A stretch of DNA of 64,000 nucleotides, taken from positions 6,382-70,381 of the forward strand of contig OZ251219.1 of NCBI GenBank assembly GCA_965240465.1, read 5' to 3'. Shown in pieces: positions 1 through 64,000 of the stretch. This DNA comes from a bacterium. Lineage in GTDB: Bacteria > SAR324 > JACQKK01. The translations under genes and the position numbers were made by a program. The notes beneath the pieces are model-generated. The model made no database searches and was not told the DNA's origin. It worked only from the letters and a program-made list of their open reading frames with translations. Every line of letters starts with the position of its first letter. The first letter of the stretch is position 1.

Positions 1-716
1 TGAACCTCTGACTTGGCAGTACCCTTTATGTTTTTTGTCTCGCCTGCCAGAGTGGCACTGTCGTTGTAGTAACTAGCAGTTGTAACACCACTGATGTTGC
101 TTCCTACCAAACCACCTACCTTGTCCATCCCGCCATTGCCGTCAACAGCACCACTGGAATAGCTCTTCCCAATAGAGCCATGACGGTAGATCCCATACTG
201 TAACCACCAATTACGCCCCACCAATCCGCCTACCTCATCATCGCCTTCACCACCGCTGACCGCACCACTGGAATAGCCGTTTCTGATACTGCTGGCAGAC
301 CGCCCTATCAATCCACCCACCAGATCATCACCAGCACCACCACCAACAGCAGCTCCACTGGCAGAACTCTTTTGCAACACACCACCATAAGATTCTCCTA
401 TCAATCCACCCACCGAGTCATTACCAGCACCACCACCGACAACACCACTGGCAGAACTGTTGTGCAAATGACCTATATCTACATACCCCACCAGCCCGCC
501 TATAAGATCATTTCCATTCCCACCATTAACAATGCCGCTGGCAGAACTGTTTCCAATGGTACCATGATAAGAGTATCCGATCAGTCCACCAACTAAGCTA
601 TAGCCATTCCCTGAGGTTATTTCTAGGTTGGAAGATACATTATCAACATTGCTATTAGTCTCCATTTCACCAGCCAGGGCACCAATTGGGATGTAACTAA
701 CTGTACTAGTGAATGA
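1..716 (-). pseudogene. GLUG-like repeat surface protein, downstream part (open frame runs off window start; out of frame with the upstream lipoprotein start)
   Basis: Manual translation of the minus strand is open from 716 to 1: ...IGALAGEMETNSNVDNVSS...VGGLIGYSYHGTIGNSSASG...D.VGGLVG repeats, same repeat type as 23265..25427. Confidence 0.7.
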
Positions 717-1044
717 CTATATAATCAACATCTTCTGTGGCTGCATTGGATGCTGTACCAGTAGCAGTTGAATATTCAAAGCTAACACTTTCACCTTTAG
801 CAACTGTTCTGTTTAGCCGTACTACAAAATTGAAATCTATATTTCCAGAATCCCCTTCTGCAAGGGATATATCCGAGAATGCCACTATTGTCAGAGAACC
901 ATTTGCTTTCGCGCTGCTACCGCCAGAACTTACTCCGCTGTTACTACCTCCTCTGCAAGTACTCAGCAACAGAGCCACCAGTAGCAGAGCTACGCTGCGA
1001 AGCGATAAAACAATTATGTTGTTCATGCGAATGCCCTCCTTCAA
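706..1044 (-). pseudogene. Lipoprotein N-terminus with start of a Calx-beta-like domain, truncated
   Basis: Lipobox-like LLSTC; ISLAEGDSG..FNFVVRL...VSFEYSTATGTA...DY resembles Calx-beta; stops immediately before the GLUG frame. Confidence 0.55.
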
Positions 1045-1144
1045 GTCTTAGACAAAGCTTACTGAAGTATTGTCATGGTAGTACCATTATATAATAAATC
1101 CAGTGGTATGTTACAAAATAAGTGCTGGTGATAACTGACATAGC

Positions 1145-2098
1145 TTGTTGAAAGGTGAAATGCGAGACTTATTTCTAGAAAAATTACCAGATGTTTTTCA
1201 TCATTTTACCCGCAAAGATTGGGCGTATTTTGGCAATCAGGGAACCTTGCAGCTCTCAAAACAAGAGCTAGTAAGCCTGAGTGGTCTAGGAGAACCAATT
1301 TCTTTGGATGCGGTATCCGAGGTATATGTTTCTCTATGTCGCCTTATAAATCTTCATATTCAGGCTAGAAAGAATATCCTGCACGCTTCACAGTTCTTTA
1401 TGCCTAAGCACCACGCCAAAATCCCTTTTGTTATCGGGATCGCTGGCAGTGTAGCAGTAGGCAAGAGCACCATTGCTAGAGTACTGAAAACACTCCTTTC
1501 ACGAGGAGAATCTAAGCCTAAAGTCAGTCTTATTCCCACTGATGGCTTTCTTCTTCCCAACGCTGAACTAAAAAAACTAAACCTCATGGAATGTAAGGGA
1601 TTCCCCGAAAGCTATCGGCTTCGCTCACTGTTAAATTTTCTGGCAACCATCAAAGCTGGTAAGCCCTCGCAAGCTCCTGTCTACTCCCATCTCCTTTACG
1701 ATATAATCCCCAAGCAATTTAACAAAATAGTGCAACCAGATATTCTTATCGTAGAAGGACTCAATCTTTTACAAATCCCCCCGCAAAAAAACCCTTCAGT
1801 CTCTGACTTCATTGACTTTTCCATATACGTCCACGCTCAACCCCGTCTGATAGAAACATGGTACTGCCAGCGTTTCTTGAAACTCCTAAGCACAACCTTC
1901 CAAGACCCCTCTTCCTACTTCCACGAATATGTCCAACTCTCTCAAAAAAAAGCCTTCCAAGAGGGAAAACGCATCTGGAAAAACATTAATCTCGTTAACC
2001 TTATTGAAAATATCCATCCCACCATGCAACGTGCCAACCTCATCTTAGAAAAAAGACAGCAACACGTCATCAGCCACATCCACCTCCGTAAGCTCTAA
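1145..2098 (+). CDS. coaA: Type I pantothenate kinase
   Basis: GIAGSVAVGKST Walker A, TDGF, KGFPESY, APVYSHLLYDI, IVEGLN motifs. Confidence 0.95.
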   Translation: MLKGEMRDLFLEKLPDVFHHFTRKDWAYFGNQGTLQLSKQELVSLSGLGEPISLDAVSEVYVSLCRLINLHIQARKNILHASQFFMPKHHAKIPFVIGIAGSVAVGKSTIARVLKTLLSRGESKPKVSLIPTDGFLLPNAELKKLNLMECKGFPESYRLRSLLNFLATIKAGKPSQAPVYSHLLYDIIPKQFNKIVQPDILIVEGLNLLQIPPQKNPSVSDFIDFSIYVHAQPRLIETWYCQRFLKLLSTTFQDPSSYFHEYVQLSQKKAFQEGKRIWKNINLVNLIENIHPTMQRANLILEKRQQHVISHIHLRKL

Positions 2099-2104
2099 TG
2101 CATC

Positions 2105-2135
2105 GCCCAATAAGCACTGCCCAATAAGCACTGCC
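2105..2135. repeat. 14-bp tandem duplication (GCCCAATAAGCACT x2) between convergent genes
   Basis: Seen directly in sequence. Confidence 0.9.
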
Positions 2136-3629
2136 TTAACCTTCATAGGCGGGCAAGCCATATTTCTCAGGACATACAAGGTGATTATCGTTAAAGGCAC
2201 GGGCATAATAAGAGTATCCTTCTGGTATCTTCATATCATCCAGAATTAAGCAGGCACTTTTAGCTAAAACTAATTCTTCAATATCTTCGTCAATGCTAGC
2301 AACGCGGGGTTTAACTGGAGACACATATCGGGTAGGTGAATTAATTTTTGCTAAAAAGATGCTCCCCGCAAAACCGTAGACCAGAGGTTGAACAGCAATC
2401 CCTTTTTCCCTTAGTGGCTTAAGAGCTCTTAAAAACCGATGCCTATCTGAGTCCGACAAGTTGTAGCCATCTTTAATCACTTTGGTATAATTATTTTCTA
2501 CATGATGAAATGAAATTTGAAAGCAAATTATAGCAATAATAAACGCAATGGTGGGTCTATAAGACATCCACTGGTTAAGAGGCAATATCTTCTTCTTAGG
2601 CATACCAATAAACAATGCTAGGGTAGCTAGGCTCGCTAGTCCAACCAGAGAATAATGTCCATAACCGTTACCGCTGATAGTTGCAAAAAGAATGTCTGTC
2701 CCAAATATCAGTAAAAGTATCTGTGTTAATGGTTGGCGAAATCCTTGGAAAGATCTTAATCCGCCTGTAACATGAAAAATAAGAGCTAATGATAAAGGAC
2801 TTCTAAGAATAATTTTTAAGTTGTGAAACACCCCATCAATTCTTTTTTCTATTCCGATGTAAGACGTGTATTGCAGATTGTATTGTACGTATGTTTTCCA
2901 AAGTTCATGAAGATACCCATTAACGTACGCATGAAGTAAAAAACTTCCCACCACAGCAAAGAAACAAGCTGTAGTGGCTAAAGCAGCCATTAGGACGGAG
3001 CGGTATCCAGAATGTTTGAATGCCTGTACTAATAGAATTACAAATAGGATAAAACAACCTCCCCCATTGTTAATACGGGTGGTTACTGCCACACCACCAG
3101 CTACTCCTAGCAAAACAGCAGTGGTGATTAATAAAGAAAGTGAATCTTTATTTCCGTACCATAAACAATAGTAGCAATATCCCAGTAACTGAAGCGGGAA
3201 TATCCAGCTCTCAGTCAAGTTTCCTCCTTGGAAAAGCAACAGGTAACTGGAGACTATAAGGAGCAATAGCAGGGAATGACCCCACTTATAAGCACTTTTT
3301 GGAGCTAGCTTTAATGCCCATAATAAGGCAGTGATGGTTAACAATGATTCCAACATAATAACTCCCCATGCCTCATTTCCAGATATAAGCAATCCCCAAG
3401 CATTAAGATAGAAAAGCAAAGGTCCCTTGTGATCCCAGATATCTATGTACGGCAAGCCTCCTGTATTAATCACCCAGCCAGCATGCATAAAAATGCCTGA
3501 ATCCCAGATGACCACCATGCTAGCTAATACTCCTAAAAAAGGAAGCGTGACTATCAGCAAATTCACCAAACTCGGGATCGCTACATATTTTTTGTACTTA
3601 AACATGCTTATTTTCTTCTTCAATAACAA
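2136..3629 (-). CDS. Polytopic membrane protein, GT-C (ArnT/PMT-like) glycosyltransferase, copy 1
   Basis: DSGIF...LPYIDIWDHKGPLL motif, GNLTE, about 10 TM segments. Confidence 0.7.
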   Translation of the reverse strand: MLLKKKISMFKYKKYVAIPSLVNLLIVTLPFLGVLASMVVIWDSGIFMHAGWVINTGGLPYIDIWDHKGPLLFYLNAWGLLISGNEAWGVIMLESLLTITALLWALKLAPKSAYKWGHSLLLLLIVSSYLLLFQGGNLTESWIFPLQLLGYCYYCLWYGNKDSLSLLITTAVLLGVAGGVAVTTRINNGGGCFILFVILLVQAFKHSGYRSVLMAALATTACFFAVVGSFLLHAYVNGYLHELWKTYVQYNLQYTSYIGIEKRIDGVFHNLKIILRSPLSLALIFHVTGGLRSFQGFRQPLTQILLLIFGTDILFATISGNGYGHYSLVGLASLATLALFIGMPKKKILPLNQWMSYRPTIAFIIAIICFQISFHHVENNYTKVIKDGYNLSDSDRHRFLRALKPLREKGIAVQPLVYGFAGSIFLAKINSPTRYVSPVKPRVASIDEDIEELVLAKSACLILDDMKIPEGYSYYARAFNDNHLVCPEKYGLPAYEG

Positions 3630-3647
3630 TTATTTATGAACATTACC

Positions 3648-5120
3648 TCAACCCTTATAGGCGGGCAAGCCATATTTCTCAGGACATACAAGGTGATTAT
3701 CGTTAAAGGCACGGGCATAATAAGAGTATCCTTCTGGTATCTTCATATCATCCAGAATTAAGCAGGCACTTTTAGCCAAAATTAACTCTTCAATATCTTT
3801 GTCAATGCTAGCAATGCGGGGTCTATATGGGTAAAACACGTATCGGGTAGGTGAATTAATTTTTGCTAAAAAGATAGTCCCCGCAAAATCGTAGACCAGA
3901 GGTTGAACAGCAATCCCTTTTTCCTTTAGTGGCTTAAGAGCTTCTAAAAATCGGTGCCTATCTGAGTCTGGCAAGTTGTAGCCATCTTTAATCACTTTGG
4001 TATAATTATTTTCTACATAATGAAATGAAATTTGAAAGCAAATTATAGCAATAATAAACGCAATGGTGGGTCTATAAGACATCCACTGATTAGGAGGCAA
4101 TATCTTCTTCTTAGGCATACCAATAAACAATGCTAGGGTAGCTAGGCTCGCTAGTCCAACCAGAGAATAATGTCCATAACCATACCCACTGATAGTTGCA
4201 AAAAGAATATCTGTCCCAAATATCAGTAAAAGTATCTGTGTTAATGGTTGGCGAAATCCTTGGAAAGATCTTAATCCGCCTGTAACATGAAAAATAAGAG
4301 CTAATGATAAAGGACTTCTAAGAATTATTTTTAAGTTATAAAACACCTCATCAATTCTTTTTTCTATTCCACTGTAAGACGTGTATTGCAGATTGTATTG
4401 TACGTATGTTTTCCAAAGTTCATGAAGATACCCATTAACGTACGCATGAAGTAAAAAACTTCCCACCACAGCAAAGAAACAAGCTGTAGTGGCTAAAGCA
4501 GCCATTAGGACGGAGCGGTATCCAGAATGTTTGAATGCCTGTACTAATAGAATTACAAATAGGATAAAACAACCTCCCCCATTGTTAATACGGGTGGTTA
4601 CTGCCACACCACCAGCTACTCCTAGCAAAACAGCAGTGGTGATTAATAAAGAAAGTGAATCTTTCTTTCCGTACCATAAACAGTAGTAGCAATATCCCAG
4701 TAACTGAAGCGGGAATATCCAGCTCTCAGTAAAATTTCCCCCTTGGAAAAGCAATAGATAACTGGAGATGATAAGGAGCAATAGCAGGGAATGACCCCAC
4801 TTATAAGCACTTTTTGGAGCTAGCTTTAATGCCCATAATAAGGCAGTGATGGTTAACAACGCTTCCAGCACAATAACCCCCCAAGCTTCATTTTCAGATA
4901 TAAGCAATCCCCAAGCATTAAGATAGAAAAGCAAAGGTCCCTTGTGATCCCAGATATCTACATACGGCAAGCCTCCTGTATTGATCACCCAGCCAGCATG
5001 CATAAAAACGCCTGAGTCTGTGCCAATTGGTAGGCTAAGTAATATTCCTAAGAAAGGGAGCGTGAGTATCAGCAAATTTACCAAATTTGTGATTGCTACA
5101 CCTTTTCTGTACTCAAGCAT
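3648..5120 (-). CDS. Polytopic membrane protein, GT-C (ArnT/PMT-like) glycosyltransferase, copy 2
   Basis: Near-identical tandem paralog of 2136..3629; same WDHKGPLL motif. Confidence 0.7.
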   Translation of the reverse strand: MLEYRKGVAITNLVNLLILTLPFLGILLSLPIGTDSGVFMHAGWVINTGGLPYVDIWDHKGPLLFYLNAWGLLISENEAWGVIVLEALLTITALLWALKLAPKSAYKWGHSLLLLLIISSYLLLFQGGNFTESWIFPLQLLGYCYYCLWYGKKDSLSLLITTAVLLGVAGGVAVTTRINNGGGCFILFVILLVQAFKHSGYRSVLMAALATTACFFAVVGSFLLHAYVNGYLHELWKTYVQYNLQYTSYSGIEKRIDEVFYNLKIILRSPLSLALIFHVTGGLRSFQGFRQPLTQILLLIFGTDILFATISGYGYGHYSLVGLASLATLALFIGMPKKKILPPNQWMSYRPTIAFIIAIICFQISFHYVENNYTKVIKDGYNLPDSDRHRFLEALKPLKEKGIAVQPLVYDFAGTIFLAKINSPTRYVFYPYRPRIASIDKDIEELILAKSACLILDDMKIPEGYSYYARAFNDNHLVCPEKYGLPAYKG

Positions 5121-5122
5121 GC

Positions 5123-7246
5123 TTAGAATTTGCTTTGTTTGTTGAGTAGTTTGAAAATACGTTTTTGGATGAATACTTCCAACATGTTTTTATCAATGTG
5201 ATTTTGGAAGGCTTCTTCTTGGAGTATTTGGATGGCCTTTTCAGGAGGGAGTGCCTTTTTGTATGGTCGGTCTAGGGCAGTGAGGGCGTCAAATATATCC
5301 ACGACTGTCATTATTTTGGCTTGAACGGGGATTTCTTTAGCTACCAGTTTTCTTGGGTATCCAGTGCCATCAAGTTTTTCGTGGTGGGCGTGGGCGATAT
5401 CGGGAACGAATTTGAGTTCTGGGGTCCAGGGAATTTTGCTAAGGAAGCTATAAGTGTGGGAGACATGCGATTCTATTTCTTGGCGATCTTTTTCAGTAAG
5501 AGAGCCTCTGGGGATTTTGAAGCTAGATAGCTCTTTTTCAGAAATGAAAGGGATAGCCTCTCCCTTCAGATTAGTGAAGAATTTTTGGCGTAGTTCCATC
5601 AATAGCTTTAGATCTTCATCGGAGAGTTCAGTGGGTTCATTGCAGCGTGCCAGCAGGACCGAAATGTTATCTATCTCTGCCATGGACTGCTTGAGTTCTT
5701 GCTGAGCCTTTTTGATGATAGCTGGGGTTACTTGGTTACCATTTTTTGTCAATTGCAGTTGTTTTTGAGTATTTTGCAAGGTGATCAGGGTTCGGATATA
5801 TTCCAAGCGGTCAAACATCCGTTGATATTGGTGAGGATAGAGCTTCTTAGCCTTGACGAGAACATGCTCGCGAACACCGATCTTGCCAAAGTCATGGAGC
5901 AAAGCCGCGTAACGGATTTCTTCTAGTTGTTCCTTAGAATAATTTATGTTGCGGAATTCCTTATGAGTATTCAGCTGGCTGATTTCCTCAGCTAACCCAA
6001 CGGTAAGGATCGCGACCCGATAAGAATGACCAGAAGTAGTTGGGTCCCGAGATTCAATTGCCTGAGCACTAGCGTTGATGAAGCCCTCAAATAATTTACG
6101 GATGCTGTTGATAAGCTTGGCATTTTGTAATGCAATGGAAGCCTGACTAGCTACTGATATCATCCAGCCTTCTTCTCTTTTAGAAAAAGGAGCAACAAAT
6201 TTTTCAAATTCTTTGGGTTTGTCTAATAAGGCGTTCTGTTTGGTCTTGTGATTGATCAGCTGAATAACACCAATGGTTTGTCCATGCGTGTTCAACATGG
6301 GGACAGTCAGCATTGACTTAGTACGGTAGCCTATGGACTTATCAAAATCTCGTCCTCCCCAAGAATAGCCCGCCTTAGTACCGATCTTATAAACATCGTC
6401 TATCCTCAAGGGCTTTTGTGTGATCGCCACTCGTCCATAGATGGTCTTCATGCTAACATCCAGTGTGAACGCACTAAAAGGCACCTTATGAGAGTCGTTT
6501 TGGGCTACCTGAAAACGCATGCGTTTATTGGCCAGCCAGTCATTAGGATCTTCCTTTTTGTCGGGATCTACCTCAATCAGGTAGAGCGAACCTGCATCGG
6601 CAAAGGTCAAGTCTCGGCAGCGTTTTACAATCAATTCCAGCAGACGGTCTAGGTCTCGCTCGGTGGAGAGTGCCTTGCCGATCTGGTTGAGCATGTTTAG
6701 GGTTTCATTATCTGAAAGAGTCTGACGCTTCAAGACATTGGTTTCAGATGCTTTTGAAAGTGCTTGTATCTCACGCCTTATTTTGAACAACAAAAACTTT
6801 ATCGGAATACCTTCTCTGACGGTATCCACCATCAAATTATCACATTTCTCTAGATGCTGTATGTTTTCTATCCCCAAAATCATGCGGCCGCGTTTAGGGA
6901 AATTCTTTGGAAACGTGCCTATCTCGCTAACAACATCTTTAGAATTGATAAAAGCCACCACTTGCTCTTCATGCACCCTTTTGATCAAAGCGGGAGATAC
7001 CTCATCATAAAAAATGATGTTGTCGTGTTCTAAATCTTGCGGTTCCAGCCGCTGATAATCCTTCTTAAAGGAGCTAGGCAGCAACACCTCAAAGACTAGC
7101 TTTGAGGATGAATTAGCAACTCGCTTTTTGCTTGACGCAGTGGCAGTCTTGGCTACCGCCTTTTGCTTCGCTTTTTTAGTAGTATCTTTCACAGTATCTT
7201 TCACAGTATCTTTCACAACATCCCTCACAGCGTCTCTCACAGCCAT
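5123..7246 (-). CDS. GAF + HD-GYP cyclic-dinucleotide phosphodiesterase
   Basis: GAF (ADAGSLY..., GYRTKSMLTVPM, GVIQLIN); GHSYRV, LHDFGKIG, HHEKLDGTGYP, DIFDALTA.DRPYK. Confidence 0.9.
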   Translation of the reverse strand: MAVRDAVRDVVKDTVKDTVKDTTKKAKQKAVAKTATASSKKRVANSSSKLVFEVLLPSSFKKDYQRLEPQDLEHDNIIFYDEVSPALIKRVHEEQVVAFINSKDVVSEIGTFPKNFPKRGRMILGIENIQHLEKCDNLMVDTVREGIPIKFLLFKIRREIQALSKASETNVLKRQTLSDNETLNMLNQIGKALSTERDLDRLLELIVKRCRDLTFADAGSLYLIEVDPDKKEDPNDWLANKRMRFQVAQNDSHKVPFSAFTLDVSMKTIYGRVAITQKPLRIDDVYKIGTKAGYSWGGRDFDKSIGYRTKSMLTVPMLNTHGQTIGVIQLINHKTKQNALLDKPKEFEKFVAPFSKREEGWMISVASQASIALQNAKLINSIRKLFEGFINASAQAIESRDPTTSGHSYRVAILTVGLAEEISQLNTHKEFRNINYSKEQLEEIRYAALLHDFGKIGVREHVLVKAKKLYPHQYQRMFDRLEYIRTLITLQNTQKQLQLTKNGNQVTPAIIKKAQQELKQSMAEIDNISVLLARCNEPTELSDEDLKLLMELRQKFFTNLKGEAIPFISEKELSSFKIPRGSLTEKDRQEIESHVSHTYSFLSKIPWTPELKFVPDIAHAHHEKLDGTGYPRKLVAKEIPVQAKIMTVVDIFDALTALDRPYKKALPPEKAIQILQEEAFQNHIDKNMLEVFIQKRIFKLLNKQSKF

Positions 7247-7289
7247 CTCTCACAACATCTCTCACAGCCATCTCTCACAACATCTCTCA
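7181..7289. repeat. Degenerating 12-13 bp tandem array (TTTCACAGTATC grading to CATCTCTCACAG/A) spanning the HD-GYP start
   Basis: Seen in sequence; encodes MAVRDAVRDVVKDTVKDTVKDT. Confidence 0.85.
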
Positions 7290-7491
7290 TTTTTGCACCC
7301 AGTACTTAGCCCAATTAGCCTATCTATATTAAGGCCGCAAATATGACGCCACTTGTGATTATAACATGCTTAAATTGGGTTATATTATATCGGTCATCAA
7401 TTCCAGGATCTCGCAAGATGCTTGCAAGATGCCTGCAAAAACAAGCCTTTTACCAGATTTTTTTCGTTAAACTTGCATCACTAGATTCTCA

Positions 7492-8403
7492 ATGAACAAA
7501 CTCTCCACCGCCGAACAAACTAACACGCCACCAAAAACAGGGAGTATAGCCTCCAAATATCATTCCTCTGTTGATTCTACCACTAAATCCATCGGTTTTT
7601 CCTTCACTCCCGCAACTGCTTCTACCATCACCTTTGGAACTTGGAACGTTAATTCTCTGCGAGCTAGAATGGAACACGTCCGCAGATTCCTAATAGAACA
7701 CGCCCCCGATGTACTTTGTCTCCAAGAAACAAAACTACCAGACGAATTGTTTCCTCAGTCAACATTTGAAGAATTGGGCTATCATGCGGTCTGGTGGGGA
7801 GAAAAAAGCTACAATGGAGTAGCTATTCTCTCAAAGCATCCCATCACCAACACCAATAGGGAGCTTGATAATAAACAATCACGCTTAATTTCCAGTACCA
7901 TTAAGGGTATTCGGGTTATCAATGGCTATTTTCCTCAAGGACGCAACATCGCTAGCGAGCATTTTGCTTACAAGCTCAGTTTCTATAAGCAGCTACGAGA
8001 AACACTAGAGAGAAACCATCAACCCTCCCAAGCCATGCTGCTGGCAGGTGATTTTAACATCGCCCCAGAGCCTCGCGATGTTTATGACCCTCGGGCAATG
8101 GAAAATAAAATATCATTTCACCCCCAAGAAAGAGAAGTTTTAGCACAACTTAGCAACTGGGGATGGCAAGATGCCTTCCGTTTGCTACATCAGGAAAAAG
8201 GACACCACACTTGGTGGGATTTTCGCACCGCCGCCTGGGAAAAAGGACACGGACTCCGCTTAGACCACATCTGGCTTACTAAACCACTCGCTCAACAGCT
8301 GCTAAACTGCTGGATAGAAACCCAAGAACGAACCCGCTTCAAACCCTCTGACCATGTTCCCGTGCTGGCTGAAATTAAATACCCTCCGACAGCTTCACAG
8401 TAG
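7492..8403 (+). CDS. xth: Exodeoxyribonuclease III
   Basis: TWNVNSLRAR, LQETK, YNGVAI, GDFNIAP, TWWDFR, GLRLDH, SDHVPV. Confidence 0.95.
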   Translation: MNKLSTAEQTNTPPKTGSIASKYHSSVDSTTKSIGFSFTPATASTITFGTWNVNSLRARMEHVRRFLIEHAPDVLCLQETKLPDELFPQSTFEELGYHAVWWGEKSYNGVAILSKHPITNTNRELDNKQSRLISSTIKGIRVINGYFPQGRNIASEHFAYKLSFYKQLRETLERNHQPSQAMLLAGDFNIAPEPRDVYDPRAMENKISFHPQEREVLAQLSNWGWQDAFRLLHQEKGHHTWWDFRTAAWEKGHGLRLDHIWLTKPLAQQLLNCWIETQERTRFKPSDHVPVLAEIKYPPTASQ

Positions 8404-8406
8404 CAT

Positions 8407-9381
8407 TTGTTCTATCATAGCTATGGATTCCTTATCTTTATGGTATTTCCCTTGCCTTCTTCTCCTCCCCTATTAAGCGATCCCGAACTAGCTACTCTAC
8501 TCGGAGACACCCCCGCTCCCATTCCCAGTAATGCTAACTGGCCAATGCTGGATGCCCTACATCATCGGACCGCATTGCTGCTGGGAAAACGCCTCAAGGT
8601 GCGTTTTAGTCCTAAGCTTTCGGCAAGGGCCTATTCTACCCAATCTTCTCATGACTTGAAAAATCTAGGACTTACCGTACTTCTACAATTGCACTCCCCC
8701 AAAAAAAAGCCCCTGCCACTCGCCTTCACCCTAGATAAACACGCCGCCCACCTCGTAGCAGATCTCCTATTAGGAGGAATCGGACCAGCGAACCTCAAAC
8801 CACACTTCTCCAACATTGAAAAACGAATGCTCGTCCGACTGTCAGATGCTCTCATCGCAGCTATCCAGCTAGCCCTGCAGCCTATCTTACCCACCCGAGC
8901 AATAATCACCCACTGGCTACCACACCAAAACCCCCTCCCACAACTGACGCAACAACCTCTCCTCTCCGCTATGATCAAAATCGGCACTACTGAGGCTTGC
9001 ACTCCGATTCACATCCATTGGCCAACCTCAAACATCTACTCACTCTGGCCGCAAGCAATACCCACTACTACTCCATTAACCTCAATCCCGACTTCTGACC
9101 AGTCATCTGCTGAATTATTTTCAGAAAAAACATCACCTAAGCACCTCTCTCAGCACCTCTCTCAGCACCTCTCTCACAACAGGGTGCGTGTCGCAACGGA
9201 GCTGGGAAATACCTCCATGCCCCTAGGAAAATTCCTGCAACTCAAGCTCGGGGATACCATTACCCTTGATCAATCTGTTGATCAGCCCTTAAAAGTACTT
9301 ATAGAAGGAATCCCTTTCTTCCAAGCTTCCCGTAGTCAGCAACAGGGACAAGAAGCTTTCATCTTAAAGGGAAGCATATGA
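8407..9381 (+). CDS. Divergent FliM-like protein with C-terminal FliM/FliN (SpoA) domain
   Basis: VADLLLGG...FSNIEKRML and VATELGNTSMPLGKFLQLKLGDTITLD...LKVLIEGIPFF. Confidence 0.65.
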   Translation: MFYHSYGFLIFMVFPLPSSPPLLSDPELATLLGDTPAPIPSNANWPMLDALHHRTALLLGKRLKVRFSPKLSARAYSTQSSHDLKNLGLTVLLQLHSPKKKPLPLAFTLDKHAAHLVADLLLGGIGPANLKPHFSNIEKRMLVRLSDALIAAIQLALQPILPTRAIITHWLPHQNPLPQLTQQPLLSAMIKIGTTEACTPIHIHWPTSNIYSLWPQAIPTTTPLTSIPTSDQSSAELFSEKTSPKHLSQHLSQHLSHNRVRVATELGNTSMPLGKFLQLKLGDTITLDQSVDQPLKVLIEGIPFFQASRSQQQGQEAFILKGSI

Positions 9382-9507
9382 GGGTGTAATTGGTTGATAT
9401 GATAAACCCCAAGCTTACTACAAAATAGGAAACCATAAGCTTTACTACACATAATTCATGTGTATAATTACAACGGGTATCGCCTTGTTGTTTGTAATTT
9501 ATTTTTT

Positions 9508-9771
9508 CTACCAATTAGGAATTTTGCTTTTCATTTTGGGTTTTTTACGTAACCTCCTTAAAAATTCTTCCTCAGAAATGCTCAAATTCTTGATGATATT
9601 TTTCACCTTTGATGGTGGAACTCTTATAGAGTGATACCTTAGTAAAATAGGCCTCTCACCATGTTTGTCAAAACAATAACTGGATTTATCAATTCTCCCT
9701 CTAGCAGAAAAACCACAGCTAATAATAACCCTTTCTATTTCTTTGGCTTTTATCCCAGATAATCTTGCCAT
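9508..9771 (-). CDS. HicA-like toxin
   Basis: Size and pattern (LSGIKAKEIERVIISCGF...PPSKVKNIIKNLSISEEEFL); usual GSH His not evident. Confidence 0.55.
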   Translation of the reverse strand: MARLSGIKAKEIERVIISCGFSARGRIDKSSYCFDKHGERPILLRYHSIRVPPSKVKNIIKNLSISEEEFLRRLRKKPKMKSKIPNW

Positions 9772-10160
9772 TAAATATGAGCCCTTCCGTCAGCACGAAC
9801 CCTGTCAATAATAGGAGCCATAGGGATTTTTTCTATTTCGGCTTGATTCTCTGTTTTTTCTGGAATGTAAGGTGGAGGGCTAATTTCTTTCCCTTTCCTT
9901 TCCCAGCCCAAAGATTCCAAAACAAAATCAAGTTTTTCCAGTTCAATGCATGTTACTAGAAAAAGATATAGATCTTCTGTGAAGTTTTTTATCGCCTCTT
10001 CTTTTGTTTCGCCATAAGACACCAAGTCAAAAGCCTCGCTTTTAACTATAGTAGCATCTTCCTCTTTATAAATAGACACCTTCAACTCTTTGATGGCTAT
10101 ATTTGGTGGAATGTTTTTTGTTTTTTCGAAGACTACTTCTGTGCTGCTCATTTTTTTCAC
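9771..10160 (-). CDS. HicB-like antitoxin
   Basis: YKEED..IVKSEAFDLVSYGETKEEAIKNFTEDL is a HicB N-terminal motif; stop overlaps start of partner. Confidence 0.65.
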   Translation of the reverse strand: MKKMSSTEVVFEKTKNIPPNIAIKELKVSIYKEEDATIVKSEAFDLVSYGETKEEAIKNFTEDLYLFLVTCIELEKLDFVLESLGWERKGKEISPPPYIPEKTENQAEIEKIPMAPIIDRVRADGRAHI

Positions 10161-10448
10161 TTTAATGGGGTGTGGTTTGGTACAAAAATGTTGAAACTCC
10201 TTATCTCTGATTTTTTTGCAGAGTCCATTTTATCCTAACATAAACAGCTCGTAAAGTCCATCCTCGCACAAGTTGCCTATAGCTTTTTTTAATGACAAAG
10301 AACCCCCTTTGTCAAGGGCAATTTCAAGGTTTTTAGTTTCTTGTACCCTGTTGCATAGTCAAGCGTATGTTATCCCCAAAATATGCTTGACAGAAATATC
10401 AATGTATGACGATATTGATGGAGCTTGTATTCATTTGGAGAATCATAA

Positions 10449-10583
10449 TTGAAGCGGACTTATCAACCTAATGTGTCAAAGCGGAAGCGGACACACGGAT
10501 TTAGGGTACGGATGTCAACCGTGGGAGGGCGTAATGTTTTGCGTCGTCGCCGTGCTAAAGGTCGGGTGCGATTAGCGGTTTAG
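10449..10583 (+). CDS. rpmH: 50S ribosomal protein L34
   Basis: TTG start; [44 protein letters not shown] (manual translation, not in ORF track). Confidence 0.97.
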
Positions 10584-10660
10584 CTGGTGCGAAAGGTTTG
10601 GTTGCTCTGATAGTATTAGCTGGTGTGAAAGTAATGGGTAGGCAGTATATATAGGCTTAC

Positions 10661-10732
10661 ATCAAGACCATCGGAACAATCAAGACCATCGGAACAATCA
10701 AGACCATCGGAACAATCAGGACCATCAGGACA
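10661..10732. repeat. 18-bp tandem repeat ATCAAGACCATCGGAACA x3 plus 1 degenerate copy
   Basis: Seen in the rpmH-rnpA spacer. Confidence 0.9.
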
Positions 10733-10748
10733 GCAAGGCAAAGAAGGT

Positions 10749-11150
10749 ATGCGATTGCGAGGTCGTGCGGATATTAAATTGGTATTTCGTCAAGGAGAGC
10801 ATTATCATCTTGGTGCTATGCAGGCACGGGTATTAAGGCGTTCGGATGATTTACGGCGTTATATGATTACGGTTTCCAAGCGTTTGGGAGGAGCAGTGGT
10901 TCGTAATCGGGTTCGGCGTTGGGTTCGGGAGGCACTGCGGGAGGCACTGCGGGAAACACCGCGAGAGGCACTGCATCGGGGGGGAGGGCAGGCGGCCAGT
11001 GGATTAGAGGGTTATAATGGGTGGGATGTGTGTTTATTTTTTCCCCCATCAAGCAGAAAGCAAGCTGCTCAGAGTTATAAAGGCTTATGTGCAGAGGTAG
11101 ACATCTTAATGAAGCGATTATGGGATGTGAAAGAAAGTGTAGGGCGATAG
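10749..11150 (+). CDS. rnpA: Ribonuclease P protein component
   Basis: TVSKRLGGAVVRNRVRR (RNR motif); position after rpmH; contains REALREAL stutter. Confidence 0.9.
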   Translation: MRLRGRADIKLVFRQGEHYHLGAMQARVLRRSDDLRRYMITVSKRLGGAVVRNRVRRWVREALREALRETPREALHRGGGQAASGLEGYNGWDVCLFFPPSSRKQAAQSYKGLCAEVDILMKRLWDVKESVGR

Positions 11151-11152
11151 AC

Positions 11153-11431
11153 ATGACAATCTTGCTGATTTGGGTAGTACAAGTTTATAGATTTTTTATA
11201 TCACCATTGCTACGACCTTCGTGTCGGTTTTTTCCCAGTTGTTCTGATTATGCAGAGCAGGTGTTACAACAGCATGGCTGGTTGCGAGGTGGTTGGTTGT
11301 CATTGCGACGGTTGTTACGATGCCATCCCTTTAACGCAGGAGGATGGGATCCTCCACCAGTTAATGCTAGCTCTGCATGCACTAATTCCAGCTGTGACAA
11401 AGCTCACCGCCCTAAATCTAATTGCGGTTGA
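11153..11431 (+). CDS. yidD: Membrane protein insertion efficiency factor
   Basis: YRFFISPLL.PSCRFFPSCSDY...RLLRCHPF..GGWDPPP. Confidence 0.95.
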   Translation: MTILLIWVVQVYRFFISPLLRPSCRFFPSCSDYAEQVLQQHGWLRGGWLSLRRLLRCHPFNAGGWDPPPVNASSACTNSSCDKAHRPKSNCG

Positions 11432-11434
11432 TAC

Positions 11435-13135
11435 ATGAATAAAAATACATTTTTGGCAATCGGTCTTTCTATGCTAGTTCTGCTGGCTTATTATGCCTTC
11501 TTCACGCCTTCTCCTCCGACGCCATCTCCTACTCCACAGCAGCAGCAGCAATCTCCGCCGCCTTTTGCATCTTCTACTCTGAGTCAAACCTCGGAAAGCT
11601 CTGCTGAGCCTTCCAATTCTCTGCCGTTTTTGACTGAGTCAAATCCCTCATTAACCAGAAGTATCGGCACTCCCCTAGTGGTGGAAACCCCTATCTATAG
11701 GGCTCAATTTGACCTCCAAGGCGGAGTACTCCATAGCCTAGTACTAAAAAAATATCACGCAGATAAAGGTGTCACTTCTTGGAGCAAGCTACTACCCTTT
11801 CTCAGCCAGTGGTTCTCGCCAAAAGAGGTGGATGAGGTCTCTCTGGTAGAGATGGTGGACAAACGTTTTCCGCAACAATATCCCTTTGGAGTACTAATAA
11901 ATGATGATAAATCATCCTTGACCACAAAGTATAAAGCCAGCCAATCTCGGATGAACCTACAAGCTGGCGATTCTCCGCGTTCACTGGTTCTTAAAACCAA
12001 AACACCCAGCGGAACTAACATCGTTAAGACCTTCACCTTTGCACCCGATTCCTACATCATTGACTACCAATTACAAATTAGGAGTAATTCTACTCAAGGG
12101 CAGCAACTCCAAGCACTTAGCCTGATGGGTACTGCCCCTCCCAGTCCTAATATTACTAGAGGAATTGGTAATCACACGGGACCACTCTGGTGGGTGAACG
12201 ATGATCTGGAAAAAGAAGACCCTGATGATCTAAATGACGGTCTGGTTATCCAAAAAGCAGAGTGGGGTGGTAGTGCAGGTACTTATTTCATCAATGCTGC
12301 CCTAACCGAACAAGGTAGTCAGCGTCTTGTCTTCGGAGGGTTAAAAACTTCTCAGAAAAAACTGTGGCAATCTTTTTATGGATTTCAGCTCCCCAGCACC
12401 ATTGTTACAGCTTCTCAACCACTTCAACATAGGGTTCGCGTCTACATTGGTCCCAAAGACCCTAAAAGTATGAGGGATTTCCACCAAAAATTTGAGATGG
12501 CTAAAGATCTCACCCTAACTTTTATTGCCGAACCCATGCTGGTCGGACTAAGAACTTTCTATAGCCTGACTGGTAATTACGGTTGGGCTATAATAATACT
12601 GACCATCTGTATTAGGCTCATTCTCTTCCCTCTGACCTATATGGGCTCACGCTCCATGAAACGCATGAGAATCCTACAGCCCAAAATGAAAGCCATCAAG
12701 GAGAGATTCAAGGGCAATAAAGAACGTATTAACCAAGAAACATTTCAACTCTACCGCAAGCATAAAATTAACCCACTAGGAGGTTGTCTACCCATTTTAG
12801 TACAAATTCCTATCTTCTTTGCCTTCTATTCAGCCCTTCTCAGTGCTATAGAACTTAGACACCAACCCTTCATTTTCTGGATCCAAGACCTATCGGTTAA
12901 GGACGGCCTTTATATCCTCCCCATCCTTATGGCTGCCTCTATGGTGCTTCAGCAAAAAATCATGCCCGCACCTGCTGACCCCACTCAACAAAAAATACTC
13001 GCATGGATGCCTATCATATTCCTCTTCTTCATGTTTAACTTTCCCTCTGGATTGGTACTATACTGGCTGGTCAGCAATCTACTTTCCATCGTACAGCAAA
13101 TAGCCGTAGACCGCCTCACCCCCACTCCTGCCTAA
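11435..13135 (+). CDS. yidC: Membrane protein insertase YidC
   Basis: GNYGWAIIILT, NPLGGCLPILVQIPIF, ELRHQPF, PSGLVLYW. Confidence 0.97.
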   Translation: MNKNTFLAIGLSMLVLLAYYAFFTPSPPTPSPTPQQQQQSPPPFASSTLSQTSESSAEPSNSLPFLTESNPSLTRSIGTPLVVETPIYRAQFDLQGGVLHSLVLKKYHADKGVTSWSKLLPFLSQWFSPKEVDEVSLVEMVDKRFPQQYPFGVLINDDKSSLTTKYKASQSRMNLQAGDSPRSLVLKTKTPSGTNIVKTFTFAPDSYIIDYQLQIRSNSTQGQQLQALSLMGTAPPSPNITRGIGNHTGPLWWVNDDLEKEDPDDLNDGLVIQKAEWGGSAGTYFINAALTEQGSQRLVFGGLKTSQKKLWQSFYGFQLPSTIVTASQPLQHRVRVYIGPKDPKSMRDFHQKFEMAKDLTLTFIAEPMLVGLRTFYSLTGNYGWAIIILTICIRLILFPLTYMGSRSMKRMRILQPKMKAIKERFKGNKERINQETFQLYRKHKINPLGGCLPILVQIPIFFAFYSALLSAIELRHQPFIFWIQDLSVKDGLYILPILMAASMVLQQKIMPAPADPTQQKILAWMPIIFLFFMFNFPSGLVLYWLVSNLLSIVQQIAVDRLTPTPA

Positions 13136-13181
13136 GCCTCGTTGATATGAATGATAGGGGAGGGGGGAGGGGGGTGTCGTG

Positions 13182-13240
13182 CATTGTCTTTCTTAAACAT
13201 TGGTCTTTCTTAAACATTGGTCTTTCTTAAACATTGTCTT
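13182..13240. repeat. 17-bp tandem repeat GTCTTTCTTAAACATTG x3, preceded by a G-tract (about 13157-13175)
   Basis: Seen in convergent intergenic region. Confidence 0.9.
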
Positions 13241-13892
13241 AAATATCCCCTAGGGAACGGAAACGTTCTATTTGCCATCGCCTTCTAAGGCGGTGGAAGA
13301 AGATTTTGGTCTGAGAGCGGGTCATATCCAGAGCTTTTTTGAGGATGTATTCGGGGTTATTTTTGGATAATTTTTTTACTAAATGAGAACGCATCATAAC
13401 TTGACCATCCTCAACCCGAATTACCTGTCCAATCAGCCAGAGTTCGTTTTGTTTGCTACATGCGGGACATGAAATTTGCTCAAAATGGATTGTGATAAGC
13501 AAGTCTACATCTAGGGCTTTGCCGATTATTTTGGCATTATCATCGTGGGGAAAGCCCGCTAGGGATATGTTTTCAGCTAGTTGTTGCTGAGCTGCTTTGA
13601 GTTGTAAATTTTCATTTAGCTTGGTGATAATTGATGTGCGAGTTAAAAACTGCTGCCAAGGGAGTCCCGCCAGCTGCTTTTCTGATTCTCCAATAACGGT
13701 CTCGTGTAATTCGGGTTCGGTGCCAGGGGGAACTGGAAGTTTGAGTAAGGCAACCCTTTTTGAAAGAAGTGGAAGACGCTCCTTAGGCCTGTAGACAACA
13801 GAATCAGAGCAGCTATTAAAAATCAATAAGACGCCAATCATTGTGCAGGCGATGCCACATGATAAAACTGAAAGCCTCATTGAAAGCCTCAT
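13239..13892 (-). CDS. Hypothetical lipoprotein
   Basis: Hydrophobic leader ending FNSC; CxxC (CPAC); overlaps mutS stop. Confidence 0.6.
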   Translation of the reverse strand: MRLSMRLSVLSCGIACTMIGVLLIFNSCSDSVVYRPKERLPLLSKRVALLKLPVPPGTEPELHETVIGESEKQLAGLPWQQFLTRTSIITKLNENLQLKAAQQQLAENISLAGFPHDDNAKIIGKALDVDLLITIHFEQISCPACSKQNELWLIGQVIRVEDGQVMMRSHLVKKLSKNNPEYILKKALDMTRSQTKIFFHRLRRRWQIERFRSLGDI

Positions 13893-16678
13893 GGAAGTTT
13901 TTCTCTCAGTTTATGGAGCAAGTTAAGGGCTTCTACAGGAGTGATTTCTTCCACATTTAGCTCTTTGATGGAATCAACGATGGGTTTCAACGATTGCGGT
14001 ACGGAATTTGTTGCAGCATTTGTTTCAGGCATTGATGGAGTTTCTGGCGGTATGGTGTGGTTATCAGTGCGGTTATCGGTGGGAGAAGTTGAAAAGAGCT
14101 GAGGTTGCTGGATGGGCTGTAGCGAAGTAAGTTCTTTTATCACTTGAGAGGCGCGTTTTATGATTTCGGGGGGGAGTCCTGCTAGTTTAGCTACTTGGAT
14201 TCCGTAGCTACGGTCGCTAGGTTCTGGAGTTAGTTTATGGGTGAACGCCAATTTTCCTTTTTGTTCATGAACCTTGACCGAGAAGTTAATCAATCTGGGG
14301 AGGTGGTTACTGAGAGCAGTAAGTTCGTGGTAGTGGGTGGCAAACATGGTCAAGGGGCCTGCTTGGTGGAGGTACTCTGCGATTGCCCATGCGATGCTGA
14401 TGCCATCATAGGTGCTAGTGCCGCGTCCGATTTCGTCTAGGATAATCAAGCTATTGGGGGAGGCATTGTTGAGGATATTAGCAGTTTCGAGCATTTCCAT
14501 CATGAAGGTACTTTGTCCGCGGGCGAGGTTATCGGCAGCACCCACGCGGGTAAAGATGCGATCCATCACGCTTAGACTGGCTGATTTAGCAGGGACGAAG
14601 CTACCAGATTGTGCCATCAGCTGGATGAGGGCTGTTTGTCGCATTACGGTGGATTTGCCTGCCATATTGGGACCAGTGATAAGCATGGTTTGCTGTTTAT
14701 TTTTACTAAGGTAGATGTCATTTGAGATGAAAGGGACTTTCATTTCCAGCACTGGATGCCGACCGCCTTTGATGTCAATAGTGGCAGGATTAAGAGCGAG
14801 GATCTGGGGTTTGCAATATTGGTTTTGATAAGCTGTTTCTGCTAGGCTGGAGAATAGGTCCAGGGTAGCGATCTGGGAGGCAGTTTTCTGCATTCGTCTT
14901 AGGTAGCCCCGAATTACTTTACGAATGTCCTCAAAGAGTTCTTGTTCCAATTGGCAAGCCTGCTGTTTGGCAGTGAGGATTTTTATTTCCAGTTGTTCCA
15001 GTTCATCCAGAGTAAATCGCTCTGCATTGGCTAGGGTTTGCTTTCTTCTATATTCGCTCGGAGCATGGATAGCTCGGGCTTTGGGCAACTCTATGTAATA
15101 TCCAAATACCCGATTATAACGCACCTTCAAAGATGCAATCCCCGTTCGCTCCCGCTCCTTGCTCTCTAACTGAAGCAATACCTCGTTGCTGTTCTTAGAT
15201 AATAACCTACGCTCATCCAGCTCCTTGCTTACTCCATCTGCAATGTAGCCCCCTTCGCTCAGCTTCAAGTGCGGTTGTGAGTGCAGCTTCTTATGTAAAT
15301 GTTCCTTTACCTCATCCAGAGGGTCAAAACCTTGGGCTAATCTCACTAAAAGAGCTTCGCCATCCATGATTTCAGAGGGCTCCTTAGAGTCGCTGGTTTT
15401 AGTGTCTTTCACTGAAGGCTCCAACATGCATTCTAGCTCCTCACCCAAGCCTGTTAGCCCGTCCAGAGAATCTCGCAGAGCAACCATATCTGCTACTCCA
15501 GACTGCAAAGATCCCGTCCTAGCGATCGTCCGTTCTAAATCTTTCACCAGACTAAAACACTCCCGCAAGCGATGTCGTACATCGGCATTTTTCATCAAGT
15601 ATTGAACCGCATCTAGCCTCTTCTCAATGCGAACCGCACTCAGCAAAGGATAGGTCAACCACCGACGCAACATCCTTGAACCCATAGGCGTACAACAGCA
15701 ATTCAACACCGTAAATAGGCTATCCTTGCCGAATACCTCCAAATGACGCAAAGATAACTCATCCAAACGCATCTGCTCGCTATCACGCCTGATCCGTGGA
15801 CGATGCAAATGCAACAAATCGTGCTTGATATGCTCCAAATAATCCAGCAAACCACCCGTAGCTCGCAAAGCCAACTTCAAATCACTCAAACCAAATCCAT
15901 CCAAACCCCGCACCTCATACAACTCCTCCAAACGCTTTGACGCCCATACAGCATCAAATGCCTCCCATGGACGCTCATCCAAACGCATCGCCATCCCCTC
16001 TGCCGATAACTTATTCAATACCCCACGAATAACAGCATGAGTAACAGCGTGAGTAACAGCACCATCCTCGCTCACCTTAGGCAACAATACCTCCCTCGGA
16101 CGCTCTACCTCGCATAACTCCGTCAAACGCTTAGCTATCTCTTCTGTAGCACCACCCCATTGAAAAAACTCCCACCGACCCGTAGTCACATCCGCTAGCG
16201 TACCCCCCAAATCGCCTCCTCTATCCAACCACAAAGATAATATGTAATGACCACGACCACCTTCGCCATCCCCAAATAACAACGTCCCCGGCGTAGCTAC
16301 CCGAACTACCTTACGCTCCACCAACTTGCCCGATACTGGCGGCTCCATCTGATCCACCACTGCCACCTTGTAACCCTGCTCCACCAACTTATTCACATAC
16401 TGCTCATATGCATTACACGGAACCCCGCACATCGCCAAACGACCCCCATCACCCTTATTCTGACGCGAAGTCAAGGCTATCCCCAACGCCTCAGCTCCCA
16501 ACTCTGCATCCTCCCCAAACATCTCGTAAAAATCCCCCGCTTGAAAAAATAATAAACAATCCAACAAACCACGCTTCAAATCATTAAACTGACGCATCAT
16601 CGGAGTTGACGCATTCACCATCCCACCAGCCCGCTTCTTTAACGATGAACCCCGCTCTGCAGAAATCCCAGCAACCAT
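13889..16678 (-). CDS. mutS: DNA mismatch repair protein MutS
   Basis: TPMMRQ, GDFYEMF, ITGPNMAGKST, DRIFTRVGA, DEIGRGTST, FATHYHEL, SYGIQVAKLAG. Confidence 0.98.
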   Translation of the reverse strand: MVAGISAERGSSLKKRAGGMVNASTPMMRQFNDLKRGLLDCLLFFQAGDFYEMFGEDAELGAEALGIALTSRQNKGDGGRLAMCGVPCNAYEQYVNKLVEQGYKVAVVDQMEPPVSGKLVERKVVRVATPGTLLFGDGEGGRGHYILSLWLDRGGDLGGTLADVTTGRWEFFQWGGATEEIAKRLTELCEVERPREVLLPKVSEDGAVTHAVTHAVIRGVLNKLSAEGMAMRLDERPWEAFDAVWASKRLEELYEVRGLDGFGLSDLKLALRATGGLLDYLEHIKHDLLHLHRPRIRRDSEQMRLDELSLRHLEVFGKDSLFTVLNCCCTPMGSRMLRRWLTYPLLSAVRIEKRLDAVQYLMKNADVRHRLRECFSLVKDLERTIARTGSLQSGVADMVALRDSLDGLTGLGEELECMLEPSVKDTKTSDSKEPSEIMDGEALLVRLAQGFDPLDEVKEHLHKKLHSQPHLKLSEGGYIADGVSKELDERRLLSKNSNEVLLQLESKERERTGIASLKVRYNRVFGYYIELPKARAIHAPSEYRRKQTLANAERFTLDELEQLEIKILTAKQQACQLEQELFEDIRKVIRGYLRRMQKTASQIATLDLFSSLAETAYQNQYCKPQILALNPATIDIKGGRHPVLEMKVPFISNDIYLSKNKQQTMLITGPNMAGKSTVMRQTALIQLMAQSGSFVPAKSASLSVMDRIFTRVGAADNLARGQSTFMMEMLETANILNNASPNSLIILDEIGRGTSTYDGISIAWAIAEYLHQAGPLTMFATHYHELTALSNHLPRLINFSVKVHEQKGKLAFTHKLTPEPSDRSYGIQVAKLAGLPPEIIKRASQVIKELTSLQPIQQPQLFSTSPTDNRTDNHTIPPETPSMPETNAATNSVPQSLKPIVDSIKELNVEEITPVEALNLLHKLREKLP

Positions 16679-16879
16679 GTCCTTTGATTATTTCTTATGA
16701 GGGTAAAATAGATTGAAATCTCAAAATCTTTCACCCCAATCATACTGCAATTAACCATAAAAGAGGTACTCACTGCACCTCCTAAAATAACTAAATCTTT
16801 TTGCCTTGATACTTATTCATGTTAAAGTGAGTTGCTTTGTTAAAGTAGATGCTACCGCGTAAATCTCGCTATACTCAGC

Positions 16880-17098
16880 TTGAGAACCATAACCATGATC
16901 AAAGTAACAGGCACTAGCACAGATGGACACACCTGGACCTTCTATACCGACTCCGCTGATGAATGGCGGTGGCGAAGAACTACTGCTGATGGAAAAACCA
17001 TCTGGGCGGCCACTGAAGGTTATAAAAGCTTCTCCGACTGCTATGACAACGCACTCCTCCCCGCATATGATGGCCCATGTCCTAAAATGTCGTCCTAA
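16880..17098 (+). CDS. DUF1508/YegP-like small protein
   Basis: FYTDSADEWRWRRTTADGKTIWAATEGYKSFSDC matches the YegP repeat pattern. Confidence 0.7.
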   Translation: MRTITMIKVTGTSTDGHTWTFYTDSADEWRWRRTTADGKTIWAATEGYKSFSDCYDNALLPAYDGPCPKMSS

Positions 17099-17105
17099 AA
17101 TGTCG

Positions 17106-17208
17106 TCCCAGAATGTCGCAGACTAACCCACCCCTTCCAAATCCACTTCTGCCACCTCTTGCAAGCACTGCTGAGTTTCAATCGCGGTCTGGCAAACTCG
17201 CTTGATTA
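17106..17208. repeat. 103-bp direct repeat, left copy (3' end of Type ISP-like gene)
   Basis: Identical to 18302..18404. Confidence 0.95.
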
Positions 17209-17257
17209 AAATGTTTATTCATGTTACAATCAGCCAGACCGCTTTTCTAAATCAATC

Positions 17258-17410
17258 TACCATTCCAGTAGCAAGCACAGATGACATGTAAATGAGTTCG
17301 CTTTTAGGTTGAATGATGGTAGTGTGAGGCGGTGTGTGCTTGAGCGTATTGACAGCTTACTTGAAAGGATTGTTGGCAAGCGACTAACACATAGGAGGAT
17401 GGTACAATAA
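17258..17410 (+). mobile_element. IS1595-family transposase C-terminal remnant
   Basis: Manual translation YHSSSKHR*HVNEFAFRLNDGSVRRCVLERIDSLLERIVGKRLTHRRMVQ* resembles the ISXO2-like DDE C-terminus (KHL.RYVNEF.FRLN...GKRLTY); internal stop, no N-terminus. Confidence 0.75.
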
Positions 17411-17426
17411 TAAAGAAAGGCAGTAA

Positions 17427-17924
17427 ATGGATACACAAAAATCAAAACAAAGAGAGTATAGCCCAGGCTGCATAGCCAACTATTTTATTGCAAATTGTAA
17501 AAAACCAACTAATTTAAAACTAAATAAGTTGTCTTATATTTCTTATGGTCTTGCTCTTGCTCTTTATGACATAGAAATCTTTCAAGAAGCTATACAGGCT
17601 TGGAAATTAGGTCCTGTAATTCCTTCCATATACCATGAATTTAAGTCATATGGCACTTCTACCATTACCATAGACAAACTATCTTACAGCTATAGCTATC
17701 TAGATGATGAAAAAGTTTATTTCAAAATAGATAATGATGATAAAAAAGTAGAAGGTGTTTTAAAAAAAGTAATAGAAAACTATGATGATATGCCTATATC
17801 AGCACTGATAGCAAGAACGCATGAGGAAGGTACTCCCTGGTATGAATCTTATGTAGAAGGTGTCAGCAATAAAATAATACATAAGGAATGTATAAAAAAA
17901 TATTATGCTAAACTCTTGAAATAG
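17427..17924 (+). CDS. Panacea-domain (DUF4065/SocA/GepA-like) antitoxin
   Basis: IANYFI...TNLKLNKLSY...FQEAIQAWKLGPVIPSIYHEFK...THEEGTPW. Confidence 0.85.
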   Translation: MDTQKSKQREYSPGCIANYFIANCKKPTNLKLNKLSYISYGLALALYDIEIFQEAIQAWKLGPVIPSIYHEFKSYGTSTITIDKLSYSYSYLDDEKVYFKIDNDDKKVEGVLKKVIENYDDMPISALIARTHEEGTPWYESYVEGVSNKIIHKECIKKYYAKLLK

Positions 17925-17930
17925 GTTTTT

Positions 17931-18257
17931 ATGGAATCGCAAGAAACAGAAGGAAAAATACAATTCGTAAGTAAAGAAAGTAGTAAAGGAAATGGAGTTG
18001 AAGGTATAGATTGGGAAAGACAGAGACAAGAAGATACCAATAAACAAAGGAATGTGTTTTTTCTCTTTTCTGTTAAAATTGTGTGCTTTTGGATGCTTTT
18101 TTTAGCTTTACTTTCTGCGGTACAGATGATGGTTCCTATATTTATTTGTGAATTTGAAGGACTTTCTGATATTAAATTCGGATTTGTTTTTGGAACGGCT
18201 ACAATCAGTATACTGGGGCTTTTGCATACAATTGGCAGGTCAATCTTTAGAAAATAA
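17931..18257 (+). CDS. Small two-TM membrane protein, candidate Panacea-paired toxin
   Basis: Charged N-terminus plus 2 hydrophobic helices; 6 bp after the Panacea gene. Confidence 0.6.
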   Translation: MESQETEGKIQFVSKESSKGNGVEGIDWERQRQEDTNKQRNVFFLFSVKIVCFWMLFLALLSAVQMMVPIFICEFEGLSDIKFGFVFGTATISILGLLHTIGRSIFRK

Positions 18258-18301
18258 ACACTTAAAAACCCTTGTCAAAAAGGGTACATGACCCATTTTT
18301 A

Positions 18302-18404
18302 TCCCAGAATGTCGCAGACTAACCCACCCCTTCCAAATCCACTTCTGCCACCTCTTGCAAGCACTGCTGAGTTTCAATCGCGGTCTGGCAAACTCGCTTG
18401 ATTA
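18302..18404. repeat. 103-bp direct repeat, right copy
   Basis: Identical to 17106..17208. Confidence 0.95.
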
Positions 18405-18597
18405 GGCGTACGTTTTCTTCGGGGTTTTGGTTGGGATCGTTCACTATCCCGCTGGGTTTATCGGTTTTTACTCGTAGGCTATCAACCACCCAATCCAAGG
18501 CACTGCGATTACCCAGCTTCCAATCGTGTACGCGGGCGGGGATGCCTGTCAGGGTTAGACACTTGTTCACTTGCATTTGGTATTTTTTGTGATACAC
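18319..18597 (-). pseudogene. C-terminal remnant of Type ISP-like restriction-modification enzyme
   Basis: LTLTGIPARVHDWKLGNRSALDWVVD...KTDKPSGIVNDPN...LIKRVCQTAIET resembles the Type ISP C-terminal domain. Confidence 0.8.
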
Positions 18598-18815
18598 TGG
18601 CCACGCGTTTCATAACCCTTGTCATATAGGATGTGAATAGCGTGAGCAATGCACCTTTTTTAGGTTCTAACGGGGATAAAGTGACACTCACTTTTTTGGA
18701 TCGTCACAGATGGACCTTTTGTACTGACTCTCTCGTGAAATAGACACTATTGGTAGGATTAGAAATGTAGTATTGAATATGAGTGGTAAAAGATTGAGTT
18801 ACAGAGAATTGATAA

Positions 18816-21290
18816 ATGGATAGTGTAGACAAAATTATTGAAAATGGTGTAAAAACCAAATTATTATCTATTGATCTTGATGAAGACAATATAGTCTACG
18901 AAATTCAAAATAAAATATATAAGTTTTCTAACCCAGAAGAAAAAGTAAGGGCTATTACTTATATTAATTTAGTTGAAAAATATAATTATTCTCCCTATTT
19001 AATTGATTTTGAAGTTCCTGTACCTAGAAGAACACCCAATGATTTGGCAGATATTGTTGTATATAAGGATGATAAAAAGACACAAAACTATTTAGTGGTT
19101 GAAAATAAGAAAAGAAATATTAGTGATACTGAATTTAATCAAGCAATAGAACAGGGTTTTGGTAATGCTAATAGTTTAAGAGCAGAATATTTATTAGTTT
19201 CTAATTTAGATAATTTTAAATGTTATGATGTTCAAAATTTTGCTCCAAATGAAAGATTAGATAATCAAATACAAGATATACCAATTAATTATGGATCAGT
19301 ACCTGAATACAAATATATAAAAAATCAAAGTGCTCTGGAGATAGTATCTTTTGAAAAATTATCTAAAGTATTCAAGAAATGTCACGATATTATTTGGTCT
19401 GGTGGCAAATTAGACCCTTCTTCTGCTTTTGATGAAATGAGCAAAATTTTATTTGCTAAAATTCAAGATGAAAGAAATACCAAAAACAATGAAGCATATA
19501 AACTTCAGGTTGGTACATACGAGAATGAAGTAGTAGTATCTCATAGAGTGTTAGAACTTTATCAAGATGCCCAAAAACTTGACCCTGCTGTATTCTGTGA
19601 AGGTATTAATGTAACATACCCAAAAATATTTCAAGTTGTAAAATTATTACAAAATATTTCTTTAAGTGAAACTGATATTGATGCCAAAGGACAAGCATTT
19701 GAAAAATTCTTGGGAGTGGTTTTTAGAGGTGGTTTAGGTCAATATTTTACAAGAAGACAAATAGTAGAATTTGTTGTAGATTTTTTAGAACCATCAGATG
19801 GCGACTATATATTAGACCCCAGTTGTGGCAGTGGTGGTTTCTTATTATATAGTTTAAAAAAAGTAATAGAACAAATTAAAAATGATCATAAGGGAGATAA
19901 CGATTTAATAGCAAGAAAAACACAAAACTTCTCTAATCAAAATATTTATGGTATAGAAATCAATGACAAGATTTCAAGAGTTTCTAAAATGGATATGGTT
20001 ATAAATGGTGATGGTCATACTAATATTGAAAACAATACAGGACTAAATAATATTTATCAAAATCCAAATATACACTACGGTAAATTCTCTCTTATATTAA
20101 GCAATCCACCTTTTGGGGTAAAAATAAAAAAGGGCAATAGAGATGATTTAGGTAATAATGATTTTAATAATTTTGAATTTGGAAAAGGTAAAAGTGTAGA
20201 TTCTGATATTCTGTTTCTGGAACAATATCATAAATTCTTAACGAGTGAAGCAAGAAAAAAACCTAGACTTGGAGTAGTTGTTCAGACTGGAATAATTAAT
20301 AATCCAAGTAATAAAAGATTACTTGAGTGGATAAAGTGTAATTTTAAAATTATAGGAATAATTAATCTTCCTATATTTTCTTTTAGAAAAGCTGGTTCAG
20401 GTATGAAAACTGTTTTGTTATTCCTGTCTAAATACCCAAAGCCTTATAAATCAATAAAATATGTTCCTAATTATGAATTATTTTTTTCTATAGCAGAGCA
20501 TATTGGATATGATAGCACTTTAAGAGATGATACTAATGATTTACCATGCATATTAAAAGAATATAAACAACATATTAATTCAAAAAATAGTTTCTGGTAT
20601 GAATTTAAAAATTTAGAATATAGGATAGACCCTATTTATTACAAAAATAAGCAATTAATATCAAAACAAATTAACGAATTTAAAAAACATAATATAAAAG
20701 TTGTAAGACTATCAAATATTTTAGCGGATGGTGAGGTATCTGGCAAATCTCCAGAAGGTGGTGTTACTAGAAGCACAGGTGAAATTCCAAGTATAACAAT
20801 TAGTAACATAACAAAAGAAGGAAATATTAGTTTTGATGACGATATAAATTTTGTACCAGAAGCATTTTATGAGAATTTTAACAAAATAAAAGGAAAAGCA
20901 AAAATAGGAGATATTTTAATTGCCAAAGATGGTGCTACCACAGGAAAAACTGCTATGATAACTGAAGACTATTTAGAAACTATTTTTAGTGAACATGTAT
21001 TTAGATTAAGGGTTTGTAGCAATATATCATCATCTTATATACACGCATTTTTGAATAGTAAATTGGGTCAATTACAAATAGAGACTGTTATTTCAGGTGG
21101 TGCTCAAGGTGGGATTACCAAAGGATTTTCAGAAAATATTTTTATACCTTTAATTAAAAACCAAGATAATATTGCAAAATATTGGGAAGAAAATATCACT
21201 ATTATTGAAGAACTAAAGAAAGAATATACTGGAAAAACTGATGAATTAAAAAATGGCATTGTAGAAAAAATTATTATGGAGTCAAATTAA
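18816..21290 (+). CDS. Type IIG-like fused restriction-modification enzyme (HsdR_N-type nuclease + N6-adenine MTase + TRD)
   Basis: PEEKVR, ADIVVY..VVENK (PD-(D/E)xK), GQYFT, DPSCGSGGF (motif I), NPPF (motif IV), C-terminal HsdS-like TRD; much more AT-rich than flanks. Confidence 0.9.
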   Translation: MDSVDKIIENGVKTKLLSIDLDEDNIVYEIQNKIYKFSNPEEKVRAITYINLVEKYNYSPYLIDFEVPVPRRTPNDLADIVVYKDDKKTQNYLVVENKKRNISDTEFNQAIEQGFGNANSLRAEYLLVSNLDNFKCYDVQNFAPNERLDNQIQDIPINYGSVPEYKYIKNQSALEIVSFEKLSKVFKKCHDIIWSGGKLDPSSAFDEMSKILFAKIQDERNTKNNEAYKLQVGTYENEVVVSHRVLELYQDAQKLDPAVFCEGINVTYPKIFQVVKLLQNISLSETDIDAKGQAFEKFLGVVFRGGLGQYFTRRQIVEFVVDFLEPSDGDYILDPSCGSGGFLLYSLKKVIEQIKNDHKGDNDLIARKTQNFSNQNIYGIEINDKISRVSKMDMVINGDGHTNIENNTGLNNIYQNPNIHYGKFSLILSNPPFGVKIKKGNRDDLGNNDFNNFEFGKGKSVDSDILFLEQYHKFLTSEARKKPRLGVVVQTGIINNPSNKRLLEWIKCNFKIIGIINLPIFSFRKAGSGMKTVLLFLSKYPKPYKSIKYVPNYELFFSIAEHIGYDSTLRDDTNDLPCILKEYKQHINSKNSFWYEFKNLEYRIDPIYYKNKQLISKQINEFKKHNIKVVRLSNILADGEVSGKSPEGGVTRSTGEIPSITISNITKEGNISFDDDINFVPEAFYENFNKIKGKAKIGDILIAKDGATTGKTAMITEDYLETIFSEHVFRLRVCSNISSSYIHAFLNSKLGQLQIETVISGGAQGGITKGFSENIFIPLIKNQDNIAKYWEENITIIEELKKEYTGKTDELKNGIVEKIIMESN

Positions 21291-21296
21291 AATGAC

Positions 21297-21591
21297 AGGG
21301 ATAGCCTAGTTTGAATTTTTTATCAATTTCGTCTTTGAGATTATCTTTATCGTCTTTGGCTTCCCAGTAGAAGTGCAATTCACCTGCTTGGATGGTGGCA
21401 TCGGGTATTTTATTATTGGGTAGGGGTTTTTCCACCACAAATTTCCAGCCTCTTTGCTTGCAGCAGTAGGACAACAATTCTTTCATGGGTTCACGAGTGC
21501 TTAGTTCATTTGGATTATCTTCTAGCAGCGATTGTAGGTGTGGGTAGTAGTGATCTACAATACGCGTTTGGGTGGGTTTAAGTGTTGGCAT
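21297..21591 (-). pseudogene. N-terminal remnant of the same Type ISP-like R-M enzyme
   Basis: NELSTREPMKELL...IPDATI...YWEAKDDKDNLKDEIDKKFKLGYP then abrupt truncation at the end of the IIG gene. Confidence 0.7.
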
Positions 21592-21593
21592 CG

Positions 21594-23063
21594 CTAGTCA
21601 TTATGGAAGAGGGGAGGGAATTTCACTGAGTCGCTGGGTTTGGGGATGAAGGATGGTGTATTGAGACCTAAGCCGAGTTGTTTGCTAGAGTTTTCTCCCC
21701 AGCAGAAGACATTATTTTGGCGAGACATAAGGCAAGTATGATGGCTAGCATCTGCGGCAGCTATTATTTCTGGCAATATAACGTGCTGGGCTGGTCTTCT
21801 GATATTGGTGGTGTTATTGACTCCGAGTTGTCCTGAGTTATTTTCTCCCCAGCAGTCTAGTTCTAGTGTAGCGAGTATGCAAGTGTAGTTGTTGCCAGCG
21901 ATTGCCTTAGTGACAAACGTTCGTGAAGCAACTGCGGCGGTGGGTCTGGCACAGATGGAGTTTGAGCAATTTGAGGGGGGTGGTTCATAAATGCCGAGTT
22001 GTCCATAGGAGTTATCACCCCAGCAATGGATTTCCTTGGCTTCGCTAATGAGGCAAGCATGTTGCCCTCCTGCGAGCAACGCGCCTGGGGGTTTATACCA
22101 TTGGATAGGGGCAGGACTACCTGTTTTACTGATGTAATTACGTCCTAGTTGTCCTTCGGCATTGCGTCCCCAGCAGTGGATGCTATGAAGAAGCATCGCG
22201 CAAGAGAATCCTTGCCCAGTGGCGATACTCAGAGCAGGTGCAGACAGCACAACTAAATGCGAGATACGCCTGCTAGGGTGTACGCCTAGTTGTCCGTAGC
22301 GATTATCTCCCCAGCATTGGATGGTACCGTTATCCAGCAGAGCACATGTATGGGCTCCTGCCGCGGAGATTTCGGTAGCCTTGTCTTCCAGCGAGATTGT
22401 TATCGGTTGGCTGCAATGGCTAGGGTCTTCACATTCGGTGCCTGATGCTAACCCTAGCTGTCCGAAGGAGTTATCGCCCCAACATTGAACAACACCATCA
22501 TCCAGCAGAGCACATGTGTGTGAAATCCCTGCCGATACCGATTGTGCTAACTGGCTGAGCCTAACAGGTCTGGTAGGCACTGAAAAAAGGCAGGTTTCCT
22601 TATCGTCACTACTGGAGATCTCGCAAGGCAGAGCAGTATCGGGCTTGATGCCTGATTCTCCTACGAGGTTGCCTCCCCAGCAATATACATCGCCCCGAGA
22701 ATGTAGCGTACAAGTGTGTCCGACTCCCACTGCGATACCTGCAGAGCCTCTTCTCCGCCTGTTTTGACCTTGCAATACGAGAGCTTGAATTCTTGCATTT
22801 TCCCGCGCAACAGCAGTAGCAACAGCAGCAGCAGCAACAGCAGTAGCAACAGTAGTGGCTTCTTTTTGCTCTGCGGTTTTAGGTGGCTTGATTGAGGTTG
22901 ATTTTTCAGGAGTACAGCTTGCTGTAGTTCCTATTAAGAGAACACACCAAACCGTTAACAAAATGTTCCTGTGAATAATCACCAATTTGTAACACTCAAC
23001 AACTATTCTTCGGAATTTCTCATTGCTGGGAATTCTTTTGCCAGAATGTCCCACTAGTCGCAA
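21594..23063 (-). CDS. RCC1-repeat beta-propeller lipoprotein
   Basis: Repeated AG.HTCAL..G.V.CWG.N..GQLG; TTASC lipobox-like; Cys-rich inserts. Confidence 0.85.
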   Translation of the reverse strand: MRLVGHSGKRIPSNEKFRRIVVECYKLVIIHRNILLTVWCVLLIGTTASCTPEKSTSIKPPKTAEQKEATTVATAVAAAAVATAVARENARIQALVLQGQNRRRRGSAGIAVGVGHTCTLHSRGDVYCWGGNLVGESGIKPDTALPCEISSSDDKETCLFSVPTRPVRLSQLAQSVSAGISHTCALLDDGVVQCWGDNSFGQLGLASGTECEDPSHCSQPITISLEDKATEISAAGAHTCALLDNGTIQCWGDNRYGQLGVHPSRRISHLVVLSAPALSIATGQGFSCAMLLHSIHCWGRNAEGQLGRNYISKTGSPAPIQWYKPPGALLAGGQHACLISEAKEIHCWGDNSYGQLGIYEPPPSNCSNSICARPTAAVASRTFVTKAIAGNNYTCILATLELDCWGENNSGQLGVNNTTNIRRPAQHVILPEIIAAADASHHTCLMSRQNNVFCWGENSSKQLGLGLNTPSFIPKPSDSVKFPPLFHND

Positions 23064-23264
23064 TATTTAACGACTGCGACAACATAGCATATTAACTTTT
23101 ATTTATTTTAGGAAATAATCTGGTTATTACTTGTATTTAAGTAAATACTGCGTGATAATAGTAAGAGGTAATGTAATAAGCCTTGATTAACACTAATTCT
23201 TACATCCTTGATATATTAAAAAATTGATGATTAAGCTAAACAAATTCAGAAAAAAAGGTTAAAA

Positions 23265-25427
23265 ATGCAAAGATTCTTTCATACTGCGATTATATTTTCA
23301 TTTGTTTTCCTTCTTTTAAGTGGTTGTGGGGGAGGCAATAATACTAGTAGTAGTAGTGTCTCTGCAACAACACCCGAGGGGCTTCCCGATAAAGACGGCG
23401 ACGGAGTGGACGATGATAGTGATGCCTTCCCCGATGACGCCGCGGAGAGTGTAGATTCAGACGGCGATGGCATCGGCAACAATGAAGACCTTAACGATGA
23501 CAATGACGAGTTTCTTGACACGGATGACGTCGATAGCAATGGCAATGGCCTAATTGAATTACTTGATAGCACTATGCTGGATGCCGTTCGCAATGATTTA
23601 ACAGGTGCTAGCTACAAAGCAACCGCCACTGATATCGGCGATAGCATAGGGTGCCCGCTCAATGGTTGCACAGGCTACGAAATATTGACTGATATAGATT
23701 TATCATCATTAGATAATTGGACTCCGATTGGAGGAAAATTGAATCTTTCAACAGTACCAGAAGATTTCGGTAGCACCTTTAACGGTAATGGTAAAGCCAT
23801 CCTCAATATGAATATTAGCAGCTCCTCCAATCGGTTGGGATTGTTTGCTAACATTTCGGGCACTGTCACCGATCTAAAAGTAGATTCTGCCAGAATTGTT
23901 GGTGATGGGACACCAGATGGTACGCAGATTGGTGCCTTAGCAGCAAGTAGTTCAGTAACTGCGGTTATCAGCAATAATTCTGTAGATAGAACTACTATAA
24001 ATGCATCGTCCAGCAAGGATATCATCGGTGGGATAGTGGGTTATAATTTGGGTACAATTGATAATGGTTCTTCCAATTTAACTATCGGTGGTGGTGGCAA
24101 TGCCGACTTTATCGGTGGGATAGTAGGGTCTAACCCAGGAACTATTAAAAATAGTTCCTCCAGTGTTTCCAGTAATGGCAATGCTGGCGACGATGCTATC
24201 GGCGGAATAGCAGGATATAACACTAGCACTATAAGAAATAGCTACTCCAAAGGAGCCAATTTATCGGGCGATGATGACAGAGATTTATTGGGAGGTATAG
24301 TAGGCAGGAGTGAAAGCACAAATGCCACTATCCTAGACAGCTACTCTGACAAACTTGTGATAGCGGGCAACGCTGATGATGATACCATCGGTGGAATAGC
24401 AGGATATAGCACTGGCACTATAAGAAATAGCTACTCCAAAGGAGCCAATTTATCGGGCAATGATGACAGAGATTACGTGGGGGGCGTAGTAGGCAGGGGT
24501 GGAAGCACAAGTGTTACTATCATAAACAGCTACTCTGAGAAATCCGTACTTAAAGGTAACAGTGGACATGATTATGTAGGTGGAGTAATCGGGAAGCTAG
24601 AAGGAGGAAATGCTCGGTCGGTGTACAACACCGGTAATGTGCAAGGCAATGAAGGTTCAGATTCTGTTGGTGGGTTAATCGGCCAAAATGATTCCGAACT
24701 TAGAGAAGGCTACAGTACTGGAAATATCTATGGAAATGCTGGTAATGACAATGTAGGAGGATTGGTAGGGTTAAACAATGGCAATGTTCTTTATTCTTAC
24801 GCTAATGATGGAGTAGTGAAGGGAGATACTGGCAATGATAATGTGGGGGGATTAATTGGATTAAGCAAACCCACTAGCGAAATAGCCCTGACAAATAGCT
24901 ATTCCAACATCAATGTTTATGGTGGTGAAGGGATGGATTCGGTAGGCGGAACAGTTGGAAAAATTCAATCAACGAGTGCCAAGTCTGTATTTGAATACAT
25001 CTACTCTAGGGGAAGAATCTTTGGTGATAGCGGCGTAGACACAATAGGAGGAATCATAGGAACCGCGATAAATTTTAGGATCAAAAATAGTTATACCACC
25101 GTTAATGTTGACGGCGGTGCTGAAGTGGATAAAGTAGGCGGAATGGTTGGGGCTTATGATTCCTCAGCCTATTCTGAAATCAGCAAATCTTATCGTTCTG
25201 GTAGTGGAAACCCCGACGGTACATCAGAACTTAATTACTCACAAGATAGCACTAATGGTGGTGGCAGCGGATTGCCACCAGGAGAAATAACTATCAAAGA
25301 ATGGACGATTAATAACGTCCCGTGGCCTACAAATGTTTCCAATTTATACTGGGACTTTGGTACCAATAAACAGCTTCCAGCCTTAAAAGCGAACGGTTCT
25401 TCAAAGTTATTACCCGGACAAAGATAA
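23265..25427 (+). CDS. Surface lipoprotein with Ca-binding DxDxDG (TSP3-like) repeats and GLUG-like repeats
   Basis: LSGC lipobox; DKDGDGVDDDSDAFPDD; repeated D.VGGLVG...NSYS.G; WDFGT.KQLPAL. Confidence 0.85.
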   Translation: MQRFFHTAIIFSFVFLLLSGCGGGNNTSSSSVSATTPEGLPDKDGDGVDDDSDAFPDDAAESVDSDGDGIGNNEDLNDDNDEFLDTDDVDSNGNGLIELLDSTMLDAVRNDLTGASYKATATDIGDSIGCPLNGCTGYEILTDIDLSSLDNWTPIGGKLNLSTVPEDFGSTFNGNGKAILNMNISSSSNRLGLFANISGTVTDLKVDSARIVGDGTPDGTQIGALAASSSVTAVISNNSVDRTTINASSSKDIIGGIVGYNLGTIDNGSSNLTIGGGGNADFIGGIVGSNPGTIKNSSSSVSSNGNAGDDAIGGIAGYNTSTIRNSYSKGANLSGDDDRDLLGGIVGRSESTNATILDSYSDKLVIAGNADDDTIGGIAGYSTGTIRNSYSKGANLSGNDDRDYVGGVVGRGGSTSVTIINSYSEKSVLKGNSGHDYVGGVIGKLEGGNARSVYNTGNVQGNEGSDSVGGLIGQNDSELREGYSTGNIYGNAGNDNVGGLVGLNNGNVLYSYANDGVVKGDTGNDNVGGLIGLSKPTSEIALTNSYSNINVYGGEGMDSVGGTVGKIQSTSAKSVFEYIYSRGRIFGDSGVDTIGGIIGTAINFRIKNSYTTVNVDGGAEVDKVGGMVGAYDSSAYSEISKSYRSGSGNPDGTSELNYSQDSTNGGGSGLPPGEITIKEWTINNVPWPTNVSNLYWDFGTNKQLPALKANGSSKLLPGQR
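24198..24538 (+). repeat. Internal ~152-bp duplicated block (24198-24349 / 24387-24538, period 189 bp)
   Basis: Near-identical nucleotide blocks encoding IGGIAGY...RNSYSKGANLSG.DDRD. Confidence 0.9.
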
Positions 25428-25519
25428 AAACTATGGAGCTAATCCGTGGGAATGGCGGATGGCGGGAAATTCCTCGGCAACCTTGCTGGTACTTTATCCA
25501 CTGGATTCGGGTTTAGCTG

Positions 25520-25987
25520 CTATAGAGCTGGCTGGGTGGTAGATTTAGCGATGCGTTTGGTTTCCATCATCAGGCTGTGATTGACGACCAGCATGCTTTG
25601 CAAACGCCGTACTAATAGACGCTCATGAGGATCTAGACGGTTATCAGCAAAGAGTACCTTCCAAATCATAATCAGTATTTCTTTTTTCTGGGATTGATCC
25701 AGGTGCTGGGAAAGAGTATGAGTGAATGGCCAAAGGTCTGATTGTTTTTCCATTTCCTGCTTGGCTTGTTGAATAATATCTTGAGCGAGTTGGGTATCAA
25801 TTTGAAAATGCTGTTTTAAGGATTTTAGGATAATCTGTTGTTCGGTATGAGTAATTTGCTCATCTATTTCTGCGGCTTCTAGCAAAATGGCACAAACTGC
25901 TAGGGGGAGGTTAATTTGTTTTTCAGTTTGGCGGGTTATTTTTTCGGTTTTAATAATAGAGTTAATCCAGTTTTTCATGATGAGCAA
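25520..25987 (-). CDS. TerB-family protein
   Basis: LAVCAILLEAAEIDEQITHTE...WKVLFADNRLDPHE. Confidence 0.8.
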   Translation of the reverse strand: MLIMKNWINSIIKTEKITRQTEKQINLPLAVCAILLEAAEIDEQITHTEQQIILKSLKQHFQIDTQLAQDIIQQAKQEMEKQSDLWPFTHTLSQHLDQSQKKEILIMIWKVLFADNRLDPHERLLVRRLQSMLVVNHSLMMETKRIAKSTTQPAL

Positions 25988-27894
25988 TTTTGTTGAAGGA
26001 AGTAAAAAAAGCGGGGGCTTATAACGGGAAGCTGGGGAGGAAGAAATAGTGGTCCTGGTGGTGGAGAGGGAATCAGGAGTAGCTGCGAGGGCATAGATTG
26101 TTGTAACAGGTTTTGTAGTGAATTTGGCTGTTTGAGTATCCTTAATCTTTCAATAAATATTAGTTGCCAAGGAGATACTTGTGCTAGTCCTTTTTCCAGA
26201 GCGATGCGTGCTCGTTGTTTTTGTCCTTGGGCAATTGCCGTTCGGCTAAGTCCTTCCAACAGCAGGGGACTATTGGGAAAGGTATTTAGGGCTCGGTTAT
26301 AGATGCGTTGGGCTTCTTTGACTTGTCCATTAAGATGTAGCATATCTCCTGCGAGACGGGCAGCCCATCCATTGGTAGCAGGACTACTAAGCCAAGGACG
26401 CAGAGTATTTTGTGCCGCCCGAGTTTTCTTTAGAGCGTTCAGGGAAATAGCTTTTAATATCTGCACCCGCCAAGGAGAAATGCCAAACTCGGTATCCTGT
26501 GCTGATATTTGAGATACGATAGAAAGAGCTTTAGAGTATCGCTGAGTAAGGTATGCCTGTCTGGCACGGGCAAAGGCGACATGCTGAGGTGCTGCCAGTG
26601 GGCCGATAGAGTTAATAATATCCAAGGCTTGCTGGAAATCCTGTGCCAGAGTGGCTATATCAACCTTAAGCAGTAATGCTTGGGTGTCATGTGGTGAGTG
26701 TTCCAAGTACTTATTAAGAAGTCGCTGGGCTTCTTCTTGTCTAGATTGTTGGATCAGAACCGCAATACGCAACAAATGGGTGTGACGATGATTAGATTGA
26801 ATTCTTTCAGCTTGTTCAATCTCTACTTGGGCCAGGTCTGATCGGCTGAGAGATAGATAGACCGAAGCACGCATGCGTCGTACCCAAGGAGTTACCGCAT
26901 GAGCCGAAGATAAATTAAGTACCTGCTGTAATGTTTCCAGCACTTGCTGAGGCTGATAAGCTTGCAATTGCATCTGAGCAAGTACCAAGCGGGTTTTTAC
27001 ATCTTTGGGATATTTTTGTTGTCGTGCTTGGAGCAGTGCTTGGGCGGATTTGGGTTGTCCTTTGCTTTGCGTTAACAAGGCTCTATAGATGTGAGAGTTA
27101 GTAAGTGAGACATCGGAAGCAAAGGAACTCTGTAGGGCTTGGGACAATTCCTGCCAGCGTGCTAGCCGCCAGAGGAAATCAATACGTTCTTCAATGAGGC
27201 ATTGGCTATGAGGATATTTCTTTAATCCATCATCCAATATTTTCAGTGCCTGCTGCGACCTCCCATAAAGATGTTCCAAACGTGCCATTAGCACCCTAAC
27301 CACAGGGCTCTCAGACAGACCATTCAGGCGTGCCGAAGCCAAATACAGCTGACCGCTATCCAGAAGTATTTCTGCTAAGGCTTCATCCAGAGCAGAACGG
27401 CGGCCAGAATTAATTTCAGTTTGCTGCAAAATATTTTCCGCCTGTTGCCACTTACCTTGCTCAGCCAAAACGCTTCCTAGTAACAACCCTGTCTGCCAAT
27501 CACGGGGAGAAACCACTACCGCCTGTTCCAATATCTGTAGTGCCTGAATACTATACCCATTCGCTAACAAGGCTTGACCTAAAATAATCAAATTCTTGCC
27601 CTGTAGAGGTTGCAAACGCCAGGCAACTTCAGCCTCAGATTGGGCTTCCTGAGTATCTCCCCTTGCCAATAAAAACTGTGCCAGCTCCCTATGTGCTCTT
27701 GCACTACCAGCACGACGCTCAACCCTAGCACGCAAATTACGCTCCTCTCCCCCTACCTCAGCACCAAACTTTCCCTCCAACCCTGCAGTACCTGAACTAC
27801 AACCCAGTGAACCAGCTATCAACATCCCGAACGCTAGAAAAACACACGCCTGCCTAACTACCCAACATTTGACAATCAAAAACACACTCATCAA
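25975..27894 (-). CDS. Tetratricopeptide-repeat lipoprotein
   Basis: SLGC lipobox; repeated helical TPR-like units. Confidence 0.7.
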   Translation of the reverse strand: MMSVFLIVKCWVVRQACVFLAFGMLIAGSLGCSSGTAGLEGKFGAEVGGEERNLRARVERRAGSARAHRELAQFLLARGDTQEAQSEAEVAWRLQPLQGKNLIILGQALLANGYSIQALQILEQAVVVSPRDWQTGLLLGSVLAEQGKWQQAENILQQTEINSGRRSALDEALAEILLDSGQLYLASARLNGLSESPVVRVLMARLEHLYGRSQQALKILDDGLKKYPHSQCLIEERIDFLWRLARWQELSQALQSSFASDVSLTNSHIYRALLTQSKGQPKSAQALLQARQQKYPKDVKTRLVLAQMQLQAYQPQQVLETLQQVLNLSSAHAVTPWVRRMRASVYLSLSRSDLAQVEIEQAERIQSNHRHTHLLRIAVLIQQSRQEEAQRLLNKYLEHSPHDTQALLLKVDIATLAQDFQQALDIINSIGPLAAPQHVAFARARQAYLTQRYSKALSIVSQISAQDTEFGISPWRVQILKAISLNALKKTRAAQNTLRPWLSSPATNGWAARLAGDMLHLNGQVKEAQRIYNRALNTFPNSPLLLEGLSRTAIAQGQKQRARIALEKGLAQVSPWQLIFIERLRILKQPNSLQNLLQQSMPSQLLLIPSPPPGPLFLPPQLPVISPRFFYFLQQNCSS

Positions 27895-28664
27895 GAACCT
27901 CTCTTCTTCTTTCTGGAACCCAAATCCAGCCGTAATACTTTAGCTGATGGCCCCTCATTCCCTTGGTTATCCACCAATCGCAAAGTGAACTCCCTAGCTA
28001 CCCGAGCATCACCAGCTACGGGAAACCATACCCACTGTGTAGATGTCAGCGGTTCCTTGTTTAGTGGGCGTAAGGACCAATCCTCCCCTTCAGTACGACC
28101 ATATATGTTGACCCTTACTCCTCCAATCAAATCATCAACTGGCTGCCAAAACAAGCGTATAGCATCCGTACCCAAACGTTTCAAACTTAAGTGCCACCTA
28201 GGAATATCCACCATCCCAATAAATAACTTACTCTCTGTCTCAGCTCCAAATCCGCCGTTTAGCAACTTCACACTAACCCCCGCTTGCAAAGAATACTCCC
28301 GTACATCCCTCAAAAGAACATATCGCCAAGCACCTTCTGAACGATATTGCATCCCAGCTCCCCCCTTTGCTATCTCTACCCCATCTAATTCTCTAAACAG
28401 TTCTTCGGCTACCTTCCAAATCTTCCGCTCTTTTGGCTCACACAGAACACATCCGCGTACTAGGTACTCCACCCTCAAACGCCACTCAGCTACTTCTGTA
28501 CCAACAACCCTGCTCATTCGCCAACCTAGCCACATGTTGCCATCAATATGGCGTAACTCTACTTCCATAGGCCGTGGACGCAACAAAAAACCCGGCTGTG
28601 GTGCCAAATTAGAACCACAACCTACCAATACTAACCACAACAATCCAAAGCCTAAATTCCTCAT
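27891..28664 (-). CDS. Hypothetical lipoprotein (possible FN3-like domains)
   Basis: LVGC lipobox, CxxC, L.WQP...LRLVDNQGNEGPS; in operon with ogt and TPR gene. Confidence 0.6.
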   Translation of the reverse strand: MRNLGFGLLWLVLVGCGSNLAPQPGFLLRPRPMEVELRHIDGNMWLGWRMSRVVGTEVAEWRLRVEYLVRGCVLCEPKERKIWKVAEELFRELDGVEIAKGGAGMQYRSEGAWRYVLLRDVREYSLQAGVSVKLLNGGFGAETESKLFIGMVDIPRWHLSLKRLGTDAIRLFWQPVDDLIGGVRVNIYGRTEGEDWSLRPLNKEPLTSTQWVWFPVAGDARVAREFTLRLVDNQGNEGPSAKVLRLDLGSRKKKRGS

Positions 28665-28686
28665 AAAAAACTCCCCAAACTATTAC

Positions 28687-29148
28687 CTAACCTTCCAATT
28701 CCAATAACTCGCGCTTAAGCCACAAACCTCCTCCATACCCACCTAACCCCCCATCCCATGATATTACCCGATGACAAGGCACTACCACAGATAATAAATT
28801 ACTCCCCAACGCACCACCAACAGCCCTAGCTCCACCATCGCAACCCAAACGACTTGCCAAGCTACCATAACTCAAGGTCTCGCCATACTTGATTTCAGCT
28901 AACTCCTTCCACACCCCACAACGAAAATCACTCCCTTCCATCCGCAAGGGTAAATCAAACTCTCTTAGTTCTCCACTAAAGTACAAACTAAACTGACGCT
29001 CAACCGCTCTAAAAGACCTGGCATCACGCTCCCAATCATTAACCCGAGGTACCGTCATATGCTCCTTAAAACAAATACCCTCCACCTGCTTACCATCACC
29101 CCACGCCAATATTTCTCCATAGGGACTATCAAACTGATGAAACAACAT
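28687..29148 (-). CDS. ogt: Methylated-DNA--protein-cysteine methyltransferase
   Basis: YGETLSYG, ARAVGGA, VVVPCHRV, LGGYGGG. Confidence 0.95.
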   Translation of the reverse strand: MLFHQFDSPYGEILAWGDGKQVEGICFKEHMTVPRVNDWERDARSFRAVERQFSLYFSGELREFDLPLRMEGSDFRCGVWKELAEIKYGETLSYGSLASRLGCDGGARAVGGALGSNLLSVVVPCHRVISWDGGLGGYGGGLWLKRELLELEG

Positions 29149-29337
29149 GGCATACTCCTTTAACTACATAATTGTTTGATTATAGAAGTCTGGTGAAATT
29201 TCAGGCATAAAACAATCATGAACCACGAATTTATTGTTGTTTGTGAAAAATAAATCAGTTTCCTTGGCTGTGCTTAGCTGTGCTTAGCTATCTAGTATCA
29301 AGGAATATATGCTAGTAACGATGCTCGGGGAGGGAGT

Positions 29338-31008
29338 GTGCATTTGCTGAGGCCAGAGATGGAAGCATCATTAGAGCAGAGATTATGCAAGCATTTTGCT
29401 CAAAGACGGCCCGTAGTGCTGATTATATTAGACGGCTGGGGCTTGGGAGATGGAGGATCGGGCGATGCCATACATCTTGCACGTACAACAGCCACTGATG
29501 GCTTAACTGAGCAATATCCGTACACTCAGTTATGGACGCATGGGCCTTATGTAGGCTTACCTACAGAGGGCGATTTGGGTGGATCTGAAGTTGGTCACAT
29601 AACTTTGGGAGCAGGGAGAATTATCCATCAGGGAGCTACACGCATCAAGCAAGCCTTAGCCGAGGGGGAATTTTTTGCTACCGATGCTGCAAAGCATATT
29701 TTTGTCAATTGCATAAAGCATGATAGTGCTCTTCATTTATTGGGATTGCTATCGGACGGGAATGTTCATAGTCATATTGAGCATTTCATGGCTTTTGTGG
29801 ATGAGGCTTCCAAGCGAGGAATCAGGCGATTATATGTACATGCCCTGCTTGATGGTCGTGATGTTCCATATCAATCGGCATTGAAATATATACAAATGAT
29901 GGAGGATAAACTGCGGCGGGTCAGCGGCGAGAATAAAGATTACGCCATTGCCAGTGGTGGAGGGAGGGAACAAATCACGATGGATAGAGACAAGATTTGG
30001 TCACGAGTAGAGCTGGGCTGGCAGACACACGTGCATGGTCAGGCGAAATTACGCGTATCCTGTGCTGAGGAGGCAATTTTAGTTGCACGGAAGCAGCATC
30101 CAAAAATGATAGACCAAGATTTACCTCCCTTTGTGGTGGTACGTAATGGCGAGCCCTTAGGAGCAATGCAAGATGGCGATTCAGTAGTGTTTATGAATTT
30201 TCGCAGCGATAGAGCAATCGAGTTCACCACCGCCATGTTGGCAGATGACTTTAACGGCTTTCAACGGGGAAAACGTCCCAAGGTGGTGTTCGGCGGCATG
30301 ACCACCTATGATGAAGACCTTAACCTTCCTCCTCTTAACATGCAACCTCCTGTGAAGGTCAATAACCCGCTGGGAGACCGCCTCAGGAAGTTAGGACTAA
30401 GGCAGTTTCGGTTAGCAGAGACCCAAAAATTTCCTCATGTCACCTTCTTTTTTAATGGCGGTCGTCGGGAAGCATATCCTGATGAAACCTACACCCTCAT
30501 CCCCTCTGACAAGCTAACTTCATTTATCCAAGCTCCCAAAATGCAAGCAGCCAAGATAGCCCAAGCTGCAACCTCGCTAATCGCCAGTGGGGAATATCAA
30601 TTTGGGCTCGTCAATTTTGCCAATCCAGATATGGTCGGGCATACAGGCGATATATCTGCCGTCAAGCAAGCCGTCCAAGCTACCGATAATGCCCTCGGGC
30701 AAGTCCTGCAAGCCATTGAAAAAGCTGGTGGAACAGCCATCGTTACCGCAGACCACGGCAATGCTGATGAAATGCTGGTGATAAACCCTCGCACCCACCA
30801 ACCAGAACCTAGCACCAAGCACTCGCTAAACCCTGTTCCTCTGTGGCTTTTTGATCCTATTACCAAAAATTCTCAGCGTCCTTATCAGCTACGACCCTGC
30901 CCGCCCGACAACCCCAATACACTGGCTAATATCGCGGCAACTATTTTTATTATGCTAGCTGAAATGCCACCCAATGATCTGCATAACCACCTTTTCATCC
31001 TTAATTGA
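29338..31008 (+). CDS. gpmI: 2,3-bisphosphoglycerate-independent phosphoglycerate mutase
   Basis: ILDGWG, GSEVGH, LSDGNVHSH, DGRD, NFRSDR, AETQKFPHVTFF, NPDMVGHTG, ADHGN. Confidence 0.97.
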   Translation: MHLLRPEMEASLEQRLCKHFAQRRPVVLIILDGWGLGDGGSGDAIHLARTTATDGLTEQYPYTQLWTHGPYVGLPTEGDLGGSEVGHITLGAGRIIHQGATRIKQALAEGEFFATDAAKHIFVNCIKHDSALHLLGLLSDGNVHSHIEHFMAFVDEASKRGIRRLYVHALLDGRDVPYQSALKYIQMMEDKLRRVSGENKDYAIASGGGREQITMDRDKIWSRVELGWQTHVHGQAKLRVSCAEEAILVARKQHPKMIDQDLPPFVVVRNGEPLGAMQDGDSVVFMNFRSDRAIEFTTAMLADDFNGFQRGKRPKVVFGGMTTYDEDLNLPPLNMQPPVKVNNPLGDRLRKLGLRQFRLAETQKFPHVTFFFNGGRREAYPDETYTLIPSDKLTSFIQAPKMQAAKIAQAATSLIASGEYQFGLVNFANPDMVGHTGDISAVKQAVQATDNALGQVLQAIEKAGGTAIVTADHGNADEMLVINPRTHQPEPSTKHSLNPVPLWLFDPITKNSQRPYQLRPCPPDNPNTLANIAATIFIMLAEMPPNDLHNHLFILN

Positions 31009-31027
31009 TAAAATAGGAGGCGTATAC

Positions 31028-31807
31028 ATGAATATCCTTGCTGGATTCTCACCGTTGTTTCTTAAGAATTCTTCCCTTACTCATATCACCCCTAAAAAAC
31101 CCATCCACCTTGATTTTACCGAAACACTCTTCAACCAACAACAAAACCTCTCCAATCTGTCCCATGGCTACCTGGGCAGAGGCATCGTACAGGGGCTGGC
31201 TACCGATGGACAACATGCCCTCCAAGTTTATTGGCTGATGGGTCGCAGCCCCAGTAGTAAGGCACGTCGTCTGATAATTGAAAAAAATAAGCTGCTTATC
31301 CAAGCAACAGGCAAAGCCGAACTCAAAAACCCCGAACTATTGCTTTATACCGCCATGAATAGCTGTAAAAAACACTGGATTGTTTCCAACGGTCAGCACA
31401 CGGAATTACTCGTCCAAGCGGCACAGAAAAATACTCACCCCCTCACCGCCATCTACACCCTACAGCCCGAACCCGATGAACATCTCACCCCACGCATCGC
31501 CGCAGGCATAACCCCAGAAAAATCATGCTGGCTTGCTATCGTCCAGCAAGGAAAACACCGCACCTTCACTTATCCTCTACAACCCCAATCTGCATTCGGA
31601 ATCCACACCTATCAACCTCCAACTACTCAACCCCTGACCCCTTTCTCCAAACTGCCACTACCCTTGCCTCTCCTAAATCCCCAAGAGACCGCCAATTCAT
31701 ACTGGCAACACCTTAACCCGAAAACACGCATTGCTCTCGCAGTACGTAGCATTAACCTTGAAAAACAAACCTGCCAATTCTACCTCCCAACTGATACCCA
31801 ACCTTGA
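31028..31807 (+). CDS. IMP cyclohydrolase-like (PurO-type/Ntn-fold) protein
   Basis: YLGRGIVQG, VYWLMGRS.SS, PELLLY, IVSNGQHT, EPD..TPRIA; AGGAGG RBS before 31028. Confidence 0.75.
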   Translation: MNILAGFSPLFLKNSSLTHITPKKPIHLDFTETLFNQQQNLSNLSHGYLGRGIVQGLATDGQHALQVYWLMGRSPSSKARRLIIEKNKLLIQATGKAELKNPELLLYTAMNSCKKHWIVSNGQHTELLVQAAQKNTHPLTAIYTLQPEPDEHLTPRIAAGITPEKSCWLAIVQQGKHRTFTYPLQPQSAFGIHTYQPPTTQPLTPFSKLPLPLPLLNPQETANSYWQHLNPKTRIALAVRSINLEKQTCQFYLPTDTQP

Positions 31808-31858
31808 CAAAACCTTGACAACAATGGTGAATATTGTTAGCATCCAGAAAAATCCTCA

Positions 31859-32338
31859 GTGGAGAGTATGGGACAAAAAGCATCAAAAAATCACTCTAAG
31901 CCTTCGCTCTGGAGGCTATCGGGAAGAAGAGTCCGACTGTCTTATTTGGGATGGAGCTTCTTAATCGGACTGGTTGCGGTCTTGATTGCTTTTTCGCTTG
32001 ATGCCCTTTTTTTCCTCTTAATTGGTGGTCGGGCATTAGACTTTGCTGTGCTAATAGGCGAAGACCCTAGTATTTTCTTTAAGCTACTACTTGTTCCATC
32101 TTATTGGCTACAAATTTGCGTTTCGGCTCAGCGTTGCCAAGACATTGGTTGGCACAAAAAGTGGGCGTTCTTGCATTTGCCTTACTATGTTACTTACACC
32201 TTCGGTATCAGCCAGATTGCCGCTACCATCTTCAGTATTGTTGGTTTAATCCTTTGGCTAATTCTGATTTTCAAAGCTGGTGATAAAAGCAACAATCGTT
32301 ATGGACCTCCGCCAGCAAAGCTGAGGAAAGCAGAATAA
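31859..32338 (+). CDS. DUF805 membrane protein
   Basis: SGR..RLSY, QRCQDIGW, GDKSNNRYGPPP. Confidence 0.8.
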   Translation: MESMGQKASKNHSKPSLWRLSGRRVRLSYLGWSFLIGLVAVLIAFSLDALFFLLIGGRALDFAVLIGEDPSIFFKLLLVPSYWLQICVSAQRCQDIGWHKKWAFLHLPYYVTYTFGISQIAATIFSIVGLILWLILIFKAGDKSNNRYGPPPAKLRKAE

Positions 32339-32370
32339 GCAAGGTTCACACCTAGCAGATTAGCGGTCAC

Positions 32371-32432
32371 TAATTAGGAGTACTATTAGGAATTACTAAT
32401 TAGGAATTACTTATTAGGAATTACTAATTAGG
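32371..32432. repeat. ~13-bp tandem repeat (TTAGGAATTACTA) x4-5 overlapping the lon stop
   Basis: Seen in sequence. Confidence 0.85.
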
Positions 32433-34886
32433 ATTGGCAGGCACAGCTGTGTAAGGCTTAGATTGCTTGATTTGCTCTAATTTTTGCAGATCTAGTGCTA
32501 TCTCTGTAGAACTGAGGGACTGTGGCTGGCGTGTAAGGGCTATTGGTATAAGTTCGTCAAAGCGTTGGATGGGGATGATATTGATGTCATCTGTAATTTC
32601 TGCGGGGATGTCTTGCAAGTCTTTTTTGTTGTCGGCAGGGATGATAACGGTTTTGATATGGCTACGCTTGGCTGCCAATAGTTTATTTTTAATGCCTCCT
32701 ACTTGGAGAATATTTCCTCGCAGAGTCATTTCGCCTGTCATGGCGACATCGTGTTTAACCGGTATTTTAGTCAGTGCACTCAACAGAGATGTCACTAGGG
32801 TAATGCCAGCAGAAGGGCCGTCTTTGGGAATGGCACCTTCGGGCAAATGGATGTGGAGGTCTGATTCTTTGAGGTACGAGCTCCAGATTCCAAATCTGTC
32901 AGCATAAGCCCGGATGTAGCTGATGGCGATTTCGGCAGATTCTTTCATCACATCACCCAGTTGCCCGGTGATGCGTCTTTTTCCAGATCCTGGCATCAGC
33001 TTGACTTCAGTGAGTATTATCTCTCCACCGTCTGGAGTAACACCTAGGCCATTGGTGATACCCACTTCGTTTTTGCGGTCGCGATTGGCAGCGCGATACT
33101 TGGGGACACCGAGGTGCTTATGTAAGTTTTTAGAAGTGATAGGAGCGATTTTATTGCTGTCTGTTTTAACAATACGGGTCACTATTTTGCGGAATATTTT
33201 TGACATTTCTCGTTCTAGGTTTCTTACTCCTGCTTCACGAGTGTAGTCGCGGACAACACTAAGGATGGCATCTTTGCTGAGTTGGATGTGTTCATCTTTA
33301 AGGCCGTGCGAAATAAGTAGTTTATTTTCCAGATGATTTTTAGCGATTTGGACTTTTTCAAGTTCGGTATATCCAGAGAACTTAACTACTTCCATGCGGT
33401 CTAACAGGGGAGCAACAACGGTTTGAGTAGTATTGGCGGTGCAGATGAACAAAATTTGGGAGAGGTCATATTCCAGTTCAATGTAATGGTCCACGAATGA
33501 TTGATTTTGTTCAGGGTCTAGTACTTCCAGTAGGGCGGATGAGGGATCCCCCATGATGCTGGAATAGAGTTTATCTATCTCATCTAGCAGAATGACTGCA
33601 TTTTTGCTACCTGCCTTTTTCACTGCTTGTATAATTTTTCCAGGCATAGCACCAATGTAAGTACGGCGGTGACCACGAATCTCAGCCTCATCACGAATAC
33701 CGCCCAGACTCATCCTCACAAATTTTCTTCCCAAGGCACGAGCAATGGAACATCCCATAGAGGTCTTCCCCACCCCCGGAGGACCCACAAAGCAAAGGAT
33801 GGGACCCTTTATTTTGCCTCGCAATTTGTTCACAGCCATGTATTCCAGCACGCGTTCTTTCACTTTTTCCAGTCCGTAGTGATCAGCTTCCAGTATTTCT
33901 TGAGATGCTTGCAGATCAAATTTCTGCTTGCTTCGTGGTAATTGCCAGGGCAAAGATACCAGCCAATCTAAGTAATTTCGCACCACGCTAGCCTCTGCAG
34001 ACAAGGGGGGCATCAAGCGTAGTTTCCGTAATTCGCGTTCGGCTGTTTCGCGGATGCTTTTGGACATCTTAGCAGCTTTGATTTGTTCTCCTATTTCCTC
34101 AAAATCTTCTTGCACTTCAGATCCATGTCCTAATTCGTTCTGAATGTTGCGTAGCTGTTCATTCAAGAATTCATTCTTTTGCTTTTTACCAATGTTATCG
34201 CGTACCTGACTGCGTAGCTTCTTTTGCATTTCAAGCACTATAGATTCTTGCTTTACAGCTTTAAGCACCATCTGCAAACGATTATAAACATCGTTCTCCT
34301 TAAGAATTTGCTGCTTTAGATCCTGATCACACACCAACAAAGGTGCTAGTCTATCCGCCAGCTGGGCAGGGGGATAATCCAACAATAAATCTATATCAAT
34401 CTCTTTGTTACTGCGATTGGCATCTAAATAGCGTCGTGCTACCTCCTTAGTCTCCACTGCCAGCTTTTCCAGAGCCTTCTCATCCCTGATAACCTCCTTT
34501 AACAAACGTACTTCTGCGTGATAACTATCACCATCAGAATCCATCCTCACCAATCCTGCCCGCTGATGAGCTTCAAACAAGGCTTTTAAATTTTTATTAG
34601 GCAGACGCATCACCTGCAATACCACCCCTACCACGCCCACAGAAAATAAATCCTCCCGACGAGGATTATCATTGGTAGCATCGTTTTGGGTCACTACAAA
34701 TATTCGCTTGTCGCCAGATAGTGCTTCTTCCACAGCTTCTATAGAAAGCTTACGCCCAATATAAAAAGGGGCATTCGTACCAGGATAAATCACATCCTTA
34801 CGCACGGGTAGCATGGGCATACGCAGAATTTCTTTGCTGATACTCTCTTTGCTCATTAGATCTCTAGATCGTAGCCCGATGTGCAT
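32424..34886 (-). CDS. lon: ATP-dependent protease La (likely start 34856)
   Basis: DHYGLEKVKER, GPPGVGKT, RGHRRTYIGA, PKDGPSAG. Confidence 0.98.
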   Translation of the reverse strand: MHIGLRSRDLMSKESISKEILRMPMLPVRKDVIYPGTNAPFYIGRKLSIEAVEEALSGDKRIFVVTQNDATNDNPRREDLFSVGVVGVVLQVMRLPNKNLKALFEAHQRAGLVRMDSDGDSYHAEVRLLKEVIRDEKALEKLAVETKEVARRYLDANRSNKEIDIDLLLDYPPAQLADRLAPLLVCDQDLKQQILKENDVYNRLQMVLKAVKQESIVLEMQKKLRSQVRDNIGKKQKNEFLNEQLRNIQNELGHGSEVQEDFEEIGEQIKAAKMSKSIRETAERELRKLRLMPPLSAEASVVRNYLDWLVSLPWQLPRSKQKFDLQASQEILEADHYGLEKVKERVLEYMAVNKLRGKIKGPILCFVGPPGVGKTSMGCSIARALGRKFVRMSLGGIRDEAEIRGHRRTYIGAMPGKIIQAVKKAGSKNAVILLDEIDKLYSSIMGDPSSALLEVLDPEQNQSFVDHYIELEYDLSQILFICTANTTQTVVAPLLDRMEVVKFSGYTELEKVQIAKNHLENKLLISHGLKDEHIQLSKDAILSVVRDYTREAGVRNLEREMSKIFRKIVTRIVKTDSNKIAPITSKNLHKHLGVPKYRAANRDRKNEVGITNGLGVTPDGGEIILTEVKLMPGSGKRRITGQLGDVMKESAEIAISYIRAYADRFGIWSSYLKESDLHIHLPEGAIPKDGPSAGITLVTSLLSALTKIPVKHDVAMTGEMTLRGNILQVGGIKNKLLAAKRSHIKTVIIPADNKKDLQDIPAEITDDINIIPIQRFDELIPIALTRQPQSLSSTEIALDLQKLEQIKQSKPYTAVPANPN

Positions 34887-35184
34887 AATCAGCTAGATGG
34901 ATTACCATCTCGCTGGCTATATTTATACAAAGCCTCCGCCTTTATTAGACCCTAAATTCTGCTATATGGCAAGGCATATCAACATTTGTCTTGCATATGG
35001 TTAGAAACACCCCCATTCTGAGAGATTTTTTCAATAAAGCCTTATTTAACTCAAACGGTATGGCAAAGGAGTAGATAGAGTGGCATACTAGCAGTAAAAA
35101 TTAACCGAGGATTCTCATCCACCGAATACCATCGGTCCCATTAAAGTAACCCCACGTATTCTGATCACCAGACTGATAATTGCA

Positions 35185-36099
35185 ATGCCTACCAAAAATA
35201 CCCGCCGAAAAAGTAAAATACAAAAAAACACGCTAAAAAAAACCGAGTCCAAAGGTAGAGTAACCTCTAAAAAAGTACCCTCTAAACCCACTACCCCAAA
35301 AAAATCACTCAAGAAAAATACTGCCCCTCCCGTGGGCATCATTGCCGATAAATCACTCAAGAAAAATACTGCCCCTCCCGTGGGCATAATTGCTGATGCT
35401 GCCAAGCAGTTACTACCCAAGGCCAAAGCAGGTGATACCCAGGCACAACATGATTTAGGTATTCTTTACTATTTGGGAGAAGGAGGACTATTTAAAGACC
35501 CGCGTCAGGCTGCAAAATGGCTACGACAAGCTGCCGAACAGGGACATGTTAGTGCTCAACAAAAGATGGGGCTGCTTCACGACAGCGGACAGGGAGTCCC
35601 CTTAGACCGCAAACAAGCCGTTTTCTGGTACGAAAAAGCCGCCGCTCAGGGAGAAACTTCAGCCCAAATTCGCTTGGGCATGTTGCGTCACAACGATCGC
35701 GATGTTCCTCCCGATCATAAAGCAGCTGTTGCCCTTTATCAAGCAGCCGCAGAGCAAAACGTACCTGAAGCACAATTCAACCTGGGACTACTACATGAGC
35801 AAGGAATCGGCGTTCCTCAAAGTTATTCCACAGCTGCAAAATGGTATCTTCACTCAGCCCTACAGGGATTTCCCCTTGCTCAACACAATCTGGGTGCCAT
35901 GTTCTTTGAAGGCCGAGGAGTAATAAAAAATAACACCCAAGCCTTCGTTTGGTTGGAACTCGCCGCCGCTCAAAAAGATGACAAATCCATCTGGCTAAAA
36001 AACGTTCTACTTAAAGTAATCACTGATGAAGAACTCGCTGAAGCACAAAACCTGATCAAAAAAATGCTGTCTAGCCCAAAACATACCGATAAACAATAA
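35185..36099 (+). CDS. Sel1-like repeat protein with basic N-tail containing a 48-bp duplication
   Basis: AQHDLGILY, AAEQGHVSAQ, AQFNLG, AQHNLG; KSLKKNTAPPVGIIAD x2. Confidence 0.9.
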   Translation: MPTKNTRRKSKIQKNTLKKTESKGRVTSKKVPSKPTTPKKSLKKNTAPPVGIIADKSLKKNTAPPVGIIADAAKQLLPKAKAGDTQAQHDLGILYYLGEGGLFKDPRQAAKWLRQAAEQGHVSAQQKMGLLHDSGQGVPLDRKQAVFWYEKAAAQGETSAQIRLGMLRHNDRDVPPDHKAAVALYQAAAEQNVPEAQFNLGLLHEQGIGVPQSYSTAAKWYLHSALQGFPLAQHNLGAMFFEGRGVIKNNTQAFVWLELAAAQKDDKSIWLKNVLLKVITDEELAEAQNLIKKMLSSPKHTDKQ

Positions 36100-36202
36100 T
36101 AAGCCACTATTATTTTTTCCACATTTCGTGTATAGTTAACATGGGGGTAAGTACAGCGGATTTTTCCTTTCCGTGATTCTGATTTAGCTTTATGACTACA
36201 AA

Positions 36203-37453
36203 ATGAAAGTATCTTTCGGACTGCAATTTGTGTTTTTGGCTGTTGGTTGTTTGGCTCTGGTATCCTGTGATTCAGCTCCTAAAGAAGATGAGAACATTAT
36301 ATCTATTGAGGTAGTTCCTCCTGACGTTACCAATAGTTACCTAAAGGATGTTTCCGATATTTCTGTTGGCAATAGCCATAGCTGTGCAATATCAGACGGA
36401 AAGTTATTTTGCTGGGGTCTGGGTAATGATGGTCAATTGGGTAAAAAAAACAACCTCAGTAGCAAAAAACCTACCCACGTAAAGTGGGACGTAAATAATA
36501 TAGAAGTAAATTTTGTCAATGCCAGTGCCATAGAAGCTGCAGGATCCAGTAGCTGTGCTTTGCGAAACGGTGTTGCCTTCTGCTGGGGTAGTAATAATGA
36601 CAGCCAATTGGGAGATGGTTCCGTTGACAACCACAATACACCAACCATGGTTGGCGGACTGACCACAGGAATTACTAACATCACTATCGGAAGGCAACAT
36701 GGATGTGCCATAGAAAATGGTGGTGTTAAATGCTGGGGCAGTAACACTTATTCTCAAATTGGAGACGGCACTTCTAGTAGACGTAGCACCCCAGTAAGTG
36801 TTACTGATACTAACCTCGGCAATGCTGTTATGATCTCCGCAGGATACTTGCACACCTGTGCCATCTCAAATGGAAGGATATATTGCTGGGGACGCGGTCA
36901 AGAAGGCCAGCTGGGTGATGGCACTATTAATGACCGCTCCTTCCCAGTGAGTGTTAGTGGTAACGGATCTTTTAGCCTAGTTTCCGCAGGAGAAAAGCAC
37001 ACCTGTGCTATTAAAAATGGAGGTGCTTATTGCTGGGGAAACGGTACAAAAGGACGTCTGGGAGACAACAATAATGAAGCCTCTTCACCCTCACCTGTAG
37101 AAGTCAGCGACTCAGAAGAAGATATAAATATGCAGAGCGGAATCACTCATATTTCTGCCAGCAAAGAATATTCCTGTGCTGTCGCATCTGGTGCCCTCCT
37201 CTGCTGGGGACGAGGTACAGAAGGTCAGTTGGGAAATAATTCCACCGAAAATAGCCTGATTCCGGTAAAAGTATTGGGACTAAACACGGGTGTAACAGCC
37301 GTAGCAACAGGTGATAACAGTGCCTGTGCTGTCAAGATGGGATATGTCTGGTGCTGGGGTGCGGGTGCCCAAGGACAACTGGGTAATAACCTTAAAAGAA
37401 ATTCTCTCATCCCAGTGGCAGTGATTACCCCTACCAACGATATTTTGCCGTAA
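36203..37453 (+). CDS. RCC1-repeat beta-propeller lipoprotein
   Basis: LVSC lipobox; about 7 HxCA...CWG....GQLG repeats. Confidence 0.9.
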   Translation: MKVSFGLQFVFLAVGCLALVSCDSAPKEDENIISIEVVPPDVTNSYLKDVSDISVGNSHSCAISDGKLFCWGLGNDGQLGKKNNLSSKKPTHVKWDVNNIEVNFVNASAIEAAGSSSCALRNGVAFCWGSNNDSQLGDGSVDNHNTPTMVGGLTTGITNITIGRQHGCAIENGGVKCWGSNTYSQIGDGTSSRRSTPVSVTDTNLGNAVMISAGYLHTCAISNGRIYCWGRGQEGQLGDGTINDRSFPVSVSGNGSFSLVSAGEKHTCAIKNGGAYCWGNGTKGRLGDNNNEASSPSPVEVSDSEEDINMQSGITHISASKEYSCAVASGALLCWGRGTEGQLGNNSTENSLIPVKVLGLNTGVTAVATGDNSACAVKMGYVWCWGAGAQGQLGNNLKRNSLIPVAVITPTNDILP

Positions 37454-37682
37454 TACTTCGCTTTTTCTGGGTTTCAAAAAGATGTTAACCCTTGATGAAA
37501 GCCGTAGATAAAGCAAAATTCCCTCTTCATCAATAATCATCATTTGCTAGGAACAGCCTCTTTCTGTAGGCACTACCATTTTTAGCAAACAATTCACTGA
37601 AATTGCTCTTGTAAAAAGGGTTCGGGATGAGGTAACTTTGGTCTGGTTGGGTAGTTGAGTTTATTTATTAAGGAGCTGTTAA

Positions 37683-38102
37683 ATGTTGCGTGTATTATTG
37701 GCATGCCTTTGTTGGGGATTATTCTTAGAAGATGCCCACGCCTTATTAGGTTCTGGAACAGGTGGTGGCGGTGCATTGGCACAGTTTATCCCGCTTATAC
37801 TAATTTTCGGGATATTTTGGTTTTTGATTATCCGTCCTCAGCAAAAACGCTTGCGTGAACATAGACGCTTAGTAGACGAACTGAAGATAGGCGACAGAAT
37901 TTGGACTGATGGCGGCATTCAGGGTGTAATAAAACAAATATCTGCAGATGAGATGACCTTGGAGATTGCTCCTAAGGTATTGGTAAAAATGAAGCGGGGT
38001 CGTGCCTCGGAACGGTTGGGAGCATCTAAGACAGCAAGCAAGCAAGAAGTTACTAAAAGTACTGCTAAAACTACCAAAAAGAAGGTTTCTAAGAGGAAAT
38101 GA
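37683..38102 (+). CDS. yajC: Preprotein translocase subunit YajC
   Basis: FWFLIIRPQQKR...LKIGDRIWT.GGI.G. Confidence 0.95.
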   Translation: MLRVLLACLCWGLFLEDAHALLGSGTGGGGALAQFIPLILIFGIFWFLIIRPQQKRLREHRRLVDELKIGDRIWTDGGIQGVIKQISADEMTLEIAPKVLVKMKRGRASERLGASKTASKQEVTKSTAKTTKKKVSKRK

Positions 38103-38148
38103 TAAAGCCCGCGATAAACATCCATGAACGGCATACGAGGGCTTAGTA

Positions 38149-39714
38149 ATGAGCTTGAGATTGAGGGGGGGAATAATAATTGGTGTCCTGCTGGCGAGTG
38201 CTCTTGCGTTGTGGCCTAGTGTGCGTGCTTATCTGCTGGAAGAGGATGCTTCCAAGATAAAGAATCGGGTCGTTCTCGGCTTGGATTTGCAGGGGGGTAT
38301 GTTCTTGGATTTAGAGGTAGATTCAGATAGTGCAGTAGAAAGAACCTTAGACAGGCTCGCGGTAGAGTTGGAAGATTTACTGCTGGATGGGTTGGTAGAC
38401 TATGTCTCTTTGGACAGGGTGCCTTTTGGAGTTGAGGTAACCTTGGAAAAAGGAGAAGTAGTAGATTTAGAAGAAGAACAATTGTCACGCCTGTTATCAG
38501 AATATGAGGTGGATAAGGTTAATGAACGGATAATAGTAAAAATAAAACCTGAAGACGCAGAGAGAATAAAGAAGGTAGCTGCTGAGCAAGCCCTGGAGGT
38601 ACTGCGTAATCGGATTGACTCATTGGGAGTGACTGAGCCATCACTGCGAAGCCATGGCAAACAAGGACTAATCGTACAGCTGCCCGGCCTAAAAGATAGA
38701 GATGCTGCTCTGAATGCGATCGGTGCCCAAGCTGTTTTGGAATTTCATTTGGTGGAAAGCCGAGTTTCCACAGAGTACGCAAATGAAAGCCTCCATTTGG
38801 TGAAGGAGCTGGTTATAAAAAATTCCCGCGGGGAGGAAGTAAGCAAAGAACAACTAGTACTACAAAAGCGTCCAATCTTATCAGGAGAAACAATCCGCGA
38901 TGCACGCGTACAAATAAGCACTCTGGATAATCAACCTTATGTGTCCATTTCCTTTGATGACGAAGGAAGACGCCGTTTTAGCAAGGTGACTGGTAGCAAT
39001 ATCGGTCGCCGTTTGGCTATTGTCTTGGATGACAAAATACAATCCGCACCCTCCATCAGAGAAGCCATCACTGGTGGTGAAGCCCAAATCACCGGCAATT
39101 TCACCCTGCCAGAAGCTACCAACCTCGCTATTGTACTACGCTCAGGAGCATTACCTGCCCCGCTTTCTATCAGTGAGGAACGCACCGTGGGAGCATCTCT
39201 GGGCGAAGACTCCGTCCGTCAGGGACTAACTGCCCTTGCTATCGGCATGCTACTGATGGTTGGATTTATGTGCTTCTACTATCGCCAAGCGGGAATATTT
39301 GCCTCGCTGGCGTTGGTATTTAATCTGATATTGCTACTGGCAGCCTTAGCCTTATTTCAAGCTACCCTCACCCTACCAGGAATTGCCGGAATTGTGCTTA
39401 CCATGGGCATGTCGGTGGATGCCAATGTACTGATTTTTGAACGCATAAGGGAAGAACTTCCACAAGCTCGTAGCATCCACGCCGCAGTGAGAAAAGGCTT
39501 CGCAACCGCGTTCTGGACTATCTTTGATGCCAACATTACTACTCTAATAGCCGCTTTGGCTTTACTCACTTTCGGCACCGGACCAATTAAAGGCTTCGCG
39601 GTAACTATCTCTGCTGGCATTCTGGCTAGCATGTTCACAGCTGTCTTCTTTACCCGTTTTCTGTTTGAACTGGTTCAATTACGCTCTGCCAAAATAACAA
39701 AATTATCCATCTAA
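38149..39714 (+). CDS. secD: Protein translocase subunit SecD
   Basis: LGLDLQGG, RNRIDSLGVTEP, LRSGALPAP, VDANVLIFERIREE. Confidence 0.97.
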   Translation: MSLRLRGGIIIGVLLASALALWPSVRAYLLEEDASKIKNRVVLGLDLQGGMFLDLEVDSDSAVERTLDRLAVELEDLLLDGLVDYVSLDRVPFGVEVTLEKGEVVDLEEEQLSRLLSEYEVDKVNERIIVKIKPEDAERIKKVAAEQALEVLRNRIDSLGVTEPSLRSHGKQGLIVQLPGLKDRDAALNAIGAQAVLEFHLVESRVSTEYANESLHLVKELVIKNSRGEEVSKEQLVLQKRPILSGETIRDARVQISTLDNQPYVSISFDDEGRRRFSKVTGSNIGRRLAIVLDDKIQSAPSIREAITGGEAQITGNFTLPEATNLAIVLRSGALPAPLSISEERTVGASLGEDSVRQGLTALAIGMLLMVGFMCFYYRQAGIFASLALVFNLILLLAALALFQATLTLPGIAGIVLTMGMSVDANVLIFERIREELPQARSIHAAVRKGFATAFWTIFDANITTLIAALALLTFGTGPIKGFAVTISAGILASMFTAVFFTRFLFELVQLRSAKITKLSI

Positions 39715-39774
39715 CTTGAACCCAAACCTTCTTTTAAGTCCTCGCTCGGCAAATCCTAATCTCTACCTACTGCC

Positions 39775-40764
39775 ATGATACAAATTATCAAATCTGGGGT
39801 GCTTGTCAACTTAATGCGATGGCGATACTACTGCTTCGCACTCTCTGCTCTCCTACTGATAGCAGGTACCACCGCCGCCATAACACAAGGCGGACTAAAC
39901 TACGGCATTGATTTTAAGGGCGGCTCCCTCCTGCAAGTAAAATTGCCTGCTGCCAACATCGCTGATGTCCGTAAAGCACTGGAAAACTCTTCCATAGGCT
40001 CTTTCTCGCTCCAAAGTCTTGGCTCAAACCAAAGCGAATACCTAATCCTGCTGGCAAAAAGCGAGCAATCCAGTCTGAACCTGCAAACTAGTGCCACCAA
40101 AGACGCACAACAAATCTTGTTAACAGCATTCCCAAAAATGGAAGTGCGACGCATAGAAAGCGTCGGACCCAAGGTAGGCAATGAACTCAGGCTCGCAGCC
40201 ACCCGTGCCGTCTTATTCTCACTGGTTGCCATCCTACTCTACATATGGTTGCGATTCCAATGGCGATTTAGCATCGCAGCCGTCCTCGCACTATTCCATG
40301 ACGTATTCATCGTGTTGACATTCTTTGCCATCACCCAGCGTGAAATCAATCTCGCCGTAGTGGCTGCCATCCTCACTATTGCTGGCTACTCCATCAATGA
40401 TACCATCGTTATCTTTGATCGCATCCGCGAAAAATTCCGAGTCCAATCCAAATCAAACTCCATCACCCTATTTAATCAAGCCCTCAGTGAAACTCTCAAC
40501 CGAACAATACTTACTTCCGTCACTACAACGCTGGTCGTACTTACCTTGCTCATAGCTGGGGGAAACATCGTCCGAAACTTTGCCATCGCCCTTCTGTTGG
40601 GCATAATTTCTGGCACCTACTCTTCCATATTTATTGCCTCGCCCATCGTGCTGATACTCTCCAAATCCAAAAAAAACCAAGCATCAAAAAACCAAGCATC
40701 AGGAAACCAATTGCCAAGCACAAACAAAAAAAATAAAGCCCAGCAACCCAAATCTAAAAAATAA
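39775..40764 (+). CDS. secF: Protein translocase subunit SecF
   Basis: GIDFKGG, VGPKVG.EL, GYSINDTIVIFDRIRE, GTYSSIFIA. Confidence 0.97.
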   Translation: MIQIIKSGVLVNLMRWRYYCFALSALLLIAGTTAAITQGGLNYGIDFKGGSLLQVKLPAANIADVRKALENSSIGSFSLQSLGSNQSEYLILLAKSEQSSLNLQTSATKDAQQILLTAFPKMEVRRIESVGPKVGNELRLAATRAVLFSLVAILLYIWLRFQWRFSIAAVLALFHDVFIVLTFFAITQREINLAVVAAILTIAGYSINDTIVIFDRIREKFRVQSKSNSITLFNQALSETLNRTILTSVTTTLVVLTLLIAGGNIVRNFAIALLLGIISGTYSSIFIASPIVLILSKSKKNQASKNQASGNQLPSTNKKNKAQQPKSKK

Positions 40765-40991
40765 TGCTGCCTGAACTGGGTAAATGGCTCTTCCTGCTGG
40801 GATGTCTGTTGATAATTATCGGCATCTTCTTTTGGCTTGGCGGAAAATTGCCCCCCTGGTTATCCTATATCGGACAGCTGCCCGGTGATATCCGCATCCA
40901 AAGACCAAATTTTTCCTTCTTCTTTCCCCTTACCACTAGCATCCTGCTTTCCATCATTTTATCTTTGCTCTTATGGCTACTAAGGAAATAG
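40764..40991 (+). CDS. DUF2905 small membrane protein
   Basis: GQLPGDIRIQRPNFSFFFPLTTSILLS. Confidence 0.85.
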   Translation: MLPELGKWLFLLGCLLIIIGIFFWLGGKLPPWLSYIGQLPGDIRIQRPNFSFFFPLTTSILLSIILSLLLWLLRK

Positions 40992-41037
40992 ACTTCGCCC
41001 TTAACTTACCTACCCCATAACTGCTAAAACCAACTAA

Positions 41038-41124
41038 GGAGAGGTGGCCGAGTGGTCGAAGGCGGTGGACTCGAAATCCATTATGCGGGCAACTGCATCG
41101 GGGGTTCGAATCCCTCCCTCTCCG
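41038..41124 (+). tRNA. tRNA-Ser (anticodon CGA)
   Basis: GGAGAGG acceptor pairs with CCTCTCC; D-loop GGCCGAGTGGTCGAAGGC; anticodon arm GTGGA-CTCGAAA-TCCAT; long variable arm; GGTTCGAATCC T-loop; no encoded CCA. Confidence 0.95.
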
Positions 41125-41369
41125 TTTGCCTAAACCTATTTACAACCGCAGATAAGTTAAAATCGCTAGGATTAAACGGGATCCCATTCAGCATTCCATG
41201 TCGGTGTCAATATAATATAGTTGACATAATCAAAAAGATTATGATTGAATCAAGGACTGGGGATTAGCCCTGTTGTACGTCTAGGCGTTCTGTTTGTATG
41301 GGTTGAATTTTCGCAGTAATGACCGTATATAATGCGGGGTTAAAAATCACTAAATGAAAGGATTCTCAA

Positions 41370-41621
41370 ATGGCAGAAAAACGAGACACAGTTACTTATG
41401 ATCTGAAAAAGGGCAATAAGGTTGTTTACACTGGAACCACTAACGATCCGAAACGACGTGAGCAAGGTCACAGAGATGACGGCAAAAAATTCGACCGCAT
41501 GGATGTTACGTCAAGACGTATGACTAAGGACGGAGCCACTAAGAAAGAAACTGATAGGCTTGCTACATACCGTAAGAATCAGGGCGAAAACCCAAAGTAC
41601 AATAAGGATCTTAACGGCTAG
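41370..41621 (+). CDS. Minimal GIY-YIG-like nuclease
   Basis: TYDLKKGNKVVYTGTTNDPKRREQGH...KKE...PKYN matches GIY-YIG core spacing (Y..Y.G.T...RR..H, E, N); AAAGGA RBS. Confidence 0.7.
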   Translation: MAEKRDTVTYDLKKGNKVVYTGTTNDPKRREQGHRDDGKKFDRMDVTSRRMTKDGATKKETDRLATYRKNQGENPKYNKDLNG

Positions 41622-41631
41622 TATATTACTT

Positions 41632-41829
41632 CTATTGGCTACCGTTGTTGACGAGTGATTGGGTGGATTCGGCCAGATGCTGTTCTTCATAGGCCAAGAC
41701 ATCTTTCTCACGGTAAACCGCCCGACCACCCATTTTTAGAAGTAGCGGTCCCCAGCCAATGGCATGCCAGCGTTCAAATGTGCGTTGTGAGATGCACCAG
41801 TGCTCAGCCAGTTGCTTCTGATTGATATG
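41632..41829 (-). pseudogene. Excisionase/AlpA-like HTH protein lacking a start codon
   Basis: Manual translation HINQKQLAEHWCISQRTFERWHAIGWGPLLLKMGGRAVYREKDVLAYEEQHL...; 5' end cut at the repeat junction. Confidence 0.8.
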
Positions 41830-41913
41830 GTTGCGGGCAACTGCATCGGGGGTTCGAATCCCTCCCTCTCCGTTTGCCTAAACCTATTTACAACCGCAGA
41901 TAAGTTAAAATTG

Positions 41914-42873
41914 CTAGACCTTGTAACCCCATGCACCTTCTATGTTTAGGTCGCCTCCTTTGAAGAAAGATGTTATCAATTTAATATATTCTCTAAAATC
42001 AGGGTTTATTTTTGCTAGCTGATCGGCAGCATTCCAATCAACTTGCGGGCGTTCTCTAGCGGGAATCACAATTTGGCTCTTACGGGGTTCTTCCTCGTTT
42101 AAGAGAATAAAACCAATACCATGCAGACTGGATAATACCCGTAACACTGGTTTAGCTGAGATGGCTAATTCGCCAGCAGCCAGATAACCAAGATTTGCCC
42201 AAGACGAATTACTGACAGCTTGAAAGAATGATTCTCTAACATTACCTATATCAATTTTCTCTTTCACCTCAGAAGACCACAGTCTTGCCTTTGCACCGCT
42301 ATCTTTTACACATTCTTTGATTTTATCATCCCAACCTTTACTCAAATCTTCTATCCCCACCAGATCCGGGTGGAGCCACTCACTTGCTCCTTTTTTCTTG
42401 CTTGTAGAGCGTCTTTCATTAATTCTCTTGCTACGAACGTTTTCTGTCTCTAAAAATTTACTTAATACGGGATAAAACCTCTCTTCTCCCTTTAATGTGC
42501 TGTTAACCTTCGGTTTTGTAGTAAAATAGTGCCTTTGGGGATTCTTACCAGCTACCTTATTTGATGACTGTTGTTCTTTTGTTTCATCTTCATCCGATAT
42601 TCCAGCAAAATAGAACTTCCTTGGACGATCAGTAGTTACTACAATCCTCGGTTCCTTCTTTACCATTGAATCACTATTAGCTGATATACTAGATCGTACC
42701 TGCTCCTTGAGATCTTTATCCTCATTAAGCCGCCCACCACGAGCTTTTCTTCGCATCTCAAGACATTTTTCAGGGTAGGTTTTATAGTACCATTCTGCAA
42801 TTTCTCTAGGGGTATATCTTTTTCCCTCGTTTTTCTTGAGGTATTCTATAACAATATCAATCTTACTAGCCAT
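41914..42873 (-). CDS. COG2958/HrgA-like protein (N-terminal HTH + PD-(D/E)xK nuclease fold)
   Basis: WLHPDLVG, WSSEVK, VRESFFQAVSNSSWANLGYL, HGIGFI. Confidence 0.8.
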   Translation of the reverse strand: MASKIDIVIEYLKKNEGKRYTPREIAEWYYKTYPEKCLEMRRKARGGRLNEDKDLKEQVRSSISANSDSMVKKEPRIVVTTDRPRKFYFAGISDEDETKEQQSSNKVAGKNPQRHYFTTKPKVNSTLKGEERFYPVLSKFLETENVRSKRINERRSTSKKKGASEWLHPDLVGIEDLSKGWDDKIKECVKDSGAKARLWSSEVKEKIDIGNVRESFFQAVSNSSWANLGYLAAGELAISAKPVLRVLSSLHGIGFILLNEEEPRKSQIVIPARERPQVDWNAADQLAKINPDFREYIKLITSFFKGGDLNIEGAWGYKV

Positions 42874-43001
42874 CTGTAGTCTCCTTTATTCGTTAATTTT
42901 CATACCAATCTAAGCGATATTTGTCCTCGCTTAACTAAAGATACAATACTCTATTCACTTGTTCAAGCCATCCTTGCTACATTAGCTCTTAAAGGAGAGA
43001 C

Positions 43002-44441
43002 ATGATGCTAATACCAGTAATATTAAGTGGAGGGGTTGGTTCTCGGCTGTGGCCGCTGTCTCGTGAACAGGAACCAAAGTTGTTCATGCGTCTAGCTGAC
43101 AATGAAAGCCTAGTACAGAAAGCATTCTTGCGGGGTAGTCTATTGCCTGAGGTACGGGATGTGCTAACGGTTTGCTCGCAACATTTTTGGCGACAGATTG
43201 ACCGCGAATATCAGGAGGTTGCCGAGCCTCGCAAGTTGGCTGTTAAAAACCATTTTATGTTGGAGCCTTGTAGTCGTAACACCGCAGCAGCTATCGCGAT
43301 GGCTACCCTGTGGGTAAGTCGTACCTTTGGCGAGGACACCCAGCTACTGGTTTTGCCCAGCGACCACTTAATCACTCCGCAATCCTTGTTTAATGAAGCT
43401 GTTGAGCGGGCAATCGCTCTGGCGGAAACGGGAAAGATAACTCTGTTTGGTATTAAACCTACCCGCCCAGATACGGGCTATGGCTACTTAGAGAATCGTG
43501 CGGATGAGATAATTCGCTTCGTGGAAAAGCCCGATGCTAAACGAGCAGAGGAATTCTATAAAAGCGGTGATTTTCTTTGGAATGCTGGAATGTTTTGTTT
43601 TCAGGCACGAGTGATGCTCAAAGAAATGCAGCAGCATTGTGCCGAAATCTTAGTGGCGGCTGAAAAAACAGCTGAGAAAACAATGACAGAGCAACAAGGA
43701 GGACGCACCTTGATTAAGATTAGTCCTGAGAATTTTCAAGCCATTCCTCAAGAATCCATTGATTACGCGGTTATTGAGAAAACCACCTCTGCTGCGGTGG
43801 TGTCCAGTAAATTTGACTGGAATGATATTGGTAATTGGGATACTTGGGGAGAACTGAAGCCTGCCGATGAGAAGGGCAACCATATCCAAGGGCCGGTCGC
43901 CATCATTGATTCGCACGATAACATTATTTTCAGCCACCGCGTTCTGGGAGTACTGGGAATCGACAATGCCGTAATTGTTGACACTGAAGACGCCCTGCTG
44001 GTCGCCAATCGAAAAAATATTCAACAGGTGCGAGAAATATATGCTCAGCTGAAAAAGAACTATCCTCAGGTGGTGGAATATCATAAAACCATTCAATGCC
44101 CTTGGGGATCCTACACTGTGCTGGATGAAGGAGTAAATTTTAAGGTGAAACGCATTGAAGTACATCCCAATGGTCAATTAAGCCTGCAATCACACAAACA
44201 CCGCTCAGAACATTGGACCGTAGTCAGTGGAGAGGCAACCACTACCATTGATGGTAAAATAATGGTCTTGAAACCAAATCAGTCTTGCTATATCAATTGC
44301 GGAGAAATTCATCGGCTGGAAAACAAAGGGACCAAGAAGATGATCCTGATAGAAGTCCAAAGCGGTGCTTATCTGGAAGAAGATGACATCATTCGCTATG
44401 AAGACGCTTATGGACGGTCTACAGAAGATGAAACAAAATAG
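43002..44441 (+). CDS. manC: Mannose-1-phosphate guanylyltransferase / mannose-6-phosphate isomerase
   Basis: GGVGSRLWPLSR, RNTAAA, FVEKPD, WNAGMF, SIDYAV, PWG, SLQSHKHRSEHW. Confidence 0.95.
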   Translation: MMLIPVILSGGVGSRLWPLSREQEPKLFMRLADNESLVQKAFLRGSLLPEVRDVLTVCSQHFWRQIDREYQEVAEPRKLAVKNHFMLEPCSRNTAAAIAMATLWVSRTFGEDTQLLVLPSDHLITPQSLFNEAVERAIALAETGKITLFGIKPTRPDTGYGYLENRADEIIRFVEKPDAKRAEEFYKSGDFLWNAGMFCFQARVMLKEMQQHCAEILVAAEKTAEKTMTEQQGGRTLIKISPENFQAIPQESIDYAVIEKTTSAAVVSSKFDWNDIGNWDTWGELKPADEKGNHIQGPVAIIDSHDNIIFSHRVLGVLGIDNAVIVDTEDALLVANRKNIQQVREIYAQLKKNYPQVVEYHKTIQCPWGSYTVLDEGVNFKVKRIEVHPNGQLSLQSHKHRSEHWTVVSGEATTTIDGKIMVLKPNQSCYINCGEIHRLENKGTKKMILIEVQSGAYLEEDDIIRYEDAYGRSTEDETK

Positions 44442-44460
44442 CCCGAGAGAATGGTGGTAC

Positions 44461-45684
44461 TTAAGCTCTCCGATAAAGACTGTTTTCGTCGCAATATATC
44501 CTGCCTGAAAGTTCCAACTCCAGCAGTATCCCCAGCAAGCGTTCCATGGGGATCTCAGCCGAGCGACAAATATCATCGGGATGCATTGATTGACGGGCCA
44601 AGAAGTTCATCACACAAGTTTGCTCTTTGCTGAGAGATTTGTCATTAGCAGCAGTTGATGAATCAGATGAGGTAGTAGGCTCGGGAGTATTTTGGTGAAC
44701 AAAGGCAGGGAAATCCGTGATGATTTGGGGGATTTCGTTGGTAGAAGAATCAGCAGTAGAAGAAGTAGCTGGGATCTCAGCGAGATTGTACGAATCGGGA
44801 GCATAACTTAAAACAGCCGCGGTAATTTCTTCTGTATCTAGGAGCATGCGTGCTTGTCCACTTTTCAGCAGATAATTGGTCCCCTGGCTACAAGGACGGT
44901 TAACATCGCCGGGCAAGCAGAAGACTTGGCGGTTGTAGTTTTGGGAAAATCCTGCCGTAATCAAGGCTCCGCTTTTTAAGCCTGCCTCCGTCACTGCCAG
45001 TGCACCACCCAGCCCGCTGATAATCCTATTGCGATGAGGAAAATTATAAGCATGAGCAGGAGTACCCATCGGTTGTTCGCTTATCACTATCCCCTGGCTG
45101 TAAATACGATTTGTTAATGATCTATGCTGAGGAGGATAAATTACATCCACACCACATCCCAGTACAGCCACAGTACGCAAGCCAAGCTTTAGAGCACACT
45201 CATGAGCTATACTATCCACTCCCAGTGCTAGACCACTAACTACGATCAGCTGAGGAATTCGCTTAGTCATCTCACCCAACAGCAGTTCAATCTGCTGTGT
45301 AGAGTAAGTGGTACATTGGCGGCTACCTACGATGCTCAACATTGGTCCTTCAGGGAAGGGCTGTTGGCCGCGGCAATAAAGTACCGCAGGCGGATTAGGC
45401 AAGCATTCCAGTAAAGTAGGATAATCGTCATCACCCAGACAAAGCAAACGTGCTCCAGCACGGCGTATACTCTCACACTGAGCTACGATATCCACCGTAT
45501 CCGAGGCGTGCAAAATGCTTTCTATCTGGTGTGTAGAGAAATTACAAAATTCCGATAATTCTTCAGGAGAAGCCTCCAGTGCCTGCTGAGGATGCTGGTA
45601 TTGACTAATTATTGTTCCAAGTGCACCAGGCCCAATCCCCTTTAACAAGCTGAGTAATAATAAACTGCGTTGACGATCATCCAT
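44461..45684 (-). CDS. dprA: DNA-processing protein DprA
   Basis: IVGSR, VSGLALGVD, FPHRNRIISGL, KSGALITA, C-terminal LLELELSG. Confidence 0.95.
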   Translation of the reverse strand: MDDRQRSLLLLSLLKGIGPGALGTIISQYQHPQQALEASPEELSEFCNFSTHQIESILHASDTVDIVAQCESIRRAGARLLCLGDDDYPTLLECLPNPPAVLYCRGQQPFPEGPMLSIVGSRQCTTYSTQQIELLLGEMTKRIPQLIVVSGLALGVDSIAHECALKLGLRTVAVLGCGVDVIYPPQHRSLTNRIYSQGIVISEQPMGTPAHAYNFPHRNRIISGLGGALAVTEAGLKSGALITAGFSQNYNRQVFCLPGDVNRPCSQGTNYLLKSGQARMLLDTEEITAAVLSYAPDSYNLAEIPATSSTADSSTNEIPQIITDFPAFVHQNTPEPTTSSDSSTAANDKSLSKEQTCVMNFLARQSMHPDDICRSAEIPMERLLGILLELELSGRIYCDENSLYRRA

Positions 45685-45753
45685 AGAACGTATTTCTTTA
45701 TATTTATTCTAATAAATTATTTTTGTTTAGCATAAATTTCCATAAGAAATTGG

Positions 45754-46560
45754 CTATGATTTAGCATTAGCTGCCGAAATTTTTAACCTCTTTAGTACGG
45801 GTTCCCATTCTTTGGCTCTATGTTCCTGTTGCCCAAGTTGATATGAGTTTATCAATTTGGCCAGCACTTTGCGTTTTTGGGGATATTCAGGATAGTTTTT
45901 CAGCAAAAACAAGTAGCGATTTGCGGCAGCCGCGTATTGATGACGCTTAAAATAAAAATCTGCTACCAGTTGTTCATGTCCTGCCAAGATGTGCCGAGCT
46001 CTATTATAGTAGTCCGTGACACTTCCTTGGTAGCTGCTGTTGGGGTAGATAAGAAAGAATCTTTCTGCATCTTGGACAATATTTTTATATGGTTTTATGT
46101 TGCGGCTTACATTTGTTTTTCGTCTGAAAAACCCCGCCAAGGTTTGCTCGTATTGTACCCGTATCAGGTTGTAATAGATCAAGTGGCTTCGTTCACCATA
46201 GGGTTGCAAAATGGTGACCCGCCGATAGTTGATCTCTGCTTCATCCCATTTTTCTAGCTTTTCGTTAGCTTGGGCTAGTCGTAGATGAGCATACACTGCT
46301 TGCAAGGTGCTGGGTTCTTTATCCACCACAATGGTGTATTTGCGAATGGCATCAAGGTAAAATCCGTCGTCAAACAAGCGATTAGCTTCTAGATAAAGAT
46401 GGCGTGTGTTTTTGTTTTTATCTGCAGTTACTTCTCCTTCTGGTTCCAGCTGCGATTTGGTAGCTCCTTCCGTGGGTTGTGCCCACAATGGCTGTGTCCA
46501 CAATAGTTGTGTCACTAGCAAGCAGGAAAGCAATAATAGACCACCGACAATTCTACTCAT
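45754..46560 (-). CDS. bamD: Outer membrane assembly factor BamD-like TPR protein
   Basis: YP.S.Y...LAGHEQLVADFYFKRHQYAAAANRY..LLKNYP. Confidence 0.8.
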   Translation of the reverse strand: MSRIVGGLLLLSCLLVTQLLWTQPLWAQPTEGATKSQLEPEGEVTADKNKNTRHLYLEANRLFDDGFYLDAIRKYTIVVDKEPSTLQAVYAHLRLAQANEKLEKWDEAEINYRRVTILQPYGERSHLIYYNLIRVQYEQTLAGFFRRKTNVSRNIKPYKNIVQDAERFFLIYPNSSYQGSVTDYYNRARHILAGHEQLVADFYFKRHQYAAAANRYLFLLKNYPEYPQKRKVLAKLINSYQLGQQEHRAKEWEPVLKRLKISAANAKS

Positions 46561-46660
46561 TAAAAGATCTCGTTGTTATTCTTATTGACGAATTTTGGTT
46601 CACCATTTTAGCTTGACTAGCCTTGGGTTAAAATTGTCATTGCTGGTAGAAAGCACTATG

Positions 46661-47818
46661 CTAGCCCCTCCTACGGGTGAAAGTACTAGCGGTGGGAGGT
46701 GAAAAATCACGCACTTTCTTGAGCTTCAAAAATCCATCTTGTTCCGAGGAACAGCGGACACGAAACACGTTTCCTCGCATATCAAGGGTACTTCCTCCCC
46801 GAATAGAACCAGACAGAGTGTGTACATCAGCATGGATAATGGCCTCAGTGTTATTATCTAGGTCAACTTGCAGGCGTCCAATTTGGCCATTGAGCACTAG
46901 TTTGCACTGTCCGCGTGCGTGTACTTCGGCATTACCGCTCAATTCTATCACACGAGCATAAGCCTGCTGCATGCGAAGCGTTAGTCCACAGAGTTCAGCG
47001 GCTACCAGCTGACCGCCAGGGAGTAAATTGGCACTTAATTGACTATTCAGATCACCAATGGTTAGTGGTCTACTGAGGTCACACACTTCTACTGCAATTC
47101 CTGAAGGTACAGTGATTAGAAGGTTAACGGGCAATTGATTGCATTCTAGCAAGAATTTTTCGGCACTGGGAAGGTTGTTTTGCGACCCCATTCTTTCTAA
47201 AGTCCGTCCCAATAGGCCTGCCCCAGTAAACTCTCTGCCACTAGAAAAAGAATTCTTTGGGACAGGGGATAAACGCTTCAAATAATGTTGCGGACCTTCC
47301 ATTTCCAGCTGCACAATGTGTCTGGCGATCTGCTGAGAATGAACACCTTGTAGCTTAGCCAAGGTACTGTTCCACAACCGTAGTGCCTCCGTGGGATTGA
47401 TGACAGTCTCGCCTCCTGGGGCACTCAGTACAAATACCCCATTGCGCGGCAATGCCAAGGCACTGATATGCACCATATCTTTACCACTACTCGCGGTAGA
47501 TTTTGTTGCTGTCCTTGTGCCTTCTTTTCCACTGGTATTCCGCGACCATTCTGATTTGTGAACAAAACCAGTACTAGAGCCAAAGCCTGCTGTCCCCCTT
47601 ACTCCTCCTTCGTTATGAAAATTGAGCACTGTTTCATCATAAGCACGGCGTTTATCGGCATCCTGCAAAGTTTCATAGGCCTGCTGTACTAGACCAAACA
47701 ACACCGCGTCTCCACCCGCATCAGGGTGCAACTTCTTGGCTAAATTACGCCAAGCGGACTGAATCTCATCTGCCGAAGCCGAAGTAGATACCTGTAACAA
47801 TTGATAATAATTATTCAC
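46661..47818 (-). CDS. J-domain (DnaJ-type) protein with uncharacterised C-terminal region
   Basis: NYYQLLQV..SAS.DEI..AWR.LAKKLHPD...AYETL.D..KRRAYD. Confidence 0.8.
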   Translation of the reverse strand: MNNYYQLLQVSTSASADEIQSAWRNLAKKLHPDAGGDAVLFGLVQQAYETLQDADKRRAYDETVLNFHNEGGVRGTAGFGSSTGFVHKSEWSRNTSGKEGTRTATKSTASSGKDMVHISALALPRNGVFVLSAPGGETVINPTEALRLWNSTLAKLQGVHSQQIARHIVQLEMEGPQHYLKRLSPVPKNSFSSGREFTGAGLLGRTLERMGSQNNLPSAEKFLLECNQLPVNLLITVPSGIAVEVCDLSRPLTIGDLNSQLSANLLPGGQLVAAELCGLTLRMQQAYARVIELSGNAEVHARGQCKLVLNGQIGRLQVDLDNNTEAIIHADVHTLSGSIRGGSTLDMRGNVFRVRCSSEQDGFLKLKKVRDFSPPTASTFTRRRG

Positions 47819-47885
47819 CGTATTTTCTCATCAATATTTTCCGCCAGAAATACCTATGATCAGTTATAGGATACACACTATTCTA

Positions 47886-48998
47886 CTAATCATCCAAATC
47901 ATGTTGTTGCCGTAATCTACTAAAAGCCCACTGCGGTTCCTGACGCAACCAGTGGTCAATTAAAACCAAATTCACCATCGCTTCCACTACCGGTACCGCA
48001 CGAGGTAGCACGCAGGGATCATGGCGTCCTTGCCCTCGCAATAACACCTTTTCTCCTTTGCGATTAACTGTCTGCTGTTCTTTAGCGATGGTAGAAGTAG
48101 GCTTGAAAGCTACCCGCAACAGGATCGGTTCTCCATTGCTAATTCCCCCCTGTATTCCCCCAGAACGATTGCTTGCAGTGCCAATTCCCGCAGGCTTTTT
48201 CACATACACATCGTTGTGTTCTGAGCCTAGTTGAGTAGTTGCCGCAAATCCCAGACCAAATTCCACTCCACGGGTGGCAGGTAGAGACATTAAACCCTTA
48301 GCTAAATCCGCCGTTAGCTTGTCAAAAACGGGTTCTCCCAGCCCCGCAGGACAGCCGCGTACAACCACTTCTATAACACCACCAACGCTATCACCCTGCT
48401 TTTTTACCTCCATAATATAAGCCTCCATCTCCCGTGCAGCCTTGGCATCGGGACACCTCACCACGTTGCTTTCAATTTGCTCACCCGAAACTCGTTCCAC
48501 ATCTACCCGGCTTCGCAACTTATGAACCTCTGAAACCCAAGCTAAGGTCTCCACTCCGTGCAAACTTAATAGTTTCTTAGCCACCGCACCAGCAGCTACC
48601 CGAGCAACAGTCTCACGTGCACTAGCTCTACCTCCACCCTGCCAATTGTGTATTCCATATTTTTGCTCATAACTAAAATCGGCATGGCTAGGACGATACC
48701 GTTCCCTAAAAATCTTATAATCCTGTTGCCGAGCATCGCCATTGCGTACCAACATAGCCAAAGACGTCCCGAGCGTGTGCCCTTCAAACACTCCGCTGAC
48801 AATCTCCACCTGATCCTGCTCGGAACGCTGAGTGGTTATCTGACTCTGGGACGGACGCCGCCGCTTCAACTGCTGCTGAATATCATTTTCAGTTAAGGGC
48901 AAGCCCGCTGGGCAACCTTCTACCACCACCCCGACCGCAACCCCATGGGACTCCCCCCAGCTGGTAATCTTGAAAAATTTGCCAAAAGTATCACCCAC
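47886..48998 (-). CDS. aroC: Chorismate synthase
   Basis: [42 protein letters not shown]. Confidence 0.98.
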
Positions 48999-49160
48999 TT
49001 TTACCCCCTATTAATGCTATACTGCGGTTTATATTTTGCATGATAAGGCACAAAATCATTTCTCAATCCAACCATGTTCCCAACAGATAATCTCCAATCT
49101 CATTCTAACCCGATGCACGACTACTAACCAATCCTTACAACCAAACACCTGCCTTGCAAC

Positions 49161-49958
49161 TTGCCCAAAGTTATACAGGAGTTCGTTATGTTTATGCCAC
49201 TGATGCCAACCACAAAATTTATTCTGCGTATCCCCCGATGGACAGCCATTTTGCTCCTGCTTGCCCTAGCCCTACTGATAAGTGCGACACTCTGGTGGCT
49301 GCTGGAAAATGAAGCCTTAAACACGCTTGCTTATTTTAATACTTGGCTCGCCGATAGTGTAATTAAGCGTTTCGGTTACTGGGGAGTATTTTTGCTAATG
49401 ACCGTGGAGTCATCCTTTGTGCCATTCCCTTCTGAATTGGTAATACTTCCAGCTGGCGACTTAGCTCGTCGGCTACCCGATTGGACTCTCACTGGTGTTA
49501 TAATCTCGGGTACACTTGGCTCGTTAGCTGGGGCAATCATAAATTATGGTCTAGCACGCTGGTTGGGGCGTCTATTGACACTCAGGTTGCTGGAGATAAG
49601 TGGCCGCTGGTTACGTATTTCTGTGGCTTCTTACCAGCGTACTGAGCAAATATTTTTGAAATATGGCTATATCTCTACCTTTTGCGGTCGTTTGTTACCC
49701 GTCATTCGTCAGTTAATTTCCCTACCTGCCGGTCTAGCACGCATGCCTATTCTGCCATTTGCTGTGCTGACTACCATAGGTGCAGGAATTTGGGTATCTT
49801 TACTAGCTTGGCTAGGATTTCGCTTTGGCCAAGACCATCAAGTGCTTACCCAGCAACTAAAACAAAACAGTCTCTGGGTGATTATAGCCGTACTAACTCT
49901 GCTTATAGCTTGGATAGCTTGGAGGCTACGCCAAGAAAGGCGTTCATCCCGTTCTTAA
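49161..49958 (+). CDS. DedA family membrane protein
   Basis: ESSFVPFPSELV, GRLLPVIRQLISLPAG. Confidence 0.9.
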   Translation: MPKVIQEFVMFMPLMPTTKFILRIPRWTAILLLLALALLISATLWWLLENEALNTLAYFNTWLADSVIKRFGYWGVFLLMTVESSFVPFPSELVILPAGDLARRLPDWTLTGVIISGTLGSLAGAIINYGLARWLGRLLTLRLLEISGRWLRISVASYQRTEQIFLKYGYISTFCGRLLPVIRQLISLPAGLARMPILPFAVLTTIGAGIWVSLLAWLGFRFGQDHQVLTQQLKQNSLWVIIAVLTLLIAWIAWRLRQERRSSRS

Positions 49959-49981
49959 ACACCTTACTCGGAAAATACCCC

Positions 49982-50302
49982 ATGACGACTATATATTCTT
50001 CTTCTGAATCTGATGTTTCTTCTAACAAGAAATGTGTGTACATAGTTGTTTATGGCAGGGTGCAGGGTGTAGGTTATCGGGAATTTGTGTGTAAGGTTGC
50101 CAAACATTTTCAATTGACAGGATGGGTACACAACATGCCTGATGGACGCGTAGAGGCAGTGGTACGCATAAGTCATCAAATACTTCCTAAATTAGTTACC
50201 TTCCTAAAACAAGGAACTCCCTCTTCTAAAGTTATTCGGGTATCAACCAAAGAAATTTCATCCCTCAGTTGCCCGATCCGCGGCTTTGATATTATTACCT
50301 AA
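49982..50302 (+). CDS. acyP: Acylphosphatase
   Basis: VYGRVQGVGYR...GWVHNMPDGRVE. Confidence 0.9.
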   Translation: MTTIYSSSESDVSSNKKCVYIVVYGRVQGVGYREFVCKVAKHFQLTGWVHNMPDGRVEAVVRISHQILPKLVTFLKQGTPSSKVIRVSTKEISSLSCPIRGFDIIT

Positions 50303-51423
50303 CCCGTCTTGGCCCGAAATCTGGTTGCAGAAAAAGGTTTGATTACCGAGGGACATTCATTATCCAACATCAGGCTTACCAAGCTGTGGGCGGTGATGGG
50401 TGCATTCAGGATACCATTCCGATAATGACCCGTTGCCACAAAAAAACCAGGGGCAATCCGACCCACAATAGGAGCATTATCCCGACTACCAGGTCTTAAC
50501 CCTGCCCAAACTTCTTCCAGTGGCCACTCATCTACCCTGGGGAAAATTCTCCGTGCCTCCCGAAGCAAATCAAACAACACTCCCGCACTGGACTGTTTAT
50601 CAAAGCCTCGTTCTTCCACTGAAGCCCCTATCAATACCCTGCCATCCTCCCGCGGCACCAAGCAGTACCCATACCTAACCCCATGCAGTACACGCTTAGG
50701 AATCTCGTGCTGGGGTGCTCGCAAACACAACATCTGCCCCTTGATAGGCCGCACTGGCAAATCCACCAAAGAATCTACCCCCTTAATCATTCTACTCCAA
50801 CAACCTGCTGCCAATAGCACCTGTTTTCCTAGTAATACCTCGCCTTCCACCTGAACTGCAGGGGCTTCATCTCCCTGAGGTAATAGCTCCTGAACCTCAC
50901 AATGCTCCCGTAATTCTCCTCCAGCCGATAAGAATGCTCGCCTTAAAGTAGCCATCAAACGCCTATTGTCCACCTGATAATCATCCACCTTTATCCCCGC
51001 TACCACCCGAGGGGACAACCCATCCTCGCACATCTGTGCCTCCTCTCCTGATAACCATCGCACCTGATCTCGCTGCCCCTGCTGACGCTTAAATATCCGC
51101 TCCAGTTGCTGACGCTCATCGGCATCCAATGCCACTTGCAACGTTCCCTCATTGCGAAACCCTACCCGTTCTCCGCTGGCAGCCTCTAACTCGCGCACGA
51201 AATCTGGGTACAACCTCAAACTAGCCAGACCCAATTGATAAACCTCTTCTCCGTCCACCTCCAGCTCACATAGCGGCGACAACATTCCCGCCGCCGCCCA
51301 CGAGGACTCCTGCCCCGTCCCACCCCGCTCTAATATCAATACCCGCTCCTTACGCCGTGCCAACAACCATCCCACCGACAGCCCAATTATTCCCCCTCCT
51401 ATTATCAAGACGCCCCGATTCAT
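50299..51423 (-). CDS. thiO: Glycine oxidase ThiO
   Basis: IIGGGIIG, SWAAAGML, PIKGQM, WAGLRP, GHYRNGIL. Confidence 0.9.
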   Translation of the reverse strand: MNRGVLIIGGGIIGLSVGWLLARRKERVLILERGGTGQESSWAAAGMLSPLCELEVDGEEVYQLGLASLRLYPDFVRELEAASGERVGFRNEGTLQVALDADERQQLERIFKRQQGQRDQVRWLSGEEAQMCEDGLSPRVVAGIKVDDYQVDNRRLMATLRRAFLSAGGELREHCEVQELLPQGDEAPAVQVEGEVLLGKQVLLAAGCWSRMIKGVDSLVDLPVRPIKGQMLCLRAPQHEIPKRVLHGVRYGYCLVPREDGRVLIGASVEERGFDKQSSAGVLFDLLREARRIFPRVDEWPLEEVWAGLRPGSRDNAPIVGRIAPGFFVATGHYRNGILNAPITAHSLVSLMLDNECPSVIKPFSATRFRAKTG

Positions 51424-51484
51424 GCTCTGTTACTCAGCTAGATAAAGCCTCTGCCCGTTACCAGATATATCCTACACCAGAAAG

Positions 51485-52708
51485 CTATTCAAATAGCCAA
51501 TACCAACCGTAAGCCAACAAAACAGCTGGAACAGCACTATAAACAGTCGCCACCAGAGAGGCTTTAGGAGCCACTGCCAAGGCAGGGAAGAGGGCATCAC
51601 CATCATTGCAGATGGCGTTTCCCAGTTGAGCTGAGAACGGTATCAAACCATTGACATACAGGGTAGTCACTACCACTTGCGGTCCGCAACCCGGTATAAA
51701 GCCTAAGACAATTCCCATCAAAGGCACCAGCGGCGCCCACAAACTAAAGAACTGTTCCAATTGAACTCCGCTGAAAAACAAAGCTAGTTCATAGAGTAAA
51801 AACGCCAAAACTATCCACTTGGTAACAAAATTGGTATCATTTGCAATTCTACTAATAGTAGATCCATATTTCCATTTAACTACTAATTCTCTATGAGCAT
51901 GGCAACAATGTGGCTCACTAGGAGTTTTTTGCAGGGGCAAGATATCCCACATCATAAGACTCAAACTAGCCCCAAAAACACCCACCACTAAACGAGGAGA
52001 AAAGCCCTCAATTCCCAGCAGGGCATCAGCATCTAGCTGAAAGGCATCGGCTAAGCCCAGCACTACGCCTGGTATCAATATTAACATCCAAGCCCAGCCA
52101 AACAGAGACATCGGGGCTACTAAATTTCTATGTTTATGGCAAAGCAACTTTCCCGTTTTCTTGCTACGTAGAAAATCAGGCCCATGGATGGCATCCACCA
52201 GCATGCCACTGATACTCCCCACCACAATGCTACCTGCAAATAATCCTAATGCCACCAACGGTTTGCGTGCCAACAGCAAAAATGCAGCATCTCCCATAGT
52301 AGATATTAACACTGCCACCAAAGCCCCAAAACTAATGCCACCCTTCACATATTGAGTCACCACCACAATCGCCCCGCCACAGCCAGGCAAAGCCCCCGCC
52401 ACCGCCGCAATCACAGGCTGAACCCGACTGTACCGCTGCAGTAAACCAGCAACGTCCAAGCCTAGCCAATCCTCCAAAATGTAAAACAACGCCAAAGTGG
52501 CTGCCACAAACACCACCACCGACAAATAGGCATCCCTAAGCACCCACATCAACAAGATACGAGTCTGAGGGTTAACCAATAAACCCACCATAATCACGTA
52601 CAACAGCCACTTTCCCCAATTTACTGACTTTACGGCAACCAGAACCCCCTCGAACAAGCATAGCAACCTCGTCCAAGGTATTTTTAATTTCAGAATCAAT
52701 TCGGTCAC
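51485..52708 (-). CDS. Putative metal (Mn/Fe) transporter, DUF2899-type
   Basis: Twin PGCGG / PGCGPQ motifs, TMGDAAF, NDGDALFP, His/Cys loop. Confidence 0.8.
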   Translation of the reverse strand: MTELILKLKIPWTRLLCLFEGVLVAVKSVNWGKWLLYVIMVGLLVNPQTRILLMWVLRDAYLSVVVFVAATLALFYILEDWLGLDVAGLLQRYSRVQPVIAAVAGALPGCGGAIVVVTQYVKGGISFGALVAVLISTMGDAAFLLLARKPLVALGLFAGSIVVGSISGMLVDAIHGPDFLRSKKTGKLLCHKHRNLVAPMSLFGWAWMLILIPGVVLGLADAFQLDADALLGIEGFSPRLVVGVFGASLSLMMWDILPLQKTPSEPHCCHAHRELVVKWKYGSTISRIANDTNFVTKWIVLAFLLYELALFFSGVQLEQFFSLWAPLVPLMGIVLGFIPGCGPQVVVTTLYVNGLIPFSAQLGNAICNDGDALFPALAVAPKASLVATVYSAVPAVLLAYGWYWLFE

Positions 52709-52845
52709 GACTATCTGCTTATCTGTCTTTTAATCCATCTACAATATCACTAGTACTTAGACTTAATCTTTCAGGTTTGTAGAACTAACAGCATCTCAAG
52801 GCTATACCAAACTACAAATCAATCTAATAGAACATCAGTCTAAAT

Positions 52846-52864
52846 AATAATGAATATCATTCTC
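52846..52864. promoter_or_regulatory. Fur-family box upstream of the metal transporter
   Basis: AATAATGAATATCATTCTC matches 15/19 of GATAATGATAATCATTATC. Confidence 0.7.
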
Positions 52865-52983
52865 ATTACCGTCCCATTGTCTACCACGCCTTACCTACTT
52901 GTCAATAAGGATCACAAAATTATTTTTGAAAACAACTTTTAACAGTCGCTAGAAAAAGCAGACTCTTATCCAAAGGCCAACGC

Positions 52984-54084
52984 CTAACCACCATACATTA
53001 GTCTCTGACGCTTAAAATGACGTAGTGTACCGCGTTCTCGTACATCACCAGCTTTAAGAATCACAGCATCAGTAGCACTCTTGCCATCTGGGCTGACCAG
53101 CGTACCTCCCACCGCTAAACGCCAAGCAGGAATCACGGGTATCTGATATTCAACCCCATTAACTTCCAAAAGTAGCGGCGGCAAAACTTGCCCGCTAGCT
53201 TCGTCGTATATTTTCTTTCCCAAAGCCATAACCACGCCACTAGCAAGCACTGCACCTTCCTGTACAATCCCTGCCACTTCACACATGGCTCCAATCCGTA
53301 CTTTGTTTTCAACTATGGTTGGCATGCGTCCTGAAGGCTCTAACACCCCTTCTAATCCTGTACCCGCACCCAATTTCACCCCCAGACCTACCTGAGTTGC
53401 AGAAGCCACCCGTACTCCCGTATCTACCATTACTCCGTCGCCGCCAATCCAAGCCCCTATGTTTATAAATGCCTGACTCATGACCACTGTCCCTGCCCCC
53501 AACCAAGCCCCCCGCCGTACCACCGAACCAGGCAAATAACGAACCCCACCTTCACGAAAACGAGTAGCATCCCAGCATGCAGTCTTCAAAGGAATCTTGT
53601 CCCAATAGCCACCCTCCATACGGGTATTCTCATGAGTAGAAAAATAATTCAGTACCCCTTGCATCACCCATACTTGAGGTTGCCACTCCCCATCTACCTT
53701 CTCTGCACAACGAACCCGACCATCATCCATTAAATCAATTAAATCTTCTGTATCCCCCGCCGAACCCTCAAGCTTATTCAACCTCTCCACCACTCCCTCA
53801 CTCCCCTCTACCATCTCTACTTGCACACCCTTAAAAATCTCTTCTGAAATCAACAAACTCGCTATCGCGTCCTCCTTTTCTAAACACCTCCGCTCAGCCG
53901 ACCCCAAGTCACCCAATAGTGACCAATTCAAGCTACACTCTCCATCATCACCCTCCACTGATAGCAACGACAATATTCTTAACACCTCGCCATTATCACC
54001 CAAATTAGGCAACACCGCGTGCGTTTCATCACCGATTCTCAGACGCATTAACACAATCTGTTTCCAATTTTTAAACTTTGCCAT
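52984..54084 (-). CDS. dapD: DapD-like tetrahydrodipicolinate N-succinyltransferase with N-terminal extension
   Basis: LMDDGRVRCAEK..GEW...WDKIPLK...GVRYLPGSVVRRGA, FINIGA, GVLEP. Confidence 0.75.
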   Translation of the reverse strand: MAKFKNWKQIVLMRLRIGDETHAVLPNLGDNGEVLRILSLLSVEGDDGECSLNWSLLGDLGSAERRCLEKEDAIASLLISEEIFKGVQVEMVEGSEGVVERLNKLEGSAGDTEDLIDLMDDGRVRCAEKVDGEWQPQVWVMQGVLNYFSTHENTRMEGGYWDKIPLKTACWDATRFREGGVRYLPGSVVRRGAWLGAGTVVMSQAFINIGAWIGGDGVMVDTGVRVASATQVGLGVKLGAGTGLEGVLEPSGRMPTIVENKVRIGAMCEVAGIVQEGAVLASGVVMALGKKIYDEASGQVLPPLLLEVNGVEYQIPVIPAWRLAVGGTLVSPDGKSATDAVILKAGDVRERGTLRHFKRQRLMYGG

Positions 54085-54165
54085 TTAACTTTATGTACCT
54101 ATTTTACTATCCAAAAGAAAGATTGAAATATTTCTTACAGAAACACTTTCCCTGCATGAAACTGT

Positions 54166-55053
54166 TTAGGCAATACCCATAAAAATAGTTTTTGAGCTGG
54201 GGGTAATTTGGAATTGGTGCTGAGGTGGGATTGCTTCGCCATCCAATTGGGCTGCCAAGGGAGTTTCTGAGTTGATAGTACAGTAATTTCCCAGTTGATA
54301 TTGGGAAAATTTGGTAGTGTTTTGTTTGAGGGGTACAAAGATTTTCAGTAGCATAGCAGTAAGATGTCCTAAAGGGGCAGCTACAAATACCAATTGGGGT
54401 TTAAGCAATCCTGCTTGGGAATGGATAATAAAAGGACCGGCGTATCGTTTAGCACGGCAAGCTATCAACCAGACAGATTGTCGTTGTGGAGAAGGGGGGC
54501 TGGAAGGCTGGGCTGATTTTGTGTGAACCTGCCAAGAAAATGATATCTTGGGAGACAAAAATTCTCGTAAACCCTGCAAGACATAGCTACCCACTCCCAG
54601 CCATTGTTTTTGCCATCTCCTTGTAGCATGCACTACGCGGGCATCGTATCCGAAGCTAGCCATCAGTAAAAAGGCACGCCCGTTCAGGCTACCAGGACGC
54701 ACCTTAATAACCCTCATACGAGCAACGGCGGGAGCTATTTTTCGGGTCTGTAAGGGAATGTTTAGTTCTCGTGCCAGAACATTTGCTGTTCCTCCGGGCA
54801 AACATATCAGCGGAAGTTGACGCCCCAGCAGTCCATTGGCAGCTTCATTGAATGAGCCATCTCCCCCCATCACCGCCACCCTGGTTACACCCCTGACCTG
54901 TTGTACCAACTCCCTCAAGTGCCCTGGATATTTGCTTTCCTGCACCCGAGTCTGAATCCCTTCCGCATGTAGTCCTCTCAAGATGGCTTCTAGACGTGCA
55001 GAAGAATACCTCCCCGCTTTTGGATTATACAGTACCGCCCAGTTCTCCATCAT
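54166..55053 (-). CDS. Diacylglycerol/lipid kinase family (YegS-like)
   Basis: NPKAG, GGDGS, PGGTANVLA, GYDA, QLDGE. Confidence 0.9.
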   Translation of the reverse strand: MMENWAVLYNPKAGRYSSARLEAILRGLHAEGIQTRVQESKYPGHLRELVQQVRGVTRVAVMGGDGSFNEAANGLLGRQLPLICLPGGTANVLARELNIPLQTRKIAPAVARMRVIKVRPGSLNGRAFLLMASFGYDARVVHATRRWQKQWLGVGSYVLQGLREFLSPKISFSWQVHTKSAQPSSPPSPQRQSVWLIACRAKRYAGPFIIHSQAGLLKPQLVFVAAPLGHLTAMLLKIFVPLKQNTTKFSQYQLGNYCTINSETPLAAQLDGEAIPPQHQFQITPSSKTIFMGIA

Positions 55054-55267
55054 TTCCCTAAAACTTAGTGATAGCCCTTACAAAACATACCCGTGCTCTT
55101 CGTAATTTATGGATATGTCTACTCAGACTTCTCAACCCTATTTAGCCTAGCATGTATCATTTAGTGCTGAATAATGGTAGAGTTCGCTTTACTTTCGGTT
55201 GCTTGTTCTAATTTTTTTGCTGTTTTTTGGTTTCTTTTTTTGGCAATTTCCGTTTTGCTATTTAATC

Positions 55268-56227
55268 ATGCCCGATGCTCTAGCATCTCAATTTGTTCAA
55301 CCTAAGTATGCGTCTACTGTTGCCAAGGAACAGGCACGGGTTTTATTTTTGTGTCAGCAACAGATTGTGTTGGCCCTGGAAGGTATTGACGGAAGTCGTT
55401 TTAAGCAAGATTTTTGGCAACGGAGTGGTAGCACAAGCGGGAGTGGTCTCAGTTGTGTGTTGGAGGAGGGGGAAATTTTTGAAAAGGGAGCCGTGTTGTT
55501 TTCATCTGTACAGGGTGAGAAGCTACCTAAGACAGCTTTAACAGGCTCAAGTGGACAGAGTACATTGGAAGAGAGTCCTTTTTTTGCGACTGGATTATCG
55601 TTGATTCTTCACCCTCACAACCCTTATGTACCCGCGGTTCATCTGAATGTTCGTTACTTTGAGACAAGCAATTATTGGTGGTTTGGCGGAGGCATGGATC
55701 TAACTCCTTTTTATCCTTTCACCGAAGATTGCATTGAATTTCATCAGGCAGCCAAATGTGCCTGCGATAAATTTGATCCTAACTGGTATGCTCGTTTTAA
55801 GGCTTGGTGCGATGAATATTTTTATCTTCCTCATCGCAAAGAATGCCGAGGAATAGGCGGTATTTTTTTTAATCATCTTCGTCCCCGTAGTCAGGAGCTG
55901 GGCTTAGAATTTTTACAGTCTGTCATCAAAGCATTTTTGCGTGCTTATCCTGCCATTGTGAAGAGGAGATCTCCCCTTTCTTATGGCCAGTGTGAACGCG
56001 ATTTTCTGACATACCGTCGCGGGCGTTACGTGGAATTCAACCTTCTATATGACCAAGGTACTTTGTTTGGGCTACAATCTGATGGGCGAGTAGAATCAAT
56101 CTTCATGTCCATGCCCCCGCAAGTCAGCTGGCGTTACAACTGGCAACCACCACCAAACAGCCCTGAGGCTAAACTCACCAAGCATTTTCTGCAGCCTCAG
56201 GACTGGGCTAATCAAAAACTGCCCTAA
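55268..56227 (+). CDS. hemF: Oxygen-dependent coproporphyrinogen III oxidase
   Basis: HPHNPYVP.VH.N.RYF, WFGGGMDLTP, RGIGGIFF, RRGRYVEFNL.YD.GT.FGL. Confidence 0.97.
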   Translation: MPDALASQFVQPKYASTVAKEQARVLFLCQQQIVLALEGIDGSRFKQDFWQRSGSTSGSGLSCVLEEGEIFEKGAVLFSSVQGEKLPKTALTGSSGQSTLEESPFFATGLSLILHPHNPYVPAVHLNVRYFETSNYWWFGGGMDLTPFYPFTEDCIEFHQAAKCACDKFDPNWYARFKAWCDEYFYLPHRKECRGIGGIFFNHLRPRSQELGLEFLQSVIKAFLRAYPAIVKRRSPLSYGQCERDFLTYRRGRYVEFNLLYDQGTLFGLQSDGRVESIFMSMPPQVSWRYNWQPPPNSPEAKLTKHFLQPQDWANQKLP

Positions 56228-56482
56228 TATTCTGAACCTTTTTTGTGCAAACATTGCTCTTAGAACACCTTAAAACGAATTATAAATGTCTTTTTATAAC
56301 AATGTATTATGAAATAAAATTTTGGAAAGCAGTGAATTTATATGGACGGCTTGCAAATTTCTTGTATCATGCTGGTGATGGCGGAGAGGTGCGACTTTGT
56401 TTCACCCTTTGTTTGCCATGTGATACGAATCCATGGGCTAAAAGCTGAGTAATTGTAAGTTATCATTTAGAATTGAAGATTG

Positions 56483-56547
56483 AAAAGTATCGGATCCTGG
56501 GCTCCCCCCTTCCCCCCCAATCCCGCCCAGGGTCCGGTATTACTTTT
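56483..56547 (+). other. Strong hairpin with C-rich loop followed by a short U-tract (terminator or sRNA element)
   Basis: ATCGGATCCTGGGC / GCCCAGGGTCCGGT arms, poly-C loop, TACTTTT. Confidence 0.55.
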
Positions 56548-56796
56548 GGGTTCAGTTGTTGCGGGTGAGGATGCCTTTCCCGTGTATTTGTCGGGCGGTA
56601 CTTTGTAGCCTCAGCAGTTCTTCTCGGTCTATTGTCGAAGGGGTGGAATCTGTGCTAGGGTGAGTGCTCTAGAAGTTTGCTTTAAAAATTGCCGTATTAT
56701 TTGCCCTGTCCCTGTCCCATGTGTTAGTCACTCCAAGGAGTTCAGCAGTTTTGGTAAGCTTAATATGCTTTAAGTCCTAACGTTTGTTACCGCCGC

Positions 56797-57885
56797 TTGG
56801 ATTCCTCAGTAAGAAAAATTAGTCGCATGAAACAACACATGTCCTATCGCCAGTCTGTCTTGATTAGAACAGGATTGTTTACGGTGCTGTTAGCAGCTTT
56901 CGCTATTTGGGCGTACAAAGACGCACACTTTCTAAATACAACCCCATTAACGTCTCTGCCTCTCGCAGGTAGCAAATCTCTTAAGCTGGATGGCAACCCT
57001 TTCTCTTTGGAATCTCTCCATAATCGTCTGCCTAAGAGCGGTTTGGACAGAGTATCTGCCAACATTCAGTATTTTTCAGGCAGGCAGCAGGGACGCATGA
57101 CCCGAGGCTTAGCACGTTCCAATCGCTACATGACGCAGTATCGTAGCATTTTCCAGCAACAAGGCATCCCCGTAGAACTAACTTACCTGCCCTTGATAGA
57201 AAGCGGTTTTATGGAAACTGCCGTATCGCCAGCACAGGCAGTAGGAATGTGGCAATTTATTGCTTCTACCGGCAAAATCTTTAACTTGCACGCCAATCAA
57301 TGGAGCGATAGCCGCCGTGACCCCATCAAGAGTGCACACGCAGCAGCACGCTATCTGAAGCAATTGCATAAGCGCTTTGACAACTGGGAACTGGCACTTG
57401 CTGCCTACAATGCAGGTGCAAGAACAGTTCAAACGTCTATACGCCGCAATAAAAGAGAGGGAAAACCTACTGATTTTTGGCACCTAGATCTACCACAAGA
57501 AACCCAAAACTATGTACCCGCTTTTCTGGCTGCGGTAATCATCTCAAAAAATCCACCTGCCTATGGGCTTAACATCCGCTTTGAACCACAACTACAATTT
57601 GACATAATCCAAACCGGCCCTGGAATTCCTCTCGGACCATTGGCAAAAGTACTTGATATATCCTTAAAAACTTTGCGTGAACTTAACCCCCAATTACTTC
57701 AAGACACCGTCCCCCCAAAATCCCTCCCCGAAAATGAAAGCTACTCGCTTCGCATTCCAAAAGGAAAAACACCCTACCTCTTAAAAAAACTCAATGCCGA
57801 ATATCAATCATCATGGGTACTCCATTACGACAATTCCAAAACCGAGTTCCCGATAAATCAGTTTGTAGTACTCAGCTCACAATAA
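56797..57885 (+). CDS. Lytic transglycosylase (MltD-like SLT domain)
   Basis: YLPLIESGF, AVGMWQF, LAAYNAG, LPQETQNYVP. Confidence 0.92.
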   Translation: MDSSVRKISRMKQHMSYRQSVLIRTGLFTVLLAAFAIWAYKDAHFLNTTPLTSLPLAGSKSLKLDGNPFSLESLHNRLPKSGLDRVSANIQYFSGRQQGRMTRGLARSNRYMTQYRSIFQQQGIPVELTYLPLIESGFMETAVSPAQAVGMWQFIASTGKIFNLHANQWSDSRRDPIKSAHAAARYLKQLHKRFDNWELALAAYNAGARTVQTSIRRNKREGKPTDFWHLDLPQETQNYVPAFLAAVIISKNPPAYGLNIRFEPQLQFDIIQTGPGIPLGPLAKVLDISLKTLRELNPQLLQDTVPPKSLPENESYSLRIPKGKTPYLLKKLNAEYQSSWVLHYDNSKTEFPINQFVVLSSQ

Positions 57886-57922
57886 TAATCCCTCTTCTTT
57901 TCCAGAAATCAATGCAACGCTA

Positions 57923-58957
57923 ATGGCACAATACTTCATCAAAAGGCTACTGATAATTGCACCTACTTTCATTGGTATTTCCTTGATGACTTTCTTAGTA
58001 GTCAACCTCGCACCAGGAGGACCCATTGAGCAAACACTACGAGAAATTCGTTTTGGCAGTGCCGGAATCGGACAAGCAGGCGATACCAACAACATTGCTA
58101 ATCAAGGTGTTTCTCAGGAAGTAATTGAACAGCTAAAAAAGCAATACGGTTTTGATAAACCTCTCATAGTCCGTTATTTAATATGGATCTCTAGCCTCGT
58201 TAGGCTGGATTTCGGCGACTCATTCATTCATGATGAGTCAGTCATAAGCGTGGTTAGAAGCAAGTTTCCTGTATCTCTGATGTTTGGCGTTACTTCACTG
58301 ATACTCACTTATTTGATATGTATCCCACTAGGAGTAATTAAAGCTGTCCGCGATGGTAGCTGGTTTGATTCATCTTCTTCCGTCCTAGTTTTTGTCGGTT
58401 ACGCCACTCCCTCCCTAATGCTGGGCATCTTACTGATCGTACTATTTGGCGGTGGAACCTTCTTCAACTGGTTTCCCATCTCGGGGACCGTGTCAGACCT
58501 ACACGATATCTTATCCCTCCCAGAACGCATCTGGGACCGTATCCACCATTCTATCCTGCCCCTAATAAGCTATCTAGCAGGCAATTTCGCTGCCCTTACC
58601 CTGTTGATGAAAAACTCCTACCTTGAAGAAATCCAAAAACCGTATGTTATGACAGCTCGTTCAAAAGGACTCAGCGAAGTGGTCATTCGCTACCGTCATG
58701 CTCTTAGAAATGCACTTATTCCCATTGTAACCGGGCTGGGAGGCTTTCTGGGGGTTTTCTTTGTAGGCAATTTGTTCATTGAGCAAATTTTTAGCCTAGA
58801 CGGAATAGGCTTGCTGTTTTACAGTTCACTATTGGCACGCGACTACCCTGTTGTCCTGGGAATCTTGAGCATGACAAGCATAATACTGCTAATTGGAAAT
58901 GTAATTAGTGACTTCTTTTATACTCTAGTTGACCCCCGCATTGATTTTAACAAATAG
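57923..58957 (+). CDS. yejB: Peptide ABC transporter permease (YejB-like)
   Basis: APGGPIEQ, YGFDKP, DFGDS, TARSKGL, LVDPRIDF. Confidence 0.8.
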   Translation: MAQYFIKRLLIIAPTFIGISLMTFLVVNLAPGGPIEQTLREIRFGSAGIGQAGDTNNIANQGVSQEVIEQLKKQYGFDKPLIVRYLIWISSLVRLDFGDSFIHDESVISVVRSKFPVSLMFGVTSLILTYLICIPLGVIKAVRDGSWFDSSSSVLVFVGYATPSLMLGILLIVLFGGGTFFNWFPISGTVSDLHDILSLPERIWDRIHHSILPLISYLAGNFAALTLLMKNSYLEEIQKPYVMTARSKGLSEVVIRYRHALRNALIPIVTGLGGFLGVFFVGNLFIEQIFSLDGIGLLFYSSLLARDYPVVLGILSMTSIILLIGNVISDFFYTLVDPRIDFNK

Positions 58958-58971
58958 AATTTCTGTATTAT

Positions 58972-60039
58972 TTGTCCCGACCGTATCTTATAAGATTGCA
59001 TGCTATGGCTTTTAAGCTAAACCCCCTCACTCTTGCACATATCACCGCTTTTCGTAAGCGAAAGCTTTCTTGGTATTCCCTGATCGCGATTATAGCCATA
59101 TTTTCATTATCTTTGGGGGCTGAATTGTTAGTGAATAACCGCCCTGTGGTGATGAATTGGCAAAGCAAATTGTATTTTCCCGTTTTCAAGCAATACAACC
59201 CCGATGAGTTTGGACAAGAAGGAACATTTGTAACCGATTATCGCGAGATTCCATTCTCTGAAGAAGATTGGGCGATTTGGCCGTTGGTACGCTGGGGACC
59301 CCTTGAATCTGATCTCAGTTTGGAATTTTTCCCTTCTCCGCCCAGTAGTAAGCACTTGCTTGGCGTAGATGACAAAGGTCGCGATTTGCTGGCCCGTCTG
59401 TTGTATGGATTTCGCATTGCCATGACATTTGCCCTGGGAGTGTGGTTGATGTCGTTTTCCATTGGCATGTTTGCTGGAGCTGTGCAGGGTTACTTTGGTG
59501 GACGAGTAGATTTCTACGGCCAACGATTATCTGAAATTTGGAGTTCAGTACCTACATTTTTTCTCCTGATCACTATCAGTTCAATCTTTACCCCTAATGT
59601 TTTTATTCTAGCCGTGTTGTTTGCCATTTTTGGCTGGACGGTCATTGCCCAATATCAACGGGCTGAGTTTCTAAATCTCCGCCGCCGCGAGTTCATAGAA
59701 GCAGCTCGCGTGGCTGGTGCAAGCCCCTGGCGAATAATATGGAGACACGTAATGCCTAATGCCATTACTCCAATTGTTACATTCACACCCTTCGCCATAG
59801 CTGGCGGAATTACCGGTATCGCTGCTCTAGACTACCTAGGTTTCGGACTTCAACCTCCTGCTCCCAGTTGGGGCGAATTACTACGCCAAGCCCTACAACA
59901 TTTTTCCACTGCCTGGTGGATTTCCGTCTATACCGTTGGATGCATGTTCGGCGTGTTATTGCTACTTGTCTTTATCAACGAAGGTGCCCGTGAAGCATTT
60001 GACCCCCGGAAGCTTTATCACGACAGCAATTCTTCTTAA
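58972..60039 (+). CDS. yejE: Peptide ABC transporter permease (YejE-like)
   Basis: LGVDDKGRDLLARLLYGFR, RAEFL, LDYLGFGL, SWGELL, EGAREAFDP. Confidence 0.8.
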   Translation: MSRPYLIRLHAMAFKLNPLTLAHITAFRKRKLSWYSLIAIIAIFSLSLGAELLVNNRPVVMNWQSKLYFPVFKQYNPDEFGQEGTFVTDYREIPFSEEDWAIWPLVRWGPLESDLSLEFFPSPPSSKHLLGVDDKGRDLLARLLYGFRIAMTFALGVWLMSFSIGMFAGAVQGYFGGRVDFYGQRLSEIWSSVPTFFLLITISSIFTPNVFILAVLFAIFGWTVIAQYQRAEFLNLRRREFIEAARVAGASPWRIIWRHVMPNAITPIVTFTPFAIAGGITGIAALDYLGFGLQPPAPSWGELLRQALQHFSTAWWISVYTVGCMFGVLLLLVFINEGAREAFDPRKLYHDSNSS

Positions 60040-60057
60040 AGCCCCCTGTTAGACCCA

Positions 60058-61983
60058 CTAAGACCTGCTACTAGCATGCGAGCGATCATCGGTGTGAGCC
60101 TCATGCCACGACTGATACGCCGCCTGCACCACTTGCTCCACCGTCAAACCTGCCTCACGCATTTGTTCTTCCAATCCGCCAAAGGGTATAAATCTATCTG
60201 GCAACCCCATGACCCTAACGGGACGCTGGATATTCTCCCTTGCAAACAGTGCTAAAAGGGACTCACCAAAGCCCCCTTGAACAGTATTGTACTCTATGGT
60301 CAATACGGCTGCTGCTTGTTTTGCTTGAGCAAGTAGCATACCCTCATCCAAGGGTTTGATAAAGCGTGCATTCACAACCGAACAGGGAATATCTAATTCC
60401 TTAGCAACTTGACAGGCTGTACTAACTGTGGCCCCTATGCCTATCAGTAACAAGCAACCCCGCTGAGATTTTTGTAGCAGTTCTGCCTCACCAATGGGAA
60501 TGGGAGTAAGTGTGGAAGGTAGAGACATGGCCAGAGTTTCGCCTCTAGGATAACGCATGGCAATGGGTCCCTGATTGTAACGGTGGGCAGAGAGCATCAT
60601 GCGACGCATTTCCTGTTCGTTGCGAGGGGCCATGTGGACAAAATTAGGGATGAGGCGAAGATAACTGAGATCAAACACGCCATGATGAGTAGGTCCGTCA
60701 GAACCGACCAAGCCACCTCTATCCATCATGATACGCACCGGCAATTTTTGCAGGGCGATATCATGAATCAGCTGATCAAAGGCTCGCTGTGAGAAAGTAG
60801 AATAAATTGTAACGAACGGCTTCAGACCGCCGATGCTCATACCCGCTGCACTACAATAGGCATTAGATTCTGCGATTCCCACGTCTATCACCCGCTGAGG
60901 ATACTTTTCAGCAACCTTGCCGAGCCCTGTGTTACTGAGCATGGCAGCTGTAATGGCTACTACTTTAGGGTCTTCATCCATAATAGCAAGCATGCCTTCT
61001 GTATAAATGTTGGTCCATGTCTTAGTAGCAGGGGTAGAAATAATAGGCATGTTCTTGGTTTGTTTCTGAGGAGAAACTGCGTGAGACGCGAAGGTATTTT
61101 CCACTTTTTTACCCAATCCCTTCCCCTTAACAGTTTGTACATGCAAAACCACCGTTTCAGGTAACTTCTTTACATGCCCTATAATCTCTATCAAGGCCTC
61201 AAGATTGTGTCCGTCCACAGGGCCAAAATAATGCAGTCCCATAGATTCAAACCACGCTGCTTTATCGCTAGCGTAATCTTTTACAGAGCGTTCTATGTGT
61301 TTAAGGCTTTTTAATATCTCCTCACCAAATGGAGCTTTCTTACCAAATCTTTTTATTTCCTTGCGTAGCAAATTATATGAATTAGAGATAGTAATGCGAG
61401 TAACAGTTCTGGCACAAAATCCTACATTGCTGTCAATGCTCATTCCATTATCATTGAAAATAACCAGTAGTTTGGGCTTGAGAGCCCCAGCTAGATGCAA
61501 AGCTTCATATGCCAATCCTCCCGTCATGGCACCATCACCAATTACAGCCATCACGTGATGGTTTTGCTTCCTTAGGTCGCGCGCAATGGCCATCCCCAAG
61601 GCTGCCGAGATAGAAGTAGAAGCATGTCCCGCACCCATGTGATCGTAGGGACTTTCGCTACGCTCCAAAAACTTGCACATGCCTCCCCATTGACCATAGC
61701 GATGAAAACGATTGGCACGACCTGTCAGCAATTTATACACATGCCCCTGATGCCCAACATCCCAAGCGATACGGTCTTGCAGGAAATCAAAGTGGCGAAA
61801 CAATGATAGTGTCAATTCTACCACACCCAAGGATGCCCCCAAGTGCCCGCCAGTCTTGTGAATAGCGTCTATCAAAAACGCGCGAGCCTCTATCACCAAA
61901 GGTCTTAATTCCTCTGAGGTCATCTGGCGCAAATTTGCAGGATCACTAAAGCTAGCGAGATGGGGGTAGATTTGTTCATCCAT
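60058..61983 (-). CDS. dxs: 1-deoxy-D-xylulose-5-phosphate synthase
   Basis: GGHLGASLGVVELT, WDVGHQ, GHASTSISA, GDGAMTGG, DVGIAE, DGPTHHG. Confidence 0.98.
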   Translation of the reverse strand: MDEQIYPHLASFSDPANLRQMTSEELRPLVIEARAFLIDAIHKTGGHLGASLGVVELTLSLFRHFDFLQDRIAWDVGHQGHVYKLLTGRANRFHRYGQWGGMCKFLERSESPYDHMGAGHASTSISAALGMAIARDLRKQNHHVMAVIGDGAMTGGLAYEALHLAGALKPKLLVIFNDNGMSIDSNVGFCARTVTRITISNSYNLLRKEIKRFGKKAPFGEEILKSLKHIERSVKDYASDKAAWFESMGLHYFGPVDGHNLEALIEIIGHVKKLPETVVLHVQTVKGKGLGKKVENTFASHAVSPQKQTKNMPIISTPATKTWTNIYTEGMLAIMDEDPKVVAITAAMLSNTGLGKVAEKYPQRVIDVGIAESNAYCSAAGMSIGGLKPFVTIYSTFSQRAFDQLIHDIALQKLPVRIMMDRGGLVGSDGPTHHGVFDLSYLRLIPNFVHMAPRNEQEMRRMMLSAHRYNQGPIAMRYPRGETLAMSLPSTLTPIPIGEAELLQKSQRGCLLLIGIGATVSTACQVAKELDIPCSVVNARFIKPLDEGMLLAQAKQAAAVLTIEYNTVQGGFGESLLALFARENIQRPVRVMGLPDRFIPFGGLEEQMREAGLTVEQVVQAAYQSWHEAHTDDRSHASSRS

Positions 61984-62322
61984 CAGCGATTTTATCCTAG
62001 TACAAGGCTGTACTTATTTAGACCAGCTGAGGACATATCTTGTACTTTCATCATGTCTGCATATTTGAGTTATTTTTCTAGAATATGGTCAGTGTGTTTA
62101 ATTGTATCATTACTGTGGTGAGTTCAACCCTGCATGAATACCATACATAACAGTAATTCACCCATAGTTTATAACTCTAAAAAATCATGTTCTTGATGAA
62201 TTTATCAAAGCGATACACTTCAAATTTTATGTTGTCCATTCATCCTTGTGGCCAGGGTCAAGAGCAACAACCTAGCATGCATTTAATTTAATTTTTGCAA
62301 CAAAATTACGAAATACAAAGGT

Positions 62323-63237
62323 ATGAATCAGTTGGAGAATTTGGACAGTATTGCCCATTTGGTTGCTATGTTCTTGCACACCGAGGACGGTCTTTGGGAT
62401 GTGTTACTCCACACACCTGAACAATCACAAAAATTACGGATGCTACACAGCTTTCAAGACCGCAATCATAAATTGTGCTTACCCCAAAAACCTCACGAAA
62501 AAAAATTATTAAGTTGTATTACAGAAACGGAGCGGCCATGGGTCATAGACTCAATAGAACGTATCCGCGTTGCTCCTCCATTGTGGGTGAGCATCATTGC
62601 CCATCCCGAACCATATTTGTTCTCCCGTGCCGCTAAGGGGGATGCCGTAGCTGAGCACGCCTTTACAGACTTATTGCAGCACGATGATCTGCGTCCTGCT
62701 TATCAACTAAACCATGTATGGTCGGTATTGATACCACTACTGAAACTATTACTGAAGCCAATGCTGAGAAGCAAACTTAAGCCAAGATTGAACTCCTTGC
62801 TAAGAGCTGATAGCACCACTGGAATTTGGGTTCATCCCCAAGCTGTAGTGCATGCCAGTAGTCATGGTGGAATTGGTGTGCAAGTGGAACAAGGGGCATC
62901 AGTAGCTGCTAATGTGCGTTTGGATGGAGCAACCATTCTAGAACAGCACTGTCTTCCCCCTTCTTTGCTAGGACGAGAAACAACAGTAGGAGAGAATGTC
63001 CGTCTGCATGCCATCGTGGAAACAGGGGCTCGCATAAACCCTGGCATTGCCATTGGTCCTGGTAGCAATCTGATTCTTGAACACCATTCAAATGTTCACA
63101 AAAGTATCACCAGCTACTGCAATTTGCCGTGTATTCCCGCATACCATCACGCCTTTCAGGCATTTCCCCCGCTTAACGAGGGTGGATTCCACAGTCGTGT
63201 ATTAGTAAAACCCTTGGCTAGCCAACAAATTTCTTAA
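62323..63237 (+). CDS. Divergent DapD-like / left-handed beta-helix protein
   Basis: GIWVHPQAVVH..., VAANVRLDGATILE, VGENVRL.AIVETGARINPGIAIG, IPAY; collinear with the C-terminal half of 52984..54084. Confidence 0.5.
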   Translation: MNQLENLDSIAHLVAMFLHTEDGLWDVLLHTPEQSQKLRMLHSFQDRNHKLCLPQKPHEKKLLSCITETERPWVIDSIERIRVAPPLWVSIIAHPEPYLFSRAAKGDAVAEHAFTDLLQHDDLRPAYQLNHVWSVLIPLLKLLLKPMLRSKLKPRLNSLLRADSTTGIWVHPQAVVHASSHGGIGVQVEQGASVAANVRLDGATILEQHCLPPSLLGRETTVGENVRLHAIVETGARINPGIAIGPGSNLILEHHSNVHKSITSYCNLPCIPAYHHAFQAFPPLNEGGFHSRVLVKPLASQQIS

Positions 63238-63331
63238 CCTACCACCGTAAAACAATGTCCTGGAAAATATAAAAAATCCTTTATTATCATAATGATAGCC
63301 CAATTTTTGCTTTTCAAATGATAGGAAAGAC

Positions 63332-63361
63332 TTGACATATAGAGTAATGGCTTGTTATTAT
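63332..63361 (+). promoter_or_regulatory. Sigma70-type promoter
   Basis: TTGACA-18 nt-TATTAT with extended TGn, upstream of 63490 ORF. Confidence 0.5.
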
Positions 63362-63489
63362 GTTAGCAGTTAGTCATTTATAGTGCTAACGGATTGCGGG
63401 GAAGAATCCATCAACAAAATAGTCCTAAAATAATGAATCCATCAGAATCAGACTAACGAGGTGAGTATTATAAGAAATAAGGAGAAACC

Positions 63490-63675
63490 ATGAAAACAAG
63501 AACGTATCCTATTGAAGCTGAAGTGAAAACGGCCATCAAAAAATTTATTTCCCAAGGTGGATTTATTCACCGATTGCCATTTGAAAAAAGAATCTGCCCT
63601 AATATGGTAGGGAGTCGCTTCGGCATGTACGAAAATCCACTGCATGAGCTAAACGCCAGCAATACCACGTGCTAG
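63490..63675 (+). CDS. Small protein resembling the SutA RNAP-binding domain
   Basis: EVKTAIKKFISQGGFIHRLP resembles the 'F(L)xxGGxIxx(L/I)P' motif; strong AAGGAG RBS. Confidence 0.55.
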   Translation: MKTRTYPIEAEVKTAIKKFISQGGFIHRLPFEKRICPNMVGSRFGMYENPLHELNASNTTC

Positions 63676-63732
63676 AAAGAAGCAACGCGGTAGAAATGAC
63701 AGTTACAAAAAGACGTATCTTGAGAAATGTGA

Positions 63733-64000
63733 TTAAGAACAACCCAGTGAATTGCCACAATTCAAGCACCGATAACAAGCACCGTTTCTCACGGTAAGAT
63801 GTCCACAGTTGTCACAGATTGGAGCATCTCCCATAATTTCTCCCATCTGTTGATTAAGATTACTGGTAGCAGAAGAGGTATTTGACAAGGCAGATGCTTC
63901 GCTTCCTCCCATAACAACCTGAGGAATATTTTGTACAAAATCACGACGGCCTAGGTATTTAATAGCTAAAATACGGAATATAAAGTCTAAAATGGAAGTA
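63733..64000 (-). CDS. nrdJ: Class II (B12-dependent) ribonucleotide reductase, C-terminus (partial)
   Basis: Manual translation TSILDFIFRILAIKYLGRRDF...MGDAPICDNCGHLTVRNGACYRCLNCGNSLGCS*. Confidence 0.88.
   Translation of the reverse strand, partial: TSILDFIFRILAIKYLGRRDFVQNIPQVVMGGSEASALSNTSSATSNLNQQMGEIMGDAPICDNCGHLTVRNGACYRCLNCGNSLGCS

Follow-up and report, generated by a model that had tools for sequence, protein, structure and literature searches.

The closest described counterparts of the pattern reported here are the skews of fungal genes, which have opposite signs at the two ends of a gene with intermediate values between them, extend to fourfold-degenerate sites, amino acids and flanks, and are attributed either to phase-specific mutation or to adaptive usage of C. 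The fungal coding strand is C-biased at its 5' end and G-biased at its 3' end, a sign reversed in the bacterial genus studied here, and the genes concerned are eukaryotic Pol II genes, whereas here the unit is the bacterial operon, in one genus. Transcription-associated asymmetry is a second relative: Beletskii and Bhagwat reportedly described C>T changes on the non-transcribed strand of Escherichia coli in 1996, and Polak and Arndt are said to have found in 2008 an asymmetry localised to the 5' ends of human genes. It shares with the present case a G+T-rich sense strand and resembles it in an apparent excess of C>T and A>G on that strand, strongest in the first 1-2 kb, but the known bacterial effect is weak and of one sign, whereas here the sign reverses inside the unit and values reach +/-0.5.

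Mammalian genomes have N-shaped skew domains (N-domains). Bidirectional asymmetries around mammalian CpG islands have also been reported (Polak & Arndt 2009, PMC2817419). Replication skew, CpG-island and N-domain asymmetries resemble our pattern in their upward jumps, gradual fall and the polarity of a G/T-rich leading strand. They differ from it in scale, which is 2-4 kb in the genus against replichores or at least 100 kb, and in their anchors, which here are unit boundaries; unlike Lobry-type skew, the sign switches at many boundaries and not only at origin and terminus, and it follows gene position rather than the fork. Rho-dependent terminators, finally, have a rut region of about 80-100 nt in which untranslated RNA forms a C-over-G 'bubble'. 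The C-rich, G-poor sense RNA at unit ends, the presence of Rho and the small number of hairpin terminators are reminiscent of such regions, but the zones in the genus extend up to 1.7 kb, are mostly coding and are paired with G-rich 5' zones, and relatives with Rho lack them. A literature search found no earlier description of an operon-scale sawtooth in bacteria.

The window (the whole 64,000-nt stretch of DNA that was analysed) belongs to G000, the small genome (~1.6 Mb) of a SAR324-related bacterium, which we compared with a sister species of the same genus, G001. Genes were called crudely as longest ORFs of at least 90 aa, and transcription units were guessed from strand and gap length. 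Most operons in both genomes run from a G-rich start to a C-rich end on the coding strand. Over the whole G000 genome, the standard deviation of GC skew in 600-nt windows is 0.196, against 0.061 for binomial sampling. Skew jumps larger than 0.5 are upward in 137 cases and downward in 69 (binomial p=2.5e-6), and gene boundaries hold 124 of the 137 upward jumps, compared with 53 of 137 random positions (p=4e-20), but only 27 of the 69 downward ones. The resulting sawtooth has sharp, origin-type upward jumps and gradual declines, and is symmetric under reverse complement; in 300-nt windows local skew goes as far as about +0.5 and -0.5, which exceeds the replichore skew several-fold. At fourfold sites the coding-strand skew falls from -0.038 to -0.335 along the genes of G000, and codon positions 1 and 2 track it at about one third of the amplitude, so that the bias reaches proteins. 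The ramp is heterogeneous: among 355 units of 1.2-4 kb the slope is significantly negative in 114 and significantly positive in 16, units drop by a median of only 0.155 in total, and the slope is non-negative in 29% of 426 units. Very long genes stay G-rich right to their ends, with neither a linear ramp nor a C-rich tail. The 35 G000 genes below 42% GC, which have probably been acquired, show little or no gradient (positive gradients in 2/7 and 17/28 low-GC genes versus 307/419 genes of native GC).

Within the window, 20 units were defined by us and their slopes computed from coding-strand skew in 150-nt bins (p<0.05); 11 are significantly negative and none significantly positive. The seven main ramps drop by 0.22-0.36 per kb, and seven units cross zero skew internally, starting at +0.18 to +0.56 and ending at -0.13 to -0.49. 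Principal units and boundaries are collected in Table 1.

Table 1. Transcription units and skew boundaries in the window, with coding-strand GC skew from 5' to 3' end
Feature	Coordinates	Strand	Skew	Slope per kb	Remarks
panK unit	1145..2098	+	-0.04 to -0.43	-0.80 (r=-0.95, p=0.004)	type I pantothenate kinase
707-aa response-regulator-like gene	5123..7246	-	+0.20 to -0.28	-0.26 (r=-0.84)	product has a weak NosR-family match only
xth (7492-8403) and fliM-like ORF	7492..9381	+	C-rich start, -0.21		no significant ramp (p=0.16)
rnpA-yidC unit	10749..13135	+	+0.38 to -0.32	-0.28 (r=-0.69)
Convergent boundary	13135..13239	.			upward jump refined to 13140; G share of G+C 0.36 to 0.59; short tandem repeats at 13157-13240
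mutS and 217-aa ORF	13239..16678	-	+0.50 to -0.13	-0.28 (r=-0.83, p=1.5e-6)
Defence-type methyltransferase ORF	18816..21290	+	flat, about +0.25	-0.012 (r=-0.07)	27% GC; MADS-like match
489-aa ORF	21594..23063	-	+0.08 to -0.26	-0.30 (p=0.043)
ogt, 257-aa ORF, TPR protein, 155-aa ORF	25520..29148	-	+0.56 to -0.23	-0.30 (r=-0.89, p=8e-9)	single ramp over four genes; 300-nt profile agrees on one ramp
Divergent boundary	29148..29338	.			upward jump refined to 29173; G share of G+C 0.23 to 0.60
gpmI and purO-like gene	29338..31807	+	+0.18 to -0.49	-0.36 (r=-0.87)
lon	32424..34886	-	+0.27 to -0.25	-0.22 (r=-0.70)
yajC-secD-secF	37683..40764	+	+0.19 to -0.38	-0.26 (r=-0.83)	single ramp over three genes
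aroC and DnaJ-domain ORF	46661..48998	-	+0.29 to +0.05	-0.15 (r=-0.80)
dapD-like, arsenic-efflux-like, thiO	50299..54084	-	+0.59 to +0.24, G-rich throughout	-0.06 (p=0.03)	plateau rather than ramp
Tandem boundary	54084..54166	.			upward jump refined to 54153; G share of G+C 0.23 to 0.57

The first-pass annotation of the window had proposed from inspection that the coding strand runs from G/T-rich to C/A-rich and resets at unit boundaries, and jumps and fourfold sites bear this out genome-wide. Its hand counts are exact, both within mutS (24 G/5 C at 14281-14340, 5 G/23 C at 16201-16260) and in the rpmH operon (21 G/9 C at 10861-10920, 8 G/26 C at 13081-13140). The position dependence that it sought at fourfold-degenerate sites and its suggestion that the bias extends into proteins both agree with the genome-wide values above, as do its remarks that xth does not begin G-rich and that AT-rich inserts lack the trend (the methyltransferase ORF and the low-GC genes). 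Of the ramps that it listed by eye, ogt-TPR, gpmI-purO-like, lon, yajC-secDF and aroC all have negative slopes; the slope of the thiO unit is also negative, but its profile is a plateau.

The scale of the pattern is that of the transcription unit. Mean skew jumps in G000 amount to 0.17 at divergent boundaries, 0.10 at convergent boundaries, 0.10 at tandem gaps above 100 nt and 0.014 at gaps of 20 nt or less, and the corresponding values in G001 are 0.09, 0.25, 0.14 and 0.007. Ramps span whole operons, with no reset at junctions of up to 20 nt, and over the 100-200 nt before start codons skew is already on the rise. In G001 the C-rich part of a unit lies within coding sequence and grows with the length of the unit, to as much as 1.7 kb, with the zero crossing near mid-unit. 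Skew over the last 400 nt of units averages -0.05 in G000 and -0.17 in G001 (left side of convergent boundaries), and single units reach -0.5. Along genes, A and T at fourfold sites are each nearly constant while C trades with G, and T goes with G, not with C. This shift is present in every neighbour context, so that it does not bear the signature of a sequence-specific enzyme.

The sawtooth is a derived trait found only in the genus and absent from all relatives examined. The standard deviation of skew in 600-nt windows is 0.196 in G000 and 0.223 in G001, compared with 0.044-0.144 in 11 other genomes of the phylum, a comparison that the first-pass annotation had called for; the unskewed set includes genomes of 1.5-2.4 Mb at 33-36% GC as well as genomes of similar GC. 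In MutS, where skew by thirds of the G000 gene is +0.49, +0.16 and -0.28, the difference between first and last third is +0.77 and +0.62 in the genus versus -0.15 to +0.10 in 28 others, and none of these 28 orthologues has a ramp, irrespective of genome size or GC. Ramps of G000 and G001 orthologues correlate at r=0.74 (r=0.65 at fourfold sites), while fourfold identity between the two genomes is only 0.348, with 0.249 expected, so that synonymous sites are nearly saturated. Because orthologues keep their gene-specific ramps at such sites, the force behind them appears to persist or recur. A G001 gpmI broken by stop codons still has the full ramp. Where orthologues differed, operon context as taken from the guessed units had no predictive value (slope 0.006, p=0.38).

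For six genes, codon positions 1 and 2 were compared with an outgroup consensus, and the substitutions were tallied in three zones from 5' to 3'. In the genus, C>T/G>A counts are 44/42, 38/45 and 16/36 (p=0.022), A>G/T>C counts are 38/13, 28/24 and 21/17, and all skew-raising versus skew-lowering changes give 146/103 vs 81/102 (p=0.003). In the control lineage G008 the ratios across zones are 0.72-0.88 for C>T/G>A and 1.26-1.38 for A>G/T>C (5'-zone counts 36/50 and 24/19), and the control lineage G009 has no matching trend across zones. Judged against the controls, the sense strand of the genus appears to have an excess of C>T and A>G in the 5' zone at these replacement sites of six genes, and the 3' zone is reversed. 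Toward the 3' end, C is gained more often by each of three routes (T>C, A>C and G>C) and lost less often (48/99 vs 59/51, p=0.0009), while gains and losses of G barely change along units; this behaviour resembles that of a force directed at sense-strand C, and selection could produce it as well. The bias replaces residues that relatives conserve. Among changes confined to a single species the gradient is no more than weak (C>T/G>A 22/26 vs 8/17, p=0.32).

Our preferred explanation, which we hold tentatively, takes the sawtooth as the imprint of a strand-asymmetric bias in substitution that is peculiar to the lineage, is tied to transcription and works from both ends of a unit. Family GC is about 52-73% and that of the genus 45-49%; in the ancestor of the genus, the genome would have shrunk and its GC content dropped while substitutions turned polar. 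Over the 1-1.5 kb nearest the promoter, C would be lost (C>T) and G gained (A>G) on the sense strand, whereas toward the 3' end the balance would flip, with G>A and G>C exceeding their complements. A unit would then run from G/T-rich to C/A-rich, and the + strand would jump back at each boundary. The cause may be a displaced DNA strand left single-stranded, as in R-loops, by nascent RNA that escapes translation or is only loosely coupled to ribosomes; near promoters this would be sense RNA, and a hypothetical antisense or read-through RNA would come in from 3' ends. Rho, whose loading favours C-rich, G-poor RNA, might reinforce the asymmetry, since it would fail to recognise the G-rich RNA of each zone. 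In favour of this transcription-linked bias are the restriction of a derived trait to one genus, jump sizes and upstream skew that place it at the transcription unit, zone-dependent substitutions lacking in both controls, the shift in every neighbour context, the flat low-GC genes, and ramps kept at near-saturated sites and in the broken gpmI. Against it, two sources predict a C-rich tail where very long genes instead end G-rich, simple C deamination would not be expected to trade C with G at near-constant A and T, and the directional behaviour of C at replacement sites would suit selection too. The weak species-specific gradient and the failure of operon context to predict orthologue differences also count against it, as does gene content: G000, G001 and relatives alike have UDG, RNase HI, Mfd and Rho, the genus lacks Y-family polymerase but so does the unskewed G009, and no difference among the repair and transcription genes listed for genus and relatives accounts for a genus-only trait.

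Selection on RNA for Rho appears unlikely, though less so than the remaining alternatives. G-rich, C-poor 5' regions would block loading on poorly translated RNA, and C-rich, G-poor 3' regions would end transcription before a close neighbour. Sense-strand C versus G is the quantity that Rho reads, and it is mainly this that varies, with A constant at fourfold sites; the three routes of C gain rise and C losses fall toward the 3' end, and unit-level ramps persist at saturated synonymous sites. Rho is present (TIGR00767, 690 bits in G000), terminator-like hairpins follow only 5-6% of unit ends in the genus, their number in the window is close to that expected by chance (21 vs 16.5 expected; 31 vs 18.8), and the median convergent gap is only 64 nt. 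Jump sites are enriched in C-rich, G-free words, and at 13140 each outgoing sense strand carries a C-rich tract. However, Rho also occurs in G001, G004, G008 and G009, the last three of which are unskewed relatives; hairpins at unit ends are equally scarce in relatives (2-4%, in a survey of eight genomes whose mid-gene controls were zero in 2/6 relatives), and the gap in G009 is equally short (72 nt). Since Rho and scarce terminators are shared with unskewed relatives, neither explains a skew restricted to the genus, which weakens the idea of Rho zones. Moreover, the C-rich zone of G001 far exceeds the needs of a loading site, C-tracts downstream of stop codons are not in excess on the sense strand (5.3% vs 5.0% for G-tracts), very long genes lack a C-rich end, T follows G although Rho prefers pyrimidines, and changes at conserved amino acids would demand strong selection in a reduced genome.

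DNA synthesis starting at each unit boundary in both directions (dispersed replication, transcript-primed or repair synthesis), forming miniature origin-terminus domains, is very improbable. It would account for the origin-type rises, gradual falls and reverse-complement symmetry, for the mid-unit zero crossing in G001, and for tandem-repeat arrays, which are about twice as dense in the genus (50-60 per 100 kb versus 12-29 in relatives), sit at several jump boundaries and accompany slightly larger jumps (0.145 vs 0.10, p=0.02). Nevertheless, at genome scale the skew switches from minus to plus only once, near 605 kb, at a dnaA-like gene, and replichore skew is ordinary (~0.06-0.08), which makes dispersed replication unlikely; short intra-operon junctions do not reset, no motif was found at jump sites, and long genes lack the linear ramp. 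Whichever way a gene points and whichever replichore holds it, skew falls by 0.12-0.19 from 5' to 3', and an offset of only ~0.06 tracks the replichore. Phased Okazaki priming alone is ruled out, as the teeth are two-sided in both replichores.

A translational effect at the level of each reading frame, through codon choice or amino-acid gradients, is scarcely credible: resets, though weak, occur where the gap does not exceed 10 nt (third-position skew -0.039 to +0.084) and operon-internal genes start about as G-rich as units do (+0.09 vs +0.12), but one ramp crosses three or four genes, skew begins upstream of start codons and is seen at each of the three codon positions whatever the neighbouring bases, the G001 gpmI with in-frame stops retains it, and relatives with the same proteins have no ramp.

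The interpretation in the first-pass annotation is thus partly supported. Of its two alternatives, Rho-loading zones in place of intrinsic terminators are right about Rho and terminator scarcity, but these features are common to unskewed relatives; for a mutational process, the dispersed-replication form is unlikely, while the R-loop or transcription-linked form fits the substitution data best. The genes that it named for checking are accounted for, with Rho and RNase HI present and the dnaA-like gene at the genome-scale switch. Building on the transcription-linked bias, we would venture as speculation that every unit boundary in the genus is a two-way source of untranslated, R-loop-forming RNA. 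Rho could not clear this RNA because of its G-richness, and deamination of the displaced strand would enrich G further, making the skew self-feeding. On this view, sense and antisense transcription would be recorded in the genome sequence as a fossil map, and the excess of intergenic tandem repeats would be another trace of these boundary-anchored DNA events.

An operon-scale strand bias several times the replication skew, which alters protein composition, arose in one genus, which offers a natural experiment for studying the influence of transcription, R-loops and Rho on bacterial sequence. With two closed genomes that have the trait and many close relatives that do not, its cause is searchable. 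Such genomes mislead skew-based origin finding, compositional detection of gene transfer and codon-usage models; their ramps may, in turn, mark transcription-unit boundaries from sequence alone.

Along the + strand of the window, the skew (G-C)/(G+C) in a 300-nt profile shows a series of falls that begin at about +0.3 to +0.5, reach -0.3 to -0.56 and each end in an abrupt return; the four hand counts on which the first-pass annotation had based its description of a sawtooth all proved exact on recount. The coding-strand slope is significantly negative in 11 of the 20 units defined in the window and significantly positive in none, and the seven clearest ramps drop by 0.22-0.36 per kb. Three ramps (ogt to a 155-aa ORF, gpmI with the purO-like gene, and yajC-secD-secF) cross two to four genes as one continuous line, indicating that the unit of the skew is the operon and not the gene. 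Reverse-complementing the sequence leaves the pattern unchanged, which is why a left-to-right reading of the + strand always meets a fall. The names ogt, gpmI, the purO-like gene and thiO were checked with NCBIfam, as were mutS, lon, yidC, yajC, secD, secF, aroC, rnpA, xth, panK and dxs; the closest match of the Lon protein from the window is a SAR324-cluster MAG protein (58% identity).

The genome under study (G000) is a single contig of 1,599,138 bases with 45.4% GC, of which the window covers bases 6382-70381. For the genome-wide statistics, genes were called crudely as the longest ORFs (>=90 aa, chosen greedily), and transcription units are guesses based on strand and on the length of gaps. 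In 600-nt windows the skew has an SD of 0.196, compared with 0.061 expected from sampling, and G-C, counted per 100 nt, has a variance of 134 instead of the expected ~45 and stays correlated over about 0.5-1 kb. Among jumps exceeding 0.5, 137 are upward and 69 downward (p=2.5e-6), and the proposed resetting at boundaries holds across the genome: gene boundaries coincide with 124 of the 137 upward jumps, compared with 27 of the 69 downward jumps and 53 of 137 randomly chosen points. Jumps average 0.17 where units diverge, 0.10 where they converge or follow in tandem with a gap of >100 nt, and 0.014 across gaps of <=20 nt. Slopes of units of 1.2-4 kb (n=355) are significantly negative in 114 cases and positive in 16. 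The trait is heterogeneous (median drop per unit 0.155): several teeth occur within runs of same-strand genes, and very long genes are G-rich right up to their ends. Fourfold-degenerate sites, where a position-dependent skew had been predicted, do show it, the coding-strand value declining along genes (from -0.038 to -0.335); the first two codon positions track this at about 30% of its amplitude. As had been suspected of the AT-rich inserts, low-GC genes carry no ramp, including those of the defence-type methyltransferase island in the window, which fits a slow build-up of bias in resident genes.

In the sister species of the same genus (G001; one contig, 1.72 Mb, 49% GC) the trait is at least as strong (window SD 0.223; 58 of 125 units significantly negative, 5 positive), and the jumps are found mostly at convergent (0.25) and long-gap tandem (0.14) boundaries, less at divergent ones (0.09). 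An assembly artefact is excluded, because the trait recurs in two independent assemblies, both of them closed and with their reading frames intact. The suggested comparison with relatives was informative, as no gradient was found in 11 other genomes of the phylum (SD 0.044-0.144), which include members of the family with 2.8-4.5 Mb and 52-68% GC, of the class with 1.5-2.4 Mb and 33-36% GC, and of the order with 48-49% GC. MutS serves as a clear probe: its first-third minus last-third skew reaches +0.77 and +0.62 in this genus, versus -0.15 to +0.10 in 28 other genomes. The trait is therefore a derived character of this genus. Neither genome size nor GC content has produced it as a side effect, since the unskewed genomes of the class and order rule out both as causes.

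Features of the genome under study (G000) and its sister species (G001); some of the tandem-repeat arrays lie at jump boundaries
Feature	Sequence	Positions	Remark
Tandem-repeat array	window	2105-2135	
Tandem-repeat array	window	7184-7289	
Tandem-repeat array	window	10660-10731	
Tandem-repeat array	window	13157-13240	
AT-rich island	window	17427-21290	25-33% GC, no skew ramp; 824-aa ORF matching parts of a methylation-associated defence system (MAD2 methyltransferase, MAD5-like specificity part)
189-nt unit x1.9	window	24177-24542	inside 720-aa ORF
Tandem-repeat array	window	32369-32433	
48-nt unit x2	window	35302-35397	inside 304-aa Sel1/TPR-like ORF
rnhA, intact	G000, C1	255696-256100	
RNase HI C-terminal fragments	G000, C1	261288-271494	four, partial, ~3.3 kb spacing, each stop-interrupted; few kb downstream of rnhA
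dnaA-like gene, full-length	G000, C1	605074-606393	206.8 bits, below NCBIfam cut-off of 343.9
Second lon paralogue	G000, C1	1447624-1449963	in-frame TAA
gpmI in two pieces (L230/L231)	G001, C1	1067225-1068837	first piece contains 1 TGA and 2 TAA; full skew ramp retained, +0.45 to -0.50 per 300 nt

Starting from 404 ORFs of G001, 218 reciprocal best pairs link the two species, with a median identity of 62%. These orthologues have gene-specific ramps in common, with r=0.74 at all sites (137 pairs) and r=0.65 at fourfold sites (80 pairs). Their fourfold identity is 0.348, where 0.249 is expected, and ramps kept at such a low identity imply that the force is persistent or recurrent and tied to the locus. 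Differences in ramp between orthologues were not predicted by guessed operon context, for which few pairs had switched context. At fourfold sites along genes C rises and G falls, A and T being nearly unchanged; among 300-nt segments ranked by skew at the first two codon positions, fourfold C varies at the expense of G in G001 and of both T and G in G000. This exchange is present in every neighbour context, which argues against a sequence-specific deaminase.

The direction of substitutions was examined in six window genes, each aligned with 9-16 family orthologues (11-18 sequences per alignment including G000 and G001), by scoring changes at the first two codon positions wherever at least 7 outgroup sequences were present and >=80% of them agree, and binning these changes by unit position. 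In G000, the counts of C>T/G>A changes are 44/42 in the 5' zone, 38/45 in the middle and 16/36 in the 3' zone (5' vs 3' p=0.022), those of A>G/T>C are 38/13, 28/24 and 21/17 (p=0.07), and those of all skew-raising/skew-lowering changes are 146/103, 130/131 and 81/102 (p=0.003); among transversions, C>A/G>T and T>G/A>C showed no positional change in these six genes. In the unskewed control G008 the ratios across zones are 0.72, 0.88 and 0.82 for C>T/G>A and 1.26-1.38 for A>G/T>C, and a second control, G009, gave noisier counts with no matching trend, so that the two unit ends depart from the control with opposite sign. Changes common to both species give the clearest gradient (24/13 vs 9/19, p=0.0125), and species-specific C>T/G>A changes a weaker one (22/26 vs 8/17, p=0.32). 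Such gradients are what one would expect if the sense strand were exposed near the start of a unit and the template strand near its end. We tentatively prefer, at somewhat less than an even chance, a mutational asymmetry anchored to transcription and acting from both unit ends.

Toward 3' ends, C gains (by three routes) go up and C losses go down (48/99 vs 59/51, p=0.0009), while gains and losses of G hardly shift along units; this result would be given equally by a directional force on sense-strand C, selection included. The fate of ancestral C and G at fourfold sites made no routes visible, the samples being small (16-44 sites per class) and the sites too saturated. A rival reading, selection for avoiding and loading Rho, was anticipated in the first-pass annotation, one of whose alternatives was that Rho-loading zones at operon ends replace intrinsic terminators. 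Rho is present in both species, and hairpin-plus-T sites follow only 5-6% of their unit ends, near chance in the window. As a sufficient cause it is weakened, since both features are shared with unskewed relatives, Rho being found in three of these and such terminators after 2-4% of unit ends in six. Moreover, longer units of G001 have a proportionally longer C-rich part, and C-tracts 3' of stop codons have no sense-strand excess. We regard this selection as rather unlikely, perhaps one chance among several.

Loss of a repair or R-loop gene was rejected as a cause, as UDG, Rho, RNase HI and Mfd are encoded in G000, G001 and the unskewed relatives G004, G008 and G009. A Y-family polymerase was not found in G000, in G001 or in unskewed G009. 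One HhH-GPD ORF (215 aa) is present in G000 and two in G001; a longer, MutY-sized one was not found in G000 and was seen in G001, G004, G008 and G009.

DNA synthesis starting from unit boundaries, including the dispersed replication suggested earlier, appears very improbable. The only dnaA-like gene sits at the sole genome-scale minus-to-plus skew switch, and genes of either orientation, on either replichore, show the same 5'-to-3' drop, the replichores differing by an offset of about 0.06. The teeth are two-sided in both replichores (5th/95th skew percentiles of about -0.42/+0.26 and -0.25/+0.40), which also rejects phased Okazaki priming, as this needs one-sided teeth in each. Finally, no word is enriched at the 137 refined jumps beyond their C-rich composition. 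The replichores of G000 are apparently unequal (about 650 and 950 kb). Short tandem-repeat arrays occur in many of its intergenic gaps, at a density of 50-60 per 100 kb, with 12-29 in six relatives; about twofold density is common to G000 and G001. Translation as the cause has a next to negligible probability.

We found no description of an operon-scale or intragenic bacterial skew gradient in the open-access literature and bioRxiv, and nothing on this organism in the literature on SAR324 reduced genomes. Transcription-associated strand asymmetries were reportedly described by Beletskii and Bhagwat in 1996 for E. coli and by Polak and Arndt in 2008 for human gene 5' ends. Bidirectional strand asymmetries around human CpG islands are described in an excerpt of a later study (Polak & Arndt 2009, PMC2817419). 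Unicellular fungi, again according to an excerpt, have opposite skews at the 5' and 3' ends of genes, but their sign as given there is the reverse of that of the G000 ramps. We file the sawtooth as a transcription-linked strand asymmetry that is unusual in its amplitude, in its sign reversal within a unit and in its confinement to one genus.
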